Shown: piece after piece, positions 1 to 45,874 of the stretch
Layout of the letters: every line of letters starts with the position of its first letter
How positions within the stretch are numbered: the first letter of the stretch is position 1
Assembly: GCA_964364855.1 (NCBI GenBank)
Contig: CAYINU010000004.1
Location: 1-45,874 of the forward strand
Direction of reading: 5' to 3'
DNA length: 45,874 nt
Origin: an uncultured Candidatus Marinamargulisbacteria bacterium
GTDB taxonomy: Bacteria; Margulisbacteria; Marinamargulisbacteria; CAYINU01
Notes under the pieces: generated by a model
Databases searched by the model: none
Told to the model about the DNA's origin: nothing
What the model saw: only the letters and a program-made list of their open reading frames with translations
Translations under genes and position numbers: made by a program

Positions 1-1433
1 TCCATCCAGTAACATTGCGAATACTGATATCCCAGGCGCATCAGCCACGCCCGCGGATGATGACGGTTTTGCTTCCACCCGGGGCCTTTACCCAGGAAAA
101 TCTGCCGATTCACATCCCGCCCGATCCAGAACTTGCCGGCATAGGTGTGCCAGAACGACCACAGCGGACTTTGGGCGCAGTGCCGAACGTGAGATGGCAA
201 ATCCGCCAACCTCGGATCGCTGCCAATACTATGAGTAAAGTCTACGATGACAGAGGTATTGTAATTCTTACCCACAATAGGCTCCGTGCGGTGCCCGATA
301 CCAAAATAGGCCGTCAGCCGCAGTAACGCCCTAATGCGGGAACGGACTTGGGCCACCTGGGCATCCGGTGCCTGGGGTCCCAAGCTTTCGGCCTCATGCC
401 GGATCAATACGCTCGCACAATCCGTGAGAAATCCACGAAATGCCGGCAGGGCCACTGATCGCCCCAGGTATACCGAGGCGTGGGTCTCGTTTACCGGCTC
501 GTGGTATTTGTCCCGGTAGATGCAATAGGTCACCATATAGGCCGCCATATGCGTACTAGACAGCACGTAATTGAGCAGGTGCAAATGAAAGGGATTGATT
601 TGACGGGCCATGGTTCCCGACCCCAATTGCCAATGGTGGCGCAAATGACCGACCATCTGGCGATGGTCCCAAGAATGACCAAATAAATCGATAAACCCGC
701 TGATAACCAGCGTGACATGCCAAAAGAATTGCAAGGCAAAGTTCACCGCACGGACCGCTTTTTTGGCGGTATCCGATGCGTAGCCATCCACCGAAAAGTC
801 GGCGTCCAACAGCACCGCATCCAATCCCATTTTTTCCAAATAGCCCGCCGAGAAAACATCCCCGTGACTGGGATGACGAGTAGGTCTAGGGAGGGTGGCG
901 TCATAGCGAGCATCTGACAGAAATGCCGCATTGCACAATTCGGTATAAAAATTGTGAGCCGTCGGCACCACCAGCGGGATGGCGTCATCCGGATGGGCCA
1001 TTTTGGCTAGCGGGAGGTAGGTTCCCGTGAAGCATTCGTAGCCGGAGTTATGCAGGTAATGTGGGCGATGGTCCTGGGTAATATAGGGGGTGATATCGCC
1101 CCCCAGCACAAATTGCCGCAGCAGATGAACGTGGCTGTGCTCGCCAAACAGGTCCCTCCCGTCTGAGGCGATGCGGATCGGCTCCCCCCAAGGATGAGGG
1201 ATACCGCGCCGATGCATATCGGCCAACAGGGGCCAGAGATGGGGATCGTTTTCCCCCGTAGAATCCGGGCGGCTGCCCAACATGTCATAAAAAAAACCGT
1301 AGTGAGCAGACAGCTTTAAAATGAGGGACCTAAAGGCCTCGTACCCCTCACTGGTTTCTGCATATTCTCCTCGCCCTTGCTCAAAAATGCGAGGCAGCTG
1401 GCCGGTGCGGATAAAAGCGTGGAAAAAGTCCAA
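1..1433 (-). CDS. hypothetical protein, partial (runs off left edge), >=477 aa
   Basis: Absent from the ORF track. Manual translation gives an open frame from TTG at 1433 (MDFFHAFIRTGQLPRIFEQGRGEY...) to the window edge, starting 5 nt after the stop of 1439..1696. Alternative ATG at 1283. His/Trp/Tyr-rich; no family recognised. Confidence 0.75.
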   Translation of the reverse strand, partial: MDFFHAFIRTGQLPRIFEQGRGEYAETSEGYEAFRSLILKLSAHYGFFYDMLGSRPDSTGENDPHLWPLLADMHRRGIPHPWGEPIRIASDGRDLFGEHSHVHLLRQFVLGGDITPYITQDHRPHYLHNSGYECFTGTYLPLAKMAHPDDAIPLVVPTAHNFYTELCNAAFLSDARYDATLPRPTRHPSHGDVFSAGYLEKMGLDAVLLDADFSVDGYASDTAKKAVRAVNFALQFFWHVTLVISGFIDLFGHSWDHRQMVGHLRHHWQLGSGTMARQINPFHLHLLNYVLSSTHMAAYMVTYCIYRDKYHEPVNETHASVYLGRSVALPAFRGFLTDCASVLIRHEAESLGPQAPDAQVAQVRSRIRALLRLTAYFGIGHRTEPIVGKNYNTSVIVDFTHSIGSDPRLADLPSHVRHCAQSPLWSFWHTYAGKFWIGRDVNRQIFLGKGPGWKQNRHHPRAWLMRLGYQYSQCYWM

Positions 1434-1438
1434 GGATG

Positions 1439-1696
1439 TTACGAGCGCTTTTTTGCGCGGGCTAGCAAGTAGGATTCGTAGTCTTTCATCATGCTTCGGG
1501 TCATCTCATCCACCGTTTCGGACTGGCGGTCCAGATAGCGGCCCAGCTGGGCGATGCGTTGCCGGCCTTCGGCAATAATGCGCTCGCCTTCCGCGATCAC
1601 CTGGCGATGATGACGGGACGCCACCCAATTGCGGGCCATGATATTCATGGCCGTGATCATCAAAAATCCCCATCCGATAAACAAGAGAATTTTCAA
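1439..1696 (-). CDS. small membrane-anchored protein (N-terminal TM + amphipathic helix), 85 aa
   Basis: Hydrophobic N-terminus (ILLFIGWGFLMITAMNIMA) followed by a charged helical tail; fills the gap between co-oriented genes. Confidence 0.65.
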   Translation of the reverse strand: MKILLFIGWGFLMITAMNIMARNWVASRHHRQVIAEGERIIAEGRQRIAQLGRYLDRQSETVDEMTRSMMKDYESYLLARAKKRS

Positions 1697-1714
1697 AACG
1701 GCTGCCCCCCATGG

Positions 1715-2593
1715 CTATTCTAGCGTAACGGGACAGTCGATTTCTACTGATTCGCGTAAGGCCTGGCGAATCGCGGGGGCGATCTCCCCGCAGGCCGCAA
1801 CACGCTTGACCAGATGAAAGGGGAAATGTCGCATCATACCCAGCACATCCGCGGTCCGCTTCATCCGCACGGCCGTGGCCGCCAATCGATCAACGATTCC
1901 CAGGCACAGTTGAGGACTCGCGGCCGCCAGGCGTCCCGAATAGGCCAGCATCACTGAAATCTTGGTCAGCTGAGCCAACTGCCGGGCATTCTCCACAATG
2001 GCACCGGCTTTCACGACCTGGGAAATGGGCCCCTGCAATCGCAATACCACCCGTTCATAGTCGGTCCGGTGCCACGTGTCATAGCCAGCCACAAACCATT
2101 GCAATGTGGCCCGGTCTTTTGTTTCGCGTTGCACCTCCGTTGCCAAATACCGCGCGACCTTGTCATCGGGCAAGGGCAGGCCATTAAAGTCCGGCCATTT
2201 TTCGGCAAGCAGGGACTCGAAACCGCTGTAAATCAGCTGAGGCAGCGTATTGGCCAGCACCGCATCGACGTCGGCAATGGCATCCAGCGTGGCATGCCGC
2301 CACAAAAAGGGCATCCGGGCCAAAAACGCCGCCATCTGCTCCAACGGTGGATCCGGGAGCGTGGCCCATGCCGTCCAAATGTCGGCCCACCGAAACTCCC
2401 CGGATGAAAATGCTACGGCCCAGATGTCGGGCGGGCATTTGGACACAAACAAATGTCGCAGAATGGGGATACCCTTGACTTGGGTCCGGTACACCTCAAA
2501 CAACTCAGTAGGGTTCTCCACGGCAGCCTGGTCAAATACCGTGTAGGCCTCGTCAAGGAGCTGAGACAGAATTTCAGCCTGTTCGGCCGTCAT
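1715..2593 (-). CDS. hypothetical alpha-helical protein, 292 aa
   Basis: Long ORF whose ATG overlaps the end of the upstream gene; no motif recognised. Confidence 0.75.
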   Translation of the reverse strand: MTAEQAEILSQLLDEAYTVFDQAAVENPTELFEVYRTQVKGIPILRHLFVSKCPPDIWAVAFSSGEFRWADIWTAWATLPDPPLEQMAAFLARMPFLWRHATLDAIADVDAVLANTLPQLIYSGFESLLAEKWPDFNGLPLPDDKVARYLATEVQRETKDRATLQWFVAGYDTWHRTDYERVVLRLQGPISQVVKAGAIVENARQLAQLTKISVMLAYSGRLAAASPQLCLGIVDRLAATAVRMKRTADVLGMMRHFPFHLVKRVAACGEIAPAIRQALRESVEIDCPVTLE

Positions 2594-2876
2594 TGTTCGA
2601 GGTCGACCCTTCTTGCGGCGGCTGCTTTTGGATGTCCATCAAGTCGTCCTGGAGGCGCTTGAGGTCTCGTTCAACCTCTCGAGCCGATTGCACATATCGT
2701 TTTTGAACGTCGGCGAGGGCTTCCTCGGTAATTTTTTGATAGGCCTTAATATTTTGCGCCGTCTTCCAATCGTAATAGGCCCGCGCCCCAGACAAAAATA
2801 AAAAACACCCGGTCGGAATCAGGATAATCAATATGACAACGATGCCGAGAATAGTGAGGGCAGTCATAACTATCAT
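2574..2876 (-). CDS. small membrane-anchored coiled-coil protein, 100 aa
   Basis: Strong TM segment (LTILGIVVILIILIPTGCFLFL) then heptad-like KITEEALADVQKRYVQSAREVERDLKRLQDDL; directly downstream of the giant gene. Confidence 0.7.
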   Translation of the reverse strand: MIVMTALTILGIVVILIILIPTGCFLFLSGARAYYDWKTAQNIKAYQKITEEALADVQKRYVQSAREVERDLKRLQDDLMDIQKQPPQEGSTSNNDGRTG

Positions 2877-2912
2877 TAGTTTCGCTGATCATCGGTTAGA
2901 AGTCTATCCGAA

Positions 2913-5900
2913 TTAGGATCCCGGCACTTTTACAGAAACCGGCGAGGTGATGCGGTGAACCGTCTCATGCAGTTGTTTAAAAAAGGTTTCAAACCGCTCG
3001 ATGCGCTCGATAGCACTTAGCCCCGTCAATTTCTGTTTGTAGGTTGCAATGACCTGATCCAGCGGGCTTCGCCGTACGGCGGTGGACTGTCCATACGCCG
3101 CCATTCGAGCAGAATGACTGATTTCCTGTCTAAAGGCAGCCTGCACATCTTCTCCGACACCGGGTAGAAGCGGAGACCCGGTCATGGTGCGCAGTTCTCG
3201 CAATACCGCTTCGGCTTGGGCCGGTGTTTGGTGACGGGCATATTCGAGCAAAAAGGCGTTCAGATACGCTTCCTGCTTCTGATTGGAAGTAAGAAAAGAC
3301 AATGTGGGCCTTAATACATCGGCTACCTCTTGGGGATCCGCAATATTCACGGTCGGAATACCGTGAACCAATTCGACTGCAGCCCATTGACCCTCTACAG
3401 ACGCACTCATCCCACGGTTAATAAGGTCAGCTTTGAGAAGATTAAGTTTAGGTAAAACCACCCTTTGAAACGGCTCCTGACCCAAAATAGACTGCATGGC
3501 CAGCACGGCGCGGACAAAACGATCCGGGGCTTCCGCATCAGCGTTTGGACGGGCTAAGATACGGGCTAAGATATCGTAATAGCGCCTCACCCGGCTCTCG
3601 ATGAGCGGCTCATCGGCGGAATTACCGATCATCAGATGGGCCAAACATTTGGCGCGTTTCTCCTCATCCAAATTCAGGGTGGGGGTCCCTGGCTGTAGAC
3701 CGGGAGTATTAGGCGGTGCAGATAATAGCAATTCCGCCATGCGATCCCGTTGGGACTCCGAATAGAGCTCATGCGAGACACCCAAGAGCAGGTCGGGTTC
3801 GTCTTTGTCGGGCTTCAGAACGCTGGAGCTTAGAAATTCCAGATAGAAGGCGGGATGATGCTCGGCCAATTCATTGATGAGCTGCTCTTTGAACAGAATG
3901 GCATTTTTGGTTAGGTATTTTTGCTTTTCTTCCAGCAGCACGTAGCGAATGAGGCCGAACAGATGGTTTCGTTTATCGGTATTTTTTTTCGCCTCGTCAA
4001 TCAAACGGGTCAACAGTGGCGGAAAGCCGCCATTCATGGTTGCCCCCGCCATACTGTTTAGGGGAGTCCCCAAGTGCTTTTTTCCGGGACTAATCGGTGC
4101 CCGAAGCGCTGGCGCAAAGAAATTCCGAGACATCATCTTTGCCCAGTAATTATCGGTATCCGTGTTGAATGCCGGATGGAAGAACAAGTCGGGACAATTC
4201 TCAAAGATGTAGGAAATCGCCTTCCGTGTTTGCACCGGATCCAAGCCCGGTGTGGACTCGCGAACCCCAGCCAAAGACTGGAGAAAATGAGTCATCCACT
4301 CATTACCCAGTGGGTCAGCCTGGCTATCGGCAAGGGCAAAGTCAAACACACCTCGGATTAATTTGGCCAGCACATCCTGACCGTTAGTTAGATTTTGTGT
4401 ATTCACAAATGTCGTACGGTCATGGCCACTCAGATAATCCGCAGCGGCAGTGGATAGGGGGGTGACCGGAATCGGATGCTGTGCCTGCCCAGCTCCCAGT
4501 GCAGCCTGGTGGGCAGCCAACTCCTTTTGTTCGGTGAGCAATTGCCGCATGACGGTCAAGAGGCCATCCCGAGCCACGTCGTCTGACTTCATATACAAAA
4601 AGAGGTCTTTTAGCAACGCAGGATCGGCCACAACGGCGGTCAAAAAAGCCCCTTGCAGGCGCCGCGCATTGGCGTCCCTGCTTTGTGTCAAGGCCTGCCA
4701 TACCCGCGTCAATGCCCGCAAATCGCTGCCCATTAGACCCTCTAGCACTTGAACCTGATCATCTCCGGATTGCATCAGCAGGGGCACCAAGATCTCCTCA
4801 TCGGTCTCCCTAGCAGATACGGCCTTAGAAACGGCCAGAGTCACCTGCGACACGTCATGGGAGGCATTGCCCCGATGAACCACCTGACGCAACCCCATAT
4901 CCAACTGCTGCACGGCACGACGCGCACCTTCCTTTATCAGGGATTCGCGCAGGACGCCCAGCCCATGAACCTGCAAACGAGACGCCAGCCGTTCCAGCAG
5001 ACCCGGATATTGTCCAAAATCCATCTCGCTCACTGCCAACATTTGGCCCAGAGACGCGATCGCCAGATCATTCAGACTGCCCGCCGGCAATTCGCTGGCG
5101 GCGATAATGGCCTGCTGGACCAAGGTCTGAATACCGCTGCGATCCTGTTCCCCGCTGGATAGCAACGTCGCGTCATTCACATAGGTTTGTCTAACCAGGC
5201 TGGCAAATTTGCCGAGAAGCATCTGCACTCGGGCCTTGTCGGCCAAAGTAGCCTTGTCGCCGGACGCCTCTTTGGCTGCCTTTTGAAGCTCCGCATTGCA
5301 TTTGTCGAGTAATTTTTTGGCTACATATTGCCGGTCGGTCAGTGACAATTGGAGATAGGCCCTGCCCACAGCACCACCCAGCAGTTGGGCTTCAGCGTCC
5401 ATCTCTTCAGGCCGGTAGTACTGCAGACCGTCAGTCGTGATAAAGCGCGAAAAATCAGTGACCCAATTCGCAATCTGGGCATCCAGCCTCACTCGGTGAG
5501 CCACGTGAACGTCGTGAAACTCAAATTCGCTCAAGATGCGTTCTGTTAGCCGGTCATCCCCCAACTCCACAAACCGGTCCAGCAGTTTTTGCATGGTGTG
5601 AATTTGTTTTTGCCGGGTAGGTCCGTCAGGCGGCAGTTTGGCAAAAAGGCTACCATACCTTTCGACCACATAGTCCCGATGGAGGTCCACCTCATGCTGC
5701 AGCGCAGCAGATCCGCTCATGTCTCCTTTCCGGCTGAGGGCCATCAATACGCGATGAAATGCAACCGTCATGGGCATAAGTACAAGAGAGACCTTCCCTT
5801 CTTTTAAGAGGGACCCATGAAGATGATCAGGGTCATACATTCGGCGGCCCATATTGACCACGATTTCCTCTGCCGCGCGGGGGTCACGGGTATAAAGATC

Positions 5901-8900
5901 GGATAAGAACTTAGTGAGTTCCTCGGGAACCTCAAAAGCCGCTTTGCGCGAAATGGGCGTGGGCCGGGTCATGATGGTGGTCAGCCACCGCTCAATGAGC
6001 TCCTCGTTCAAGACCATGCTGTTGGTGGGTTTTAATGCCTTTAAATAGAGGTCCGCTGGGTTTTTGTTCCCGTTTAAGGACCGGAGATACCCATCGAAGT
6101 CCGCCCCGTTCAGTTTGTCATAGTCGATGTTTTGCAACGGTTGTCCCATAGCGGATAAAACCGAGATACACACCAGTTTTTGGCGCATTACATCCGGGAT
6201 ATCCGCCGGGTCATAAGTCCCCACGATTGCCAGCCCACTATTAGGGACTGCTGCCAGCTGAGGCAATAGGAGGTTTATGTCGGTCGGTTGTAGGATATGG
6301 TCCGAAAGCGACACGTTGTTGGGAAGGGCATCAACTGCATCTATAATCTGCTTGGCCGTCGGGGTTACGGGCTGTGCAAGCGGTGGGTGAAACACACTCA
6401 AAAACTGCCGTAACACACCCACATTGATGGCCTGCAGCTCTTCCGGGCTGCGGAAACGGGCCAGCGCGTTGATATCGGACTGGCGTTGTTGTTCATCCAC
6501 CGTGCCCGTGCGCGCCAAGGGACTCCCCTCCCTCACGGCCGCGGCCGCACGTTGGTGAAACACCTGCGCCTGAAGCGCCTGGAATGCCTGATAGGCCGTA
6601 TGCGGTACCGACGCATCCTGCTTGTGGATATGGGCGCTCTTAACGTCTCCCTGGAGCTTTAGCACATGGTCGGACAGGCTCTTGGTCAGTTCCGATAGAT
6701 CTTGAATGGGCTTGCCGAACGCCAACTGGGACAACGCCACATCCAATTGCTGGGTACCCAATTGCAAATCCAGCATCAAGGCCCGGGCGGCAACGACCTG
6801 AGCCAATACGTTGACCTGAGCCAATACCTTTTGAAGGGGATGGTTCGGACGGTCCTCGCCCTCGGTCTGAAGGTGGTTCGCCAGAAGGGATAAAAACGAC
6901 ACATTTTCCGGAGCGGCCGCCCAGCGAGACCGGCCTACCATCTCGATCACATCTTGGAAGCGGCGGGTGTCCTTTGCCATGTCGCTTAATGTCTTCCTCA
7001 ACGTGTTGCGATTCGGTTGGATCTGGAACACATCCATGTAGTCCGCGATCCGTTGCAAGTCTTGGCGCAATGCCCCCTTGCCGTGTCCAGATTGCTGCCA
7101 AGCCTCTATCAACGGCCGATACCGCTGCCAGGCACCTTCGGTACCAGCACTGGGCGCGGCATGTTCGACGATCCAATTTTGGATCTGTTGGACAGCATTG
7201 CGATAGTCCCCGGTCTGCGGGAAGGCATGGGTGTCCATGCCCAGTAAAACGCCCACCAACTGCAATTGTTGGTGCACCGTCCAATTCGTTTGCGGGTCTA
7301 CCAAGCAGGTTTGGATGGCATTCGCTGCCCAGTCCATGCGAGCATCGCCATCCTTGGGCAAACTCCAGGCCAGGCGCACCATGACGTCAGGATGGTCTAG
7401 GGCAAGGCGGGTCAAGGCCGTCCGAGCAAAATCCTCATCGATACCCCCAACGACGTTGAGAAAGTTGGACAATACCCGCGGGTCCGAGGTATTGGCGAAT
7501 GCCGTAATCATTCTCTCTCGGGCATCCGCATTCTGCAGGGCATCTTTTAGTTTACCGACTAGAAGCGCATCCTCGGGCTGTATAGCTGGAACCAGACCCG
7601 ACAGACCCAGTAGCAATTCCGGATAGTCATTTAATACCGGGTCCATTTGCGGACCGATTTGTGGATCTGCCATCAGCTGCCGCAGCAGCGGCATAAACTG
7701 ATCGTCAGTTTTCATGCGATCCAAAAGGCGGTAGATGCCTTTCCGGACACTCTCATCGGTTTTGGTAGATTCTCCCAGGAAGTCCAACACCATCGGCAAA
7801 TTGTCTAGAGGAAGTTCGGAAACAAATGGCGCAATGACCTCGGGGCGTTGCAAGGCCGCCTCGAGTAACTTATGGAACGCACCTGGATGTTCTGCTCGTT
7901 TTCCCCAAGCCCGCTTCAGCACCAGACCCACCGTCGCATCGGAGAGCTGGCTCAGCTGAGCAGCATCGGGCTGCGTGACCAGCGTGGTTAACCGGTCCAG
8001 AATGGAATTTTGATCAACAACCGCCATATCAGGGTCCGCAAAAAACCGGTCTAACACACGAGGCCGTTCGCGGAAGAGCTGTGGAACCAGCTCATCGACA
8101 AGGTTGGTATTTTGACCCACATTGACCCTTAAAAAAGCACCCAATGACCACTCGTTTGCCCGGGGAATAAGCTGTGATAATGCAGATCTGAGATCTTCTG
8201 GGTTACATGTCCGACTTACACCACCCCTATCGTTAGCGATCCAACATCCCAACATATTGAGCAATCCCGACGCTTGCTGCTGGCCGGTTTCAGAAGCGGC
8301 CAATTGTATCCATTTCTTCGCCAAAGCATCTTGCATCTCTGCCCGGATGGCATGTTGTACAACAGGAATAAGCCCGGAAAGAGGTAGCTTGGCTAAACGA
8401 TCCAAATGGTGATCAATAGCATAGGCCAATACCGCATCATTGTTTTGGATACCAGCTAAAAAGTCATCCTCGGTCGCCGTGGATACCCATTCTTGTATGG
8501 CGCCTTGGAGAACTGGAGAACCGAGGTTTATTTGTTGAAAGACCGGAAGAGAATCAACCGTTGTAAAGGCTTTCATCCGATTGGTCAAAAAGCCAGACAA
8601 TGCGGTTTTCATATCTGGACTTAAAGGAGACTGATCCAATTCCATTAGCGCACCAGAATAATAATCTCGGTTAACCGTTGCAGGTGCATTGTATAGATCG
8701 GTAATCAGAGCATTGAATGTAGCAAGTTCATTGGTATAAGGTTGTAACCCCGCTTGAACCTGAGCCAACCCTGCTCTGGAGGTATTTAACAACGCCTCCA
8801 TCTCACCCCGCAACCTCAAATCTTGCACACGGTTTAGGCGATCCTCGTGCGGCTGGAGCAGCTGCGGGACCGCCAGATTGGCTGGCGGGGATTGACGAAT

Positions 8901-11900
8901 GGCGTCGAGCAAGAATTTATAGGTTCCCGCCAACCGGCCCAGACGCAGATCCGCTGCTTCATCGGTAGTCCCCGATTTCTGTCTTTCTTCGCGGTCTTTT
9001 TCGGCTTCTTCGAAATTTTTGACAATGCTAGTCAAGGCCATGAGGGCTATCGCCGCAAACTTCTGGCCCCAACCTTCATTTCCGCGGCCTGCATGATGAA
9101 TGGCCGTGGTCAAATGCGGCGCCTGGGTAAACATGCGGTTCAAGATATCTTGAGAGAAGGGATCCCCCTTTTTTACCAACTCCACGCCAAATTCGGTGAG
9201 GGCTTTGTCCACCTCGGTGGTCAGGGACTGCAACGCCGCAGTTTGTGGGGACAGCGGCCCTAGGGCTCCCTGCGCATCATTGAGCACATTCGAAAATCCC
9301 AGAACGTGATCCAAATTGAACTGATCGGGGGTTACATTTTGCAGGTCACGGATACGGTCCGAAAACCGGGCCAGGGCCGGATCTTGCGCCAGGTTAGACA
9401 ATCCGTCCAACCCGGATTGGTAGCTGGTCCACACCCGCTCACGAACCGCATCGGTACCCAGGTTCATCAAGTCCTCTTTGGTAATACTACTTATCGCCAG
9501 ACTTTGGATGGCTGAGGGTTGGGTGTTTAGCCATGGGTCAAAAGCAGCAAAAGCCTGATTTGGAGGGAATGCTTTCGAGAGGGCCGTGCGCAAGGCCCCA
9601 GCACCGGTCGGGGTTGCAGCCATCATTTCCTCTATCATCCGGTCGACAAAGTCCTGGGGTTGCAGTTGCTGACTGAGATTTTGCAGAATGTGATCCATTT
9701 GGGCCGGATTATGTTGATTTAAAATTTGGGCAATCGGGCCGAGAGCGCCACGAAGTTCGACAGAAGGTGGCTGTTCTGCAGACAGCTGAACACAGAAATT
9801 ACCAAAATTGTGAAGTGCTTGCCCTCCTACCGCAAGAGGCCTGGGGTCACCAAGCTCTCCCAGACGCTGGACCAGTTCACGAAGCGAGCCCGCATGTGTT
9901 TGTGGATCCGCAAGCCAACCCATAGCGGTTTGCGCAGCCATTCGCCGGTCCTGTAGGTCGGCAGGATCAAAAATATCGTCCAATACCCTGGCACCCGGCG
10001 ATAACCCAAGGTCATGCAAAGGCAGAACCTGCGGCCGCTGTGCCAAGGTACCCGTGGCATTAAACGCCGCTGTGTAAGGCGTGACCAATTTGGCAGGCAA
10101 GTGGCTCACCAATGCGCCCGTGGGATCGGCCAAGGGACCCAGCACCCGGGGCATAAATTGCCGCGAGGCCACCTCTGCCAGCAGACGGGGATCATGGTGT
10201 TGGATCGCATCCAAACCCGTTCGCAGTTCATTCAATTGATGGGCATCAAAGCGCGTTTCCATATCCCCTAACACCTGAGTCAGGACCGAGACCCGGGTCG
10301 TCGGTGGCAGACTGTCCAATACAGCCGTGGTTAACTCGCCATGGCCGGACTCTATCAACTGCCGGACCACCCGAACCTGACTGTTAGTCTGCAAAGACCC
10401 CATCATATGCCGGGCCACAGGGCTGCTGTTAAGGTGATCCGCCAAGCGTAAAACATCCGCTGCCGTCGGATATGCCCCCGTGACCAAGTCGTTTACAACT
10501 TTGGCATCTTTTACCGTGTTATATAGCAATTTCTCTAATTTACCCAAACCTCCCAATTGTTCGGGTGAAGCGCCATTTAGGGCACCAGTCGCAATGGCTC
10601 TTACTCTGTCGGGCTTAATATTCCCTGCGGCCGCAAGCGCTTGTACGCTGGGTAGCGCGAGAATATTGTCCACATCAAACTGGTTTGCAGCCAATGCCCT
10701 TCCAATCCCATCCCGAATCCCGAAAATCGAATTTGGGCCAGTGGCCGCGTCGAATGCCGCCTCGGCGTCTGGCTGACTGTCCAATAGTGTTTTGGAGCGT
10801 TTCATTAGATCCTCAGGTCTATCGAGGAGAGTATCAAACATCATCCGCCGCATGACGGACTGAGGTCCGGTTCTCACGCTGATGGCCTGGGTAACGAATC
10901 TGGCCGTCTGGAAATCGCGGACAATGTCGGTTACCGCCCCCCGTACCCACCCCGCGGAGCGGGCATCTAGCTTACTGGTGGCCGCCGTAATGGCCGCTTG
11001 TAGCTGGGGCATGGTGGATGCCGCCATGATCTGCTTTGCACTTTCCGCGGCACCGGTGGGGTCCCCCAACTGGGTCAGCATCTTCGCCAGCGCAGTTTGG
11101 ATGCGTTCTCCCTGCTCTTTAATCACTACCTTGGATCCCGTTACTGAATGAGCCCGATAGGCCCTGAGCTGCTCTTCGGTCATCCCGGCTCCAAACTGTC
11201 CCACTTTTTGTTGGAGTCTCCCCAGCGCCCCTTCAGCCTCAGTCAGCAGATGTTGTCCGGCCAGCCGAGCCTTCTGATTCCAATTCATCAATCGCATGTC
11301 CCGACCTGCACGCCCAAACTGGCCTACAGCACCGGGGGTGGCGGTGGAGGGATCCGAGACGATCGTTGCAAGGGGATTGAAAGCTCCCTCCCGGGGGAGC
11401 GGCTGCGCACCTTCATCGATGCGCTTGAGACAGTTTGCCAGACTGGCACTGCGTTCCCCCTCGTTGGCAAATCGCATCCCAGTCTGCAGCTCGGTCATCC
11501 GGCGTCGGAAGGTCGGATTTTGGGTCAGATCAATTCCGTTCTTGGATAAAAATGCCACCATATCCTTTAAATGCTTTTCAGGGACTTTAGCCCCGGCATA
11601 GACCATCATACTGATGTCATCGGCCAAGGCAGACCCCAACACGTGGTCTTTGGCCATAGTTGAAAGGCTATCGTAGGACAGGACTTTGTCGCCCTTCATG
11701 GCCTCCCTCGCCCGTTTGGCAACGTCGGAAAAATCCGTTCCGGTCGTCTTGCCCAGCGCGGAGAAATACCGATCGATTTCATCGGGGTTTTGGATCAGCG
11801 TGTCTATGTCAATGCCCAGTTTCTGGTTGGCTGCATCCATTTTGTCCGTCAAGCGTTTTGCGTTTTTCCCATAAAACGAATAGGTGCTTTTGTACAAGGT

Positions 11901-14900
11901 TTGGTGATCGTAAAGGACACGTTTATCAAACCCGGTTCGCCCCGTCATACCCCACATTTCCTGGCTCAATTGGCGCCAGTTGCTAAACTGACCCGGAATA
12001 CCCAGAAGGGTCTTGAGCTTGGTTTTAAATTGGTTTCTGCGAAAGGTGGTTTCGTAGTCTTTGGCGCGCTCCGCGGCTTCCATCAGACATCCCATGCGCA
12101 CCGGATCTGCCGCATGCATTTGGTCAAACGCATCTCGCACCCGCTCCACAATATCTGCATCGCCGCGCCCTGCCCATTTAAGCTTGCCGTAAATGGTGGT
12201 CGATCCCAACATATTCCACGCCAGGCCAGGCTTACGCATGGCCACCGACGCCTGGGGCATTTTTTCCATAAACCGCAACATGCCTTCGGCATCCAACTTG
12301 GTAACGCCATGGGCATCGGGGGGGGAGGTGAAGGCCTTGACCACCAGCTCCATTTTTCCCAACGGGCTGGAGTCATCTGCAGCCAGTACGTTGGCAGCCA
12401 GCTGGCGAATAGTGTCATCCGAGCTCCGCATCAGCTCGGCATACAGCCCGGTAATGCGGGCAGCGGATCCACCACCATCGCGTAAAGCTACCGTTTCACG
12501 ACGGGATACGGTGGCCATGATCTGAGCCAAATCTTTGGTGATGTTATTGATTTGGGCATCGGTGAAGCCCGTCATCAATGCGCTCAACTGCGACATCACC
12601 TGGGCACGGGTGGCCTCATTACCTTCGGACGCCAGGATGGCGACAAAAGATCCCGCCGTCGAAGAGGTGTAGTTTTGGAAAAAGTCGCTGAGAGGGGTAT
12701 TGAATCCGGACATATTCAGGAAGGCTACTTTTAACTGGCCTCTCAAACCGCTGGCTTGCAACGCGCCCTTTTCCTCGTCTGCCAAGATCTTCAATGCCTT
12801 TGCGTACGTTGTTTTTTCCTTCATAAACGCCACGAGCGCGGCCTGTTGGGCCTCTGAAGAAAGGCCTTCCAGATTGGGAAAGGCCGGTTCACCGTCCTGC
12901 AGCACTTTTGTCAGGGTCCGGCCGTCGCCCATATCCTTATTAAGTTTCGCCGATGCGTCGTAGTCTTTGGTGTCTGGGCGTTTTTGGACACGGGCCATAG
13001 CACGGTCGACAAGCCGTTTCCCCACGCCCCGGCCCACATTCTCACCCACTTTTACGCTTAAGCGGTCCGCATCCCAAGTTGCCGATGTCACGATACCGTG
13101 ACGGAGCGCGGCTCCGAAATTTTTTCTGCCCACCATCTTCTCGTTCATCACATTCCGCATAAAGCGCTGATAGTCATTCATCGCAGCTTGGAACGCCTCG
13201 GGGGTTTTTGCGGAAATGGCTTTTTCCAGTAGCTCCGTGGCCTTGTTATTCAACCACTCACCCTTGGGGGCTGCGCTACTGCCACCCTGCTTTTTGACCT
13301 GCCCCGCTAACTTTTCCAGAGCCGCTTTTATGGCATTGGCAAAAACAGAGATGTTTCCTGCGATCTTGGTCCAAAAATCCGTCATGGTATTTGCGTTTTG
13401 CGCTGCAAAAAGCGAGCGGTACCAAGAGGCCTCCATGGCACCCACCGCGATGGCCGCAGCTCCGGTAGGGGTAGCCGAAGCCCCCATCATGACGCCGATC
13501 TCCGCCCCGAATTGGGCCGCCCGTTGGCCATTACGGCGATACTGCTGGGCCGCCTCTTTTATTTTCTGGGTAAATACTTCATGCAGAATCGTTCTGACGA
13601 GGTCCTGGATCAGGGCCATCGTGACATTTACGATAATGGCCACCGCTCGCTTGGCCCGGCTGGCATGCCCCGCAGCAGTTGCCGATGGCGATGGCCCAGC
13701 CGCGGAGGGGGTGGTCGTCGTGGTGGCGGGTGCAGGCACGGCATCCGCTGCCACAGTGGTGGCTGTCGGCGTGCCATCCGCTGCCGCCACATCCGCTGCC
13801 ACGGTCTGTCCGGTAGACTCGACGCCCTTGGTGGATGTTTTGGCTGTAGCCGTCGATCCCGCACCCAAGGTCGCCATCTGGATAATAAACATAATAATGG
13901 CCACGACCAGCTCGATACCGGCCAAAACCGCGTCTCGCCGGCTGCTGTAGCGTTCGTTGGTAATACGGTTGATCAGTTCGTCCTTGGCCTGGATATTGGC
14001 AAACTGAAATTCCGAAACGCTTTGCTGGTACTTCACCATGTTGCTCAATACACCCATGGGCAAACCGGCCACGCCGCCCCCGGACAAAGCGCTCGCCACA
14101 TCCGTGATCATGGCAAGTACCGTCTCTACCGCCCGCAAAATGGCGGTTCGCACCAGTTGGTTATTGCGAATGGCGATCTTGGTAGCAGCCCAGTTTTCCC
14201 AGTTCATATTGACACCGGCAAATCCATTGGTGGAGTTGCCATACATCACACGGCGGTCGGACCGGTTTTCGTACAACGATCCGATTAAGCGAAAATCTTC
14301 CGTAACGTTACCGATAGCCGCACTGGCTGATTCAAAGAATCCATCTCCTGTGGGCGTATACACCGTTTGGGTAGAGGACCCATATACCGAACCCAAGGTC
14401 GTAGCATTGCTCTCTAGCGGGGCTATCGCCCACCCGTGAGTCCCGGAAAAGATGATATTCGAGAGCGGCTTGCCGATGGCAGAAGTCAGCATGAATCCGA
14501 ACAACATGTTGTAGTCCGAACGGGCATATTCCATGGACGCATTAAACTGCATATTGTTGAGTTCTCCACGATCCGTGGCCAACATCTTCATATAGCCGAG
14601 ACTTTCCATCCCCAGCTGACCGTGCCGCTCTACCGCGGCCTGGGCATAGTTTGCGGAGTCCAGTGACATCGTCGCCCGTCCTTTTACTTGCGCGGCAACT
14701 GACATGATCATGGAGGCAACATAGCTTTGTGCAAACGCGCGGGCAAATCGTCGCATCTGGATATCGGCCAAGCGTTTTGCCGCTTGATTGAAAAAGTCAT
14801 AGTCCACGCCCCCCGCGAGGTTCCCCCCCGTCGTACCCGCAGACGGGGCCACGCCGTCGCTAACACCCGGACGAATGACAGTGCCAGAGAGCCCGTAGGC

Positions 14901-17900
14901 AGAGTCCCCCGTCGCGATCAAGTCGCGGTTAGAGGCCTCCCGCAAGATGTTGAGTTCTTCCCATTGGTCATACAGGTCGGGTTGGGTTTGACGATTATAA
15001 GGGTTGGCTGCCGCCAACCCAAAATTCGAGCCTCCCAGGGCACCTGGGTTGCAGTTACCCGAAGAATAGGGGTTGTAGTTGTAGTTTTCCCGGATCGCAT
15101 TCGCAGGACCTGCCGTCTGGCCCACGCCAGGCCATAGGTTCCAAAAAGAGTTTCTAAATTGCACATTTTTTTGGTATCGGGTTTCGGCCACGCGGGTATT
15201 GGTACGATTGGCCCAAACCAACTGGTTCAGGTCAAAATTGACCAATTGCATCACGGTGCTGAGCATACCAAATCGTTCTTCGATAATGTCTTTTTCCTTG
15301 CCGCCCCACTCCGCTTTTTGACGTCCGGCCATATCGGCAGCAGCGGTGCGGATGGCATCTGCGATGAGCATCTGAACCATGACCCAGGATCGGATGGCCT
15401 CCTGAGCCAATTGCAGGCGGATGCGAATTTGCATTTGGCTATTGCGGTTGATGGATAGGCGGCCTCCTCCGACATTGATCATTTGATTCTCCAGGTTGAT
15501 CATGTCGTTCATTGCCGCTCGTTCAGCATTGAGGTTGCGGCGCAATTGACGCTCCGCATGGGTTAGCCCCGGTGCATTTTCATCCAACGCCGGAACCCCA
15601 TATCCCGCATTGAGCAGTTGCTGGTAGTTGGCCTGATTCAATTGATCCGGGGCAGCTTCTTGGGCCGTGCCGTTCGCCAAATCCCGGCTGCGGGCAGACT
15701 CCCCGATGCCAAATAACCCCGCCACAAAACCACACACAATGGCGATAACACCCACAACGGCAGCGGCTACCGCACCCACTCCCGACATCGCCAACCCCGC
15801 AGCAACAATACCCAGCACTAAAGCAATAGCATTAAAAATGCTTTGGAAAGCCCGCAGGATCCGCCGTCCCAAGTCTTGGAGCTGATGAAGTTCTATTTCC
15901 ATACTCTTGATGGTATTTCGAAGGCTCATTTCAGTTTGGGAATAGGTTTGTACCTTGCTCAGCCAGGTTTGCTCGAGGTTCATGCGGGCTTGCTCAAACG
16001 AATAGGCGGCCATTCCGACCTTTTTGCCGGATGTGACTTTCCGGCCTGTGCCCGCCGCATCAGCCAGCTCCTGGGCCGCACCTTCGATCGTCGTGATCAA
16101 AATTTCTTGAACCATAAACCAGGCTTTGCGATGCTCGTTCATGATTTGAATGGATTGACGGGTATTGGCAAACAAGCCTGAATTGAATCGGTTGTACCCT
16201 GCACTACTGCCCGCGGTGGTATCCACATGGCCATCGGCCGAGAAAACGGCATTCGTTCGGATTTGGTCTCGGGCGGACTGTTGATTGATCGTGCCTGTCT
16301 GATTAAAGGCACCGCCCAAATTGTTGGCTTGGCTGCCGTCAGCCAGATATTCGGCGCCCAGCATCTGGATGCGGGTGTTGGTCACGGACCGGCGGTTGGT
16401 TTGCACGATATTGGCATAGGCCGTCGTGGCAGCAATCTTCTCCATTTGTTTTTGAATTTTATCTTCATCCGCTAGCCAAATGTCTTTGCATGCCGAATTC
16501 ATGCCGGAGTGGGCTTCTTCAATCTCCTCCATCGCCTCGCGGTATTCGGCCTCGTTGTAATCGTCGATGGCCTGGACAAAAAGATCCTGCATTTGGCCAC
16601 TGGTCTCACTGACTTTGCTGGTATATTCACCAAACTTTTCTTGGACCTTTTTGCGCGCAGCCGAATGACCTTCCCCATACACACCGGTCATGTCGAAAGC
16701 CGATTTTTCGATAATATCGGCGACCAGATACGCAATCGACATAAACGTGGTCAAAATCTGCATCTGCATCAAGATGCGCTGATAGTCGGTTTGGATGCGG
16801 TCATAGTTTAAAAGGCGGTACCGGGTATTTCCTGAAGCAGGCGCGTAACTCCAATAGGGGCTGTTGGTGTTTTCGGTGTTGAGATTATTAAAGTAATTGT
16901 TAATGTTGGTCTGGAGGTTGCCAAACGAATTGGCCCCGGAAAACATGGCTGCCTCGATTTGCCGGAGCAGCGGAGGAGTCGTATTTTGCGAGGCAGTCGA
17001 AAAGCCGAGCAAGTCGTTTTGAGAGATGCCATCGCCCAAAACGGTGCCGTTGACCGAATAGGTGAAATAGAGCCGATACAGGCTGGATACGGTGGGTGCC
17101 GGCGCCTCGCTGACAGAGCCAATGACTTGACCCGTGGTCAAGTCCAGCGCGTGCACATTCCCTTGCGAATCGGTGTAGTTCAAGACGGTATGGCCCACTC
17201 CGGTATTCGTATTCAGATAAGCGGCCACCGAAACACGGCCTGCCGCCTCGGGGCCCAAGGCCGCAGCTGCCAGGCTGGCAGCCAGATTGGTCAGATCCTC
17301 GCAGTCGCCACCGCCCCGCAAAATCGTTTCTGCCGCAGTCGACCAATGGTCTTGGGCGTCGGCTTGGTATTGAAAATGGCTGACGACGTGATTGTAAATG
17401 GCCGTCATGATCTGGTCTTCGGTCAGGCCCATCATGCCGTTGGGAGGTGGGAAAATCTCCTGCAACAGAGACACCACAGCCGGGTCATCGGGATCGATAA
17501 ACGTATGGGATTGGGTGAAATCGATAGCCGGGGGTGGCAGGACCAAATTGGAAACCACATCCTGAAATCGGATGGTAGTGGAACCCGCCAAATTGGGCCG
17601 GGAGAGTGCAGTCGGTAACGTGCTGGTATCGATATAAGACGCCGCGGAAAACGGCACCACATTTCCGTTAAGGTTCACCGTTAGGACTTGTCCGTCTTGT
17701 AATTGAACCTGGATGCCCTGCTCGACTTGTCCGAAGTGGGTAACCCCCGAGAACAACTGAGACCCGGCAATCGTCCCGTCCAGCCGAAGCCGTTCGGCCA
17801 CTTGCGCCTGCAGATCCCGAATCTGAGTGGGCGTGAGCTGACCACGCAGGGCTTGGACCGACTGGAATGCCCGCCCCAAAATCCCCGCCGGGGTGGTATC

Positions 17901-18197
17901 GCCCGAAGCATGGGCTTGATTGACGATGACAGTGACAAAGGAGGCCAGAGAAGGGGCATGGCTTGATGCCTGCAGCGCCGAATTGGCAATGGACTGATTT
18001 TGTGCCGTGGCCGCTGAGGGGGTATCCAAAACCAAAGCCCCCACCTTAACCGTTCCAGTAATTGCGCCGTCTTCTTCGTCAACCAGATAGCCATGATCCC
18101 CGTCAGACAGCTTGCCCACTGCCTGGGTCGCCCGCGATACCATGTCGGCTATCGTGCGGTTGGCGATGGTGTCTCGAAACGAATTGATGTCCGCCAA
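2913..18197 (-). CDS. giant 5094-aa multidomain protein: transglutaminase-like (BTLCP/LapG-type) Cys protease + five translocator-like repeats + ~3400 aa unassigned helical region
   Basis: Uninterrupted 15.3 kb ORF; TTG start preceded by AAAGGGGA. Motifs DHWSTAAETILRGGGDCEDL, GHTVLNY and VHALDL give a Cys299/His336/Asp352 triad. Hydrophobic segments at aa ~787-832 and ~1423-1446. No Sec signal peptide seen. The CDS is secure; the translocator call is inference. Confidence 0.9.
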   Translation of the reverse strand: MADINSFRDTIANRTIADMVSRATQAVGKLSDGDHGYLVDEEDGAITGTVKVGALVLDTPSAATAQNQSIANSALQASSHAPSLASFVTVIVNQAHASGDTTPAGILGRAFQSVQALRGQLTPTQIRDLQAQVAERLRLDGTIAGSQLFSGVTHFGQVEQGIQVQLQDGQVLTVNLNGNVVPFSAASYIDTSTLPTALSRPNLAGSTTIRFQDVVSNLVLPPPAIDFTQSHTFIDPDDPAVVSLLQEIFPPPNGMMGLTEDQIMTAIYNHVVSHFQYQADAQDHWSTAAETILRGGGDCEDLTNLAASLAAAALGPEAAGRVSVAAYLNTNTGVGHTVLNYTDSQGNVHALDLTTGQVIGSVSEAPAPTVSSLYRLYFTYSVNGTVLGDGISQNDLLGFSTASQNTTPPLLRQIEAAMFSGANSFGNLQTNINNYFNNLNTENTNSPYWSYAPASGNTRYRLLNYDRIQTDYQRILMQMQILTTFMSIAYLVADIIEKSAFDMTGVYGEGHSAARKKVQEKFGEYTSKVSETSGQMQDLFVQAIDDYNEAEYREAMEEIEEAHSGMNSACKDIWLADEDKIQKQMEKIAATTAYANIVQTNRRSVTNTRIQMLGAEYLADGSQANNLGGAFNQTGTINQQSARDQIRTNAVFSADGHVDTTAGSSAGYNRFNSGLFANTRQSIQIMNEHRKAWFMVQEILITTIEGAAQELADAAGTGRKVTSGKKVGMAAYSFEQARMNLEQTWLSKVQTYSQTEMSLRNTIKSMEIELHQLQDLGRRILRAFQSIFNAIALVLGIVAAGLAMSGVGAVAAAVVGVIAIVCGFVAGLFGIGESARSRDLANGTAQEAAPDQLNQANYQQLLNAGYGVPALDENAPGLTHAERQLRRNLNAERAAMNDMINLENQMINVGGGRLSINRNSQMQIRIRLQLAQEAIRSWVMVQMLIADAIRTAAADMAGRQKAEWGGKEKDIIEERFGMLSTVMQLVNFDLNQLVWANRTNTRVAETRYQKNVQFRNSFWNLWPGVGQTAGPANAIRENYNYNPYSSGNCNPGALGGSNFGLAAANPYNRQTQPDLYDQWEELNILREASNRDLIATGDSAYGLSGTVIRPGVSDGVAPSAGTTGGNLAGGVDYDFFNQAAKRLADIQMRRFARAFAQSYVASMIMSVAAQVKGRATMSLDSANYAQAAVERHGQLGMESLGYMKMLATDRGELNNMQFNASMEYARSDYNMLFGFMLTSAIGKPLSNIIFSGTHGWAIAPLESNATTLGSVYGSSTQTVYTPTGDGFFESASAAIGNVTEDFRLIGSLYENRSDRRVMYGNSTNGFAGVNMNWENWAATKIAIRNNQLVRTAILRAVETVLAMITDVASALSGGGVAGLPMGVLSNMVKYQQSVSEFQFANIQAKDELINRITNERYSSRRDAVLAGIELVVAIIMFIIQMATLGAGSTATAKTSTKGVESTGQTVAADVAAADGTPTATTVAADAVPAPATTTTTPSAAGPSPSATAAGHASRAKRAVAIIVNVTMALIQDLVRTILHEVFTQKIKEAAQQYRRNGQRAAQFGAEIGVMMGASATPTGAAAIAVGAMEASWYRSLFAAQNANTMTDFWTKIAGNISVFANAIKAALEKLAGQVKKQGGSSAAPKGEWLNNKATELLEKAISAKTPEAFQAAMNDYQRFMRNVMNEKMVGRKNFGAALRHGIVTSATWDADRLSVKVGENVGRGVGKRLVDRAMARVQKRPDTKDYDASAKLNKDMGDGRTLTKVLQDGEPAFPNLEGLSSEAQQAALVAFMKEKTTYAKALKILADEEKGALQASGLRGQLKVAFLNMSGFNTPLSDFFQNYTSSTAGSFVAILASEGNEATRAQVMSQLSALMTGFTDAQINNITKDLAQIMATVSRRETVALRDGGGSAARITGLYAELMRSSDDTIRQLAANVLAADDSSPLGKMELVVKAFTSPPDAHGVTKLDAEGMLRFMEKMPQASVAMRKPGLAWNMLGSTTIYGKLKWAGRGDADIVERVRDAFDQMHAADPVRMGCLMEAAERAKDYETTFRRNQFKTKLKTLLGIPGQFSNWRQLSQEMWGMTGRTGFDKRVLYDHQTLYKSTYSFYGKNAKRLTDKMDAANQKLGIDIDTLIQNPDEIDRYFSALGKTTGTDFSDVAKRAREAMKGDKVLSYDSLSTMAKDHVLGSALADDISMMVYAGAKVPEKHLKDMVAFLSKNGIDLTQNPTFRRRMTELQTGMRFANEGERSASLANCLKRIDEGAQPLPREGAFNPLATIVSDPSTATPGAVGQFGRAGRDMRLMNWNQKARLAGQHLLTEAEGALGRLQQKVGQFGAGMTEEQLRAYRAHSVTGSKVVIKEQGERIQTALAKMLTQLGDPTGAAESAKQIMAASTMPQLQAAITAATSKLDARSAGWVRGAVTDIVRDFQTARFVTQAISVRTGPQSVMRRMMFDTLLDRPEDLMKRSKTLLDSQPDAEAAFDAATGPNSIFGIRDGIGRALAANQFDVDNILALPSVQALAAAGNIKPDRVRAIATGALNGASPEQLGGLGKLEKLLYNTVKDAKVVNDLVTGAYPTAADVLRLADHLNSSPVARHMMGSLQTNSQVRVVRQLIESGHGELTTAVLDSLPPTTRVSVLTQVLGDMETRFDAHQLNELRTGLDAIQHHDPRLLAEVASRQFMPRVLGPLADPTGALVSHLPAKLVTPYTAAFNATGTLAQRPQVLPLHDLGLSPGARVLDDIFDPADLQDRRMAAQTAMGWLADPQTHAGSLRELVQRLGELGDPRPLAVGGQALHNFGNFCVQLSAEQPPSVELRGALGPIAQILNQHNPAQMDHILQNLSQQLQPQDFVDRMIEEMMAATPTGAGALRTALSKAFPPNQAFAAFDPWLNTQPSAIQSLAISSITKEDLMNLGTDAVRERVWTSYQSGLDGLSNLAQDPALARFSDRIRDLQNVTPDQFNLDHVLGFSNVLNDAQGALGPLSPQTAALQSLTTEVDKALTEFGVELVKKGDPFSQDILNRMFTQAPHLTTAIHHAGRGNEGWGQKFAAIALMALTSIVKNFEEAEKDREERQKSGTTDEAADLRLGRLAGTYKFLLDAIRQSPPANLAVPQLLQPHEDRLNRVQDLRLRGEMEALLNTSRAGLAQVQAGLQPYTNELATFNALITDLYNAPATVNRDYYSGALMELDQSPLSPDMKTALSGFLTNRMKAFTTVDSLPVFQQINLGSPVLQGAIQEWVSTATEDDFLAGIQNNDAVLAYAIDHHLDRLAKLPLSGLIPVVQHAIRAEMQDALAKKWIQLAASETGQQQASGLLNMLGCWIANDRGGVSRTCNPEDLRSALSQLIPRANEWSLGAFLRVNVGQNTNLVDELVPQLFRERPRVLDRFFADPDMAVVDQNSILDRLTTLVTQPDAAQLSQLSDATVGLVLKRAWGKRAEHPGAFHKLLEAALQRPEVIAPFVSELPLDNLPMVLDFLGESTKTDESVRKGIYRLLDRMKTDDQFMPLLRQLMADPQIGPQMDPVLNDYPELLLGLSGLVPAIQPEDALLVGKLKDALQNADARERMITAFANTSDPRVLSNFLNVVGGIDEDFARTALTRLALDHPDVMVRLAWSLPKDGDARMDWAANAIQTCLVDPQTNWTVHQQLQLVGVLLGMDTHAFPQTGDYRNAVQQIQNWIVEHAAPSAGTEGAWQRYRPLIEAWQQSGHGKGALRQDLQRIADYMDVFQIQPNRNTLRKTLSDMAKDTRRFQDVIEMVGRSRWAAAPENVSFLSLLANHLQTEGEDRPNHPLQKVLAQVNVLAQVVAARALMLDLQLGTQQLDVALSQLAFGKPIQDLSELTKSLSDHVLKLQGDVKSAHIHKQDASVPHTAYQAFQALQAQVFHQRAAAAVREGSPLARTGTVDEQQRQSDINALARFRSPEELQAINVGVLRQFLSVFHPPLAQPVTPTAKQIIDAVDALPNNVSLSDHILQPTDINLLLPQLAAVPNSGLAIVGTYDPADIPDVMRQKLVCISVLSAMGQPLQNIDYDKLNGADFDGYLRSLNGNKNPADLYLKALKPTNSMVLNEELIERWLTTIMTRPTPISRKAAFEVPEELTKFLSDLYTRDPRAAEEIVVNMGRRMYDPDHLHGSLLKEGKVSLVLMPMTVAFHRVLMALSRKGDMSGSAALQHEVDLHRDYVVERYGSLFAKLPPDGPTRQKQIHTMQKLLDRFVELGDDRLTERILSEFEFHDVHVAHRVRLDAQIANWVTDFSRFITTDGLQYYRPEEMDAEAQLLGGAVGRAYLQLSLTDRQYVAKKLLDKCNAELQKAAKEASGDKATLADKARVQMLLGKFASLVRQTYVNDATLLSSGEQDRSGIQTLVQQAIIAASELPAGSLNDLAIASLGQMLAVSEMDFGQYPGLLERLASRLQVHGLGVLRESLIKEGARRAVQQLDMGLRQVVHRGNASHDVSQVTLAVSKAVSARETDEEILVPLLMQSGDDQVQVLEGLMGSDLRALTRVWQALTQSRDANARRLQGAFLTAVVADPALLKDLFLYMKSDDVARDGLLTVMRQLLTEQKELAAHQAALGAGQAQHPIPVTPLSTAAADYLSGHDRTTFVNTQNLTNGQDVLAKLIRGVFDFALADSQADPLGNEWMTHFLQSLAGVRESTPGLDPVQTRKAISYIFENCPDLFFHPAFNTDTDNYWAKMMSRNFFAPALRAPISPGKKHLGTPLNSMAGATMNGGFPPLLTRLIDEAKKNTDKRNHLFGLIRYVLLEEKQKYLTKNAILFKEQLINELAEHHPAFYLEFLSSSVLKPDKDEPDLLLGVSHELYSESQRDRMAELLLSAPPNTPGLQPGTPTLNLDEEKRAKCLAHLMIGNSADEPLIESRVRRYYDILARILARPNADAEAPDRFVRAVLAMQSILGQEPFQRVVLPKLNLLKADLINRGMSASVEGQWAAVELVHGIPTVNIADPQEVADVLRPTLSFLTSNQKQEAYLNAFLLEYARHQTPAQAEAVLRELRTMTGSPLLPGVGEDVQAAFRQEISHSARMAAYGQSTAVRRSPLDQVIATYKQKLTGLSAIERIERFETFFKQLHETVHRITSPVSVKVPGS

Positions 18198-18215
18198 GCG
18201 TATTATCCCCTTTGA

Positions 18216-19025
18216 TTAGGTCGACTGATCTATGATCGGCATTTCAAAGGCAGATTCTTGCATCGCGATCCATTGGTTGTACGGGTCCAAATAATCCTTC
18301 ATATCTGCAGACGGCGAAATGGTCTTTTCCACCACAAAATTGACAATGGCCGGCGTCACCATACTGGCAAAGGGGATGCCGTCTTTTCCCTTGATCTTGA
18401 CCAGCATCACGGGCCGCTGATGTTTGATGGCCATCATCAGTGAAAACGGGATGGGTCCCAGACCCACCCGCGCCCTTGCGCCCTCGACCAAGTTGAACCC
18501 CCGGGCCAGGTAGGGCTCCACGAAAAACGACTGATGTTGGTAGTCATGGATGGAAAACGGCTGGGGTTCGCAATACCCCATGATGTGGGTCAAAAAGTCC
18601 CGATCCGATTTCGCCACCGACCGCATAATGGCCCGCATGACAAAAAACAACGGGCAATTGGCATAGCGTAGTTGCGTCACACGAGACGTAAACCCCGGCG
18701 GAACCATCACCAGCTTTTTGTAGCCCAGTGCAGTGAAACCCAGCAGATATTCCACCGGGTCCTCGTAGGCGAATAGAATAATGGCCCCCTTCGCACGGGT
18801 CAGCGCCGGATCCCGCCGGACAAAAATGCTGTTAAAGGCAAAATACAGCCAGAGCCACCTCCGGTAAAACCGCGACAGGCGTTCGTGGTTGCCGGTAACC
18901 CGGTACATGATCCACATCGGCAGATAGGTCCCCCCAAAAACCAATACAAAAGGCACATGCTGCAAAAACAGCAAATAGGTAAAAAGGGTATCTGCTACCG
19001 TCCGCCATAACCAGGTAAAAATCAT
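18216..19025 (-). CDS. membrane protein with degenerate PlsC/LPLAT acyltransferase-like region, ~269 aa
   Basis: Start re-called to ATG 19025 (ATGA overlap with the upstream small ORF; track start 19115). N-terminal TM region; later segments VEGAR and MMAIKHQRPVMLVKIKG resemble PlsC PEGTR and LA...PIVPV.I.G blocks, but there is no HxxxxD. Confidence 0.6.
   Translation of the reverse strand: MIFTWLWRTVADTLFTYLLFLQHVPFVLVFGGTYLPMWIMYRVTGNHERLSRFYRRWLWLYFAFNSIFVRRDPALTRAKGAIILFAYEDPVEYLLGFTALGYKKLVMVPPGFTSRVTQLRYANCPLFFVMRAIMRSVAKSDRDFLTHIMGYCEPQPFSIHDYQHQSFFVEPYLARGFNLVEGARARVGLGPIPFSLMMAIKHQRPVMLVKIKGKDGIPFASMVTPAIVNFVVEKTISPSADMKDYLDPYNQWIAMQESAFEMPIIDQST
18233..18262 (-). promoter_or_regulatory. 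candidate sigma-28-family promoter for the giant gene
   Basis: TGCAAG-N15-TGCCGATCA within the 3' end of the upstream gene, ~35 nt before the TTG. The -10 part resembles FliA/SigD GCCGATAA. Confidence 0.4.
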
Positions 19026-19159
19026 GACAGCAGATATCCCACCAGGACCTTCAGCACCAAGATCAAGCCAATCACCAGACCGATAATGGTCGGCAATACC
19101 CGTAAAAACCGGCAAAAATAGAGCCGGACCAGGTCTTCGCGTTTAATCCGGTAGGTCAT
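19022..19159 (-). CDS. 45-aa small membrane protein
   Basis: MTYRIKREDLVRLYFCRFLRVLPTIIGLVIGLILVLKVLVGYLLS; AAAGG 7 nt upstream; overlaps the stop of the upstream gene and the ATG of the downstream gene. Confidence 0.5.
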   Translation of the reverse strand: MTYRIKREDLVRLYFCRFLRVLPTIIGLVIGLILVLKVLVGYLLS

Positions 19160-19700
19160 CGCTGGGCCTTTCTTTTTCCTCCAGGCGCACATTGAATTGT
19201 CCTTTTTTCTGATGGGCCGCGATTTGGGCCTGGATCCGGGCTTCGCGGTCAGCTTGCGTGGCGGCCGGTCCGGCGGGTGACACACCCATCGGCAAATCCG
19301 GCGTAACCTGCCCCCTCGCGGGCGCTGGCGGTGCCATGGCGGCGGCCGGGGAGGCCGGCCGTGGCGCAGCCGGTGGCAAGGGGAAGGGCTGGCTGGGCAA
19401 TGGCGTGGGGACCGCTTTGGGTCTGCCGTAGCCCGCCAGGATTGCCTTGGTTGGGGGATGGGATTTCAGATGGCGGTCAAAGTCTGCCGTAATCTGGTCC
19501 ACCTGCTCCGAGAGGGTACCGGTCAGATCCTGGGTGAAGCGCTGACCCTGTCGGAGATCGGTTTGGTGTTCCACATACCATTCCGCCATTTTGAGCAAGG
19601 CCTGCTGTTCGGCCAGCACCTCGGGACCCGCTCCCCTTTCCCGCAGGACAGCGGCCTCTGCCCGGGCTTGGCGAATGGCCTCGTCCATCGGGCCGGTCAT
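19143..19700 (-). CDS. hypothetical protein with helical N-terminus and Pro/Ala-rich linker, 185 aa
   Basis: Start re-called to ATG 19700 (ATGA overlap with 19697..19939); linker PTPLPSQPFPLPPAAPRPASPAAAMAPPAPA. Confidence 0.65.
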   Translation of the reverse strand: MTGPMDEAIRQARAEAAVLRERGAGPEVLAEQQALLKMAEWYVEHQTDLRQGQRFTQDLTGTLSEQVDQITADFDRHLKSHPPTKAILAGYGRPKAVPTPLPSQPFPLPPAAPRPASPAAAMAPPAPARGQVTPDLPMGVSPAGPAATQADREARIQAQIAAHQKKGQFNVRLEEKERPSDDLPD

Positions 19701-19939
19701 GGCTCTCTCACTTGTTTGAAATATTGGGTCATAGCCGCGTCGGTTTCTAGTGTTGCCAGTAGCCGGTTTTTGGTCAGGGCTTTGCTGGCCCACTGCAGCC
19801 GGATCTGGGATTCATCCACTACCATTTCGGCCACGCGCTTGGCCTGACGGGACAGCCGGATGCGCGTCACCGTGGTCAGCACAACCCCGATCCACATCGC
19901 CAAAACAGACACCCATGCAAGCCACGCGATCATGTCCAT
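19697..19939 (-). CDS. small membrane-anchored protein (N-terminal TM + helix), 80 aa
   Basis: GAGG RBS upstream; TM IAWLAWVSVLAMWIGVVLTTV followed by a basic/helical tail. Confidence 0.65.
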   Translation of the reverse strand: MDMIAWLAWVSVLAMWIGVVLTTVTRIRLSRQAKRVAEMVVDESQIRLQWASKALTKNRLLATLETDAAMTQYFKQVREP

Positions 19940-19987
19940 TATTGTACCTCACTTTACACGAGTCGAGCGTGGGTTAAAACCGCCATC

Positions 19988-22900
19988 TCAATACATCGGT
20001 CCGCGGGAATACATCGGTCGGAGGGCAGTCGCAGCAGGCTGGCTCCGAATTCCGATAGAGATGTAATATTTCTGTAACAACTCCATCCCCGGATACTCCG
20101 GCAACCTTCCTGGGATATCTGGTTTCCAATCTCCGCTGACAAGGTAAGATTTAAGATTCGCCAGCTGACGGTCCGAAGCCCGGGTATCCATGGCCTCCAA
20201 GGTCGCACCGACCCGCGCTATTACGCCTTGTTCCCAGTCGCGCACTGCCGGCGCCTTCAAGTCGGAGCCATCCGGCAAAGGAATACCCGCTTCCTGCATT
20301 GTGCGTAGGGCATACGTCAGGCGGTCAATATTATTGCAAAAGCTCATATGTTGGGGCACCTGCAGCCGCGCAACACGCAGATGGGCTTCCATTTCCGCCA
20401 TCATTTCCGCGCGCTGTTGGGCTATTTGTCTCTCGAACGCTTGAAGGTCGGTCTCCCGCTGTTGCTGCAATGCGGCCAATTGGGTTCGGAGATCGGCATT
20501 TTCTGTTTGTAGTCTAGCGTTTTCCGGTCGGAGTACGTCATTTTCTTCCCTGACCGGTCTCAGCTGTGCTTGACTCTCAGTCAGCTCTCTTTGAAGTCTT
20601 TCAAGGGTCTGTTGTAATGCCTCGTTTTGTTGTTGTGCAGCTGCTAATACTTTGTCAATTCGTTGCTGCGCAGCCCGGGCATCGGTAAGTTGTTGTGTCA
20701 ATTGGTCTCTCTCTTTCTCCGACGCCCGCAAGCGAACTGCAAGATCCGCGTTGGTGGTGTCCACATCCGTTAACCGGCGTACCGCTGTTTCCGCTGCTTG
20801 CAGCTTGTCAGTTTGCTCAGCCATTTGCTGTTTCAAATCAGCCAGTTCAACAGCAGCCTTATTCGCAGCGGCCTCAGCTGCTGCGTGTTGCTGTTCCAGC
20901 TCGCGCTGATGTTGGGCAGCGGTCGTATCTTTTTCTTGTACTAACTGTTCAAGGTGGACAGAAAGGTCTTTAGCCTGCTGTTCCGCTGCACGTTGGGCTT
21001 GTACGACTTCCCGAATTCGTCCGTTCAAGGCTTCGTTGTCACTCCGCACAGTGGCACTATCATTTCGAGCTGTGGCCAATTCCCTTTGAAGTAGCGCCAA
21101 AGTATGTCCAGCAGAAGCGGCTGTTGCCCGCGCGGCTGCCCGCTGCATAACGAACCGTGCATTTTCTGTTGCAGATCTGGCAGCCTGCGCCTGTACTGCT
21201 ACAACTTGTTCGGCAATAACGCTATATCTCACTTCTCTCTCTTCGATTTCAACTTGAAGCTCGTTAATTTGCCTGTGATATTCTTGCTGTTGGGTTTGCA
21301 CTGTCTCCTCTAGTTTAGTAGCCCGTCCCCTCGCTTGATCCACTTGCTCTCTGACGCCCTCAAGCGCTGCCAGTTTAGCTTGAAGCACTCTTATTTCGTC
21401 GTGTTTGCCACTCAGTTCGTTCCGTATTCGATCCAAATCTTCTTGCAGAGCCTTAATGGTTTGGTGAGCTTTATCAAGTTGCTGGGCTATCTGCAGCGTC
21501 TGCCAGTCCGTTTGGACCCCAACATCTGCCAGCGTTAATCCCCCATCTCTTTTGGGAGAGAAGTCTGCATCTCGCAGCTCGTCCCCAAGAGATGCGCCTG
21601 AGGTATCTACCTCAGGCCGCTGGTCTGCAGCTTGCGCTTCAGCCCATTGCCTTTCAAGGGCTGCTTGAAACTGCTGTGCTAGTGTGACTTTCACCTGGGC
21701 CTCTTCCAACCGATGTTGCAACTCCGTTACTTGTTCCTTGAACAGAAGCGCCGATTCAAGTTCTCTGGTTAGTTTGTTAACTGCCTCTTCAAAGTTGCTC
21801 GCTTTCGATATCAACTGTGCATGTTTAAGTTCTAAATCGCGCAGCCGGCTATTAGACTTCCTCAACTCCTCCGAAAGGCTATCCCTCTCCCTCTCGGTTC
21901 CTTTAAGTCTGGCCAGAAGCGCACCCTCTCTCTGCTGTGCCTCCCGCCGCGGAGTCAGCACTTGTTGGCGAAGCTCGTCTATTCCCAGTTCACGTTCGCG
22001 TAGCAATTGAGTGCTGTCGGCCAGCCTACGTACCAAGGCTTCGTTTTCACGTCTACTCGCCACAATTAGAGCCGCTTGTTCTTGGACCTGAGCCTGAACC
22101 TCTTCCAAATTGATCTCAGTGTTCGCGACGAGCTTCTCCATCTGTTGGAGGGTTCTCCGAAGGGCTGTTACTGTTTTTTCAGCTGTCTCCGCCCTTTCGG
22201 TCAATGTGGCGTTGGCGGCCTTTTCATCTTCTAGCGCTCGTACTACCCGTTCCAAGTCACTAAAGACAACCTGTGCTTCTTGAAGGCCCTCTTCTAACGC
22301 CGCATTACGATCACGCAGTTTCTGACTTCTAGTTTCTACTTCCTCAACATGCTGTTTCGCAACCGTTACAACTTTCATGATCAGCTCACGGATCACGTCC
22401 GGGTTTACACCGGTCTCTCTGGCAAGCGCAGAGATGGCGGCCTCGGTCCCATCATTAACACTGCTGGGTTCCTGCTCCTCTTCCCATGCAAGCCGAGTCG
22501 ATGGTCTCTGTGATGCAATCTGCTCGGCTATCGTTTTGCCATCGGGCAACGACACTTGTTCCAAAAGCCTTTTTTGTATCAAAGCCTGCCTCATTAACCC
22601 ATCACGTTCATCTAACTCGGCTTGATAATGGGCTGCTCCAATCTGTCCTATCAAGGCTCGACATAAGGTTGTTCTCTCACCGGGAATTCCCAAATCGGTA
22701 GGATATTGCGTCATGAGATCATTAAGTATTTCCAGCCGTTCGGTAGAAGATTGACGTTTCTTATTGTCAAGTACCTCCCCGAGGTTCCGTCTAAATTCGT
22801 CATTATCCCGCTTGGCATTTTTCATATGAGCCAAAAGACGGTTGACAGTACCAAGCTCCGCTATGAGCATCTCCGCTAGCTTATTAGCCGTGCTAACTCC

Positions 22901-23161
22901 TGCTTTTCGAAGTATTTCCTGAGCCATGGTAACAGGATCGAATGTTCCCTTTTGACATGCCTCCCATACTAGTTGCGCATAGCGTTCCAAATTCTGATCC
23001 ATTTCCTGTCTGATTTTTCTTCCATCTTCTGTAAGGTAAGGGGATGTAGTACCCGATACGGTCCTGGCCACCGGCTCCGAAAGAGAAAGTGCCCCACTCC
23101 CGATGATGAGGGGTGCATTTAATGGATTTAATGGAGAAGAAACTGCCATTCGTCTTAGCAT
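19988..23161 (-). CDS. long coiled-coil protein, 1057 aa (candidate secreted effector or tether)
   Basis: ATG preceded by AAGGGG; Ser/Pro-rich N-terminus; E/Q/L/A/R heptad-rich from ~aa 260 to 940. No Walker A motif, so not SMC. Confidence 0.85.
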   Translation of the reverse strand: MLRRMAVSSPLNPLNAPLIIGSGALSLSEPVARTVSGTTSPYLTEDGRKIRQEMDQNLERYAQLVWEACQKGTFDPVTMAQEILRKAGVSTANKLAEMLIAELGTVNRLLAHMKNAKRDNDEFRRNLGEVLDNKKRQSSTERLEILNDLMTQYPTDLGIPGERTTLCRALIGQIGAAHYQAELDERDGLMRQALIQKRLLEQVSLPDGKTIAEQIASQRPSTRLAWEEEQEPSSVNDGTEAAISALARETGVNPDVIRELIMKVVTVAKQHVEEVETRSQKLRDRNAALEEGLQEAQVVFSDLERVVRALEDEKAANATLTERAETAEKTVTALRRTLQQMEKLVANTEINLEEVQAQVQEQAALIVASRRENEALVRRLADSTQLLRERELGIDELRQQVLTPRREAQQREGALLARLKGTERERDSLSEELRKSNSRLRDLELKHAQLISKASNFEEAVNKLTRELESALLFKEQVTELQHRLEEAQVKVTLAQQFQAALERQWAEAQAADQRPEVDTSGASLGDELRDADFSPKRDGGLTLADVGVQTDWQTLQIAQQLDKAHQTIKALQEDLDRIRNELSGKHDEIRVLQAKLAALEGVREQVDQARGRATKLEETVQTQQQEYHRQINELQVEIEEREVRYSVIAEQVVAVQAQAARSATENARFVMQRAAARATAASAGHTLALLQRELATARNDSATVRSDNEALNGRIREVVQAQRAAEQQAKDLSVHLEQLVQEKDTTAAQHQRELEQQHAAAEAAANKAAVELADLKQQMAEQTDKLQAAETAVRRLTDVDTTNADLAVRLRASEKERDQLTQQLTDARAAQQRIDKVLAAAQQQNEALQQTLERLQRELTESQAQLRPVREENDVLRPENARLQTENADLRTQLAALQQQRETDLQAFERQIAQQRAEMMAEMEAHLRVARLQVPQHMSFCNNIDRLTYALRTMQEAGIPLPDGSDLKAPAVRDWEQGVIARVGATLEAMDTRASDRQLANLKSYLVSGDWKPDIPGRLPEYPGMELLQKYYISIGIRSQPAATALRPMYSRGPMY

Positions 23162-23225
23162 CTCAACCCCTTCTCACCAACGTGTTCGCACACGCACAAC
23201 GTGACCGACAATACTGCATTCCACG

Positions 23226-23254
23226 TTATCGTCAGATAGGCAAGCGAACTTGCA
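23226..23254 (-). promoter_or_regulatory. candidate sigma-28-family promoter for the coiled-coil gene
   Basis: Intergenic TGCAAG-N14-TGACGATAA, ~65 nt upstream of ATG 23161. Confidence 0.45.
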
Positions 23255-23260
23255 GGAAAA

Positions 23261-24310
23261 CTAGGCTTCGGAGACGGGCGAAAAGAAGTCGAAAATCGCC
23301 GCCCAATAGTCCGGTGCTTTCACGCGGTTGAGGGGTTCCACCCACCGGTACACCAGATTGGACGCACTTTCCCGCTTGATCTCGGCCTCCTTGCCCAGGT
23401 TATGGACCAAAAATAAAATCAATAAACCATTGACCGTTGCGATGTCCGGCACAGCTGCCACCGCCATCAGTCGGGGCAAGGACCGTTCGTGCCACGCACG
23501 GATAGCCGCATGCACGGCCGGCCATTGCGGTGTGCCATAGGCGGCATCAGACCCCAGCCATAACACAATAAACAACGCATAAAAATAGTCAAATAACGGC
23601 GGTTGATCGACCTGGTAGTCTTCCCAGTCCATCACCACGATAGCGTCTTGGTTCCACCCGATATTGTAGGGGTTGAAATCCCCGTGCAGGCCGGCCAGCG
23701 GCACCTGGGCGGACACGACCTGGGCCAAATCTGCCCGAAAGGCCTCATACACCTTTTGCAAAATGTCGGTCACATAGGCCGAGTTGGGAGATACGCGGGC
23801 AAATATGCCTTCGGTCCAGGCGGTAAAAACCGCGGCATCCAGCCGCCCACTCCCTCGCGACCGCTGGGTCCAGCGTACCAGCCATTCCGTCACGCGGTCG
23901 GCACGTGCGGCATCAAACTGGCCGGTTTTGGCCTCCTGGGTAATCTGCTGGTACCAATGGATATGCGGCAGGTAGGACGCCACCACCCAGAGCCGGCTAT
24001 CGGCATAAAACATGCCCAGGGGTCGGGCCACAGTATCGCCCAGGCCCATTTCCCGGGCCTGTCGGAGGGCATGGACCTCGTTTTGCAGGCTGGCCTGGGC
24101 CACCGCTGAGGCAGTCTGACCAAATTTCATGACGGCCACTGGCCGGTCGTGATCACAAACGGTCAGAACCAGGCACCGGTGGGAGGATTCTTTGCGAATT
24201 TCATTGAGAAAAAACCCCATATCGGCAGGCCAGGTGAGTTCCACCTCTGCCGCATGGGCGCGCAGGATGGCTTCGATTTCGGGCATTTTTTGGACCGGTC
24301 TATCCGTCAT
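23261..24310 (-). CDS. aminoglycoside phosphotransferase/choline kinase-like (APH family) phosphotransferase, ~349 aa
   Basis: VAVMK, NEVHAL, Brenner motif HGDFNPYNI and metal-binding VMDWE. Start re-called to ATG 24310 (overlaps the upstream stop); the track start of 24547 lies deep inside the upstream gene. Confidence 0.8.
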   Translation of the reverse strand: MTDRPVQKMPEIEAILRAHAAEVELTWPADMGFFLNEIRKESSHRCLVLTVCDHDRPVAVMKFGQTASAVAQASLQNEVHALRQAREMGLGDTVARPLGMFYADSRLWVVASYLPHIHWYQQITQEAKTGQFDAARADRVTEWLVRWTQRSRGSGRLDAAVFTAWTEGIFARVSPNSAYVTDILQKVYEAFRADLAQVVSAQVPLAGLHGDFNPYNIGWNQDAIVVMDWEDYQVDQPPLFDYFYALFIVLWLGSDAAYGTPQWPAVHAAIRAWHERSLPRLMAVAAVPDIATVNGLLILFLVHNLGKEAEIKRESASNLVYRWVEPLNRVKAPDYWAAIFDFFSPVSEA

Positions 24311-25172
24311 GGCGTTTTCGGTGGAGGCCGCCACCCTGGCAGACGTGGTTAAACCAAAACAGGCATTGATCACAGGCCAAAAATGACGGCACCACAAACC
24401 GCAATTGCGCCTCTCGGTCTGCCAGCATCCGCCGCGCCAGTTGCGGGGTGGGAAACGAGCTACGATCCCAACGTTCGGTAAACGCGGGGTCCCAATGGGC
24501 AAGTTTGCCATCCGGCAGTATCCGGAACCACCCACCCTCGCCCACAAACCGAAACACGGTTCCCGATGCGTTCAGCACGTCCAGCTGGTCGGTATTAAAT
24601 TGACACATCACCACCAGGTCCTCGATCACGGTTTTGTACCCCGCTCCAAAGGCCACGGATACCAAGTTGATGATCGCGGGGGTGAGGGCCTTCAGGCCGG
24701 TCAATGACTTATCTTGGGCCACCCGGACGCGTAAGACGGGATACAGCTTCAACTCCCGCAACAGCGGCAGAAGGTAAATGAAGTTTTCTGCGGGATCATC
24801 CAAGGTCACGGAGAGCGTAACCCGGGTATACCGTTTTTCGGAAAAGGTTCGCAAATGGGACTCCAGAGCCTCCCAGGCCGCCTCCGAATACCGCTGTGGA
24901 TTTTGAAGCAACACCTCGGTTTCGGAAAAGGTTCGCATGATCACCTGCCGCAATTCAGGCCGAAAGAGGCCGTTGGTGCGCAAAATGGCATAGCGCCGCG
25001 GCGAAATCAGCTGCTCGCACAGCTGGATAACAGCGGGGTTTTGGGTGGGCTCTACCCCTTCAATGACAAGCTGAATTGACGGCGGTATCCAGGTCAAGTC
25101 GTCCGCAAACGTCTGAGGAGAAAGTTGGCGGTATCGCGAGCCGTCTTGGTCATTCCAGACGATAGCGATCAT
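24300..25172 (-). CDS. degenerate radical SAM/SPASM-like protein, 290 aa
   Basis: GVEPTQNP (cf. GGEPxL), LRTNGL, ILPDGK and a SPASM-like CDQCLFWFNHVCQGGG; the N-terminal CxxxCxxC is absent. Confidence 0.65.
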   Translation of the reverse strand: MIAIVWNDQDGSRYRQLSPQTFADDLTWIPPSIQLVIEGVEPTQNPAVIQLCEQLISPRRYAILRTNGLFRPELRQVIMRTFSETEVLLQNPQRYSEAAWEALESHLRTFSEKRYTRVTLSVTLDDPAENFIYLLPLLRELKLYPVLRVRVAQDKSLTGLKALTPAIINLVSVAFGAGYKTVIEDLVVMCQFNTDQLDVLNASGTVFRFVGEGGWFRILPDGKLAHWDPAFTERWDRSSFPTPQLARRMLADREAQLRFVVPSFLACDQCLFWFNHVCQGGGLHRKRHDG

Positions 25173-25500
25173 CGTTGCGAATGGTTTCCAAAAAAGTCGC
25201 GGTTTTTCCCAACAATTGCCCTGCGACTTCCAGCAGGATGATTTGATCCTCTCTGGGCTGGGCCAAGAGGGTCCGAAAATCCGCGTCCAGCCGCGTCAGA
25301 TCGTCATGATAATGTTGCAGTTCGTGCTTTAACGCGGCATAGGCCGTGCGCTGCGGCTCGGGCAGGGGATGTTGCACGATGTGGGATACACTGGCCTGAA
25401 ATTCGGCCACCACGCGGCGGTACTTGTCCACCGTCTCCATCGTGGACCGGATCAAGCCTGCAATCCGGTCGACCACGTCCCGAGAGATCGTCTCGCCCAT
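25150..25500 (-). CDS. small helical-bundle/coiled-coil protein, 116 aa
   Basis: TAATG overlap with the hook-like gene; amphipathic helices. Size is chaperone-like (inference only). Confidence 0.7.
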   Translation of the reverse strand: MGETISRDVVDRIAGLIRSTMETVDKYRRVVAEFQASVSHIVQHPLPEPQRTAYAALKHELQHYHDDLTRLDADFRTLLAQPREDQIILLEVAGQLLGKTATFLETIRNDDRYRLE

Positions 25501-26387
25501 TACGAGACTTTGCTGATGAAGTCGGTAATCACCTTGTTGATCGTCGTCAGCGACGACAGCACCGCGTTATACCCCCGCTGTAGCTGAATGCCCAGCACGG
25601 TGATATCGGCAGGGTTCACGTTCGATGCCTCTGCCGCAGTGCCTTGGACGGTGGAAAAACCGGCCTCACCGGACCGGCCATACGCGATGGGGTTTCCCGA
25701 TCCTGTAGTAGGCGAATACGCACTGCCTTCGATGGGCGCGATCTTGGAGGGATTGGCAAACTTGGCCAAGCCCAGTTGGAATAACGCTGTCCCGGGAGGG
25801 ATGATGGTATTCGCTTCCTGGCGCTGGCGGGCAGTCTCTCTGGCATTGAAATTGGTCATCAGCACACCATCGGTTTCAAAACCGACATCAAAAAGGTCTT
25901 GCGTTGTCGGATCGAGAGTGATGGGAACCAATCTTGAGGTATCCGCCACACCGTTAACGACGCGGTATCCCATGACCGAACGACCGAAACTGTCTTGTAA
26001 CCGTCCCGACGAGTCAAAGGTAAAATCCGATTTTCGTTTGTAGTAAAACTGGCTGCCAATCGCGGCTTGGACCACGAAAAAGTCCTGACCGATAACAGCC
26101 GCATTTAACGCGCGTCCGGCCTTGATGGACCCTTGTGTAAAATTGATACCGGTCGGAATCAGAGTAAGCCCGGATGGAATGTTGGCCGTTGCAGGCGCAG
26201 CCACACCACCGTGGGGACTGGTACCGCCGGATACGGCCGTCATGGATTTGGAAAACAGAGACTGGAACGTGTAATCCGTTCCTTTATAGGCGTCGTCTTG
26301 GAAATGTTGTAAGTCAGCAGACAGGATTTGAATAGCATTGACGAAAGCCTGGAGGGAGTTTTGCGTCGTCGCGAACATATCAAACAT
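25500..26387 (-). CDS. divergent flagellar hook/basal-body rod protein (FlgE/FlgF/FlgG family), 295 aa
   Basis: FTQGSI...LNAAVIGQDFFVVQ...YYKRKSDFTFDSSGRLQDSFGRSVMGY; GLAKFANPSKI; C-terminal EASNVN...LQRGYNAVLSSLTTINKVI matches the LExSNVD...QRxYxANxxxIxTxD pattern. AGGAG RBS. Confidence 0.85.
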   Translation of the reverse strand: MFDMFATTQNSLQAFVNAIQILSADLQHFQDDAYKGTDYTFQSLFSKSMTAVSGGTSPHGGVAAPATANIPSGLTLIPTGINFTQGSIKAGRALNAAVIGQDFFVVQAAIGSQFYYKRKSDFTFDSSGRLQDSFGRSVMGYRVVNGVADTSRLVPITLDPTTQDLFDVGFETDGVLMTNFNARETARQRQEANTIIPPGTALFQLGLAKFANPSKIAPIEGSAYSPTTGSGNPIAYGRSGEAGFSTVQGTAAEASNVNPADITVLGIQLQRGYNAVLSSLTTINKVITDFISKVS

Positions 26388-26399
26388 GAAAGGTCTCCT

Positions 26400-28208
26400 T
26401 TAGGCCGCTTCGTCTACTGCGGGAGTCGAGATACGACGAACCGTTTGCCCCACTTGGATAAAAATATCCTCCTCTATACTAGACTCTTCCTTCAATCGGT
26501 TCAAGATTTGGATAAGCTGCTTACGCTTTCGGGACAAGCCGATCGTTTCAGACACTTCCATGCGCAGCTCCAGGTCATACAGCTCCTGGCGTACGGTATC
26601 AAACATTTCTCGGTTGGCTTTATTTTGCATGCTGGCTATCTCGGACTGGCTAACCGGTTCCCCCATATCAGACAGGCGGTTCAGGATGTCCGTCTTTTTG
26701 GTATTTAATATGTCAAAATCGTCGCCTTTGAGCTCAAACAGCGTGGCCTGCTCCAAACACAGTTTGTAAAACTCATCCAGCATGGCACCGCGGGCCAACA
26801 GCTGGCCCTCTTTTTCGACTTGGGACAGAACCTGATCTTCGATACCCAATTTGATCAGGCCGTTTTTGGCCCGGAAAATCTTAAAAGACAGCTCCAACCG
26901 CGCACGCAAACCGGGATTTAGGGCGCGGGCCATATAGAGCAGTCGCAATTTTTCTTCCAATTTTTCTTGGGCAGTCAAAATACGCACCTCAGGCGGCTTT
27001 TTTTGCTCTCCAGACTCGTGATCAAAAAAGCGCATCCCCCCCGAAGATACCCCCATACCCGCGGCCATGGCGGCAAAATCTGCCGCCCCCAGACTGTGGA
27101 TATAACGGGTTACCCGTTCCATTATGGGAGCGGTTAACACCGGTTCGCCCGTGATTTTTTCCGATATTTTTTGCAAATGCAGAATTTCCTTTTCAAACTT
27201 CGGCCAATCCTGGTCTCCGATATAACGGGAGAAAATATTGCCGGCTTCCTCGGCAACAAATCCTTTTAATTCGCTTTGAAACGTTTCATGTTCTTTGACA
27301 AACAATTGCTGGAAAGGCAATCGGCCAGCCGAGTACTCGTCCTCGGACTGGTAGGTATCCAGCATATGCTTCATGTCACGATAGGCCTGGACGCCTTCCG
27401 CATCACCTTTGGTATGGCGGGCAAAGTAGTAACGCATGACGTTTTTACGCACCAAATAGCTCAACGTATCCGAAGTCGCCTGTGCAACCCGAGTTTCCAC
27501 GGACACGCGCATGTCTTGGGTCACGCCCTGTTTTTCCATTTCCCCCCGTGAGGCGATGAGGGCTTTTTTATTTTTCTCATTTTTGTCCAGCAAATATCGG
27601 GCAAAGGCGGTGGAATAGGAGCGCACGGCCGTCTGCACATCGGACTTGGCAAATAGCCCTGTGGTGTCCCGACTGTCGTCGTGGCGGCTCATCTGCCGCT
27701 GTTGTTCCAGGGTCTGAGCGGTCCCCGGCATGGGAGCACTTTTGTCTTTGTGCGGGTTCCGAGCGCCTACCTGGCGGGAGTCAGACTCCTGGCGTTGCTT
27801 GCGTTGCAGCTGCTCGCTACTACCGGCCTGGGCTGAAACCGTCGCGGCATCCTTGTAATTTTCCTTTGATCCAAACCATTTCTTGGTTTCGGCTTCCAGC
27901 TCTTTTTCCAATTTTTTGCTCAAGACATTTTTTTGTTGCGTTTTCAGACGAGTCTGATCTTGCTCCGAAAAAATCTGGGCCAACGTGGCTTCCCGGTCAC
28001 CAAAAATCAGGTCCGAGGTCTTGTGCTCTTTTTTAGCCTGGGTTTTCTCTTCTTCTTCTTGTTTGGTTTGGCGCTGCAACAGCTGCTCCAGCGTCTGTGG
28101 CTTGGCATCTGCGTCAACCGATTTTTGCTTCTCAGGCCGAACGTCATCGTCATTCCATTTTCGCCCCTCAGAAACCCGCCCCGATGACCCCCCGAAGATT
28201 TCAGCCAT
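26400..28208 (-). CDS. hypothetical protein, charged disordered N-terminus + helical repeats, 602 aa
   Basis: Long ORF with an 8-nt overlap with the GT2 gene and a GAGG RBS; no family recognised. Confidence 0.8.
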   Translation of the reverse strand: MAEIFGGSSGRVSEGRKWNDDDVRPEKQKSVDADAKPQTLEQLLQRQTKQEEEEKTQAKKEHKTSDLIFGDREATLAQIFSEQDQTRLKTQQKNVLSKKLEKELEAETKKWFGSKENYKDAATVSAQAGSSEQLQRKQRQESDSRQVGARNPHKDKSAPMPGTAQTLEQQRQMSRHDDSRDTTGLFAKSDVQTAVRSYSTAFARYLLDKNEKNKKALIASRGEMEKQGVTQDMRVSVETRVAQATSDTLSYLVRKNVMRYYFARHTKGDAEGVQAYRDMKHMLDTYQSEDEYSAGRLPFQQLFVKEHETFQSELKGFVAEEAGNIFSRYIGDQDWPKFEKEILHLQKISEKITGEPVLTAPIMERVTRYIHSLGAADFAAMAAGMGVSSGGMRFFDHESGEQKKPPEVRILTAQEKLEEKLRLLYMARALNPGLRARLELSFKIFRAKNGLIKLGIEDQVLSQVEKEGQLLARGAMLDEFYKLCLEQATLFELKGDDFDILNTKKTDILNRLSDMGEPVSQSEIASMQNKANREMFDTVRQELYDLELRMEVSETIGLSRKRKQLIQILNRLKEESSIEEDIFIQVGQTVRRISTPAVDEAA

Positions 28209-29322
28209 GGGCAGTCCTCAGCACACGATCCAGTGCCTCTTCCAGCTCGGGTATAGTCGCGATTTGCCGGGCCATCAGATAGTGCTTTTTGGCCTCATCA
28301 GGATGGTGGGCTAGTTCAAAAATGAAACCCAAGTAAAAATGGGGCTGAAAAACCCGGTCATAGGGGTTGGACTCCAACAGCATATCGTACACGGGTGTTT
28401 TTTCGGTCAGTACTTTTTGAAAGGCATCGTGTGCGGCCTGAAATTCCCGCCGCTGCAAGGCCGTTTTTCCCTTGATGAGATACAATTCCTTGCTCAGTTT
28501 GCCAAAGCGTTTTTCGATCAGCGAGACAATGCGCCGGACCCGGTCGTAGCGACCCTGATCCAGCAAAAAGCGGCATAGATAGTAATAGTGGTTCACTTTC
28601 CGCACGCCTTCTCTTAGGGCTCGTACGGATTTGATGTAATAGTGCATCGCCTTTTTGTTATCCGAGAGCTGGCGGTACCGCTCGGCCATCTGCAAATACA
28701 TATAGGCATGGTCCCGCCATTGGTGGGGAGGGGTCTCGTTTTCGATCTGCTCATAAATGCGGACGTAGTTGCGTACCTTGCGGTCATGCAGTGCGTCGTG
28801 CACACCCTGATAATTGCCCCAATGGTATATGGCCGCGCCGCGGATTTGGGTACGGATGCTAAGCTCCTCTGGCGGATAGCCTGCCAATGACTCGTGAATA
28901 CGATCGATGTAGTGATATCCCTGGTCCGTGCGAAACAGTTTTTCCCGGAAGTTACACAATACGTTTTTTTCGAATCCGTCCAACGTATTTTGATAAACCG
29001 GCAACCAAAAAATGGTGCGATCCGTGTGCTTTACCAGCCGTTCCAGTTTTTTTAGCGAACGGGTTGAAATATAGTCATCGGCATCCAAAAACAACACCCA
29101 GGGCGTCTTGATTTTGGCCAATAAGGCATTCCGCGCCGCAGCAAAGTCCGCGGTCCACTTGAACGCGTGCACCGTCACTCCCCTCTCCTGCAAAAACGCT
29201 TGTGTGCCATCGGTTGACCCCGTATCGAGCACAACGATAGGCAAGCCGGATTTGAGCAAGGGTGGCAACGTGTGAGCCAAGATAAATGTTTCGTTTTTGG
29301 CCAGCATGGCAATGGTGATCAT
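28201..29322 (-). CDS. glycosyltransferase family 2 with C-terminal TPR repeats, 373 aa
   Basis: LAKNE, VLDTGSTDGT, WTADFAAARN, WVLFLDADD, RIHE, IYHWG; TPR-like helices (AYMYLQMAERY...KAMHYY, PHFYLGFIFELAHHPDEAKKHY). Confidence 0.9.
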   Translation of the reverse strand: MITIAMLAKNETFILAHTLPPLLKSGLPIVVLDTGSTDGTQAFLQERGVTVHAFKWTADFAAARNALLAKIKTPWVLFLDADDYISTRSLKKLERLVKHTDRTIFWLPVYQNTLDGFEKNVLCNFREKLFRTDQGYHYIDRIHESLAGYPPEELSIRTQIRGAAIYHWGNYQGVHDALHDRKVRNYVRIYEQIENETPPHQWRDHAYMYLQMAERYRQLSDNKKAMHYYIKSVRALREGVRKVNHYYYLCRFLLDQGRYDRVRRIVSLIEKRFGKLSKELYLIKGKTALQRREFQAAHDAFQKVLTEKTPVYDMLLESNPYDRVFQPHFYLGFIFELAHHPDEAKKHYLMARQIATIPELEEALDRVLRTAHG

Positions 29323-30296
29323 ACCGTTTCCCCCAGCGTCTGATCGGCTTGTTCGTAGTCCACTTTCTCACCGGGAATTTGATGAATTTTATGGATATCC
29401 TGCCCAACTTTGGTCATGCGCGCCAGAATGCGGTCCACGTATAGTTTAAGCTTATCGATTTGTTTTTTAATATCGGATTTGGTCAATGTCTCAACCGGCC
29501 CGCTCACCCAGTGCCGACGCGCACCTGGCTTGGGATCATCCAGCACGAAATGGATTTGGTATTCCTTGTAGTTTAGGTCATTTTGAAGCGGCATCAAAAT
29601 CTTCTGATATTGTTCGGCTTGGATATGCAGAATCGACTCCGGGCCATAGCACTCTTGCTTGGTTAGTTTCTGAACTTGTTCCATGAGGGTTTTTCGAACC
29701 TGCAAAAAGGTACGTTTTCTTCTGCGGTCCCGTCTGGAACTGGAAAAAATATCAACCAAAGCCAAATTATATTCGTTTTGGTCAAACAAGGCTTTGTTTT
29801 CAGCCAAGGCCTCGTCCAAGGCCTCTCGTTGGAGTTTGCCCAAGTCATCCGGAGTCGCGCCCAGCTTGAGCAGCAGCGTCATATCGCGACCTGCCCGCAA
29901 GGCCGCAAATTTGGCCAACAGCAAATTCATGGACCGGGAGGCCTTAAAACTTTCCTTGTATCGCTGACGAAGGGCTTCCAAATTATCCGCAAACCCGATC
30001 AGAAAAGACAAAGATCGCCATACCGCGGACGCATTGAACTTAAACGTCTCCAAAATCCCGGATGCCAGGTGGTCCTGAGCCTGGATTGTATACTGCCCCT
30101 GCTCGTCCTTATTCCAAGCCAGCCCCGCCTGCTTCATCTGCTCCATCGGGTGGATACGCGCCTGGTCTTTAAACGCGTCGAGCTGTGCCTGTTGCTCGGT
30201 TTGACTCTGTTTTTTTTCGGCCTCTGTGGGCGTAGCGCTATGCGAACGCCGGGCACCGTTGAGGTACGAAGAAGGCGAAAAAGAAAACTCGCTCAT
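29319..30296 (-). CDS. hypothetical helical protein, 325 aa
   Basis: GGGAGG RBS; Ser-rich N-terminus; ATGA overlap with the GT2 gene. Confidence 0.8.
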   Translation of the reverse strand: MSEFSFSPSSYLNGARRSHSATPTEAEKKQSQTEQQAQLDAFKDQARIHPMEQMKQAGLAWNKDEQGQYTIQAQDHLASGILETFKFNASAVWRSLSFLIGFADNLEALRQRYKESFKASRSMNLLLAKFAALRAGRDMTLLLKLGATPDDLGKLQREALDEALAENKALFDQNEYNLALVDIFSSSRRDRRRKRTFLQVRKTLMEQVQKLTKQECYGPESILHIQAEQYQKILMPLQNDLNYKEYQIHFVLDDPKPGARRHWVSGPVETLTKSDIKKQIDKLKLYVDRILARMTKVGQDIHKIHQIPGEKVDYEQADQTLGETV

Positions 30297-30317
30297 AAAC
30301 GCCCTCCCGGCGAGTCA

Positions 30318-33109
30318 TCACTCGCTTTTCTGATCACGCTCACGCTCAAGCCTGCGGAGCTCATCTGCCACTTTTTGACTGTGCTCACGTTCTTGTGCTT
30401 CCCGCCGGCGCGCAGCTTCAAAAGTCTGGGCACTTTGCCGATTCCGCCCATCTTCTTCAGCGACGGCCCGTTGCTCTGCTGCTTCCTCTTCTTTTTTTTC
30501 GGCTTCCTTCTGATCATAGCGGTCCACTTCACGCCGATACTCGGTCTGTCGGTTCCAGTTATACGCCGCTGTCATCAATTGTTCCTCAGCCACCCCTTGA
30601 CGAGAAATGTAGGTGAAGGCCGCCCCGGAAAACGCGGGGTTTTCCTGCACCTCAGGAACTTGACCGCGCCATCGTGTCTGGCTGCCGATCGGGGCTGCGG
30701 GAAACAAGTGTCCCCGCGCATCCGAATGAACATAGTAAGCGTTAAGCCGATTGGCTGAAAATGCACGGTCAAAATTGACGGATTGAATGGTACCTGTAGT
30801 CGTGTTCAACGCATATTCATCACCGTCCGGGAACGGCACGGCAACGGTCATCATGGCATTTGCATCCGTATTGCGGCCTTGTCCGTCCAAAATAGGAGGA
30901 CGTTCCGCAACCATCACAGGTGGCTGACGCCGTCCTTTGTCAAATGCATAGCCCACCCCGGTTCCGGCCATCGTCACATAGCCATCATACATAGGCATGG
31001 TGTTATCGGTAGTCAGAATGCTATGGGGAATAAAGTCCCAAGACAGATCATTAAATCCGGTTTTGGAGCCCAAAGACGCGGTATCAAACCCCAAAATAGG
31101 GGTACGCATTTTTTCCGCGCCGGAGTCCCGAGATGGACTACGAAGCAACTCGGCAATGGGTGCCAGTAGGTTTACGGCCTTGAGGCCTTTTTTTGAAATA
31201 TCCTGCATCGTTTCGGTCAGGTTCGCAAAGTTACCGTTGGCCGGAATTTTTCTGGCCTCTTCAAATACGGCGAATTGTTTTTGGTAGAGGGTTTCTAACT
31301 TACGCTTGATTTCGATGTGGTTGTTTGCCGACATATCGGTCGATTCGGAGGAAAGATCATTATAGGCATCTTGGGCGTCTTTGACTGCTTTCCCCAACCC
31401 ACGGTCATAGCCTGTTGCCGCCCCACCCAGATCCGCCAATTGCCTCTCGATTTCACGTTTTCTACTGAGCGGCGTAGACGAGCTGGCAGCTTCCTGGTTT
31501 AAGATGGATACATAGTGGTCATAAGCGGCCTTTGGCGCGGCACTCACGGTACCCAGCGCCAGCTCATCCATCATATATTTAAAGCCCGCCTTAACCGCAG
31601 CCCGTTGGAACAGCATCGCCTCCGGTCCCTCGGTATAGGAGGTACTAGCAACCCTTACAGTGACTCCGCCAGACTCTGTCTTTGTAACCGCGCCCCACCC
31701 GTAACTGTCGTTTGCTAGGGTATCAAAGGCGTTAAATGTCGTATGGGCCGTTTCAAAAAGCAGCATATTGTAAAACGAGGCCGTCGGATCGGTTTGCTTC
31801 GCCACGGTATCGTACCAGTTTTTGATGGACTCCGATTGACGGCGCGTGACTTTGAGCATCTGATCCCAGTCAGAGGCAGATGCGGTTTTGGTCATGACAC
31901 GCAAAACCGAGCCGGTGGGTACGTTCGCATAGTCGGACGCGTCCAACTCGGCCACTGATAAAGAGGATCCCGCCGGCGCCTCCAGGGGAAGATGTTTGGC
32001 AGGCCCCAATATCCGCCGATAGGCTTCCAGCACCCGCCGTTTGCTTTCTAGTAACGATTTTAGAAAATAGTAAAACTTTTCGCCATCCGGCACGCCATTG
32101 GCAATCGTGTCCGAGTCGCGGATCGCGCTCTCTAATCCTAAGTCTTTGTTTTTTACCCATTTGGACCAGGCACCAGACTGAATGATTTCAAAATAATTGG
32201 GCGCTTGGGTTTCGACGGTATCCTTCAAATAGGGATGGGCACCACCGGCACCGAAATTTTCCCAAATGTCGGGGTGAGCCGCGTCGACGACCCACGTTCC
32301 AGAAAAGGGATTGACCACGACATGTGGGATCCCAGAAACGTTATGAAAACCATCTCTGTCAAAACCAAACTTATTGTCCTTCATCAGAACGGCCTGACGA
32401 CTAATCGTGTCCATCACCTGATTGAGCTTGTTCCAATCTGCAGCCACGGCAGCCGCACCCTCAGTATCGACGGCAAATGCGGAGTTATATCCCGAAGACA
32501 CGCCAAAGTCCCACTTCGACCGATTGCTATCGGAAATCTCCAAACTGTTCCACGTGTTTAAGGTATTGTATTGGGGATTCTCGTACCCACCCGCAATACC
32601 ACGAAAAGGATTGATATTATCCAAACGGCCATAGCTGGTTCCCTCGTAGGAATACCCACCCAAGATAGGGGTTGAAGAGTGTATGGAGCTGAAACGCCCG
32701 TGCCCATAATAATTCCCGCGGCCATCGTTGCCAAAGCTCCCGTGGATGTCGTTGTCATCTGCAAAATATCGCGCAACCAAGTTCGGGATTTCCGGAAGGC
32801 CAGGAATAAAATTCCGGGCAGGTGCCGGCAATTCCGGACTGAGGTTCTCGCTGTCCGGGCGAAGCGCCAAAAAGTGCGCATCCGTCCACCATGCAAAGTT
32901 ATTTTGCAAAAAACCCTGATAATACGACCCTGTCATTCCTTTTGCAGGATCGTTGGCAATGAGAGCCACGCGTTCCGGAGAGAAAAACTTGAGCAACTCC
33001 GTCCCGAAATGGGTGGTTACCGTCGCGGCTTTAAAGGCATCCGCATTACCGGTTTCTTTTACCTGCGGCGGGGGGGGGCGATTGGAAAAAAGACGGGGCG
33101 AAGTCCCAT
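30318..33109 (-). CDS. large hypothetical protein (~930 aa if the G9 tract at 33070-33078 is G10; 892 aa from TTG 32996); frameshifted as assembled
   Basis: ATG 33109 with an AAAAGGTGG RBS reads MGLRPVFFPIAPPRRR-stop. One extra base in the tract joins it to the long frame (...PPPPQVKETGNADAFKAATVTTHFGTELLKFF). Gly/Asn/aromatic-rich body and a highly charged C-terminal helix. Confidence 0.75.
33070..33078. repeat. G9 homopolymer (C9 on the coding strand) at the frameshift site
   Basis: acctgcggc GGGGGGGGG cgattgg read directly from the sequence. Confidence 0.9.
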
Positions 33110-33143
33110 GGCTATTCCACCTTTTCTGAAGGAAGATCTCGCA

Positions 33144-33440
33144 CTAGCTAAAGTTACCCAAGCGGCTTTCTAGCTTTTTAACCATATCTAATGCTTCTGT
33201 CACGGTCGATAAGCGGGTACTTAACAAATTAACAGCGATACCAAAACCACTGGCGCCTGACAATGTCGACAAATCATACTCGTTACTATCCACTGTTACC
33301 TTGCCGCTGCCTTGGGCAAGCTTGAGCGCGGCATCTTGCAAGACGCCGATCAATGACTCGACACCTTGCGTAACCGAATTAAACAAATCAGCGTGGGTCA
33401 AAGCGGATTGACGAAATTGAATGTTTTCTGAAATTGACAT
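33144..33440 (-). CDS. small helical-hairpin protein, 98 aa (needle/inner-rod-like architecture, inferred)
   Basis: Start re-called to ATG 33440 after a very strong RBS (AGAAAGGAGG); helix, DLSTLSG turn, then C-terminal amphipathic helix LSTVTEALDMVKKLESRLGNFS. Confidence 0.75.
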   Translation of the reverse strand: MSISENIQFRQSALTHADLFNSVTQGVESLIGVLQDAALKLAQGSGKVTVDSNEYDLSTLSGASGFGIAVNLLSTRLSTVTEALDMVKKLESRLGNFS

Positions 33441-33480
33441 GTGGAGTTCCTCCTTTCTTTTAGAAATTAAAACGCCCAAC

Positions 33481-33502
33481 GGGGGAGGGCTCGCCCTCCC
33501 CC
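33481..33502 (-). terminator. intergenic GC-rich hairpin (partial terminator or mRNA-stabilising stem-loop)
   Basis: Perfect inverted repeat GGGGGAGGGC-tc-GCCCTCCCCC, 19 nt after the stop of 33522..33884; only a weak U tract follows (GTTGGGCGTTTT). Confidence 0.55.
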
Positions 33503-33521
33503 ATCGAAGCCAACGCTATGT

Positions 33522-33884
33522 CTATGAAGACATGCGTTTACCGCCTTCCTTAACGGCGTTAATCACAAGGGTAGCGGCAGATTTGCCAACTTCCAGAACA
33601 GCCGTGGCTGTCGATACTTCCAGACCGGTCTTGGAATAGAATTCCAAGTTACCTTCCTGGGATTTGTTCGTGGTCGTGTCCGTAAAAGCCGTTGCCGTCG
33701 CACTAGGGCCTTTGAGCATCTTGGCAATGGCCTCGTCGGCCGGTTCCGCCAGCTTGGCTACCAGTCCAGAGGTGGCACCGGCAAGCGTAATATCAATTTC
33801 TTTCCCCACATCACCAGTCCCTTTGGCCACGTCACCGCTTTCGAACGTCTTTCCTGATGAGTCTTTAAAATATTCAAATGGCAT
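33522..33884 (-). CDS. small Thr/Ala/Gly/Lys-rich protein, 120 aa (candidate major filament subunit, inferred)
   Basis: Start re-called to ATG 33884 after GGAGG; first gene of the minus-strand cluster; no Cys/Trp/His; C-terminal amphipathic helix TATAVLEVGKSAATLVINAVKEGGKRMSS. Confidence 0.8.
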   Translation of the reverse strand: MPFEYFKDSSGKTFESGDVAKGTGDVGKEIDITLAGATSGLVAKLAEPADEAIAKMLKGPSATATAFTDTTTNKSQEGNLEFYSKTGLEVSTATAVLEVGKSAATLVINAVKEGGKRMSS

Positions 33885-33908
33885 TTTTTCCTCCAAATTT
33901 AAGTAAGT

Positions 33909-33934
33909 AAAGTAAGCGCCTTTGTGCTTACTTT
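33909..33934 (-). promoter_or_regulatory. 5'-UTR hairpin
   Basis: AAAGTAAGC-N8-GCTTACTTT, a 9-bp inverted repeat just upstream of the RBS, next to AAGTA/AAGT direct repeats. Confidence 0.4.
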
Positions 33935-33990
33935 TGAAAAATCATTTTTTACGGTTCCACCTCCCTTGCAATTTTTATCTAACAGCAAGA

Positions 33991-34019
33991 GTATCGGCAC
34001 CCTTTTTTTAATAGATGCA
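33991..34019 (-). promoter_or_regulatory. candidate sigma-28-family promoter for the minus-strand cluster
   Basis: TGCATC-N14-TGCCGATAC; the -10 GCCGATAC is one mismatch from FliA GCCGATAA / SigD GCCGATAT. Confidence 0.5.
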
Positions 34020-34044
34020 TTGAAAAAACTAAATTGATTACACT

Positions 34045-34075
34045 TTGACAGACCTATGGCGCAAACGGCTAGAAT
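34045..34075 (+). promoter_or_regulatory. candidate sigma-70 promoter
   Basis: TTGACA-N19-TAGAAT, 12 nt before ATG 34088; the spacer is longer than optimal. Confidence 0.35.
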
Positions 34076-34087
34076 GCAAACAGCCCG

Positions 34088-34669
34088 ATGCTAAATCCCG
34101 TCGAAACCCTTGTGGACCTCTATACCGCCGAAGAATGGGACACGCTTCTGGCCGCTCTGGCCAACGTGGAAATCAGCACCGACCCCCTCCCCGTCGAAGA
34201 CTTATTGCAGATCTATGAGGATACGACCTGGACCGTGTTGCAGGAGGCCATCCTACAGGTTTTGTTGGTTCGCCTATTTGAAATCGGGCCTCAGCTCATC
34301 GACATCTACACCACGACAGACAGCTGGACCTTGCAGGGCCTGATCGTAGCGTTGTTTTGTCTGCGACCTTCCCCTCGCTTTTTTCCGTTTTTGGTCACCG
34401 AATACCTGATGACCCCACCCTTTCGCGATTTTATTAAACAAAATGCCTTCAGCGACCCCACCGCCACGTTGCTGAGCCTGGCAGACTATGTTGAAACCCG
34501 CGATCTGAATGCCCAACAAGAAGCCATCCTGATGGACGTGCTGGACACGATCCCCGAACTGATTTACGCCGAAAATGCCCCCACCTTGCGGTTTATGAAA
34601 ATTGCAGACCTGTACCATCTGGCCCGCGCCCGCCACATCAAGGCCATGCCCCGGGAGTCCCAGCCGTGA
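34088..34669 (+). CDS. hypothetical acidic helical protein, 193 aa
   Basis: Leu/Asp/Glu-rich ORF; GTGA overlap with the next gene. Confidence 0.7.
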   Translation: MLNPVETLVDLYTAEEWDTLLAALANVEISTDPLPVEDLLQIYEDTTWTVLQEAILQVLLVRLFEIGPQLIDIYTTTDSWTLQGLIVALFCLRPSPRFFPFLVTEYLMTPPFRDFIKQNAFSDPTATLLSLADYVETRDLNAQQEAILMDVLDTIPELIYAENAPTLRFMKIADLYHLARARHIKAMPRESQP

Positions 34670-35589
34670 GCCGATTAAAAGTCGGCGTCATCGGTCTGGG
34701 AAATATGGGGCGCCACCATGTGCGCATCTACAGTGAGCTGCCCAGTGTCGAGCTGGTGGCCGTTTGCGACCCCATTGCCAGGCAAGCCCAGCAATTCGCA
34801 TCCCGGTATGGCTGTCAGGCCTATACCGATACCGACACCTTTTTAAGGGCCTCGGGTGTGCAGGCCATCAGCATCACCTCCCCCACCAGCACGCATTTCG
34901 CCCTGGCCCGCTCCGCTTTGATGGCCGGCATCCATGTCTTGGTCGAAAAACCCATCAGCGAAACCGTGGCCGAAGCCGATGCGCTTATCGACTTGGCCAC
35001 TGAAAAACAGCTCACTTTGACCGTGGGCCATATCGAACGTTTCAACCCTGCCATCGTGGCGCTGCTAACACGGGTTCGCCAAGATGTTTTGGGGTCTATC
35101 ACCAGTTTGCTAGGGCGACGTGCCAGCCCGATGCCGACCCAGATCCAAGATGCCAATGTCATGATCGACTTGGCGGTGCACGACATTGACATTTTCTGTG
35201 CCCTCTTTGGCGCTGTACCCACCGAAGTGATAGGCAGCACGGGCCGGGCCCTGATTTCGGACCGCGAGGATCATGCCGAACTGTTCCTGCGCTACCCCAG
35301 CGGCAGCGCCTATTTGGCAGTCAATTGGATCACGCCCGTCAAAATCCGCACCCTGGCCGTTACCGGCAGCAAAGCCTATGCCGAAGTCAACTATATCGAC
35401 CAAACCCTCACCCTATGGAAGACGGATGGGACGGCCGAGGTCATCTCCGTCGACAGGCAGGAGCCAATCCGGCTGGAATTGGCCCATTTCGTGGACTGTG
35501 TTTTGCATCAAAAACCGCCTGCTGTTTCGGCAACAGATGGCCGAAACGCCCTGTCTATCGCCCTAAAAACGCTGGACCAGTTGGTCTGA
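34666..35589 (+). CDS. Gfo/Idh/MocA family NAD(P)-dependent oxidoreductase
   Basis: GVIGLGNMG, HVLVEKP, GHIERFNP, DLAVHDID. Confidence 0.92.
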   Translation: MSRLKVGVIGLGNMGRHHVRIYSELPSVELVAVCDPIARQAQQFASRYGCQAYTDTDTFLRASGVQAISITSPTSTHFALARSALMAGIHVLVEKPISETVAEADALIDLATEKQLTLTVGHIERFNPAIVALLTRVRQDVLGSITSLLGRRASPMPTQIQDANVMIDLAVHDIDIFCALFGAVPTEVIGSTGRALISDREDHAELFLRYPSGSAYLAVNWITPVKIRTLAVTGSKAYAEVNYIDQTLTLWKTDGTAEVISVDRQEPIRLELAHFVDCVLHQKPPAVSATDGRNALSIALKTLDQLV

Positions 35590-35599
35590 GCGCAACTGT

Positions 35600-35629
35600 T
35601 TGTCAAAGCCATTTAACGGGTGGTAAACT
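35600..35629 (+). promoter_or_regulatory. candidate sigma-70 promoter of metK
   Basis: TTGTCA-N18-TAAACT with extended -10 TGn; AAAGGA RBS before ATG 35679. Confidence 0.45.
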
Positions 35630-35678
35630 TCCGGAAGTTTGTCACTTTTTCTATCACGTTTTATCAAAGGAATAACCC

Positions 35679-36857
35679 ATGGGCTTTCTCTTTTCTTCCG
35701 AATCCGTTTCCGAAGGTCACCCGGACAAGCTATGTGACCAGATATCAGATGCTATTTTAGATGCCGCTGTCGCACAGGACCCCAATGCCCGCGTGGCCGC
35801 TGAATGTTTTGCCACTACCGGGTTGGTGGTGATCGGCGGGGAAATTACGTCCACCGCTTCTTTGGACATCCAGAGCATTGCGCGAAACACCATCAAGGAA
35901 ATTGGCTACACGTCTTCGGACTATGGTCTGGACGGTGAGAGCTGCGCAGTCTTGGTTACGGTTCACGAACAGTCTCCCGACATCGCACAAGGCGTCAACA
36001 AAGGCGAAGGTATCGACAAGGAACTGGGTGCGGGTGATCAGGGCATTATGTTCGGCTATGCGTGCCGCCAGACACCTGAATTGATGCCCATGCCGATCTC
36101 GATCGCCCACAAATTGGTTCGCGGCCTGTCTGAGCTTCGGCACGCCAAAACCATTCCCTACCTGAGACCCGATGCCAAATCGCAAGTCACCGTTCAGTAT
36201 GAGGACACCGTCCCCGTTCGGGTGGACACCGTGGTCATTTCGACCCAACACGACCCCGATGTTGCACACGAACGGATCATAAAAGACGTGATTGAGCAAG
36301 TCATTCGACCGGTTATCCCTGCCCAATACTTGGATGCGAATACGCGCTACTTGATCAATCCGACCGGGCGATTTGTGATCGGTGGGCCTCACGGTGATAC
36401 CGGTCTGACGGGCCGAAAAATCATCATCGATACCTATGGGGGATGGGGCCGCCACGGCGGCGGCGCATTTTCGGGGAAAGACTGTACCAAGGTAGACCGC
36501 AGTGCCTGCTATATGGCCCGCTACATCGCCAAAAATATTGTTGCCGCACAATTGGCCGATGAAGTCGAAATCCAATTGGCCTATGCCATTGGCGTTTCCA
36601 AGCCTGTTTCTATTCGCGTTGACACCCGCCAAACCGCAAAGATTCCGGAAGAAGATCTTGTTAAATTGATTTGGGATGTATTTGACCTCACTCCAGAAGG
36701 GATTATCAAAACCTTGGTTCTGCGTGAACCAGTGTATAGAAAAACGGCCGCATATGGCCACTTTGGACGAACAGATGTTGCTTTGAGCTGGGAACAAGTT
36801 AATCAGGTCGACGCCCTCCTAAAAAGAGTGCCCGTCCTTGCGCGGCGTACCGCCTAA
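35679..36857 (+). CDS. metK: S-adenosylmethionine synthetase
   Basis: [32 protein letters not shown] signatures. Confidence 0.98.
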
Positions 36858-36899
36858 TACTCACCGTTCCTAGCACCGGCACACCGTCCGTCCGGAAAG

Positions 36900-37463
36900 A
36901 TGGATCGTGTTGTGAATGAGTTTGATTGGATCTTAAACGACGAGTCCGACCAGCTACCCCAAAAAGTGGCTGTTGCGGTGGCTGACGCTATTGCCAAAAA
37001 GCAAATGCGTGTTGCGTCCTGCGAAGGCGTCAGCGGTGGGTTGGTGGCTGCCGTGCTGCAAAGCTTCGGCGCAACCCGCCCGTTTTATGTCGGCGGCTGT
37101 ATCTGTCCGAGCTTGGGTAGCTTGAGCAAGGTACTGGGCATGGACGCCAAAACCCTGTCGTTATACGGGGTGTCCGAAACCACGGCAGCAGACATCCTAC
37201 GCAGCTTTCGCAAGTGGATCAGCGCCGACATCTATGTCGCCAACCTGGGCATCGTGCCCACCGAAAGCCCCCTGCCCCGCACAGACAACGCCGGGACTGT
37301 TTTTTTGATGTTGGATGTGACTGGCCGCACGACCATCAAACGATTCCAGTGGGCCGGCGATGTTGCAGACCTCCAATCCAAAGCGACCCTATCTACCTTT
37401 CACTATCTACAACAGCATCTTTGCTCAGACCAACTTAACGAAAAGGAGTTCGAAAATGGATGA
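36900..37463 (+). CDS. CinA C-terminal / PncC-like protein, degenerate
   Basis: [13 protein letters not shown] (cf. AESCTGG), [23 protein letters not shown]; located immediately upstream of recA, like cinA. Confidence 0.7.
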
Positions 37464-38496
37464 AAAAAAATCAAAAGCACTAGAATTTACCCTCAGCCAA
37501 ATTGAAAAAGCCCATGGCAAGGGGGCCATTATGACCTTGGGCGGCAGCGACAGATTGCGCTGCCAAACCATATCGTCGGGGGCGTTGTCCTTAGACATCG
37601 CCCTGGGTGTGGGCGGATATCCCCGTGGACGCCTAATTGAAATCTTCGGGCCGGAATCCTCGGGCAAGACCACCCTGTGTTTACATGCCGTCGCAGAAGC
37701 CCAAAAGCTAGGCGGAGTTTGTGCCTTTATTGACGCCGAGCATGCCTTAGATGCATCCTACGCACGAAAAATTGGGATTAACCTGGATAGCCTGCTCGTC
37801 GCACAGCCGGACTACGGCGAACAGGCTCTCGAAATTGTGGAAAGCCTGGTCCGCTCAGGTGCCATCGATGTGATCATCATCGATTCGGTGGCCGCGTTGG
37901 TCCCCAAGGCCGAGATCGAAGGCGAGATGGGTGACGCTCAGATGGGCATGCAGGCCAGACTGATGTCTCAGGCCCTGCGCAAGCTCACCGCCATTGTTTC
38001 CAAGTCCAATACCATCGTGATTTTTGTTAACCAAATCCGTGAAAAAATCGGGGTAATGTTCGGCAATCCCGAAACCACGCCCGGTGGCCGTGCATTAAAG
38101 TTTTTTTCCTCGATGAGGATCGATATCCGCAAGGTGGATGCCGTAAAATCGGGCGTGGACATCATCGGTTCCAAAGTGAAGGTCAAAGTCGTGAAAAACA
38201 AAGTGGCACCCCCATTCCGCTTTACGCAATTTGACATCATTTTCGGCAAAGGCATTTCCTGGGAAGGCGATTTGTTGGATTTGGGCGTGGCCATGGGCCT
38301 GGTTGAAAAAAGCGGAACCTGGTTTTCTTTTCAATCCGAACGGTTGGGCCAAGGCCGAGAAGCAGCCAAGGTTGCCATCGGTGAAAACAGCAAAATTCGG
38401 GAAGCCCTGGAAAAAATGATTCGTGAAAAATTTGATGTGACCGGCGAAGGCATTTCGACAGCCGAGGCCGTGACCACTGCCGCAGGAGAGGAGTAA
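37456..38496 (+). CDS. recA: recombinase A, 346 aa
   Basis: [43 protein letters not shown]. Start re-called to ATG 37456 after AAGGAG. Confidence 0.98.
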
Positions 38497-38499
38497 AAC

Positions 38500-40032
38500 G
38501 TGAACACCCTGATTATCCTATTGGGAACCGTGGCCATCGTGTCTGCCGTTGCCGTTTTCTTGTACAAGCGCTATCAGTCCAATCAACTGATCAGCAACGC
38601 CAAACACGAAGCGGGCCGCCTGGTAACGGACGCAGACCGCCAATCCAAGGACATCCTATCCAAGGCCGACAAAGAAGCCCAACGTCTGGTTGCGCAGACC
38701 AAACGAAATATCGAAGAAGAATCGCGAAAACGACAGGAAGCCGCACGTCAGTTTGAAAATCGCCTGATGCAAAAAGAAAAGCACATTGATGAGCGGGAAG
38801 GCCATATCACACAACGCGAAGCCCAGCTCGAAGAAGAACACGAAAAGGTAAAGGCCATTAAGAAAAAAGAAGAAGCCTTTGTAAACGAACTGCTGTTTGC
38901 ACTGGAAAAACTGGCGGGTTTCACCCGTGAGGAAGCCGAAAAAACCCTTTTCAAGTTGGTCGAACGTGACGCCCGTCAGCGTGCGGGGAAAATGATCAAG
39001 GAAATGGAAGACCAGGCCAGAAAGATCGCCAACCGAAAAGCAAAAGAAATCGTAACGGACGCCATTCAACGTACCGCCGTTAACCACATCGTGCCGGCTA
39101 CGACCTCCGCGGTCCACCTGCCCGACGATGAGATGAAAGGCCGGATTATCGGTCGCGAAGGTCGCAACATCCGTGCATTTGAAGCCGTCACCGGAGTTGA
39201 CATTATCATCGACGACACACCCGGAACCGTGATTTTGTCCTGCTTTGATCCGATTCGACGGGAAGTAGCGCGTCTAACTCTGGAAAAGTTGGTGCAAGAC
39301 GGCCGCATCCATCCGGCCCGTATCGAAGAAGCCGTGGAAAAGTCCAAAGAGGAATTGCACCAAACCGTCATCGAACGCGGAGAAGCTGCCGCCGACGAAG
39401 TGGGCCTGCAATTCCACCCCAAGATGATTGAGCTTCTGGGCAAGCTGTACTACCGCACCAGTTATGGTCAAAACGTTCTGGCGCATGCACTAGAAGCCGC
39501 TCACATCGCCGGCATTATGGCCGAACAGCTGGGCGTCAACGTAAGCTTGGCCAAACGGGGCGCCTTGTTGCATGACATCGGAAAAGCCCTCGACTTCGAT
39601 CATGCCGGCACCCATACCCAGCTGGGTGAAGAAGTCTGTCGCAAATATGGGGAGTCCGAGGAAGTTATCAACTGTATCAACGCGCACCACGAAGACGAAG
39701 AACCCGATACCATCGAAGCCATCTTGGTCACGGTTGCCGACGCACTGTCATCCAGCCGCCCGGGCGCCCGGCGCGAATCCGTAGAAACCTACATCAAGCG
39801 GATTGAAAAACTGGAAAAAACAGCCAAATCCTTCGAAGGCGTCGACACGGCCTATGCCATCCAGGCTGGCCGCGAAATCCGCGTCATGGTCAGGCCCGAT
39901 GTCGTGGATGATCCGGGCGCACACAAATTGGCGATGGATATCGCCAAAAAGATCGAGACTGAAATGGATTACCCGGGCGAGGTCAAAGTATCCGTTATCC
40001 GCGAAACCCGCGCGGTAAGCACAGCCCATTAA
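38500..40032 (+). CDS. rny: ribonuclease Y
   Basis: N-terminal TM, coiled coil, KH domain (KGRIIGREGRNIR), HD domain (LLHDIGK), ADALSSSRPGAR, AIQAGREIRV. Confidence 0.97.
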   Translation: MNTLIILLGTVAIVSAVAVFLYKRYQSNQLISNAKHEAGRLVTDADRQSKDILSKADKEAQRLVAQTKRNIEEESRKRQEAARQFENRLMQKEKHIDEREGHITQREAQLEEEHEKVKAIKKKEEAFVNELLFALEKLAGFTREEAEKTLFKLVERDARQRAGKMIKEMEDQARKIANRKAKEIVTDAIQRTAVNHIVPATTSAVHLPDDEMKGRIIGREGRNIRAFEAVTGVDIIIDDTPGTVILSCFDPIRREVARLTLEKLVQDGRIHPARIEEAVEKSKEELHQTVIERGEAAADEVGLQFHPKMIELLGKLYYRTSYGQNVLAHALEAAHIAGIMAEQLGVNVSLAKRGALLHDIGKALDFDHAGTHTQLGEEVCRKYGESEEVINCINAHHEDEEPDTIEAILVTVADALSSSRPGARRESVETYIKRIEKLEKTAKSFEGVDTAYAIQAGREIRVMVRPDVVDDPGAHKLAMDIAKKIETEMDYPGEVKVSVIRETRAVSTAH

Positions 40033-40035
40033 GGT

Positions 40036-40833
40036 ATGAGCGGCACAGCCCGCATTTTGTGCGTCGGCGACATCGTCGGCAAGCCGGGCCGGCAAACCCT
40101 TTATGGGCATTTGCCGGCCATCCAGAAGCAGTTCAATGTCGACTTTACAGTGGTCAATGTAGAAAACAGCGCCGCTGGCTTTGGCATCACTCCTGCGCTG
40201 TATCATGAGATCGATAGCAAAGCCCACATAGATGCCATGACCCTGGGCAATCATTTTCCGGACAAAAAAGAGCTATTACCAGAAATGGACAAACTGCCAC
40301 GACTGCTGCGTCCCGTTAACCTACCGCCCGGCACCCCCGGAGTAGGGTATCGGATTTTCGAAAGTTCCGTAGGACCCATCGCCGTGGTCAATGCCATTGG
40401 GCGGGTGTTTATGGGCTTGTCGGATTGCCCCTTTCAATGGTTCCAAAACCATATTGAGGTCCTCCGAAAAAAAGCAGCTATCGTTTTGGTCGATTTTCAT
40501 GGTGAAGCCACCTCGGAAAAACTGGCGATGGGATGGTATATGGACGGGAAAGTCACCGCGGTTTGGGGGACCCACACCCACGTACAGACCGCAGACGAGC
40601 AAATTCTGCCCCAAGGTACGGCCTACATAACCGATATCGGTATGGTGGGGCCAAAACTAGGCATCATCGGCATGAAGCGCCAGCCCATTATCAAACGTTT
40701 TTTTGATCAGCTACCTGTTCGGATGGAGCCTGAAGATAAGGGGGCTTGTGTGTTTAACGCAATAGTGATCGAGGCCGATACCCAATCAGGCCAGGCCTTA
40801 CAAATCGCACGCATTTTTGAGACCTATGCGTAA
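40036..40833 (+). CDS. ymdB: YmdB family metallophosphoesterase
   Basis: GDIVGKPG, NVEN, TLGNH, DFHGEATSEK, GTHTHVQTAD; directly after rny. Confidence 0.93.
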   Translation: MSGTARILCVGDIVGKPGRQTLYGHLPAIQKQFNVDFTVVNVENSAAGFGITPALYHEIDSKAHIDAMTLGNHFPDKKELLPEMDKLPRLLRPVNLPPGTPGVGYRIFESSVGPIAVVNAIGRVFMGLSDCPFQWFQNHIEVLRKKAAIVLVDFHGEATSEKLAMGWYMDGKVTAVWGTHTHVQTADEQILPQGTAYITDIGMVGPKLGIIGMKRQPIIKRFFDQLPVRMEPEDKGACVFNAIVIEADTQSGQALQIARIFETYA

Positions 40834-41557
40834 AACACCGGCCAAACGATGCGTCATCGTGTCAGACAGCGGCCAAGGATCACCGCCGTGGCTACCGGTG
40901 ACCCCAGGTTGGAATTTCGAGTGGCATACCTCGTTGGATAGACCGCAGCGTCCGCTTCCGGATGTCGTCATGGTCGAGCTGGAAGCCCTCAACACCGCTC
41001 GGTTTAAGCGCGCTTGGGAACCCATGCTGACGGCCAAATATATCCCAACGCTGTGGATTGGCAATCCGGATGATCATTTGGCCGGCCAGCAAGTCGGTTA
41101 TTGCTACTGCTTTTCGGATGTGACGCCTGCAGCACTCGTCGAAAGTCAGCTGAACCATTTTGTAGACCTTGCTGATAGTCAAAAGGCTTGGGACGACATT
41201 AGGCTGGCCAAACAACGAAAAATTCGTCAATGGCGCCGCCAATTCAAGGCCCTTCTGACACAAAAAGAAAACGCCCTACAAAGCGCCATCAATGACTTTT
41301 TAACGACCAACTTTGATCCCGTCATCAATCAGATAAATGAACAGATCATACAGTTGCATGAGAATCGGGCGGAAATCCCCCGGAGGTTCCGGGAGTTGTT
41401 ATCGACCATGCGTCACTGCGGCCAGCGCTTGGCAGACCTATTGATCCTGATTCGGGACATCCAAAAGGGCGTAGTCGAGGAGTACGGCTTCGGAGAAGAA
41501 TATGTTAACCTAAATAAGGCACACTTTAGCGATGGACTCCCACCACAAAATTTATGA
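40826..41557 (+). CDS. hypothetical protein, possible degenerate receiver-like N-terminus + coiled coil
   Basis: CVIVSD...PDVVMVEL...IPTLWIG loosely follows receiver strand order; helical C-terminal half; ATGA overlap with lptB. Start ATG 40826 (track uses TTG 40817). Confidence 0.6.
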   Translation: MRKTPAKRCVIVSDSGQGSPPWLPVTPGWNFEWHTSLDRPQRPLPDVVMVELEALNTARFKRAWEPMLTAKYIPTLWIGNPDDHLAGQQVGYCYCFSDVTPAALVESQLNHFVDLADSQKAWDDIRLAKQRKIRQWRRQFKALLTQKENALQSAINDFLTTNFDPVINQINEQIIQLHENRAEIPRRFRELLSTMRHCGQRLADLLILIRDIQKGVVEEYGFGEEYVNLNKAHFSDGLPPQNL

Positions 41558-42273
41558 TACAAGCCAAAAATTTAGTTAAAAGCTACAAGGGTCGCCGTGT
41601 CGTGGACGGGATTTCGCTGGAAATGAACCGGGGAGAAATTGTGGGTCTTTTGGGGCCGAACGGTGCCGGCAAAACCACCACATTTTATATGATCGTGGGT
41701 CTGGTTCGTCCTCAAGAAGGCCATGTTTTTTTGGACAATGCCGAAGTCACTGGCCTGCCGATGCACAAACGTGCGCGATTGGGTTTGGGGTATCTGCCGC
41801 AAGAACCGTCTATTTTCAAAAAGCTCACCGTCGAGGAAAACATCACGATCCTGTGGGAAATATTAAAAACCATTCCTCGCTCCCAATATGACGCCAAGCT
41901 GGCGGAACTCCTGGGTGAGATGGGATTGACGGCCTTGCGAAAATCCAAGGGATACGAACTATCCGGTGGTGAGAAAAGACGGGTCGAAATCGTGAGGGCC
42001 TTAGCAGTGAACCCCTCCTTTATTTTGCTAGACGAACCCTTTGCGGGTATTGACCCCATCGCGGTGTCGGAAATCCAAAACATTATCCGGTCCCTTAAGC
42101 AACGCAACCTCGGCATCATTATTACGGACCACAATGTGCGAGAAACGCTGTCCATCACGGATCGCGCTTATATTGTTCACGAAGGTAAAATTCTCCTATC
42201 CGGTCCTTCAGATCAAATTGCCGACGACCCCGTAGCCCGGAAGTTTTATCTCGGCGACAAATTCAGGATGTAG
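41554..42273 (+). CDS. lptB: LPS export ABC transporter ATP-binding protein
   Basis: GLLGPNGAGKTT, YLPQEPSIF, LSGGEKRRVEI, LLDEPFAGIDP, ITDHNVRETL. Confidence 0.95.
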   Translation: MIQAKNLVKSYKGRRVVDGISLEMNRGEIVGLLGPNGAGKTTTFYMIVGLVRPQEGHVFLDNAEVTGLPMHKRARLGLGYLPQEPSIFKKLTVEENITILWEILKTIPRSQYDAKLAELLGEMGLTALRKSKGYELSGGEKRRVEIVRALAVNPSFILLDEPFAGIDPIAVSEIQNIIRSLKQRNLGIIITDHNVRETLSITDRAYIVHEGKILLSGPSDQIADDPVARKFYLGDKFRM

Positions 42274-42276
42274 CCC

Positions 42277-43377
42277 ATGCTCAAGCTACTGGATCGCTAT
42301 ATCATGCTGGAACTGGTGGGGCCGTTTTTCTATGGCCTTGCAGCGTTTAGCTGCATTATGACGGGCAGCACCATCTTGTTCGGCCTCGTTGGGACATCTG
42401 TCAAATATGGCATCCCCTTGCTGACCACGCTTCAGATTTTGGCCTATCGCTTTCCCGCTGTGCTGGTGTTTACCTTCCCGATGTCGATGCTGTTAGCCAG
42501 CATTATGGCGATGGGCCGTCTGAGCGGCGATCAAGAAATCACAGCACTGAAAGCCAGCGGGATCGGCGTGTCCCGCATTTTGTTGCCTGTGGTGGCCATG
42601 GGACTGTCCGTCAGCTTGCTGACGATCGCGTTTAACGAAATTATCGTTCCTAGGGCTTCCAGTCACGCTGAAACCATCCTGCAAAATTTCATTTCGCAGG
42701 AAAAACCACAGATCCAACAAAACGTAAATCTGACCACCTACACACCGGACGGCGCACCATTGCGCATCATCAACGTTCAAAATGCCGACCAAGGCCAACT
42801 AAAAGGAATCACTGTGGCCGAATTCGAAGATACACAGCTTGCCCGCATCATTCGCGCGCAATCCGGACACTGGGACAGTGCCGGCAAATGGGCCCTTCAA
42901 GATGGCATTATGCATTATTTCCCTCCCAAAGATCCGCTTCGCTTAACCGTTATCGAATTTAAAAAAGAGGATATTTACCTCAATATCTCCCCGGCAGACC
43001 TCACCAAGCGGGAAAAGACCCTAGAAGAATTAAATAGCGCTGAGCTCAGGGGCCGTATCACACAACGCCGGATAACAGGACAGGACACCACCTCGGATGA
43101 AGTTCATTTTCAGCTGAAATTCTCGGTCCCCTTTGCGAGTCTCATCTTTTCTGTTTTGGGGGCCTGTGTCGGCATACGTCCGGCACGCAGCACATCGTCT
43201 ATCGGATTTGGACTCAGTTTATTGATCATCATCATCTATTATATTTTGGTGTCCGTCGGAATGGGGTTGGCCTTGGCCCATCTGTTGTCCCCGTTTTGGT
43301 CGGCGTGGTTGCCGAATATCTTGATTAGCCTGGGCGGTTTGGTGTTGTTTCGGCGGGTGATTAATGGATTTGCGTAA
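42277..43377 (+). CDS. LptF/LptG family LPS export permease
   Basis: LLDRYI, GRLSGDQEITALKASGIG, 3 TM + periplasmic domain + 3 TM, AWLPNI; adjacent to lptB. Confidence 0.92.
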   Translation: MLKLLDRYIMLELVGPFFYGLAAFSCIMTGSTILFGLVGTSVKYGIPLLTTLQILAYRFPAVLVFTFPMSMLLASIMAMGRLSGDQEITALKASGIGVSRILLPVVAMGLSVSLLTIAFNEIIVPRASSHAETILQNFISQEKPQIQQNVNLTTYTPDGAPLRIINVQNADQGQLKGITVAEFEDTQLARIIRAQSGHWDSAGKWALQDGIMHYFPPKDPLRLTVIEFKKEDIYLNISPADLTKREKTLEELNSAELRGRITQRRITGQDTTSDEVHFQLKFSVPFASLIFSVLGACVGIRPARSTSSIGFGLSLLIIIIYYILVSVGMGLALAHLLSPFWSAWLPNILISLGGLVLFRRVINGFA

Positions 43378-43407
43378 CGAGGGGCTTCTGATTTACAATC
43401 CTAGGAT

Positions 43408-43806
43408 ATGACAAGTCCCCAAAAAACCATATTGGTTATCGATGATGATCGGTCTATCTTGTCGGTTTTTGAATTTGTTCTTGAACAAAATCGCTATCAA
43501 GTCATTACGGCTTCGGATGCGGAGTCCGGTTTGAGTCTGTTAAACGAAAATCCCCACATCGACCTCATTTTTCTGGATGTCAAAATGCCTGGCATGTCGG
43601 GTATCGAGGCCTTCAAAGAAATCCAAAAAACACGTCCCGATCTATTGGTCGTGATGATGACGGGCTATAGCGTCGATGAATTGCTAAGAGAAGCATTCGA
43701 ATTGGGGGCTCACGGCGTGATCTACAAGCCATTTGATGTCGAGGAAATCGTGTCCGTCGTGGACAAGATTTTCAAACTGCCGTCCCCTATCGAATCTCTC
43801 TCCTGA
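43408..43806 (+). CDS. single-domain response regulator (receiver)
   Basis: ILVIDDD, IFLDVKMPGMSG, MMTGY, YKPF. Confidence 0.93.
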   Translation: MTSPQKTILVIDDDRSILSVFEFVLEQNRYQVITASDAESGLSLLNENPHIDLIFLDVKMPGMSGIEAFKEIQKTRPDLLVVMMTGYSVDELLREAFELGAHGVIYKPFDVEEIVSVVDKIFKLPSPIESLS

Positions 43807-43810
43807 TGCC

Positions 43811-45874
43811 GTGGCTCGCGTAGCCGACATTTCAGGATCCTACCTTTCCAAAAAACAGCGCCAGAACTTGGTCCGCGACCTTTTTTTGGTCACAACCCAT
43901 GAGCCCGACAAGGCCAAACTTCTTGAACACCTTTTTTTGACGCTCAATACATACAGCGGATGTCACCACGTGAACATCTATCGCACCGAGCTAGGATCAC
44001 TGGTGTGGGCTGCCGGCACAGAACCCGCAGCCCCCATCAGCCAGGCGGACTTTGACTATCTGCAAACGCACTGCCACACCAATCCTCCGCAGGCAAAGGC
44101 ATGCCATTTTTTGATTCTCAGCCGAAAAAACGAACCCCACCTGGACCCCTATCAGTTACAAGCCGATGAAAAACGGTTCGCCACCTCATGTGACCAAGTG
44201 TTGTGGCTATTCTTATTGGGTACTCAGCGCGACGTCTTGGCAGCGGCCGTGCTACACCAATGGGGAGCAACTCCTTCCCTGGCCGACATGCCCGAATTGG
44301 CGGAACGGCTTCAAGATATGGATACCATTGCATCAACTTACGCAATGGCCCTGTCCGCCAACCGCAGCGCGGAGGCCATTATCGAATCCCTGCTCCTTAA
44401 TAAACGTGACCTCGATGAAAAAACGGGCCGTGAACAAGTGGCCCTCACTCACCGCGTTTTGGAGCACCAACTGCTATACGACGCTGCCAACAGCTTTGCC
44501 CGTACGCAAAGCATCGAGAGCATGGTGGATCAACTCATTACCGATTTACATAAGATGATGAAGGTCGATGCATGCGGTGTTTTGATTTTAAAGACAGAAC
44601 CGCAGGAAACCAGCCAGTTGCATATTCGCTTGTATAGCCCAAAATCCGAGGGTTGGGTAAGTTCTCTGGAAAAGCATACCCGCGCCACCATTCGCGCCTT
44701 TGTGCCCAAAAGCCAAACTGCAATTAAGAACCTGAGGGTGACACCGGTTTCACAATTTGCACCGGAAACCATGGATAGCGACGGCATCCTACGGTCGTTT
44801 TATAGCGTTCCGATCGGCTTTAGAGGTCACGTGTTGGGCTTGGTCACCATCTGCAGCATGACCGCCAATGCCTTTGGCCGTCATGAGGCGACCTTTATAC
44901 ATACCATCACCCATCTACTGTCCGCCCATTTGGGCCATATCAAACAGGTCACTCCGGTCGGAAAATCGGTTTTGGCCGAGATGGTTAATAGCATGACTGA
45001 GGGGGTTATTTTGCTGGACAAGGATATCCAGATCGACCTGATCAATCCTGCAGCCCTGAAAATGCTGGGACTGGGCACCGTGGGTCCAACAAGCAACGCC
45101 TTAATTTTAAATGCCCTGGAACGTCACCGGGTCCTGGACTTAATTTACCAGGTGATCTATTCGGGTAAAGCCGTTTTGGAGCAAGATATTATTTCCACAG
45201 TCACCATCCTAAGTGCCAATGTAACTCCCGTCCTAGATGACACGCAAACCCGTACCGGGACCGTTGTCGTCCTGCGCAACACAACTGACCTTCATCGAAT
45301 CAATCGCATTAATACGCAGCGCCTGGAAGTCATTTCCAAGGTCAACCATATTGTGGGATCCATTTCGGATCTGGATAAGTTATTGGAACTGCTGCTGAAA
45401 TTCATCATAGATATTGCCCAGGCCAAAATGGGTTCCGTGCAATTGGTGGTGGGGAAGCGCCTGGTCACACGGTCGCATTTTAACTTCCCCGACAAAATAC
45501 GAGGCACCTTCCGGCTCAAGACGGGGGAAACCATTGCCGAATATGTCCGCAAAACGCGACAACTTTGCCACATTACGGCCTACCACAAAAACCCGTCGGT
45601 GATGTCCGCACCCAAGCTCGTGCTGGAAAGCTACATCTGCATGCCTATTTTGGCCGGCAACCGGTTATTGGGAATTTTTAACATTGTCAGGCCGTTAGCG
45701 GATACTTCCTCAGCCCTGACCAACGACGATATCGAAACCTTGTCCACCATAACCGCATTGTCAGGCACCGCCATTCACAACGCCATTTTGTACCAAGAAA
45801 CATTAAAAAAGCAAAAAATGGACCAGGAGATGCAACTGGCTCTGGAAATCCAGGGGCGGCTGCTGTCCCAAACG
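43811..45874 (+). CDS. GAF/PAS/GAF sensor, probably RsbU/SpoIIE-type PP2C phosphatase, partial (runs off right edge)
   Basis: Absent from the track. Frame read from GTG 43811 is in phase with the edge (688 codons). GAF (SFYSVPIGFRGHVLGLV), PAS (MVNSMTEGVILLDKDIQIDLINPAA), GAF (SYICMPILAGNRLLGIF), ending AIHNAILYQETLKKQKMDQEMQLALEIQGRLL, the typical lead-in to a SpoIIE domain. Confidence 0.85.
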   Translation, partial: MARVADISGSYLSKKQRQNLVRDLFLVTTHEPDKAKLLEHLFLTLNTYSGCHHVNIYRTELGSLVWAAGTEPAAPISQADFDYLQTHCHTNPPQAKACHFLILSRKNEPHLDPYQLQADEKRFATSCDQVLWLFLLGTQRDVLAAAVLHQWGATPSLADMPELAERLQDMDTIASTYAMALSANRSAEAIIESLLLNKRDLDEKTGREQVALTHRVLEHQLLYDAANSFARTQSIESMVDQLITDLHKMMKVDACGVLILKTEPQETSQLHIRLYSPKSEGWVSSLEKHTRATIRAFVPKSQTAIKNLRVTPVSQFAPETMDSDGILRSFYSVPIGFRGHVLGLVTICSMTANAFGRHEATFIHTITHLLSAHLGHIKQVTPVGKSVLAEMVNSMTEGVILLDKDIQIDLINPAALKMLGLGTVGPTSNALILNALERHRVLDLIYQVIYSGKAVLEQDIISTVTILSANVTPVLDDTQTRTGTVVVLRNTTDLHRINRINTQRLEVISKVNHIVGSISDLDKLLELLLKFIIDIAQAKMGSVQLVVGKRLVTRSHFNFPDKIRGTFRLKTGETIAEYVRKTRQLCHITAYHKNPSVMSAPKLVLESYICMPILAGNRLLGIFNIVRPLADTSSALTNDDIETLSTITALSGTAIHNAILYQETLKKQKMDQEMQLALEIQGRLLSQT

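Follow-up and report, generated by a model that had tools for sequence, protein, structure and literature searches.

A putative late-gene locus of a flagellin-less, flagellar-type export machine in Candidatus Marinamargulisbacteria

The injectisome, as Abby and Rocha reportedly set out in 2012, derives from the flagellum: it is an export machine that gave up motility and acquired new parts to export. In Buchnera aphidicola, hook-basal-body complexes and the type III export machinery are reported to be highly expressed, with a role not yet known (PMC8109811). Lysobacter enzymogenes OH11 is nonflagellated and lacks a functional fliC; its remaining flagellar type III secretion system (T3SS) is expressed and needed to secrete FlgD and toxic proteins and has thus been co-opted for microbe interaction (PMC7688988).

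Here, we analyzed a stretch of 45,874 nucleotides (the window; contig CAYINU010000004.1) from the draft genome of an uncultured member of the class Marinamargulisbacteria (GCA_964364855.1, here G000). We assign a probability of about one half to the reading that the late genes of a flagellin-less, flagellar T3SS-type, nonrotating machine have their locus in the window and that this machine exports the proteins of a conserved gene module. A first-pass annotation had proposed a flagellum-derived, injectisome-like contact system, an interpretation that as a whole is partly supported.

Gene order and the upstream module

The window carries 19 to 20 co-oriented and tightly packed minus-strand genes from base 3 to base 33896, in agreement with the roughly 20 counted before, and from 34088 the plus strand encodes the housekeeping genes metK, cinA, recA, rny, ymdB, and lptB/F/G. 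The 19 long minus-strand open reading frames (ORFs) measure 124, 111, 892, 325, 373, 602, 295, 116, 290, 428, 1057, 80, 216, 299, 5094, 100, 292, 85, and 477+ aa, the last being truncated at the contig end. The start/stop overlaps previously seen at 29319-29322, 28201-28208, 25500, and 2574-2593 are real, and those at 24300-24310 and 19697-19700 hold with internal ATG starts counted in the translations; the uncertain one at 19022/19025 requires an 87-aa ORF in an alternative frame. The features are as follows.

33992..34022, minus strand: predicted promoter of sigma-28 type (own-class variant, CAATGCAT-N17-CCGATA), with the S90 gene 96 nt downstream
33522..33896, minus strand: S90, 124 aa, aligning with the S90a/S90b families of relatives
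33475..33508, minus strand: terminator-like hairpin, 15-pair stem and then a T-run, directly after S90
33144..33440, minus strand: S110, 98 aa if translated from an ATG preceded by AAAGGAGGAA, assigned by the S110 profile
30318..32996, minus strand: B850, 892 aa, family profile E value of 6e-5
29319..30296, minus strand: M280-S80 fusion, 325 aa, matched by both the M280 and the S80 profiles
28201..29322, minus strand: GT2 glycosyltransferase with C-terminal TPR, 373 aa, Pfam Glycos_transf_2 (54.7 bits) plus TPR
26400..28208, minus strand: U600, 602 aa, profile A1
25500..26387, minus strand: flgE, predicted short hook protein, 295 aa, from NCBIfam FlgEFG_subfam and synteny
25150..25500, minus strand: D116, 116 aa, following flgE in closer relatives, family profile E value of 1.6e-10
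24300..25172, minus strand: 290-aa protein with 5 cysteines, at the same place in G005 (tblastn E value of 1e-33)
23261..24310, minus strand: APH-family (kinase-fold) protein, Pfam APH 30.3 bits against a cutoff of 23.2
23226..23253, minus strand: second sigma-28-type promoter candidate, GCAAGTTC-N12-GACGATAA, with the 1057-aa gene 65 nt downstream
19988..23161, minus strand: 1057-aa coiled-coil-like protein, lineage specific, from the ORF listing
19697..19939, minus strand: 80-aa membrane protein, from the ORF listing and hydrophobicity scan
19143..19700, minus strand: protein of about 185 aa, from the ORF listing
18216..19115, minus strand: 299-aa protein with one hydrophobic segment, from the ORF listing and hydrophobicity scan
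2913..18197, minus strand: giant protein, 5094 aa, with an N-terminal transglutaminase-like cysteine protease domain
3..2876, minus strand: four trailing genes of 100 aa (membrane), 292 aa, 85 aa (membrane), and 477+ aa, from the ORF listing

Upstream of flgE lie S90, S110, B850, M280 plus S80, GT2-TPR, and U600, a module that is found phylum-wide in conserved order and that appears to represent new protein families without detectable relatives in Pfam or PDB sequences. S90 has no cysteine, signal peptide, or hydrophobic segment and by eye reads as a helix, a Gly/Ser-rich loop, and a helix; relatives carry one to three tandem copies of S90a/S90b genes. It matched nothing in Pfam or PDB sequences and is a candidate for the major exported subunit. 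The S110 ORF, for which the ORF list gives an alternative TTG start at 33479 (111 aa), matches its family profile (E value of 3.9e-6) and no PDB sequence. Both small proteins picked out in the first-pass annotation are real conserved families, S110 occurring in 39 of the 57 loci examined. B850 is likewise present in 39/57 loci, with a highly variable length (307 to 1103 aa); it lacks cysteine and a signal peptide, is N/G/S/T/Y-rich with a charged C-terminal tail, has no match in Pfam or PDB sequences, and is a candidate distal or adhesive component. M280 (51/57 loci) and S80 (48/57) are separate genes in most relatives, and the fused ORF found no match among PDB sequences. Pfam confirmed the GT2-TPR gene named earlier, and the gene between S80 and U600 in other classes is likewise GT2 plus TPR, pointing to an ancestral module member. 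The best-conserved member is U600, with a charged low-complexity N terminus and a C-terminal stretch of roughly 400 aa that is conserved; profile A1 matches 128/146 phylum genomes, only 317 matches at an E value of ≤1e-3 were found among 1.84 billion representatives, and Pfam, PDB sequences, and the Atlas returned no match.

Cysteine makes up 0 to 0.46% of the seven module families compared to 0.88% of neighboring ORFs. A low cysteine content is also compatible with charged, coiled-coil proteins of the cytoplasm. Signal peptides are absent from the module proteins, and a Kyte-Doolittle scan found no hydrophobic segments in S90, S110, B850, M280, and U600.

The hook gene and its machine

The FlgE/G-like gene is the hook gene of a flagellin-less flagellar-type T3SS machine. 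Its product passes NCBIfam FlgEFG_subfam (90.1 bits against a cutoff of 70.25), scores slightly below the Pfam cutoffs for FlgE/F/G D1 (26.4 bits) and Flg_bbr_C (21.3 bits), and reached 24.4 bits, above the cutoff, in the genome scan. The orthologue in G085 stands in the order FliK-FlgD-[flgE]-FliM-FliN-FliO-FliP, followed by four ORFs sized like FliQ, FliR, FlhB, and FlhA, and near-identical JGI/IMG copies carry the name "flagellar hook protein FlgE." The gene had been called an orphan, which is true only inside the window, since rod genes are present on contig C25.

Genes for the basal body and the export apparatus lie on other contigs, as had been anticipated for the export gate and ATPase. 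FlhA lies outside the window; FliP, FliM, FliN, FliO, FliQ, FliR, and FlhB are on contigs C77, C117, and C17; and G000 also encodes FliI (627 bits), FliF, FliE, FlgF-like, FlgG, FlgA, FlgH, FlgI, and a FlgC-size ORF with the rod C-terminal domain. The P/L rings and the hook are thus retained. FlgD and FliK were not recognized in G000, where two ORFs at the usual position match nothing, and the genome scan found no further proteins with the axial C-terminal domain. A search of G000 with Flagellin_N found no flagellin (best E value of 0.15).

Short-hook FlgE occurs in 137 of 146 phylum genomes and flagellin, marking the true flagellum, in 15, while the short hook and U600 are each retained in all 72 of the 72 high-quality genomes. 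Three flagellated genomes hold two FlhA and two FlgI copies each, and two nonflagellated ones hold one of each. The FlhA tree has two clades (100/100 support), and the G000 copy is 62 to 77% identical to those of the clade holding the short-hook operons and 39 to 41% identical to the other. This points to the flagellin-less machine being a phylum-wide deep paralogue of the true flagellum, which few members carry.

In most own-class loci that hold both genes, flgE is directly downstream of U600 (12 nt after it in the window), and the adjacency is retained across many families of the class. Module order is kept in relatives, but outside the own class the module and flgE are not adjacent, so that the linkage is class specific and sigma-28 control is the sole phylum-wide tie. 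From these gene orders, flgE appears to have been joined onto a phylum-wide module in the own class.

Promoters and downstream genes

The sigma-28-like motifs noticed earlier come down to two credible sites, 33992-34022(-) and 23226-23253(-), and loose scanning of the entire window turns up many chance matches. The bipartite motif of the first site recurs upstream of the first S90 gene in five own-class loci and gave 6 sense and 0 antisense hits in 450 kb compared to about 0.2 expected by hand estimate. It has three genome-wide hits in G000 (at most one mismatch) compared to about 1.7 expected, so the promoter is supported by positional conservation and not by rarity. For the other classes, GCAAGTTT-N10-14-CCGATA gave 26 sense and 0 antisense hits (about 0.2 expected, hand estimate) spread over 16/27 module loci, and the core motif of the module promoters also occurs inside canonical flagellar late clusters (7/9 loci of flagellated members). 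Module genes in other classes thus seem to carry sigma-28-type promoters like those of the flagellar late operon, and the earlier picture of a hook gene combined with small and large nonflagellar proteins under such promoters is supported. The second site is one of only two in the genome with the exact GCAAGTT box, and it is plausible but not proven as a promoter because the loose pattern gave 21 hits compared to about 12 expected.

The hairpin after S90 was listed first in the terminator scan, and the fold of 33436-33530 had a z score of -3.6. Strong hairpins (minimum free energy of -20 kcal/mol or lower within 60 nt after the stop) follow 9/22 S90 genes; elsewhere in the module, they follow 0/42 S110, 0/39 B850, 0/8 B330, 1/67 M280, 1/48 S80, and 2/53 U600 genes. 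A gene with its own promoter and a terminator-like hairpin shows the pattern of abundant subunit genes. S90, S110, B850, flgE, and further genes are covered by RNA-library contigs identical in sequence to the window, as are parts of the 1057-aa gene; these are assembled contigs from one study, with DNA carry-over possible, and show presence only.

Downstream of flgE, the D116 family is present in 10 loci and had no Pfam hit above the cutoff. The 290-aa protein, without a Pfam hit, is probably cytoplasmic given its five cysteines. The APH-family gene probably starts at the ATG at 24310 and has homologues at the same place in G005 and G003. The 1057-aa protein had no Pfam hit above the cutoff and no homologue in the relatives' loci examined, and of the three genes in 18216..19939, only the 299-aa protein has a relative, a weak one in G049. 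In the giant protein, the protease-like domain spans about aa 215 to 410 (bases 16968-17555), with GDCED, GH, and D invariant or nearly so across 10 aligned copies. Its profile matches PDB chains 4fgo, 4u65_E, and 3isr (E values of 2e-4 to 0.1), the latter two deposited as putative cysteine proteases. The hydrophobic hairpins attributed to the giant are only partly borne out: there are six hydrophobic 19-mers on the Kyte-Doolittle scale, with strong ones at aa 807-825 and 1423-1441, but no arrangement in adjacent pairs. In G049, a giant of 7291 aa comes immediately behind flgE-D116, and only the protease-like domain is common to the two giants. None of the four trailing genes matched a family or had a homologue in the relatives' loci examined.

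Readings of the locus and known systems

On the preferred reading of a nonrotating exporter, the short hook would be built first, and the module proteins would then be exported by the apparatus as its late substrates. The abundant subunit of a nonflagellin distal fiber would be S90, possibly together with S110, and B850 would be a variable tip or adhesin. GT2-TPR enzymes glycosylate flagellins, and the one encoded here may glycosylate S90/S110 or B850. U600 and M280 could be conserved accessory or cap-like parts, and further cargo or surface partners could include the coiled-coil protein and the protease-domain giant encoded downstream. As no FliG C-domain, MotA/B, or flagellin was found in G000, the structure would be static and serve attachment or secretion instead of swimming. 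Against this reading, no fold or sequence ties the module proteins to axial, needle, cap, or chaperone families; hhalign gave ≤15% probability against the FlgK-, FlgL-, FliC-, FliD-size, FliW-, and CsrA-size families of flagellated relatives and was negative for the FliK- and FlgD-position proteins. The module also occurs in members with a true flagellum and is therefore not a simple flagellin replacement.

The lack of homology to any T3SS substrate would suit a phylum-specific module that is not exported by the T3SS at all but is, for example, cytoplasmic, regulatory, or envelope related, shares FliA-type promoters, and has flgE next to it by rearrangement. The distance between module and flgE in all other classes, the charged and, by eye, helical U600 and M280, which resemble many cytoplasmic proteins, and the retention of the module beside a normal flagellum also fit. 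We consider this unlikely, since the flgE-U600 adjacency survives across many own-class families, the promoters share their type with those of the flagellar late operon, the module has GT2-TPR as a fixed partner, B850 is N/G/S/T/Y-rich and free of cysteine and signal peptide, and the S90 gene has its own promoter and terminator-like hairpin.

A rotating flagellum with an S90/S110 filament in place of flagellin, its rotor and stator genes missed in the draft genome, is quite unlikely. The absence of FliG and MotAB was judged from a draft in 137 contigs that is 94.5% complete; 59/146 genomes, among them most own-class ones, match MotB_plug and 64/146 match FliG_C; and the S90 promoter-terminator layout with a GT2-TPR partner recalls flagellin genes. 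However, searches of G000 found neither FliG_C nor MotB_plug. FliG_N matches the ORF behind fliF only weakly (16.4 bits), and the two MotA_ExbB matches are 209- and 224-aa frames, one in a run resembling tol-pal by ORF sizes. G000 and the three nearest families (G003, G005, and G006) all lack MotB_plug, with FliG_C absent or in a 478-aa frame. G049 and G056 hold two to three FliG_C/MotB_plug matches each, and of the 10 ORFs in the gene cluster around these matches in G049, only 1 was matched in G000. Within the last 19 families listed (88 genomes), MotB_plug was found in 16 genomes, 12 of them also with flagellin.

The contact system first proposed, with small helical proteins as needle and larger ones as translocators into a host or prey membrane, is very improbable. 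A flagellar-type export machine without flagellin, tandem copies of proteins of about 90 to 110 aa resembling helical hairpins, small genomes throughout the phylum (1 to 3 Mb), and a nearby giant with a protease-like domain would be in keeping with it. The injectisome homology did not hold up: no YscC-type secretin was found in G000 (best score of 107.5 bits against a cutoff of 238.45), and FlhA, FlhB, FliP, FliI, and FliF all score higher on flagellar NCBIfam models than on Sct models, FliF outscoring SctJ in its own case. The small proteins matched no needle family in Pfam or PDB sequences, and the expected translocator-like hairpins are missing from S90, S110, B850, M280, and U600. A decaying relic of a lost flagellum without present function, as the missing flagellin, stator, and FliG C-domain of G000 might suggest, is hardly credible with intact, tightly coupled ORFs, conserved promoters, RNA-library contigs, and a hook and U600 that no high-quality genome has lost.

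GT2-TPR flagellin glycosyltransferases such as Listeria GmaR, which combine a GT2 catalytic domain with TPR as the enzyme in the window does, are similarly encoded among late appendage genes, but G000 has no detected flagellin as the substrate. The machine shares with the bacterial flagellum the export gate, ATPase, MS-ring, FliM/N, rod, P/L rings, and FlgE-family hook, with flagellar models scoring best, and late genes under sigma-28-type promoters. It differs in that flagellin, the FliG C-domain, MotB, and further axial C-terminal-domain proteins were not detected in G000, in that its late genes are seven families without detectable relatives, and in being a paralogue in its own right, found alongside a true flagellum in some relatives. 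The injectisome embodies the same idea of a flagellum-derived exporter with motility lost and new exported parts, but here there is no homology to Sct-specific parts and no needle or translocator match, and the hook and P/L rings remain.

Like Buchnera, this is a small-genome bacterium keeping a flagellar basal body and export machinery; the Buchnera system is a reduced remnant of a single ancestral flagellum, for which no secreted proteins are reported to be identified, in contrast to the phylum-spread paralogue and conserved, coregulated module of candidate substrates described here (PMC8109811). The cargo in Lysobacter consists of ordinary enzymes encoded elsewhere (PMC7688988), whereas the candidate cargo here consists of new, dedicated families encoded together with the hook gene in a single sigma-28-driven locus. 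If our reading is true, this locus may show a second route from the flagellum to another bacterial device.

Layout of the locus

The minus-strand locus that fills most of the window is, with a probability of roughly 0.85, part of a flagellar-type system and its sigma-28-type regulon, and the best-supported reading is that it represents the late-gene locus of a flagellin-less flagellum derivative, which in this lineage probably does not rotate. The window (bases 1-45874) is part of the 52-kb contig C4 in a draft genome, here G000, of 1.88 Mb on 137 contigs that is 94.5% complete. The ORF listing places 19 long ORFs between bases 3 and 33896, every one on the minus strand and most of them overlapping or separated by a few bases, and from 34088 on the plus strand carries the housekeeping genes metK, cinA, recA, rny, ymdB and lptB/F/G. 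Only three of the minus-strand proteins were recognised by Pfam:

28201-29322, minus strand: GT2 glycosyltransferase with TPR repeats
25500-26387, minus strand: FlgE/F/G-type axial protein (weak in Pfam; NCBIfam FlgEFG_subfam)
23261-24310, minus strand: APH-fold kinase-like protein

Because the ORF layout and the Pfam and NCBIfam placements agree, the first-pass annotation described the sequence correctly as a run of co-oriented, coupled ORFs including a GT2-TPR gene and a FlgE/G-like gene. A further candidate gene is a small alternative-frame ORF (19022-19285, minus strand) that overlaps the 3' end of the 216-aa ORF, would encode 45 aa if begun at an internal ATG near 19159 and shows a hydrophobic stretch by eye. 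On the plus strand (36900-40833), the gene order cinA-recA-rny-ymdB, which is typical of Firmicutes and relatives, here adjoins lptB/F/G, in a genome with LPS-transport genes.

A paralogous flagellar apparatus kept across the phylum

The axial protein of 295 aa, here called the short hook, reached 90.1 bits against the FlgEFG_subfam cut-off of 70.25 and none of the FlgE equivalog cut-offs in NCBIfam. We regard it as the hook protein FlgE on positional grounds: in the FliK-FlgD-X-FliM operon of G085, a distant member of the phylum with a one-contig genome, the short-hook orthologue lies in the order FliK-FlgD-hook-FliM-FliN-FliO-FliP, and the next four ORFs have the sizes of FliQ, FliR, FlhB and FlhA. 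The same type of operon, FliM-FliN-FliO-FliP-X-FliQ-FliR-FlhB-FlhA-sigma, is found in G000 divided among contigs C77, C117 and C17, with homologues of FliQ, FliR and FlhB on C117. The export gate and ATPase, which had been predicted to be encoded outside the window, were located on other contigs as FlhA (FHIPEP 817 bits; NCBIfam FlhA 769.3, just under the cut-off of 772.1), FlhB (NCBIfam 382.5 against 349.25), FliP (249.6 bits; NCBIfam 236.1 against 217.45), FliQ, FliR and FliI (TIGR01026 627 bits against 379.5; FliI_clade2 648.1 against 629.8). The FliI gene is flanked by ORFs that correspond to FliH and FliJ in size alone. Contig C25 encodes, by Pfam, a FlgF-like protein, FlgG, FlgA, FlgH, FlgI, a FliA-like sigma factor, a FlgC-size protein for which only the rod C-terminal domain is seen, FliE and FliF (TIGR00206 130.4 against 129.75). 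G000 thus holds the export gate FlhA/FlhB/FliP/FliQ/FliR, the ATPase FliI, the MS ring, rod, P and L rings and hook. Two candidates for a FliA-family sigma factor are present: a 254-aa protein on C25 with FliA_WhiG as its best model (137.9 bits against a cut-off of 189.6) and a 296-aa protein on C17 that adjoins flhA and matches in region 4 only. In the short-hook operons of G000 (C77, locus L062, 55-1017) and the relatives G069 and G001 (L034, L033), fliP and fliQ are separated by an ORF of 320-420 aa with no Pfam match.

Among 146 genomes of the phylum, of about 1-3 Mb each and with G000 as the sole member of its order, a short hook of about 270-300 aa was found in 137, including 72 of the 72 high-quality genomes, and Flagellin_N in only 15. 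The three flagellated genomes tested carry two FlhA and two FlgI, and the two non-flagellated ones carry one of each. A maximum-likelihood tree of 11 FlhA sequences resolves two clades, both supported at 100/100 and joined by long branches; the G000 protein clusters with copies from short-hook operons (62-77% identity, against 39-41% to the other clade), and the other clade includes a G069 copy that has a long FlgE, a true FliG and MotB in its neighbourhood. From the hook and flagellin counts, the position in G085, the FlhA and FlgI copy numbers and the FlhA tree, and hence at the level of sequence comparison, the window hook is part of an old flagellum paralogue that nearly the whole phylum has kept, almost always without flagellin.

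The upstream module, its promoters and the downstream genes

Upstream of flgE lies a module of new protein families, which were defined by clustering and profile searches in a comparison set of 57 loci from relatives:

Module families in the window and their occurrence among the 57 loci
S90: ORF of 124 aa; 16 loci
S110: ORF of 111 or 98 aa; 39 loci
B850: ORF of 892 aa; 39 loci, and a short form (B330) in 8
M280: fused with S80 in a 325-aa ORF; 51 loci
S80: fused with M280 in a 325-aa ORF; 48 loci
U600: ORF of 602 aa; 53 loci

The order small proteins, S110, B850, M280, S80, GT2-TPR, U600 recurs throughout the phylum. Since other classes also carry GT2+TPR in the interval between S80 and U600, the glycosyltransferase is, as judged from gene order, an ancestral module member. 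The U600 profile matched 128 of the 146 phylum genomes, 72 of the 72 high-quality ones among them, and only 317 proteins among 1.84 billion representatives. Only in the class of G000 does flgE directly follow U600 (with a gap of 12 nt in the window), and in closer relatives it is then followed by D116, a family 3' of flgE. In the flagellated genome G058, U600 stands tail-to-tail with a canonical MotA-MotB-FliL-FliN-FliP-FliQ-FliR-FlhB operon. In other classes (L068-L093), a very large gene (at least 1100-1750 aa, often cut at the edge of the stretch compared) usually stands at the head of the module, and at several loci a sigma-28-type motif lies 5' of this gene. These leading giants form a family of their own with no homologue found in G000, and an equation with the giant protein of the window was rejected for lack of similarity. 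In G085, a gene for a '23S rRNA-intervening sequence protein' (PF05635, 104 bits; L068:6512-6871, plus strand) lies among the small genes of the module.

The sigma-28 consensus is TAAAGTTT-N11-GCCGATAA, also given as AAGTTT-N11/12-(C)CGATAA. Module loci from other classes gave 26 sense hits for the motif GCAAGTTT-N10-14-CCGATA, spread over 16 of 27 loci, and none in antisense, against about 0.2 expected by chance on a hand estimate; most sites precede a small gene, M280, U600 or the leading giant, and more than half are within 100 nt of a start. The motif core, AAGTTT-N11/12-CCGATA, agrees with the sigma-28 consensus. It is also found at 7 of 9 loci within the true late flagellar gene clusters of flagellated members; four of these have it 43-54 nt 5' of a gene for about 100 aa that precedes ORFs of FlgN, FlgK and FlgL size, names that were assigned by size, order and clustering alone. 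A variant specific to the class of G000, CAAT[G/A]CAT-N15-19-CCGATA, precedes the first S90 gene at 5 loci, with 6 hits in sense and none in antisense. Module loci thus carry promoters of the sigma-28 (FliA) type, and two sites fall in the window:

33992-34022, minus strand: own-class sigma-28-type variant promoter, upstream of S90
23226-23253, minus strand: near-consensus phylum motif, ahead of the gene for a 1057-aa protein

A loose sigma-28 pattern was not enriched when used alone, with 21 hits in the G000 genome against about 12 expected and a similar outcome in the window scan. Apart from 23226-23253, an exact GCAAGTT box together with CGATAA occurs at just one place in the genome (contig C21, 5788-5815, plus strand), directly upstream of two large ORFs (5821-8610 and 8499-11702; 929 and 1067 residues from stop to stop) of no known family, whose starts are unlike signal peptides and which may be further members of the sigma-28-type regulon. 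Directly 3' of the S90 gene lies a hairpin of 15 pairs with a T-run, and such hairpins were found 3' of 9 of 22 S90 genes and almost never after other module genes. RNA-library contigs from a single aquifer study align to portions of S90, S110, B850, U600, flgE, D116 and the coiled-coil gene, in most cases with no mismatch, and one contig spans S110 and S90; these matches are read as presence only, and uncovered parts and depth differences carry no evidence.

By profile comparison, the module families are without detectable kin among known proteins. No Pfam match was obtained for the module proteins, no match among PDB sequences for the U600, M280, B850, S110 and S90 profiles, no usable ESM Atlas match for U600 and no hhalign probability above 15% against 20 clusters from the canonical loci of flagellated relatives, which include proteins of FlgK, FlgL, flagellin, FliD, FliW and CsrA size. 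Sizes and order are like those of FlgK/FlgL/FliD/FliC/FliS/FlgN/FliW/CsrA, yet with hhalign at 15% or less we rejected the view of the module as diverged forms of these proteins. That U600 and M280 are FliK and FlgD was likewise discarded, as hhalign was negative and other classes carry FliK and FlgD beside the module.

The module proteins have no hydrophobic segment and no start resembling a signal peptide, and cysteine makes up 0-0.46% of the seven module families against 0.88% of neighbouring ORFs. That they are exported late substrates which together form a distal structure is, in our estimate, an even bet; S90 and S110 would then be its abundant subunits, B850 a variable tip, GT2-TPR a modifying enzyme and U600 and M280 accessory parts. 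It is doubtful, but conceivable, that the module is not exported at all and has regulation alone in common with the flagellar-type machine.

Downstream of the hook, D116, a 290-aa protein and the APH-like protein are common to G000 and its nearest relatives, and the 1057-aa coiled-coil protein, small membrane proteins and a 5094-aa giant are lineage specific. The sole recognisable part of the giant is N-terminal:

16968-17555, minus strand: transglutaminase-like cysteine protease domain with GDCED...GH...D conserved

The Cys-His-Asp triad of a transglutaminase core is present, each residue being fully or almost fully conserved across 10 aligned copies. The domain matched the PDB sequences 4fgo, 4u65_E (deposited as a putative cystine protease) and 3isr (a transglutaminase-like putative cysteine protease) with E values of 2e-4 to 0.1, and Pfam Transglut_core at 18.1 bits, below the cut-off of 23. 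In the relative G049, a 7291-aa giant is encoded directly 3' of flgE-D116 and has the protease domain alone in common with the giant of the window. Copies of the domain recur at or near the N termini of giants in the window and at L027, L028, L046, L060, L031, L043, L044 and L058; genes with it adjoin the hook or module locus in several relatives, and once it is repeated within one protein.

Motor and filament parts not found, and what the machine is not

Several parts of a motile flagellum were searched for in the G000 assembly, 94.5% complete, and not found. Flagellin_N had no match (best E value, 0.146), FliG_C none at an E value of 0.1 or below, and a 165-aa ORF after fliF gave a weak FliG_N signal of 16.4 bits against a cut-off of 25. 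The divergence or absence of flagellin and stators that the first-pass annotation had named as support is borne out, as MotB_plug also had no match and the two MotA_ExbB matches are frames of 209 and 224 aa, the size of TolQ/ExbB and not that of MotA; one of them sits in a gene run that resembles tol-pal as judged by ORF sizes. Searching with the FliK- and FlgD-position proteins of other classes in phmmer gave no match in G000, and the two ORFs at the syntenic FlgD/FliK place had no Pfam match and no hhalign similarity. The rod and hook domain Flg_bbr_C had just three matches in the genome, none of them FlgK-sized.

That the locus serves genuine motility through a new filament, with the motor genes having been missed, is distinctly unlikely. 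In favour of this reading, many members of the same class have FliG_C and MotB_plug matches, but in the relative examined these lie amid a cluster of genes of no known family, nearly all without a match in G000, and two to three matches occur in some relatives. Such genomes with 2-3 matches each to FliG_C and MotB_plug are many in this class (e.g., G049 contig C47, L113, 1285-9939; G049 contig C40, L115; G056 contig C18, L114). On G049 contig C47, the matches are in one cluster with a MotA-size ORF between them, the other genes are without known family and 1 of 10 ORFs has a match in G000. Clusters of this kind may represent a different, stator-driven system that has no relation to the hook-basal body.

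The idea of an injectisome-like translocation device fared worse, and we hold it to be very improbable. For each of FlhA, FlhB, FliP, FliI and FliF, the flagellar NCBIfam model scored above the Sct model (e.g., FlhA 769 against 660 for SctV and FliF 130 against 60 for SctJ). The best match in G000 to the YscC-type secretin SctC (TIGR02516) was 107.5 bits against a cut-off of 238.45, and the three secretins of the genome are generic. The needle- and translocator-like substrates (SctF, SctE/SctB) that had been suggested in the window were not recovered, in that the S90 and S110 profiles gave no needle match among PDB sequences and Pfam and the module proteins have no hydrophobic segment that a translocator would show. 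The likeness of S90 to a needle protein had been seen by eye, and neither PDB sequences nor Pfam supported it. As far as sequence models classify it, the machine falls within the flagellar type III secretion family and outside the injectisome family, but it fails on the filament, rotor and stator features. That the locus is a mere relic is hardly credible.

Comparison with known systems

Beyond the reading of the window as the late-gene locus of a flagellin-less derivative, we consider it rather unlikely, although worth stating, that the system is a third, independent exaptation of the flagellum. In this scheme an ancient paralogous hook-basal body, retained by almost all members of a phylum with small genomes and no longer rotating in this lineage, would bear on its short hook a fibre or needle of S90/S110, new helical-hairpin subunits of about 90-110 aa, glycosylated by a dedicated GT2-TPR enzyme and tipped by a hypervariable B850. 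It would serve to attach to partner cells or to deliver into them, perhaps together with the giant protease-domain proteins. If the module proteins are exported parts, the locus would provide an independent case for the evolution of extracellular structures on a type III secretion chassis, would define new families of self-assembling or adhesive proteins and would open a functional route to the way of life of an uncultured lineage with small genomes.

To our knowledge, the injectisome is the sole established lasting conversion of a flagellum into a different organelle. Our literature search found no description of the module or of a flagellin-less paralogous system. Reduced and re-used flagella are described for Buchnera (PMC8109811) and Lysobacter (PMC7688988), and a preprint notes that Cloacimonadota, UBA9089 and FCPU426 are without about 35% of ancestral flagellar genes (PMC13277936). 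The re-used flagellar export machines of Buchnera (PMC8109811) and Lysobacter enzymogenes (PMC7688988) are the nearest precedents, but neither comes, in the sections of these papers that we draw on, with a dedicated conserved late-gene module or a phylum-wide paralogue. What appears to be new here is a second flagellar-type machine that is phylum-wide and without flagellin, together with a dedicated, putatively sigma-28-driven set of seven families without known matches.

Follow-up and report, generated by a model that had tools for sequence, protein, structure and literature searches.

A conserved five-unit module with hydrophobic hairpins in a lineage-specific family of giant bacterial proteins, a candidate for membrane insertion

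A giant open reading frame (ORF) of 5,094 aa (2913..18197) was read in a 45,874-nucleotide stretch of DNA (the window) from an uncultured Candidatus Marinamargulisbacteria bacterium; it and all other features located below lie on the minus strand. DNA contigs from groundwater/aquifer runs cover the ORF without indels. Its product has a polar N-terminus without a signal-peptide-like hydrophobic stretch, as do its homologues, and a Cys content of 0.27%, compared with 0.94% in the long ORFs of the genome. Upstream of the five-unit module described here (aa 425–1450, 13848..16925), a putative transglutaminase-like or LapG-like cysteine-protease core (aa 264–360, 17118..17408) is suggested by sub-cut-off profile matches to Pfam Transglut_core (PF01841; E 0.0025, 18.5 bits, cut-off 23) and NCBIfam LapG (E 0.0064, 15.7 bits, cut-off 320), together with a fitting Cys-His-Asp spacing (G-D-C-E-D...G-H-T...A-L-D) recognized by eye. 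By composition, a low-complexity linker (aa 1451–1520, 13638..13847; Ala 30%, Thr 21%, Pro 8.6%) joins the module to the C-terminal 3,574 aa. Low Cys content and linkers of this type are weak indicators of export.

Directly upstream of the giant gene lies a 299-aa ORF (18216..19115), homologues of which adjoin giant genes in three other genomes (G050, G049, and G005; BLASTP E 9e-21 to 3e-13). Hydrophobic N-terminal stretches are visible by eye in its product, no window of which reached the membrane-segment threshold of ≤1.0 kcal/mol in a simplified free-energy scan, and profile searches returned no family match. Further upstream, profile matches and synteny delineate an operon-like block (25500..32996) of genes encoding an 892-aa protein, a 325-aa protein, a GT2+TPR protein, a 602-aa protein, and a FlgE/F/G-like protein of 295 aa (FlgEFG_subfam 90.1 bits, above cut-off). 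A check of gene order showed that this hook-like block is found next to family giants in further genomes as well, and comparison of coordinate tables identified 12 genomes, representing 10 families, in which unit-bearing giant frames lie <12 kb from an orthologue of the 602-aa gene. The distributions of the two do not strictly coincide, as the 602-aa gene is present in 45 of the 55 genomes of the class versus 33 of 55 for the unit profile, and the synteny may represent inherited gene order. Flagellar-type basal-body genes (FliF, FliE, FlgB, FlgC, FlgF, FlgG, FlgH, FlgI, and FlgA) are found on another contig, and the genome (94.5% complete) contains one FHIPEP (FlhA/SctV-family) gene; no injectisome was found. 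Flagellin was detected in a single genome of the 55 (G006).

The earlier note on this DNA had described five tandem repeats of 200–245 aa with recurring helices at N464, N672, N917, D1132, and N1332. These start residues are exact, and five related units do recur with the reported spacing, but the homologous core amounts to only ~105–110 aa per unit, with the remainder of each period being non-homologous linker or hydrophobic segment. Smith-Waterman and hhalign alignments define unit 1 (U1, aa 460–569, 16491..16820), which consists of helix A, a Gly turn, and helix B. The same two methods plus a leave-one-out HMM define U2 (aa 666–774, 15876..16202) and U3 (aa 911–1020, 15138..15467), while hhalign and the leave-one-out HMM define U4 (aa 1130–1232, 14502..14810) and U5 (aa 1328–1431, 13905..14216). 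BLASTP of the module segment against itself gave no off-diagonal matches, and Smith-Waterman scores, expressed as z against 300 shuffles, were clearly significant for three of the ten unit pairs (U1–U3, z 7.0; U2–U3, z 6.8; U4–U5, z 3.3) and ranged from −0.3 to 2.4 for the remaining seven. Comparison by hhalign of unit profiles built from 15 homologues yielded in-register alignments for all ten pairs, with scores of 24.9–45.2 (41.4 for U1 versus U3) against null scores of 10.0–17.7 for reversed and ≤16.1 for column-shuffled profiles. Leave-one-type-out HMMs correctly placed four of the five units (U3, E 5e-10; U2, 8e-9; U5, 9e-7; U4, 2e-4) and missed U1 (E 0.088). Judged by these alignments, the five units are ancient duplicates of one helix-pair unit. 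The helix, Gly-rich turn, and long helix previously proposed for each unit were borne out by column hydrophobicity across 56 aligned units, which displays alpha-helical periodicity (95–110 degrees) on either side of the Gly-rich turn; the helix-pair fold is thus a prediction from sequence periodicity. Alignment columns of the homologues additionally revealed a conserved helix leading into U3 (aa 880–913, 15459..15560) that ends in a V-G-G-G-R motif, read as MIDVGGGR, MVDVGGGR, or LLNLGAGR in homologues.

The unit profile matches 33 of the 55 genomes of one Candidatus Margulisiibacteriota class. BLASTP aligned the giant with five of seven homologues at 21–24% identity over 1,046–1,425 columns spanning the module, with the P0009 alignment starting at aa 167 of the giant, while P0010 and P0014 aligned only piecewise. 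The C-terminal 3,500 aa gave two short BLASTP matches to homologues, leaving the five-unit module as the sole part of the giant conserved family-wide at the BLAST level. Judged by sequence, it forms the conserved core of a family of giant proteins that is specific to this lineage and unannotated, and this family-wide conservation led us to take it as the functional core.

A Kyte-Doolittle (KD) scan (mean over 19 aa, threshold 1.6) detected six stretches above threshold in the giant, of which four are weak (1.62–1.75) and only two are strong in all 5,094 aa: aa 780–836 (maximum 2.71) and aa 1420–1451 (maximum 2.49). These correspond to the hydrophobic strings formerly noted after units 2 and 5, which are present and start at aa 791 and 1424. 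The former contains a Gly/Ala-rich hydrophobic hairpin directly after U2 (aa 786–832, 15702..15842), long enough for two membrane helices, with six small-xxx-small-xxx-small motifs and Arg on both flanks; the latter is a segment of one membrane-helix length at the end of U5 (aa 1424–1447, 13857..13928). The position equivalent to the U2 hairpin is hydrophobic in homologues P0003, P0004, and P0009, and that equivalent to the U5 segment in P0003, P0005, P0006, and P0009. U4 has no strong hydrophobic tail in the giant but possesses one in P0003, P0004, P0005, and P0006. Every strong stretch in the seven homologues starts where a unit ends (U2, U3, U4, or U5, varying by protein), and outside the module only three weak stretches (maxima 1.61–1.67) were found, far off, in P0004 and P0010; the latter has only weak hydrophobic stretches. 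Relatives at a greater distance, from G003, G025, and G011, likewise have their hydrophobic stretches after units, while the G038 relative is without a strongly hydrophobic segment. A Pro or Gly lies centrally in segments of 29–51 aa, and those rich in Gly/Ala display small-xxx-small motifs. On a simplified scale, their free energies fall within the range of same-genome membrane segments and of IpaB, and the sums do not set them apart from native inner-membrane helices.

The best reading, which we favor tentatively and with a confidence somewhat short of even, is that the module is specific to this lineage and serves to insert an exported giant protein into membranes. Each unit would comprise a ~40-aa helix A with an amphipathic C-terminal half, a Gly-rich turn, and a ~50-aa helix B, with Gly/Ala/Pro-rich hydrophobic segments of 20–56 aa attached directly C-terminal to some units. 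In the soluble state, the amphipathic helix pairs might shield the hydrophobic hairpins, as the periodicity suggests. We infer that, upon contact with a bilayer, the hairpins would enter and exit on the same side, attaching the giant to the membrane and perhaps also perforating it, and that the protein is most probably exported and not resident. Export may proceed via the flagellar-type type III apparatus, a route proposed because family genes are linked to the hook-like operon; in Lysobacter enzymogenes, which is without flagellin, the flagellar type III system is described as exporting non-flagellar proteins (PMC7688988). Counted toward export were the polar N-termini without a signal-peptide-like stretch, the low Cys content, and the Ala/Thr/Pro-rich linkers. 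Against this reading, the U2 hairpin is hydrophobic enough for SRP/Sec uptake into the producer's own inner membrane, and in the account of PMC6110835, only moderate hydrophobicity tends to be seen in type III substrates that have membrane segments. Neither a chaperone gene nor a chaperone-binding motif was found, and strongly hydrophobic segments are lacking in the G038 relative, while those of P0010 are weak.

The main rival, possible but rather unlikely in our estimation, is a resident anchor: co-translational insertion by SRP/YidC/Sec into the producer's inner membrane would anchor a giant helical scaffold, located in the cytoplasm or partly in the periplasm and perhaps close to the flagellar basal body. 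Segment hydrophobicity equal to that of same-genome inner-membrane helices is consistent with such an anchor, as are the Arg residues at both ends of the U2 hairpin (expected where both ends are cytoplasmic), the lack of a demonstrable secretion signal, the conserved 299-aa neighbor with its apparently hydrophobic N-terminus, and linkage to basal-body-related genes. The number of hydrophobic segments differs among orthologues, however, so that full passes would put the ~3,500-aa C-terminus on different sides of the membrane, which also favors one-sided insertion; Cys depletion and Ala/Thr/Pro linkers better fit an extracytoplasmic protein, and in some relatives strongly hydrophobic segments are few or absent. 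The lack of strong stretches in the G038 relative would also fit a reading in which the stretches have no membrane role and are buried inside a large helical assembly that is soluble, with the repeat merely structural. Gly/Ala-rich helices can indeed pack in soluble bundles, yet an uncharged stretch of 47–56 aa with a KD mean of up to 2.71 lies far beyond anything in the remaining 4,900 aa, and its placement directly after units is conserved, making a purely soluble role quite improbable. An AB-type toxin, with N-terminal activity, a releasing cysteine protease, delivery by the module, and binding by the C-terminal 3,500 aa, is improbable too, if less so. Like the giant, large clostridial toxins and lymphostatin (LifA/Efa1) are huge and combine an N-terminal domain, a cysteine-protease-like domain, and a proposed delivery region (PMC12198386), and their order of activity, protease, and delivery resembles that of the N-terminal domain, the putative Cys-His-Asp core, the hydrophobic module, and the long C-terminal region. 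The protease match, of transglutaminase/LapG type, nevertheless remains under both curated cut-offs; by eye, the motif is missing from P0004, P0005, and P0006, and Ser replaces the core Cys in P0009, while P0010 has a second protease-like copy between units 2 and 3. No toxin domain was matched, nor was any domain in common with these toxins detected, including DUF3491 (PF11996, the LCT/LifA delivery domain), which is absent from the Pfam matches of every giant piece. The delivery domain of lymphostatin is described as beta-rich (PMC12198386), whereas the region that might serve for delivery here combines helices with true hydrophobic hairpins and belongs to a groundwater bacterium for which no host is known.

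The earlier note had proposed a concatenated SctE (IpaB/YopB/SipB) or colicin-like translocon or pore, which here would mean a very divergent homologue repeated five times. The layout is real and conserved: SctE proteins (IpaB, SipB, YopB, and AopB) also place one or two hydrophobic helical hairpins after long helices, have no Sec signal, are thought to insert spontaneously into the target membrane once exported, and show a likeness to colicin Ia (PMC9993115), and the genome has a type III-type export apparatus, although only a flagellar-type one. Hydrophobic helical hairpins flanked by long helices are not family-specific, however, and the proposed kinship gained no support from Pfam, the PDB, hhalign, motif searches, or an injectisome. 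Families including SseC/IpaB/YopB, colicins, and other pore formers gave no Pfam match at E ≤0.01, nor at E ≤10 on four sub-fragments, and when unit profile A2 and module alignment A1 were compared by hhalign with IpaB, a single-sequence target of low power, the probability was 0.2%. Searching the PDB with phmmer gave no matches at E ≤10, and the best hit of the unit profile there (E 0.03, coronavirus spike coiled-coil heptad repeats) was not significant. The P/VxLxxP chaperone-binding motif, also missing from some translocators (PMC9993115), does not occur in aa 1–1500 (shuffled expectation 0.28), and no chaperone gene, including one for a small TPR chaperone, was found among the neighbors. 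The giant is, moreover, ten times larger than SctE, and we consider divergent SctE or colicin ancestry the least probable explanation of all. Colicin pore domains and ClyA/YaxAB/XaxAB work on a comparable principle, whereby a hydrophobic helical hairpin is kept hidden in a soluble, helical protein until it is inserted on membrane contact (PMC9993115, PMC5935710, PMC6086661); compared by sequence alone, the giant has no family or PDB match to them, and whereas alpha-toxin pores are oligomers of small subunits, the giant carries five diverged units in one 5,094-aa chain. The module looks like a new membrane-inserting device that, by sequence, shows no detectable relationship to translocators or pore-forming toxins already described.

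Phage tape-measure proteins, such as T5 Pb2, are long and helical, with Gly-rich hydrophobic membrane-active segments and an attached peptidase-like domain. The giant resembles them in its length, helical character, Gly-rich hydrophobic segments, and putative peptidase-like core but differs in that none of its four pieces matched a PHROGs family; the neighbors tested gave only two PHROGs matches, neither to a family of known function, with no evident phage context. Likeness to flagellin was likewise not detected, as hhalign of unit profile A2 against the G006 flagellin gave a probability of 0.3% and Flagellin or Flg families are absent from the giant's Pfam matches. A more specific variant, which we regard as very unlikely, is that the giants are substrates of the flagellum-derived exporter whose five units would form a single-chain pseudo-five-fold distal tip on the rod or hook, with the hairpins entering the membrane of another cell. 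If true, this would represent an injection or attachment device with its own evolutionary origin in the flagellum, separate from that of the injectisome.

The largest ORF in the window (minus strand, 18197 to 2913) encodes a giant protein of 5,094 aa, in which the earlier note had described five tandem repeats opening on recurrent helices, with two hydrophobic strings among them. The helix starts that it claimed are exact (residues 464, 672, 917, 1132, and 1332), and the two strings were located with starts at residues 791 and 1424. Across the whole giant, six stretches display a 19-residue Kyte–Doolittle mean above 1.6; two are strong (aa 780–836, maximum 2.71; aa 1420–1451, maximum 2.49), and the remaining four are marginal (1.62–1.75). 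A signal-peptide-like N-terminus is absent from the giant and likewise from its relatives, and the Cys content is 0.27%, compared to 0.94% for long ORFs in the genome. Downstream of the five-unit stretch, hereafter the module (aa 425–1450), lies an Ala/Thr/Pro-rich linker (aa 1451–1520), and the 3,574 aa C-terminal to this linker returned no family match in Pfam or NCBIfam. Upstream of the module, a transglutaminase/LapG-type cysteine-protease-like core (aa 264–360; window 17118–17408, minus strand) was matched below curated cutoffs, with Cys, His, and Asp at fitting spacing by eye. From visual inspection of the printed homologue sequences, this core is missing in three homologues of the giant (P0004–P0006), carries Ser in place of Cys in another (P0009), and is duplicated in P0010, where one copy sits between units 2 and 3.

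The repeat is detectable only by shuffle-calibrated Smith–Waterman alignment and by profiles; BLASTP of the module region against itself did not detect it. Relative to 300 shuffles, three of the ten unit pairs were clearly significant by Smith–Waterman (U1–U3, z 7.0; U2–U3, z 6.8; U4–U5, z 3.3), while the other seven were not (z −0.3 to 2.4), so that the single sequence on its own yields two separate groups, units 1–3 and units 4–5. Profile–profile comparison of unit subalignments, taken from an alignment of the module across homologues, gave scores of 24.9–45.2 in the same register for all ten pairs, against null controls of 10.0–17.7 for reversed profiles and a maximum of 16.1 over 12 column shuffles each; the internal repeats anticipated by the earlier note are thus statistically significant. 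HMMs built from four unit types and tested on the fifth recovered the left-out type in its correct place for U3 (E 5e-10), U2 (8e-9), U5 (9e-7), and U4 (2e-4) but missed U1 (E 0.088), and unit HMMs found nothing better than E 0.06 in the rest of the 5,094 aa. Judged from these profiles, the five-unit repeat is real and ancient.

Homology between periods is confined to unit cores of approximately 105–110 aa each (aa 460–569, 666–774, 911–1020, 1130–1232, and 1328–1431), with the remainder of each 200–245-aa period showing none. A profile assembled from 56 aligned units at more than 20 loci displays column hydrophobicity of α-helical periodicity (95–110 degrees) over columns 25–48 and 55–96, and its Gly-rich turn occupies columns 47–48; the unit fits a helix–turn–helix. 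A general rule that all family members have exactly five units was rejected, as four units are detected in long paralogues and two to four in distant relatives, counts in which weak units may go undetected.

HMMER searching with aa 450–1649 against 1.84 billion representative proteins yielded 16 hits with E ≤ 0.001, one of them the query. A word-indexed protein search at near length recovered the query alone. The unit profile, compared with 5.8 billion proteins, returned three short fragments only at near length and two already known family members at longer length, with no stand-alone unit family in that search. Four of the ten members checked bear a name, namely "hypothetical protein" from Candidatus Margulisiibacteriota or Marinamargulisbacteria, and the records nearest to the RecA of the window's genome belong to the same phylum (72% and 68% identity). 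Of the phylum's 146 genomes, 11 matched the 1,200-aa query, every one in the window's class. Within that class, the unit profile matched 33 of 55 genomes (13 of the 18 of high quality), with nearly all matches falling in open frames of approximately 2,000–7,700 aa and the few shorter frames lying mostly on short contigs. The module is the conserved part of the giant: five of seven homologues align at 21–24% identity over 1,046–1,425 columns spanning aa ∼425–1450, P0010 and P0014 align only piecewise, and the C-terminal 3,500 aa gave just two short BLAST matches. No conserved stretch of 7–10 columns occurs in the module alignment.

The family comprises a query-like form whose five units are set close together (G005, G049, G050, and G053) and a longer paralogue (approximately 7,000 aa) in which the four units detected stand far apart (G049, G051, G052, G054, and G056); several genomes contain both. 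At loci L113–L119 and L123 (G049, G050, G054, and G056), a single contig bears two family giants in several genomes: the smaller (∼4,400–6,300 aa) has five close units and the larger (∼7,000–7,300 aa) four detected ones, and a few small genes separate the two. A paralogue was not found in the window's own genome. Two surveys of giant proteins describe Margulisbacteria as unusually rich in proteins of >5,000 aa without assigned function (bioRxiv 10.1101/2023.11.21.568195, PMC11573180). Literature searches on Margulisbacteria yielded no account of the present family, which the supplements of the two surveys might list.

Placement of the hydrophobic segments follows the repeat. In the query, they come directly after units 2 and 5, and in the seven homologues every hydrophobic stretch lies within the module except for three weak ones (maximum 1.61–1.67) far from it in P0004 and P0010. 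Each strong stretch of the homologues starts where a unit ends or only a few residues beyond, and the bearing unit varies: U2, U4, and U5 in P0003; U2 and U4 in P0004; U4 and U5 in P0005; U4 and U5, with a weak U2 segment, in P0006; and U2, U3, and U5 in P0009. P0010 and P0014 possess weak segments and no strong ones. The same placement after units was seen in the distant relatives in G003, G025, and G011; no strong segment was found in that of G038. Segments range from 20 to 56 aa; those of 29–51 aa have a central Pro or Gly, and several small-xxx-small motifs occur in those rich in Gly/Ala.

Assignment to a known family was not obtained. Neither Pfam nor NCBIfam matched the module, and relaxing Pfam to E ≤ 10 yielded only subthreshold compositional matches to small membrane proteins; PHROGs returned nothing for the giant. 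A sequence search of the PDB gave no match to the module, and the best hit of the unit profile there, to coronavirus spike heptad repeats (E 0.03), was not significant. The query is absent from the ESM Atlas, where the top score for its homologue P0003 (0.82) is no better than chance. The earlier note had likened the module to SctE translocators and colicin-like pore formers; the layout that it described stood, and the family assignment did not, lacking support from Pfam, the PDB, or an IpaB profile. IpaB (pCP301) compared with the unit profile and the module alignment gave a probability of 0.2%, and the P/VxLxxP translocator chaperone-binding motif is absent from the giant. The sole flagellin of the class scored a probability of 0.3% against the unit profile. 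Membership in the SctE, colicin, ClyA-type, tape-measure, or flagellin families is unsupported by these comparisons.

The best-supported account, which we hold tentatively, is that of a lineage-specific membrane-insertion module within a giant that is probably exported: five diverged helix pairs would bear hydrophobic hairpins entering the bilayer from one side. The strongest rival, in which the giant would be anchored as a resident of the producer's inner membrane, is less likely but plausible. It draws on segment hydrophobicity like that of native inner-membrane helices, on Arg residues flanking the hairpin after unit 2, and on a conserved neighbor with a hydrophobic-looking N-terminus. Insertion free energies, summed in simplified form from per-residue values of the Hessa 2005 scale and omitting position, moment, and length terms, span −2.3 to +2.3 kcal/mol for the giant's segments, −2.7 to +0.9 for 21 native inner-membrane helices of the genome, and 0.76 and −2.81 for IpaB; these ranges overlap, so the segments can be membrane segments, but the sums do not discriminate export from residence. 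The number of segments is unequal between orthologues, and with full passes the side on which the very large C-terminal part lies would consequently vary from species to species, a problem that hairpins going in and out on one side would avoid. The module provides a defined, testable core for one uncharacterized Margulisbacteria giant-protein family. Should it insert by itself, it would represent a new architecture among α-helical membrane-active proteins, with one chain of five diverged units rather than many identical subunits.

An operon-like block (25500–32996, minus strand) encodes two orphans of 892 and 325 aa, a GT2+TPR glycosyltransferase, a third orphan of 602 aa, and an FlgE/F/G-family protein of 295 aa; the orphans have no family match. 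This hook-like operon recurs beside family giants with its order kept in at least nine other genomes and in two arrangements, codirectional with the giant as in the window (G049) or divergently transcribed from it (G052, G054, G056, G003, G011, G016, G025, and G038). Coordinate comparison places a unit-bearing giant no more than 12 kb from the 602-aa orthologue in 12 genomes, which represent 10 families. Orthologues of the 602-aa gene occur in 45 of the 55 class genomes, giving the operon a wider distribution than that of the detected giants. Immediately upstream of the giant, a 299-aa ORF (18216–19115, minus strand) with N-terminal hydrophobic stretches by eye has no family match, and its homologues adjoin giant genes in G005, G049, and G050. 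Between the hook-like operon and the giant lies a 1,057-aa coiled-coil protein (19988–23161, minus strand), whose weak matches to SMC/Rad50-type coiled coils fall far below cutoffs. Two listed minus-strand ORFs (23261–24547 and 24300–25172) overlap by approximately 250 bases; as the APH-type phosphotransferase domain of the former extends from residue 140 onward, this ORF probably begins at a point downstream of the listed TTG.

The window's own genome (1.88 Mb, 94.5% complete) encodes one FlhA, one FlhB, one FliM/N, a full basal-body cluster (FliF, FliE, FlgB, FlgC, FlgF, FlgG, FlgH, FlgI, and FlgA), in addition to three secretins and three TolC-like genes; VirB4, TssC, and Flagellin_N were not matched in it. 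Across the class (55 genomes; G000 and G003–G056), FlhA is found in 49 and Flagellin_N (PF00669) in one, the 78% complete G006. Either the filament protein of the class is too divergent to recognize, or the apparatus has no filament. The link of the module to the hook-like operon, together with the detection of flagellin in one of 55 genomes, raises the testable question of what purpose the flagellar-type export apparatus of this lineage serves. FliG_C and FliG_M are unmatched in the own genome despite the presence of FliM/N, FliF, and FlhA/B. A motor-less apparatus, considered on that basis, was dropped: FliG_C-like matches occur in 45 of the 55 class genomes, which makes a gap in the assembly the probable reason for the missing FliG. 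Several of these matches, in frames of approximately 480–500 aa, may be MgtE-like rather than FliG.

The gene of the giant is covered without indels by DNA contigs from groundwater and aquifer metagenome runs. One metatranscriptomic library contributed nine small contigs on the gene, most of which is uncovered and for which DNA carry-over is possible, giving a hint of transcription. Clustered base differences occur in DNA run X3 within the unit 4–5 part of the module (window 13863–13995 and 14553–14632), where X1, the run that represents the gene best, shows none, a pattern suggestive of strain variation in the module within another sample.

Follow-up and report, generated by a model that had tools for sequence, protein, structure and literature searches.

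LapG, the type periplasmic protease of BTLCP/MEROPS C93, is described as a secreted stand-alone enzyme of ~200 residues. The c-di-GMP receptor LapD holds it, and it works in trans on LapA, a type I secreted adhesin, which it cleaves (PMC4359373, PMC3032545). DvhG of Desulfovibrio vulgaris is another BTLCP, with extra N-terminal sequence and 33 % identity to LapG in its core, and it is reported to have the catalytic triad, the calcium motif and the [T/A/P]AAG specificity of LapG, the scissile bond lying between the two alanines of this site (PMC13090378). The DvhG mutants D316A/E318A (the residues flanking C317) and C317A are described as inactive, and the flanking residues as required for calcium-dependent cleavage (PMC13090378). 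The likeness of DvhG to LapG therefore indicates that this chemistry survives large divergence and added parts.

Peptidase domains have also been described at the N-termini of much longer proteins. Proteins of very large size characterize several uncultured phyla, including Margulisbacteria. The giant proteins of Omnitrophota carry N-terminal C39 or S8 peptidase domains that are proposed to self-cleave them into pieces, and Margulisbacteria are named among the phyla rich in very large genes (10.1101/2023.11.21.568195). Among polymorphic toxins, the PVC-metallopeptidase proteins, with their releasing peptidases, are portrayed as keeping the N-terminal peptidase conserved while the rest of the chain varies strongly (Zhang et al. 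2012, PMC3482391). The N-terminal transglutaminase domains in the same account have lost catalytic residues and sit between a signal peptide and RHS repeats (PMC3482391).

A LapG-like domain near the start of a giant protein

The protein analyzed here belongs to an uncultured groundwater bacterium and has a domain related to LapG-type cysteine proteases near its start. Its gene and the parts of the domain lie as follows in the window, by which we mean the whole stretch of 45,874 nucleotides that was analyzed.

2913 to 18197, minus strand: open reading frame of the giant protein, 5,094 aa from a TTG start or 5,076 aa from the ATG at codon 19
16977 to 17549, minus strand: BTLCP/LapG-like transglutaminase-fold cysteine protease domain, aa 217-407 (family HMM, AF2, Foldseek, VIA-align and hhalign)
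17295 to 17351, minus strand: DHWSTAAETILRGGGDCED, aa 283-301 (translation)
17295 to 17309, minus strand: G297-D298-C299-E300-D301, the predicted nucleophile with the flanking acidic residues of the putative BTLCP calcium site
17301 to 17303, minus strand: codon of Cys299, the predicted nucleophile, which opens helix 85-100 (model numbering)
17181 to 17195, minus strand: GHTVL, aa 335-339 (translation)
17190 to 17192, minus strand: codon of His336, within strand 121-128 (model numbering)
17142 to 17150, minus strand: ALD, aa 350-352 (translation)
17142 to 17144, minus strand: codon of Asp352, just past strand 134-137 (model numbering)

Residues are counted from the TTG; in the protein collection, the record of the giant begins at the ATG, 18 residues further on (5,076 aa). 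Translation of 2913-18197 puts C299, H336, D352 and the three motifs around them exactly where the original prediction had them. The span that it gave for the domain, 17040-17530 (aa ~224-386), comes close but ends slightly early on the C-terminal side, where the family HMM extends the match to aa 217-407 (envelope 210-424). The AF2 model of the domain has a pLDDT of 90.4 and a pTM of 0.87, and the triad residues follow the order Cys-His-Asp, with the Cys at the start of a helix and the His and Asp on adjacent strands. This is the canonical arrangement of papain and transglutaminase enzymes.

Relationship to LapG and Peptidase_C93

The proposed LapG/BTLCP-like identity is borne out by PDB, profile, Foldseek, VIA-align and hhalign comparisons, which agree on a transglutaminase fold whose closest characterized relatives are LapG and other BTLCPs. 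When aa 215-410 were compared with all PDB sequences by phmmer, only two matches appeared at E <= 10, both of them LapG (4fgo_A, E 1e-4; 4u65_E, E 0.019), and the Cys, the His and the Asp each pair with the corresponding LapG residue. LapG also takes the first two places (E 2.2e-5 and 1.1e-4) in a search with a clean profile of 19 close relatives, none of which has a C93 hit.

The curated family models give lower scores. The one NCBIfam match is to the equivalog CystProtLapG (NF045674; E 4e-4), at 19.6 bits against a cut-off of 320 and over model positions 89-152 of 221. Peptidase_C93 (PF06035, gathering cut-off 27 bits) has no match at E <= 1 in aa 1-500, and a genome-wide search with PF06035 returned none at E <= 1e-3. 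Transglut_core (PF01841) matches aa 263-312 only, at 19.9 bits against a cut-off of 23 (E 9.5e-4). Many relatives pass the PF01841 cut-off and several distant ones pass that of PF06035, and by these scores the clade straddles the border between the two families. The HMM comparison suggested with the original prediction thus had a divided outcome: both Pfam cut-offs were missed, but the profile-profile comparison of 22 giants (A3) with 12 true C93 proteins (A4, scoring 38-88 bits on PF06035) gave an hhalign probability of 99.2 % (E 2.1e-19, 121 columns). Because the window's own sequence passes no curated cut-off, the domain is best placed in a divergent sister clade and not in LapG proper. Peptidase_C93 is characterized by small stand-alone secreted proteins with a signal peptide, whereas this domain lies inside a 5,094-aa chain.

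In structural searches with the model, the six best Foldseek chains are all LapG (E 4.8e-7 for 4FGO, the first, to 1.5e-5; TM 0.50-0.55), among 9 matches at E <= 1e-3. LapG is also ranked first by VIA-align (Z 11.8; 139 residues aligned, rmsd 3.5), nearly level with 3kd4 (Z 11.7) and axonemal proteins (Z 11.0), and by modeled fold alone LapG is tied with other transglutaminase-fold proteins. Z is 8 or more for 20 chains, and their titles place every one of them in the transglutaminase fold or among related papain-clan proteins. They include the pseudomurein endoisopeptidases PeiW (Z 9.1) and PeiP (Z 9.0), as well as TG2, TG3 and factor XIII (Z 8.9-9.5), but the last three align at only 10-11 % identity.

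Conservation of the active site

The triad had been called intact, and it is so in the alignment to LapG, in the alignment with 150 relatives and in all 22 giants, where Cys, His and Asp are unchanged. Across the 151 aligned sequences (query included), the Cys is present in 150, the His in 142 and the Asp in 120 (with Glu in 14 more), and the residues flanking the Cys are D in 149, E in 143 and D in 146. G-D-C-E-D occurs without exception in 22/22 giants and 12/12 true C93 proteins. Furthermore, D99, D107, D122, E124 and D125 of the true C93 set, which are every invariant or near-invariant acidic residue among those 12 proteins, correspond to D280, D283, D298, E300 and D301 here. This correspondence predicts a BTLCP calcium site around D298, E300 and D301, with D280 and D283 contributing. 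We consider it very probable that the domain is related to the BTLCPs and has kept its active site intact, and it is probably a calcium-dependent hydrolase.

Some other identities for the domain deserve mention. It might be a true transglutaminase or deamidase that cross-links the giant, either with itself or with a surface, or that modifies a glutamine of some target. The fold is common to TG2, TG3 and factor XIII, Transglut_core is the only Pfam match, and such domains are said to be capable of cross-linking or polyamination (Zhang et al., PMC3482391). However, sequence searches return LapG and no transglutaminases, the animal enzymes align at the low identity given above, and the nucleophile motif is the G-D-C-E-D calcium motif that BTLCP hydrolases have in common. 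Because the characterized BTLCPs carrying that motif are hydrolases, cross-linking is the less likely chemistry, and we regard this identity as very unlikely. A non-catalytic module for peptide binding or anchoring, as proposed for the inactive N-terminal transglutaminase domains of RHS-type polymorphic toxins, would fit the 10 relatives that have a degenerate second copy without the nucleophile. The published inactive domains lost triad residues, whereas here the triad and the calcium motif are kept in 22/22 giants and the Cys in 150/151 sequences; such invariance is the signature of selection on catalysis. Moreover, strain variants from an independent run differ at 5 residues within aa 347-374 and leave the catalytic residues untouched. 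Together these points make an inert module highly improbable.

An ordinary LapG orthologue might also have been merged with the gene of a Lap-type adhesin (type I secreted, LapD controlled) by an error of gene calling or assembly, and LapG does top every comparison with solved structures. RTX repeats are typical of Lap-type adhesins, and Pfam finds none in the giant (searched in five pieces); the neighbors scanned include no type I secretion components. The frame is open through 5,094 codons, and DNA contigs from two further runs of two studies cover all 30 gene bins with 0 insertions, deletions or joints. This artifact is already contradicted by those independent contigs, by the same fusion in 31/31 loci examined, by the CystProtLapG score (19.6 bits against 320) and by the lack of any PF06035 match in the genome, and it can hardly be the explanation.

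The N-terminus, the body of the giant and a candidate cleavage motif

Four features outside the active site bear on what the domain might do.

18000 to 18143, minus strand: N-terminal ~48 residues after the ATG, predicted disordered and without a Sec-type hydrophobic segment (AF2 and hydropathy)
16989 to 17003, minus strand: F399-S-T401-A402-S403, of the form [F/L]-x-T-A-[G/S/A], a candidate self-cleavage site at the C-terminal edge of the domain
15678 to 15830, minus strand: strongly hydrophobic stretch at aa ~790-840, whose length could accommodate a two-helix membrane hairpin
13875 to 13931, minus strand: second hydrophobic segment, aa 1423-1441 (hydropathy scan)

The AF2 model of aa 19-470 has a pLDDT below 50 for model residues 1-48, and a hydropathy scan found no hydrophobic segment before aa 475. 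The N-termini of 21 related giants are likewise polar, as judged by eye from the sequences. Hydropathy (Kyte-Doolittle) peaks at 2.71 over aa 807-825, and an Ala/Thr/Pro-rich linker containing a TAAG-type motif at aa 1507 follows the segment at aa 1423-1441.

The body of the giant is otherwise sparse in recognizable parts. Pfam searches of the protein in five pieces found no family at E <= 0.001 except the weak Transglut_core match, and specifically no cell-wall-binding domain and no RTX, Ig-like or RHS repeats. BLAST of aa 411-1650 against itself revealed no internal repeats, and the window's giant has a single copy of the domain; switching off the HMMER filters revealed no second one. Only 4 of 150 relatives (P0019, P0016, P0056 and P0049) match the giant outside the domain, and none matched its N-terminal 214 residues or the region past aa ~1,420 (phmmer, with BLAST for the C-terminal parts).

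A few observations stand apart from these. An Atlas search with aa 411-1600 gave top scores of 0.80, which shuffled proteins often equal; type III translocon families (IpaB/SctE/SseC) appear at 0.76-0.78 and are a lead only. In two RNA libraries, short contigs align to portions of the gene with 95 % identity or higher (8/10 with 99 % or higher), three of them inside or adjoining the domain; most of the gene is uncovered by these libraries, and the matches do not demonstrate transcription. A phage origin was rejected: PHROG returned nothing for the N-terminal 500 aa, aa 411-1600 and 8/9 neighbors, and its sole match (of one neighbor) is to a family of unknown function at E 4.9e-4.

In the close clade, the T of the T-A motif is kept in 42/60 sequences (with S in 7 more) and the A in 36/60 (with S in 12 more), compared with 2/15 and 1/15 at these positions in true C93 proteins. 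By these counts the motif appears to be specific to the clade of the giants and absent from stand-alone C93 proteins, and it resembles the [T/A/P]AAG site of LapG and DvhG in sequence. In the model of aa 19-470, confidence is ~50 for aa 399-408 and below 50 for residues 386-395 (aa 404-413). The motif is short and conserved in only ~60-70 % of the close clade, and it could instead have a structural role. Across the whole chain, [T/A/P]AAG occurs twice (aa 1507 and 2522) against 1.17 expected, a count that 166 of 500 shuffles reach, and there is no enrichment of this site.

Distribution and copy number

A search of 1.84 billion representatives yielded 168 relatives at E <= 1e-3, 58 of them at E <= 1e-10. 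Within the phylum, 73 of 146 genomes have a match to the domain (E <= 1e-5), many in open frames of 2,000-7,733 aa. The families f40-f50 are an exception, with the giant domain in 0/58 genomes (counted from rows) and FlhA in 56/58. The named relatives that the profile A3 retrieved from genome contigs are Candidatus Margulisbacteria and include Candidatus Termititenax; the single window protein as query found no relative there. The original prediction had the domain fused near the N-terminus, and this holds both here (aa 217-407 of 5,094) and in all 31 loci examined, where the catalytic Cys lies 161-526 residues from the start. The fusion is thus a lineage trait, and in this Margulisbacteria-wide family of giants, which are mostly helical and membrane associated and have fast-diverging bodies, the domain alone is conserved.

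Copy number varies. In five proteins (P0005, P0008, P0016, P0031 and P0012) a second intact copy lies 680-2,100 residues downstream, and T-A-[S/T/G] again follows the second copy in 4 of the 6 examined (these five plus the tandem copy of P0007). This arrangement looks like the layout of a polyprotein. In 10 of 26 multi-copy proteins, the first copy is followed at once by another that is degenerate and lacks the nucleophile motif. The phylum also has stand-alone versions of ~380 aa, one of which passes the Peptidase_C93 cut-off with 31.3 bits.

Gene neighborhood and possible export

One neighbor of the giant gene is related to flagellar axial proteins.

25500 to 26387, minus strand: FlgG/FlgE-family axial (rod/hook-type) protein, 295 aa (PDB FlgG 8z5u, E 1.8e-10, residues 11-288; Pfam)

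This gene lies 7.3 kb upstream of the giant, and tblastn places an FlgG-like gene near the 5' end of related giants in 9/31 other loci (L001-L032 without L008). Two further neighbors also recur beside related giants. The neighbors scanned include neither type I secretion components nor a LapD-type receptor, and the sole ABC-type ATPase adjoins an LptF/LptG permease. FlhA is present in 135/146 genomes of the phylum and flagellin in 15/146; co-occurrence of giants with FlhA is uninformative because FlhA is near-universal. A FliD_C assignment for the 1,057-aa upstream protein was dropped (21.8 bits against 25.4), as Pfam hmmscan, PDB and Atlas searches do not reproduce it, and Atlas offers only coiled-coil look-alikes for this protein.

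In six genomes of families f32 and f33, a stand-alone BTLCP-like gene sits beside a second flhA. Its link to type III export is weak: the annotated locus is an ordinary flhA-flhF-flhG-fliA flagellar cluster, with an HD gene on the opposite strand in between, and the six genomes are close kin and therefore weak evidence for such a link.

It is conceivable, but unlikely, that the giants are cargo of the flagellin-less, flagellum-derived type III export system retained by most of the phylum. Under such a scheme, the disordered N-terminus would be the export signal, and the LapG-like domain would emerge first, be activated by extracellular calcium and cut at T-A, with two copies giving two cuts. 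The products would be an anchoring or enzymatic head, a membrane-inserting piece resembling a translocator, and a fast-evolving helical cargo for partner cells. If true, this would be a new secretion and processing system with parts from the flagellum, Lap-type adhesin control and polymorphic toxins.

Self-processing or action in trans

Our preferred reading, which we put forward tentatively, is that the domain is a catalytically competent, divergent BTLCP-type endopeptidase that depends on calcium and processes its own chain. The giant itself may be its physiological substrate, and action on other targets is nearly as likely. Because there is no Sec signal and the N-terminus is disordered, the chain might exit the cytoplasm by a non-Sec route. 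The protease domain would be idle at the low calcium of the cytoplasm and become active after folding where calcium is available, and it would then cleave the chain to which it belongs, or sister chains. The strongest candidate for the cleavage site is the conserved T401-A402 at the C-terminal edge of the domain itself, where a cut would part the N-terminal module from the membrane-inserting and variable regions. In effect, a protease and giant substrate of the LapG/LapA type would have been fused into one polypeptide and put to use as a "releasing peptidase". The T-A motif, the second intact copies and the pairing of a conserved N-terminal peptidase with a hypervariable body are indirect leads for processing in cis. 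Self-cleavage leaves the degenerate second copies unexplained, and if the N-terminus remains cytoplasmic, a calcium-dependent enzyme would meet little calcium.

A slightly less likely alternative is an active protease domain that acts in trans on something other than the giant, with the giant delivering or positioning it as a leading enzymatic head. It might attack proteins of a partner, prey or host cell, surface proteins of the cell itself, or the peptide cross-links of a cell wall. Stand-alone members of ~380 aa occur in the phylum, so action in trans is clearly possible for the clade; PeiW and PeiP are among the structural neighbors, and tandem or repeated copies suit an effector as well as a processing role. 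Candidatus Termititenax is among the named relatives, and according to the title of its genome paper these bacteria reportedly live attached to other cells. The characterized BTLCPs, LapG and DvhG, are described as acting in trans (PMC4359373, PMC13090378), and transglutaminase-type toxin heads are reported from secreted effectors and RTX toxins (PMC3482391). However, the domain here is N-terminal, with the membrane segments after it, whereas the heads of polymorphic toxins are typically C-terminal in that description (PMC3482391). Action in trans also gives the clade-specific T-A motif no role, and the five Pfam-searched pieces of the giant hold no cell-wall-binding domain. Returning to self-processing, the domain comes from a family with a known role in the calcium-responsive cutting of giant surface proteins near their N-termini. 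If its own chain is cut, the giants would be polyproteins whose size is a packaging device and not the functional unit.

Comparison with known systems

In MARTX and large clostridial toxins, an internal cysteine protease stays silent until it meets a destination-specific small ligand and then cuts its own chain. That protease has a caspase-like fold and is activated by inositol hexakisphosphate. Its fold is unrelated to that of the domain here, its activator differs from the calcium that we propose, and its position is internal; the likeness is one of logic only.

Polymorphic toxins, as described, have in common with the giants a conserved N-terminal peptidase with a variable body, as well as transglutaminase-fold domains placed N-terminally in very long secreted proteins. 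In contrast to those transglutaminase domains, the domain here has an intact triad, no signal peptide and, by Pfam, no RHS repeats after it. The Omnitrophota giants, in their published description, are similar in having a peptidase near the N-terminus of a multi-thousand-residue, membrane-associated protein from an uncultured lineage. They differ in using C39 or subtilisin domains and in carrying many recognizable enzyme domains, whereas Pfam finds only the protease here, a BTLCP; the word "transglutaminase" does not occur in that preprint (10.1101/2023.11.21.568195). Processing of the giant by its own domain would bear on the open question raised for the Omnitrophota proteins.

LapG remains the closest counterpart. 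The Legionella pneumophila (4FGO) and Pseudomonas fluorescens (4U65) enzymes have the same transglutaminase-like fold and triad, and an upstream Y-x-x-D...D-x-W...E-T block is held in common. So is G-D-C-E-D, whose D and E are described as building the calcium site beside the nucleophile (PMC4359373, PMC13090378). The calcium loop is shorter here (Y-Q-A-D-A-Q-D-H-W rather than Y-E-T-D-P-I-T-G-A-S-D-D-Y-W in LapG). A domain inside a giant departs from LapG and DvhG, which are reported as stand-alone periplasmic proteins (PMC4359373, PMC13090378). Unlike the present domain, DvhG is described as a separate protein that acts on separate adhesins under the control of a c-di-GMP receptor (PMC13090378). 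Unlike LapG, the domain belongs to the giant's own chain, which lacks a Sec signal, and it falls below the family thresholds. Both are nevertheless tied to a giant protein, at whose N-terminal region the one acts and in which the other sits. If the giant does cut itself, the relationship between a LapG-type protease and its substrate could evidently be collapsed into one gene.

The giant and its protease domain

The giant is encoded on the minus strand by an open frame of 5,094 codons that runs from 18197 to 2913 and begins with TTG, and the copy held in a public collection begins at an ATG 18 codons downstream (5,076 aa). The original prediction described an intact LapG/BTLCP-like Cys-His-Asp domain near its N-terminus, an observation that is confirmed here. 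The three motifs cited are found in the translation exactly where they were said to be, with DHWSTAAETILRGGGDCED at aa 283-301, GHTVL at aa 335-339 and ALD at aa 350-352, and therefore C299, H336 and D352 are the residues in question. The proposed span (17040-17530, or aa ~224-386) is shorter than the domain, for which a family HMM sets the limits at aa 217-407. Other features of the chain and its gene are as follows.

Features of the giant outside its protease domain, and pieces of its gene matched by metatranscriptome contigs
N-terminal ~48 residues after the ATG, minus strand: predicted disordered (structure model)
Between the disordered N-terminus and the protease domain: moderately confident helical bundle and small beta region (structure model)
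aa ~790-840: first strong hydrophobic segment, of hairpin length (hydropathy scan)
aa 1423-1441: second hydrophobic segment (hydropathy scan)
16859-17046, 17390-17548, 17721-18055 and six other short pieces: matched by metatranscriptome contigs

The hydropathy scan revealed no Sec-type hydrophobic segment at the N-terminus, and no further Pfam families were detected along the entire chain at E <= 0.001. These short contigs derive from two metatranscriptome libraries produced in a single study. Their identity to the giant gene is at least 95 %, and at least 99 % for 8 of 10, which is compatible with transcription of the gene rather than proof of it. A 219-aa ORF on the plus strand (16959-17618) is antisense to the protease domain, lies wholly inside the giant gene, and is taken to be a spurious by-product.

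Relationship of the domain to BTLCPs

Direct comparison with family HMMs, which had been put forward as a check on the assignment, did not place the domain within Peptidase_C93 (C93). Pfam returned Transglut_core alone, at 19.9 bits against a cut-off of 23 bits, with no Peptidase_C93 match at E <= 1, and the only NCBIfam match, CystProtLapG, scored 19.6 bits where 320 are required. A phmmer search of all PDB sequences produced exactly two matches at E <= 10, both to LapG (4fgo_A, E 1e-4; 4u65_E, E 0.019), and in these alignments the Cys, His and Asp residues pair one by one with the LapG triad. The same two LapG structures headed the PDB matches (E 2.2e-5 and 1.1e-4) to a profile of 19 sequences, all of them close relatives without a C93 match, and the third was 3isr, a Cytophaga transglutaminase-like protease (E 0.016). 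A match at E 4.7e-22 from another profile was set aside because the underlying alignment included true C93 proteins. When the alignment of 22 giants was compared with that of 12 true C93 proteins, a profile-profile match of 99.2 % probability was obtained (E 2.1e-19, 121 columns).

Structure comparison gave a similar picture. An AlphaFold2 model of aa 215-410, built from a 37-row alignment, is confident (pLDDT 90.4, pTM 0.87), and its top six Foldseek chains are all LapG (E 4.8e-7 to 1.5e-5, TM 0.50-0.55). VIA-align, which is independent of Foldseek, also ranked LapG first (Z 11.8, 139 residues, rmsd 3.5), tied with a putative protease from Parabacteroides (Z 11.7) and with transglutaminase-like proteins of the axoneme (Z 11.0). 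Next in rank were animal transglutaminases (Z 8.9-9.5) and the pseudomurein endoisopeptidases PeiW (9.1) and PeiP (9.0). Because the sequence, profile and structure comparisons all point one way, the transglutaminase-like fold is certain, and there is good support for homology to BTLCPs. By sequence, no characterised family is nearer than LapG, whereas by fold LapG is not unique. The LapG/BTLCP assignment holds in kind, with LapG as the closest characterised enzyme of a BTLCP relative, but not in the strict sense, since the domain scores below the Pfam and NCBIfam thresholds and is not a stand-alone periplasmic protein.

Active site and calcium-site residues

In the structure model, Cys299 is predicted to open a helix, with His336 in the next-but-one strand and Asp352 right after the strand that follows. 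Proteins of this clan canonically place their triads in this way. Of 151 sequences (the query and 150 relatives), 150 retain Cys and 142 retain His, and the Asp position holds Asp in 120 and Glu in 14. The nucleophile sits within the motif G-D-C-E-D, whose flanking residues are similarly conserved in the same 151 sequences (D in 149, E in 143, D in 146). Furthermore, Y277, W285, G297, D298, C299, E300, D301, H336 and D352 are invariant in 22 giant N-terminal regions from different genomes.

Across the 12 true C93 proteins, D99, D107, D122, E124 and D125 are the acidic residues that vary little or not at all, and their counterparts in the giant are D280, D283, D298, E300 and D301. One or two calcium ions sit adjacent to the triad in LapG (PMC4359373). 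For the BTLCP DvhG, PMC13090378 reports that calcium-dependent cleavage is abolished by mutation of the Cys or by the D316A/E318A changes flanking it.

A strain variant from an independent metagenome run differs at 17076-17157 of the window by 12 base changes in 11 codons, which alter five residues (aa 349, 359, 362, 366 and 370, within 347-374) and leave the catalytic and calcium-site residues untouched. Elsewhere in the giant gene, contigs from other groundwater and aquifer runs show clustered strain differences at 15327-15390, 14088-14119, 13863-13995 and 14553-14632.

A conserved domain in a family of divergent giants

An exhaustive search of 1.84 billion representatives identified 168 relatives at E <= 1e-3, including 58 at E <= 1e-10. 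Fifty of the 150 sequences kept exceed 1,500 aa and 11 exceed 5,000 aa; contig ends may have truncated many of those that are shorter. Transglut_core scores are weak in the close relatives, and genuine Peptidase_C93 proteins appear only among distant matches (E ~1e-4). A scan of bacteria and archaea with one genome per species gave 164 relatives. The best 80 of these are headed nearly entirely by Candidatus Margulisbacteria (Marinamargulisbacteria, Riflemargulisbacteria, Termititenax aidoneus and Termititenax persephonae), with only short, weak matches elsewhere.

Within the phylum, the domain is matched at E <= 1e-5 in 73 of 146 species genomes (33 of the 72 of high quality), with up to five matches per genome, many of which lie within open frames of 2,000-7,733 aa. 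By row count, the window's class accounts for 43 holders (out of 55 genomes) and families f29-f39 for another 30; none was found among the 58 genomes from families f40-f50 at this threshold. In all 31 loci examined, 161-526 residues separate the catalytic Cys from the frame's first start codon.

Beyond the domain, the giant resembles just four relatives (P0019, P0016, P0056 and P0049), and only over aa ~430-1,400. No matches to its N-terminal 214 residues or C-terminal ~3,500 residues were seen among the relatives by BLAST or in a possibly partial set of phmmer matches. The protease domain is thus the only part conserved across this family of giants, in which the rest of the chain changes rapidly.

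The same clade includes a stand-alone protein of 378 aa (L040, 10336-11472, minus strand, G058:C1), which passes the Peptidase_C93 cut-off at 31.3 bits. Its gene is a short way upstream of a flagellar cluster (flhA-flhF-flhG-fliA), separated from it by an HD-domain gene on the opposite strand. This adjacency recurs in six closely related genomes (G058 and equivalent places in G059-G062 and G065).

A candidate self-cleavage site and additional domain copies

The original prediction envisioned that the domain might process the giant in cis. LapG-type [T/A/P]AAG motifs occur in the giant at chance level only. At the domain's C-terminal edge, where confidence in the predicted structure falls, the alignment reveals a short motif, [F/L]-x-T-A-[G/S/A], represented here by F399-S-T401-A402-S403. 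Of the 60 closest sequences, 42 have T (a further seven have S) and 36 have A (a further 12 have S) at the respective positions, whereas the same positions in 15 true stand-alone C93 proteins hold T in two and A in one. LapG and DvhG cut between the two alanines of [T/A/P]-A-A-G (PMC13090378). By this analogy, T401-A402 is a plausible candidate for self-cleavage, although this short motif could equally be structural. Cis-processing is a plausible reading, now with a named candidate site.

More than one copy of the domain is found in 26 of 149 relatives. In five giants (P0005, P0008, P0016, P0031 and P0012), a second intact copy lies 680-2,100 residues downstream, and T-A-[S/T/G] recurs after four of the six second copies examined. 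The spaced intact copies suggest a polyprotein layout. However, this idea leaves unexplained the dead tandem copies in 10 relatives, in which a degenerate copy lacking G-D-C-E-D directly follows the active one. Further multi-copy relatives include P0011, P0014, P0023 and P0030.

Gene neighbourhood and a possible link to flagellum-type export

A run of co-directional genes extends from ~33.0 kb down to the start of the window, with the giant in tenth place, and most genes of this run could not be annotated. Those considered here are as follows.

Genes upstream of the giant
23261-24547, minus: APH-type phosphotransferase-like ORF (Pfam APH, E 4.4e-7)
24300-25172, minus: 290-aa ORF without a family, overlapping the APH-type ORF by ~250 bases
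25500-26387, minus: FlgG/FlgE-family axial protein (PDB FlgG match over its full length, E 1.8e-10)
26400-28208, minus: unnamed 602-aa gene, no Pfam family at E <= 0.01
28201-29322, minus: family-2 glycosyltransferase with a C-terminal TPR match, between the 325-aa and 602-aa genes
29319-30296, minus: unnamed 325-aa gene, no Pfam family at E <= 0.01

The FlgG-like gene was found by tblastn in 9 of the 31 other loci compared (L001-L032 without L008), namely L001, L014, L017, L018, L020, L022, L023, L024 and L032, at ~1-13 kb from the 5′ end of the related giant and in both orientations, co-directional or divergent. Seven of these nine also carry the 602-aa gene (six by tblastn, L032 by blastp), and the 325-aa gene was found by tblastn in five of them. 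The synteny of the FlgG-like gene with giants is one among kin.

A 1,057-aa ORF (19988-23161) gave a weak match to FliD_C, the filament cap, at 21224-21580 on the minus strand (21.8 bits against a cut-off of 25.4). We do not rely on this match, which was absent from the Pfam hmmscan, PDB and Atlas searches; the protein resembles a long coiled coil.

The window's own genome, which is 94.5 % complete, encodes FlhA, FliF, FliN-type proteins, rod proteins and three secretins, and gave no match to the flagellin N or C domain or to FliG_C at E <= 1e-3. Across the phylum, FlhA is present in 135 of 146 genomes versus 15 for Flagellin_N, and flagellin occurs in one of the 55 genomes of the window's class. 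The flagellin holders belong chiefly to families f31-f34 and have two or three FlhA matches per genome. Given that FlhA is near-universal and flagellin rare, most of the phylum appears, on gene content, to retain export machinery of the flagellum type but no filament protein that can be recognised. Perhaps such machinery could export the giants, and type III-type export is conceivable on these grounds. The N-termini of the giants are polar, predicted disordered and without a signal, and an Atlas search with aa 411-1600 gave a weak translocon-like hint (0.76-0.80) inside the noise range. However, we consider a type III link not to be evidenced because FlhA occurs in 56 of the 58 f40-f50 genomes (by row count), all of which lack the giant domain, because the synteny is confined to kin, and because the FliD-like match is irreproducible.

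Comparison with known systems

Full-text searches, made largely outside subscription journals and preprint supplements, turned up no account of giants, from Margulisbacteria or elsewhere, that carry an intact domain of the BTLCP type. According to PMC3482391, long polymorphic toxins carry N-terminal transglutaminase domains that are inactive anchoring modules behind a signal peptide, and other peptidase families supply conserved N-terminal 'releasing' peptidases with variable bodies. Omnitrophota giants have N-terminal peptidase domains proposed to self-cleave, but these are C39 and S8 domains (preprint 10.1101/2023.11.21.568195). In LapG and DvhG systems (PMC4359373 and PMC13090378), a separate BTLCP makes a calcium-dependent cut near the N-terminus of a giant adhesin. 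In contrast, the Margulisbacteria giant carries the protease within its own chain.

Follow-up and report, generated by a model that had tools for sequence, protein, structure and literature searches.

The locus considered here raises the question of whether a run of nine cytosines, which puts the start codon of a gene of about 930 codons out of frame with its body, records a genetic on/off switch or an error in the assembled sequence. The window, that is the whole stretch of DNA that was analysed, is 45,874 nucleotides long and comes from an uncultured Candidatus Marinamargulisbacteria bacterium. The features on which the argument turns are as follows.

33107..33109, minus strand: ATG start of the gene of about 930 codons, as read from the sequence and from the similar length and composition of homologue N-termini
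33117..33123, minus strand: Shine-Dalgarno-like AAGGTGG, with a 7-nt spacer to ATG 33109, read from the sequence
33070..33078, minus strand: C9 homopolymer (G9 on the plus strand) in codons 11-14, part of A-P-P-P-P, one base below the in-frame length
33059..33061, minus strand: TAA closing the 16-codon frame at tract length C9, read from the sequence
30318..33109, minus strand: predicted whole gene at C10, 930 codons plus stop; its orphan-family product has a helical core and, at the C-terminus, a charged coiled coil
32994..32996, minus strand: TTG 32996, the earliest canonical start of the large frame, not accepted as the gene start given its position within the conserved block FG(T/L)ELLKF
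32934..32936, minus strand: internal ATG used by the gene caller for the public 872-aa protein P0001, a truncated version
33144..33479, minus strand: upstream 111-aa ORF, ending in a TAG that shares the phase of the large frame; a similar-sized small ORF stands at the same place in homologous loci

The reading frames of the window point to one minus-strand gene of 930 codons, extending from ATG 33109 to the stop at 30318. This ATG is located 34 nt past the TAG (33146-33144) of the upstream 111-aa ORF. With nine cytosines in the tract its frame reads MGLRPVFFPIAPPRRR and then meets the TAA at 33061-33059, giving 16 codons in all. The large frame is open from 33143 to 30318, 941 codons from stop to stop, and the first ATG, GTG or TTG within it is TTG 32996. 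The span from 33109 to 30318 is 2792 nt, or 3 x 930 + 2, so that one added C yields 930 codons and a stop. In this C10 version the ATG frame reads MGLRPVFFPIAPPPPQVKETG... and continues into the large frame, with codons 11-15 specifying A-P-P-P-P, written as a C run. The break is thus a specific one-base break in a gene that is unbroken in its homologues, and no statistics are needed to recognise it. An earlier note on this DNA had described the same arrangement, and each of its elements was recovered on recomputation: a start at ATG 33109 with a good ribosome-binding site (AAGGTGG, 7-nt spacer) 34 nt past the upstream stop, a span one nucleotide short of a multiple of three, a C9 frame ending after 16 codons against a C10 frame that reads through a poly-Pro stretch into the large frame, and no start in the large frame before TTG 32996.

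A point that the earlier note does not make is that the 941-codon frame keeps the phase of the upstream 111-aa ORF, from which a single TAG (33144-33146) parts it. Their shared phase is probably a coincidence, as the same phase is found in the Marinamargulisbacteria locus L002 and not in L003. A fusion of the two by read-through of the TAG was considered and rejected, the homologous loci containing two separate genes with their own starts. The small upstream ORFs of these loci are only 22-24% identical and are uninformative.

Relatives of the protein are few. A word-indexed search with the 919-aa frame returned three proteins, and a profile search of 1.84 billion representatives identified nine family members at E <= 0.001. 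Matches occur in three of the 41 genomes searched, namely that of the window (G000) and 40 others of the same class, with G000 itself included among the three. To judge from these sequences they form a tiny orphan family, so far seen in Margulisbacteria genomes. Seven homologues (P0003 to P0009) retain their N-terminus, and all seven are single open frames. Each possesses the block NFGLELxKFxSP at least 36 residues after the Met; in six of them it stands at residue 36 to 46, and in the 1638-aa P0009 it comes later. In the C10 reading of the window the block is found at residue 34. Six of the seven also have a Pro-rich opening (MGPTPPPPV, MSYASAPPPI, MAQPTPPR, MKPLAPQP, MMKPLAPQP and MTTKPFRPLP), which the tract-encoded stretch resembles, the C10 N-terminus being MGLRPVFFPIAPPPPQ. 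These Pro-rich starts, together with the position of the block at residue 34 with C10, argue that the gene starts at ATG 33109 and that the tract needs one further base.

The part of the large frame lying 5' of TTG 32996 (NADAFKAATVTTHFG) aligns with FENAFRANVKNTNFA and FKNAFKANLKNINLG of the homologues. Since the alignment extends upstream in this way and the conserved block contains the TTG, neither TTG 32996 nor ATG 32936 is the start. The earlier note had proposed a comparison of orthologue N-termini, with a beginning at TTG 32996 as an outcome that would speak against the frameshift; none of the seven begins there. The public record P0001 (872 aa) starts at the internal ATG 32936 and lacks 58 N-terminal residues, so that the conserved N-terminal block is absent from it. 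The frame is 91% identical to P0002 and carries no further lesion, although the P0002 record begins at LALRP, with no Met, and the true N-terminus is missing from that record. A search for N-terminal fragments of 158-506 aa found none, and in the homologues, at 26-34% identity, no homopolymer is present at the position of the tract.

The length of the tract could be compared with that in independent assemblies of nearly identical DNA. Thirteen public runs contain part of the stretch, their sources being groundwater or aquifer or unlabelled, and the Logan contigs (contigs rather than reads) of four of them, X1, X2, X3 and X7, were compared with the window. The X1 contig is 1651 nt long at depth 6.96 and spans all 1301 bases compared; X1 is possibly the source sample. 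The X3 contig, from another study, is 1176 nt long at depth 7.19 and covers 33000-33700 (701 bases). These are the two contigs that bridge the tract, and both insert a G behind 33069, which gives G10 on the plus strand, C10 in the coding sense, and an open frame; they are otherwise identical to the window over 1301 and 701 bases, respectively. Over 32964-33114 X2 (depth about 5-6) lacks a contig, as does X7 over 32979-33275; these holes are evidence for neither length, and they indicate that at such depths the tract region is hard to assemble. Found in two studies and restoring a frame like that of the homologues, the G10 allele is real. Among near-identical DNA the lengths are therefore G9 in the window and G10 in X1 and X3, at the level of contigs of depth about 7 and with X1 perhaps the source. 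Contigs drop minor or rare variants, so the absence of G9 cannot be read from them. Two wider scans brought in nothing further: with alignment A1, 458 metagenome stretches matched the pattern and none was a relative, and a DNA pattern with a tract of variable length matched seven loci in metagenome contigs, all seven with unrelated flanks and hence chance matches.

Other long G/C runs of the same genome give a second measure. G000 is a 1.88-Mb draft in 137 contigs, 94.5% complete and with 28 runs of N. At C103:3628-3760 a C50 lies beside an N10 scaffold gap with a G15 nearby, which we take to be the poly-G read-end artefact of short-read data carried into the assembly. Outside C103 there are 14 G/C runs of at least 9, against about 13 expected from base composition and roughly 5 if the decay seen in this genome over run lengths 5-7 is extrapolated. 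None of the 13 runs other than the one studied here is associated with a frame break. Twelve of them are inside open frames, and the thirteenth, at C42:14771, is right where a P-type ATPase frame begins. The genes that carry them include cysteinyl-tRNA synthetase (cysS, intact), a GHMP kinase, an MFS transporter, a terpene-synthase-like protein and an AAA ATPase, and the runs are evenly distributed along ORFs, with 3 of the 14 in the first tenth of an open frame. Apparent double frames at two places proved to be only apparent: at C13:28100 there are two separate overlapping genes, with the tract in frame in the first, and at C6:29098/29125 one small ORF is followed by what by eye is tRNA-like sequence. 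MutS was found with 273.7 bits. That the other long runs are unbroken, that MutS is present and that runs are not enriched indicates neither a systematic homopolymer error nor a contingency-locus signature. Genome-wide, the supporting traits of contingency loci, that is tract enrichment, a bias to 5' ends or surface genes and lost mismatch repair, were not found. In-frame PPP triplets, by contrast with expectation, are never written CCCCCCCCC in ORFs of at least 300 codons (0/110, where 4.7 are expected), so that poly-Pro encoded by C's alone is unusual here.

One further tract deserves description. A GT4 glycosyltransferase gene with an unbroken frame has a G9 at C25:5218-5226 (locus L021), in codons 13-15 if numbering begins at the first start, and this run specifies the GG within a ...VRGGAE... 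motif. Apart from the C9 studied here, no other tract has the position of a classic switch.

We judge a miscalled length, or a minor variant, a likelier source of the frame break than a proven on/off switch. The best single account, to which we give about an even chance, is that the gene is intact at C10 and that a consensus miscall at a poly-G tract of low depth has left the window one base short. Under this account the in-frame run length would be ten; the nine cytosines, which put ATG 33109 out of frame, would be either a miscall in the consensus or a minority length chosen by the assembler at a low-depth poly-G in short-read data; and the organism would make the full protein through ordinary translation. 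The gene model, the G10 allele in two data sets and the lack of other broken tracts are shown; the technical origin of G9 we infer, above all from the finding that independent assemblies of near-identical DNA have the in-frame length in two of two bridging contigs. In its favour count also the poor assembly of the region at such depths, the N-termini of the homologues, the unbroken frames at the 13 other long runs, the poly-G artefact in C103, the presence of MutS and a number of long runs close to that expected from composition. Several observations weigh against it. As assemblers seldom make a length up, some data set probably contains G9 reads, and if the genome was assembled from X1, the contig of which is G10, both lengths would be there at comparable depth. 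The tract is the sole difference over 1.3 kb, as a hypermutable tract would also give, and the lack of CCCCCCCCC among the 110 PPP triplets and the excess of long runs (14) over the decay estimate (roughly 5) also count against a miscall.

The principal rival is real variation in tract length. Slipped-strand mispairing would have produced cells or strains with G9 (off) and G10 (on) that coexist in groundwater, whether adaptive or as the by-product of a mutable tract, and would turn a gene for a protein that is probably exported or surface-associated on and off. This we hold as a tentative possibility. As in a contingency locus, the repeat lies in a coding region where a change of length shifts the frame, nine being out of frame and ten in frame. 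The window and the two other assemblies differ as G9 and G10 without any other change, and the tract, in codons 11-14, is just past the start, as in known flagellar-gene switches (PMC3930126). The conserved gene cluster also holds a GT2+TPR glycosyltransferase and an FlgE/F/G-family gene, the spelling of poly-Pro as a pure C run is at odds with the 4.7 such triplets expected and none seen, and a second G9 is placed at codons 13-15 of the intact GT4 gene at C25. The evidence in the other direction is of several kinds. Both contigs that bridge the tract are G10; the genome encodes MutS; its long G/C runs are not enriched over composition, are even along ORFs and occur in housekeeping genes; the homologues, at 26-34% identity, are without a homopolymer at this place; and a Pro-rich motif alone accounts for cytosines there. 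The narrower proposition, that G9 and G10 cells of the aquifer switch a lineage-specific 930-aa protein by poly-C slippage in codons 11-14, appears somewhat less probable again and is doubtful. The earlier note had called a switch and an assembly error equally plausible. Its gene model stands; as to the cause, the evidence leans to error, with two of two contigs at G10 and no signs of contingency loci in the genome.

The remaining explanations fare much worse. It is very improbable that G9 is fixed in the strain, the gene being either a recent pseudogene or the source of a truncated product only, from TTG 32996 or ATG 32936. The window as given is what such a strain would contain, but near-identical DNA in two data sets is G10, and the 91% identity to P0002 extends over a frame with no second lesion; as the rest of the frame is stop-free over 941 codons, any inactivation would be very recent. 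A truncated product is further disfavoured by the poor spacing of its potential ribosome-binding sites, GGAG directly abutting TTG 32996 and AAGGA directly abutting ATG 32936.

Slighter still is the chance of recoding on the C9 sequence, by -1 ribosomal frameshifting on C_CCC_CCC or by RNA polymerase slippage that adds a C. The product would equal the C10-encoded protein, a -1 shift giving MGLRPVFFPIAPPPPQ..., and in the ATG frame the run GC-C CCC CCC formally fits the heptamer X_XXY_YYZ (a formal match only). Frameshifting of the dnaX type is marked by a slippery run and a stimulatory downstream RNA structure, and transcriptional slippage is known mainly for A/T runs. The tract resembles dnaX-type frameshifting or transcriptional slippage in placing a slippery run at a frame junction with a -1 product identical to the C10 product, but unlike these it lacks a stimulatory structure, is not conserved in homologues and has an in-frame DNA allele. 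A shuffle test of the 95 nt downstream found no stimulatory structure for -1 frameshifting (z = +0.55, with 136 of 200 shuffles folding at least as well). Frameshifting is not conserved, as all seven homologues with an N-terminus are single frames, and the G10 DNA allele makes recoding unnecessary. Recoding is unlikely. The least probable explanation of all is that TTG 32996 or ATG 32936 is the true start, which would place the tract in a leader that is not translated, behind a 16-codon upstream ORF. The gene caller did pick ATG 32936 for P0001, and no canonical start precedes the TTG in the frame, but the TTG is within the block conserved in all seven homologues with an N-terminus and NADAFKAATVTTHFG, upstream of it, aligns with their FENAFRANVKNTNFA and FKNAFKANLKNINLG.

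Comparison with known systems places the preferred reading, a miscall of tract length, beside the homopolymer miscalls that split genes in draft and metagenome assemblies. As in those cases, the difference is of one base only at a run of 9-10 G/C, the depth is low (about 5-7), and poly-G artefacts occur in the short-read scaffolds. The likeness has limits, as short-read assemblies mostly get such runs right and here 13 of 13 other long runs are frame-intact; papers on gene-fragmenting indel errors, for example PMC12007338, concern long reads. Among biological switches, the nearest are the phase-variable homopolymeric tracts of the Campylobacter and Helicobacter flagellar genes flgR, flgS, flhA and fliP (PMC3930126). 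These are likewise short coding homopolymers in which a change of +/-1 base truncates the protein. The gene studied here is clustered with an FlgE/F/G-family gene, yet it is not a known flagellar component; and while Campylobacter and Helicobacter are host-adapted and have many tracts, the genome here has MutS and no excess of tracts, and the data are at contig level. Phase variation by poly-G is also described for pgtA, the pilin glycosyltransferase gene of Neisseria gonorrhoeae (PMC2193922). The pgtA gene resembles the present locus in having a coding-region poly-G linked with surface glycosylation, and differs from it in that its switching was shown experimentally, whereas the two lengths here are known from assembled sequence alone. 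Moreover pgtA is a glycosyltransferase, and the protein here is not, though one is encoded two genes downstream.

The main value of these results is for annotation: the true N-terminus is a Pro-rich stretch followed by NFGLELxKFxSP, and it is easily lost in a family with only nine members among 1.84 billion representatives. In addition, holding a tract up against independent assemblies and against the remaining long runs of its own genome is a cheap check. If a mixture of G9 and G10 were true, the switch would be of a well-known type and unusual only in its host; a contingency locus would then be at work in an uncultured, free-living groundwater bacterium that is related to Margulisbacteria and proficient in mismatch repair.

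The protein itself has few recognisable features. The 919-aa frame has no match in Pfam or NCBIfam, none of the nine family members matches any flagellar family, and an Atlas search gave no usable match. Identity with FlgK or flagellin was considered and rejected, there being no match to Flg_bb_rod, flgK_ends or Flagellin_N/C; the best TIGR02492 score in the genome, 26.7 bits, belongs to a gene elsewhere. An AlphaFold model built with nine sequences has a mean pLDDT of 55.5; in it, residues from about 330 to 650 form a helical core and residues 814-917 a long helix at the C-terminus. Foldseek found no match in the PDB at E <= 0.001. In the wide VIA-align search the best matches, up to Z 8.8, a value below the meaningful level for helical models, were generic four-helix bundles and coiled coils over residues 492-648 and 834-919.

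The gene belongs to a set common to Margulisbacteria genomes, found in the window at 18216-33896 (minus strand), at L013:5001-12031 and at L014:1-7590. In the Marinamargulisbacteria locus the order is the 919/930-aa gene, a 325-aa gene, the GT2+TPR glycosyltransferase, a 602-aa gene and the FlgE/F/G-family gene; another homologous locus has the same genes in a different order. The FlgE/F/G-family gene (window 25500-26387) matches TIGR03506 with 90.1 bits, above the cut-off of 70.25, and the other members of the conserved set have no family match over cut-off. FlhA is encoded elsewhere in the genome (817 bits, C17:1047-3017). Flagellin_N, Flagellin_C and an over-cut-off FlgK were not found genome-wide, which in a genome 94.5% complete is to be read as not found rather than absent. 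The organism may have a flagellar-type export apparatus with unrecognisable filament proteins, and it is our guess that the protein is a lineage-specific exported part of such a flagellum-like apparatus. Also in the window, at 2913-18197 on the minus strand, lies a giant open frame of 5094 codons, for which, as for other neighbours of the gene, Pfam gives no match over cut-off, the only hint being a sub-threshold Transglut_core (18.1 bits, cut-off 23, near residues 264-312); it includes a G8 run (12318-12325) without a frame break.
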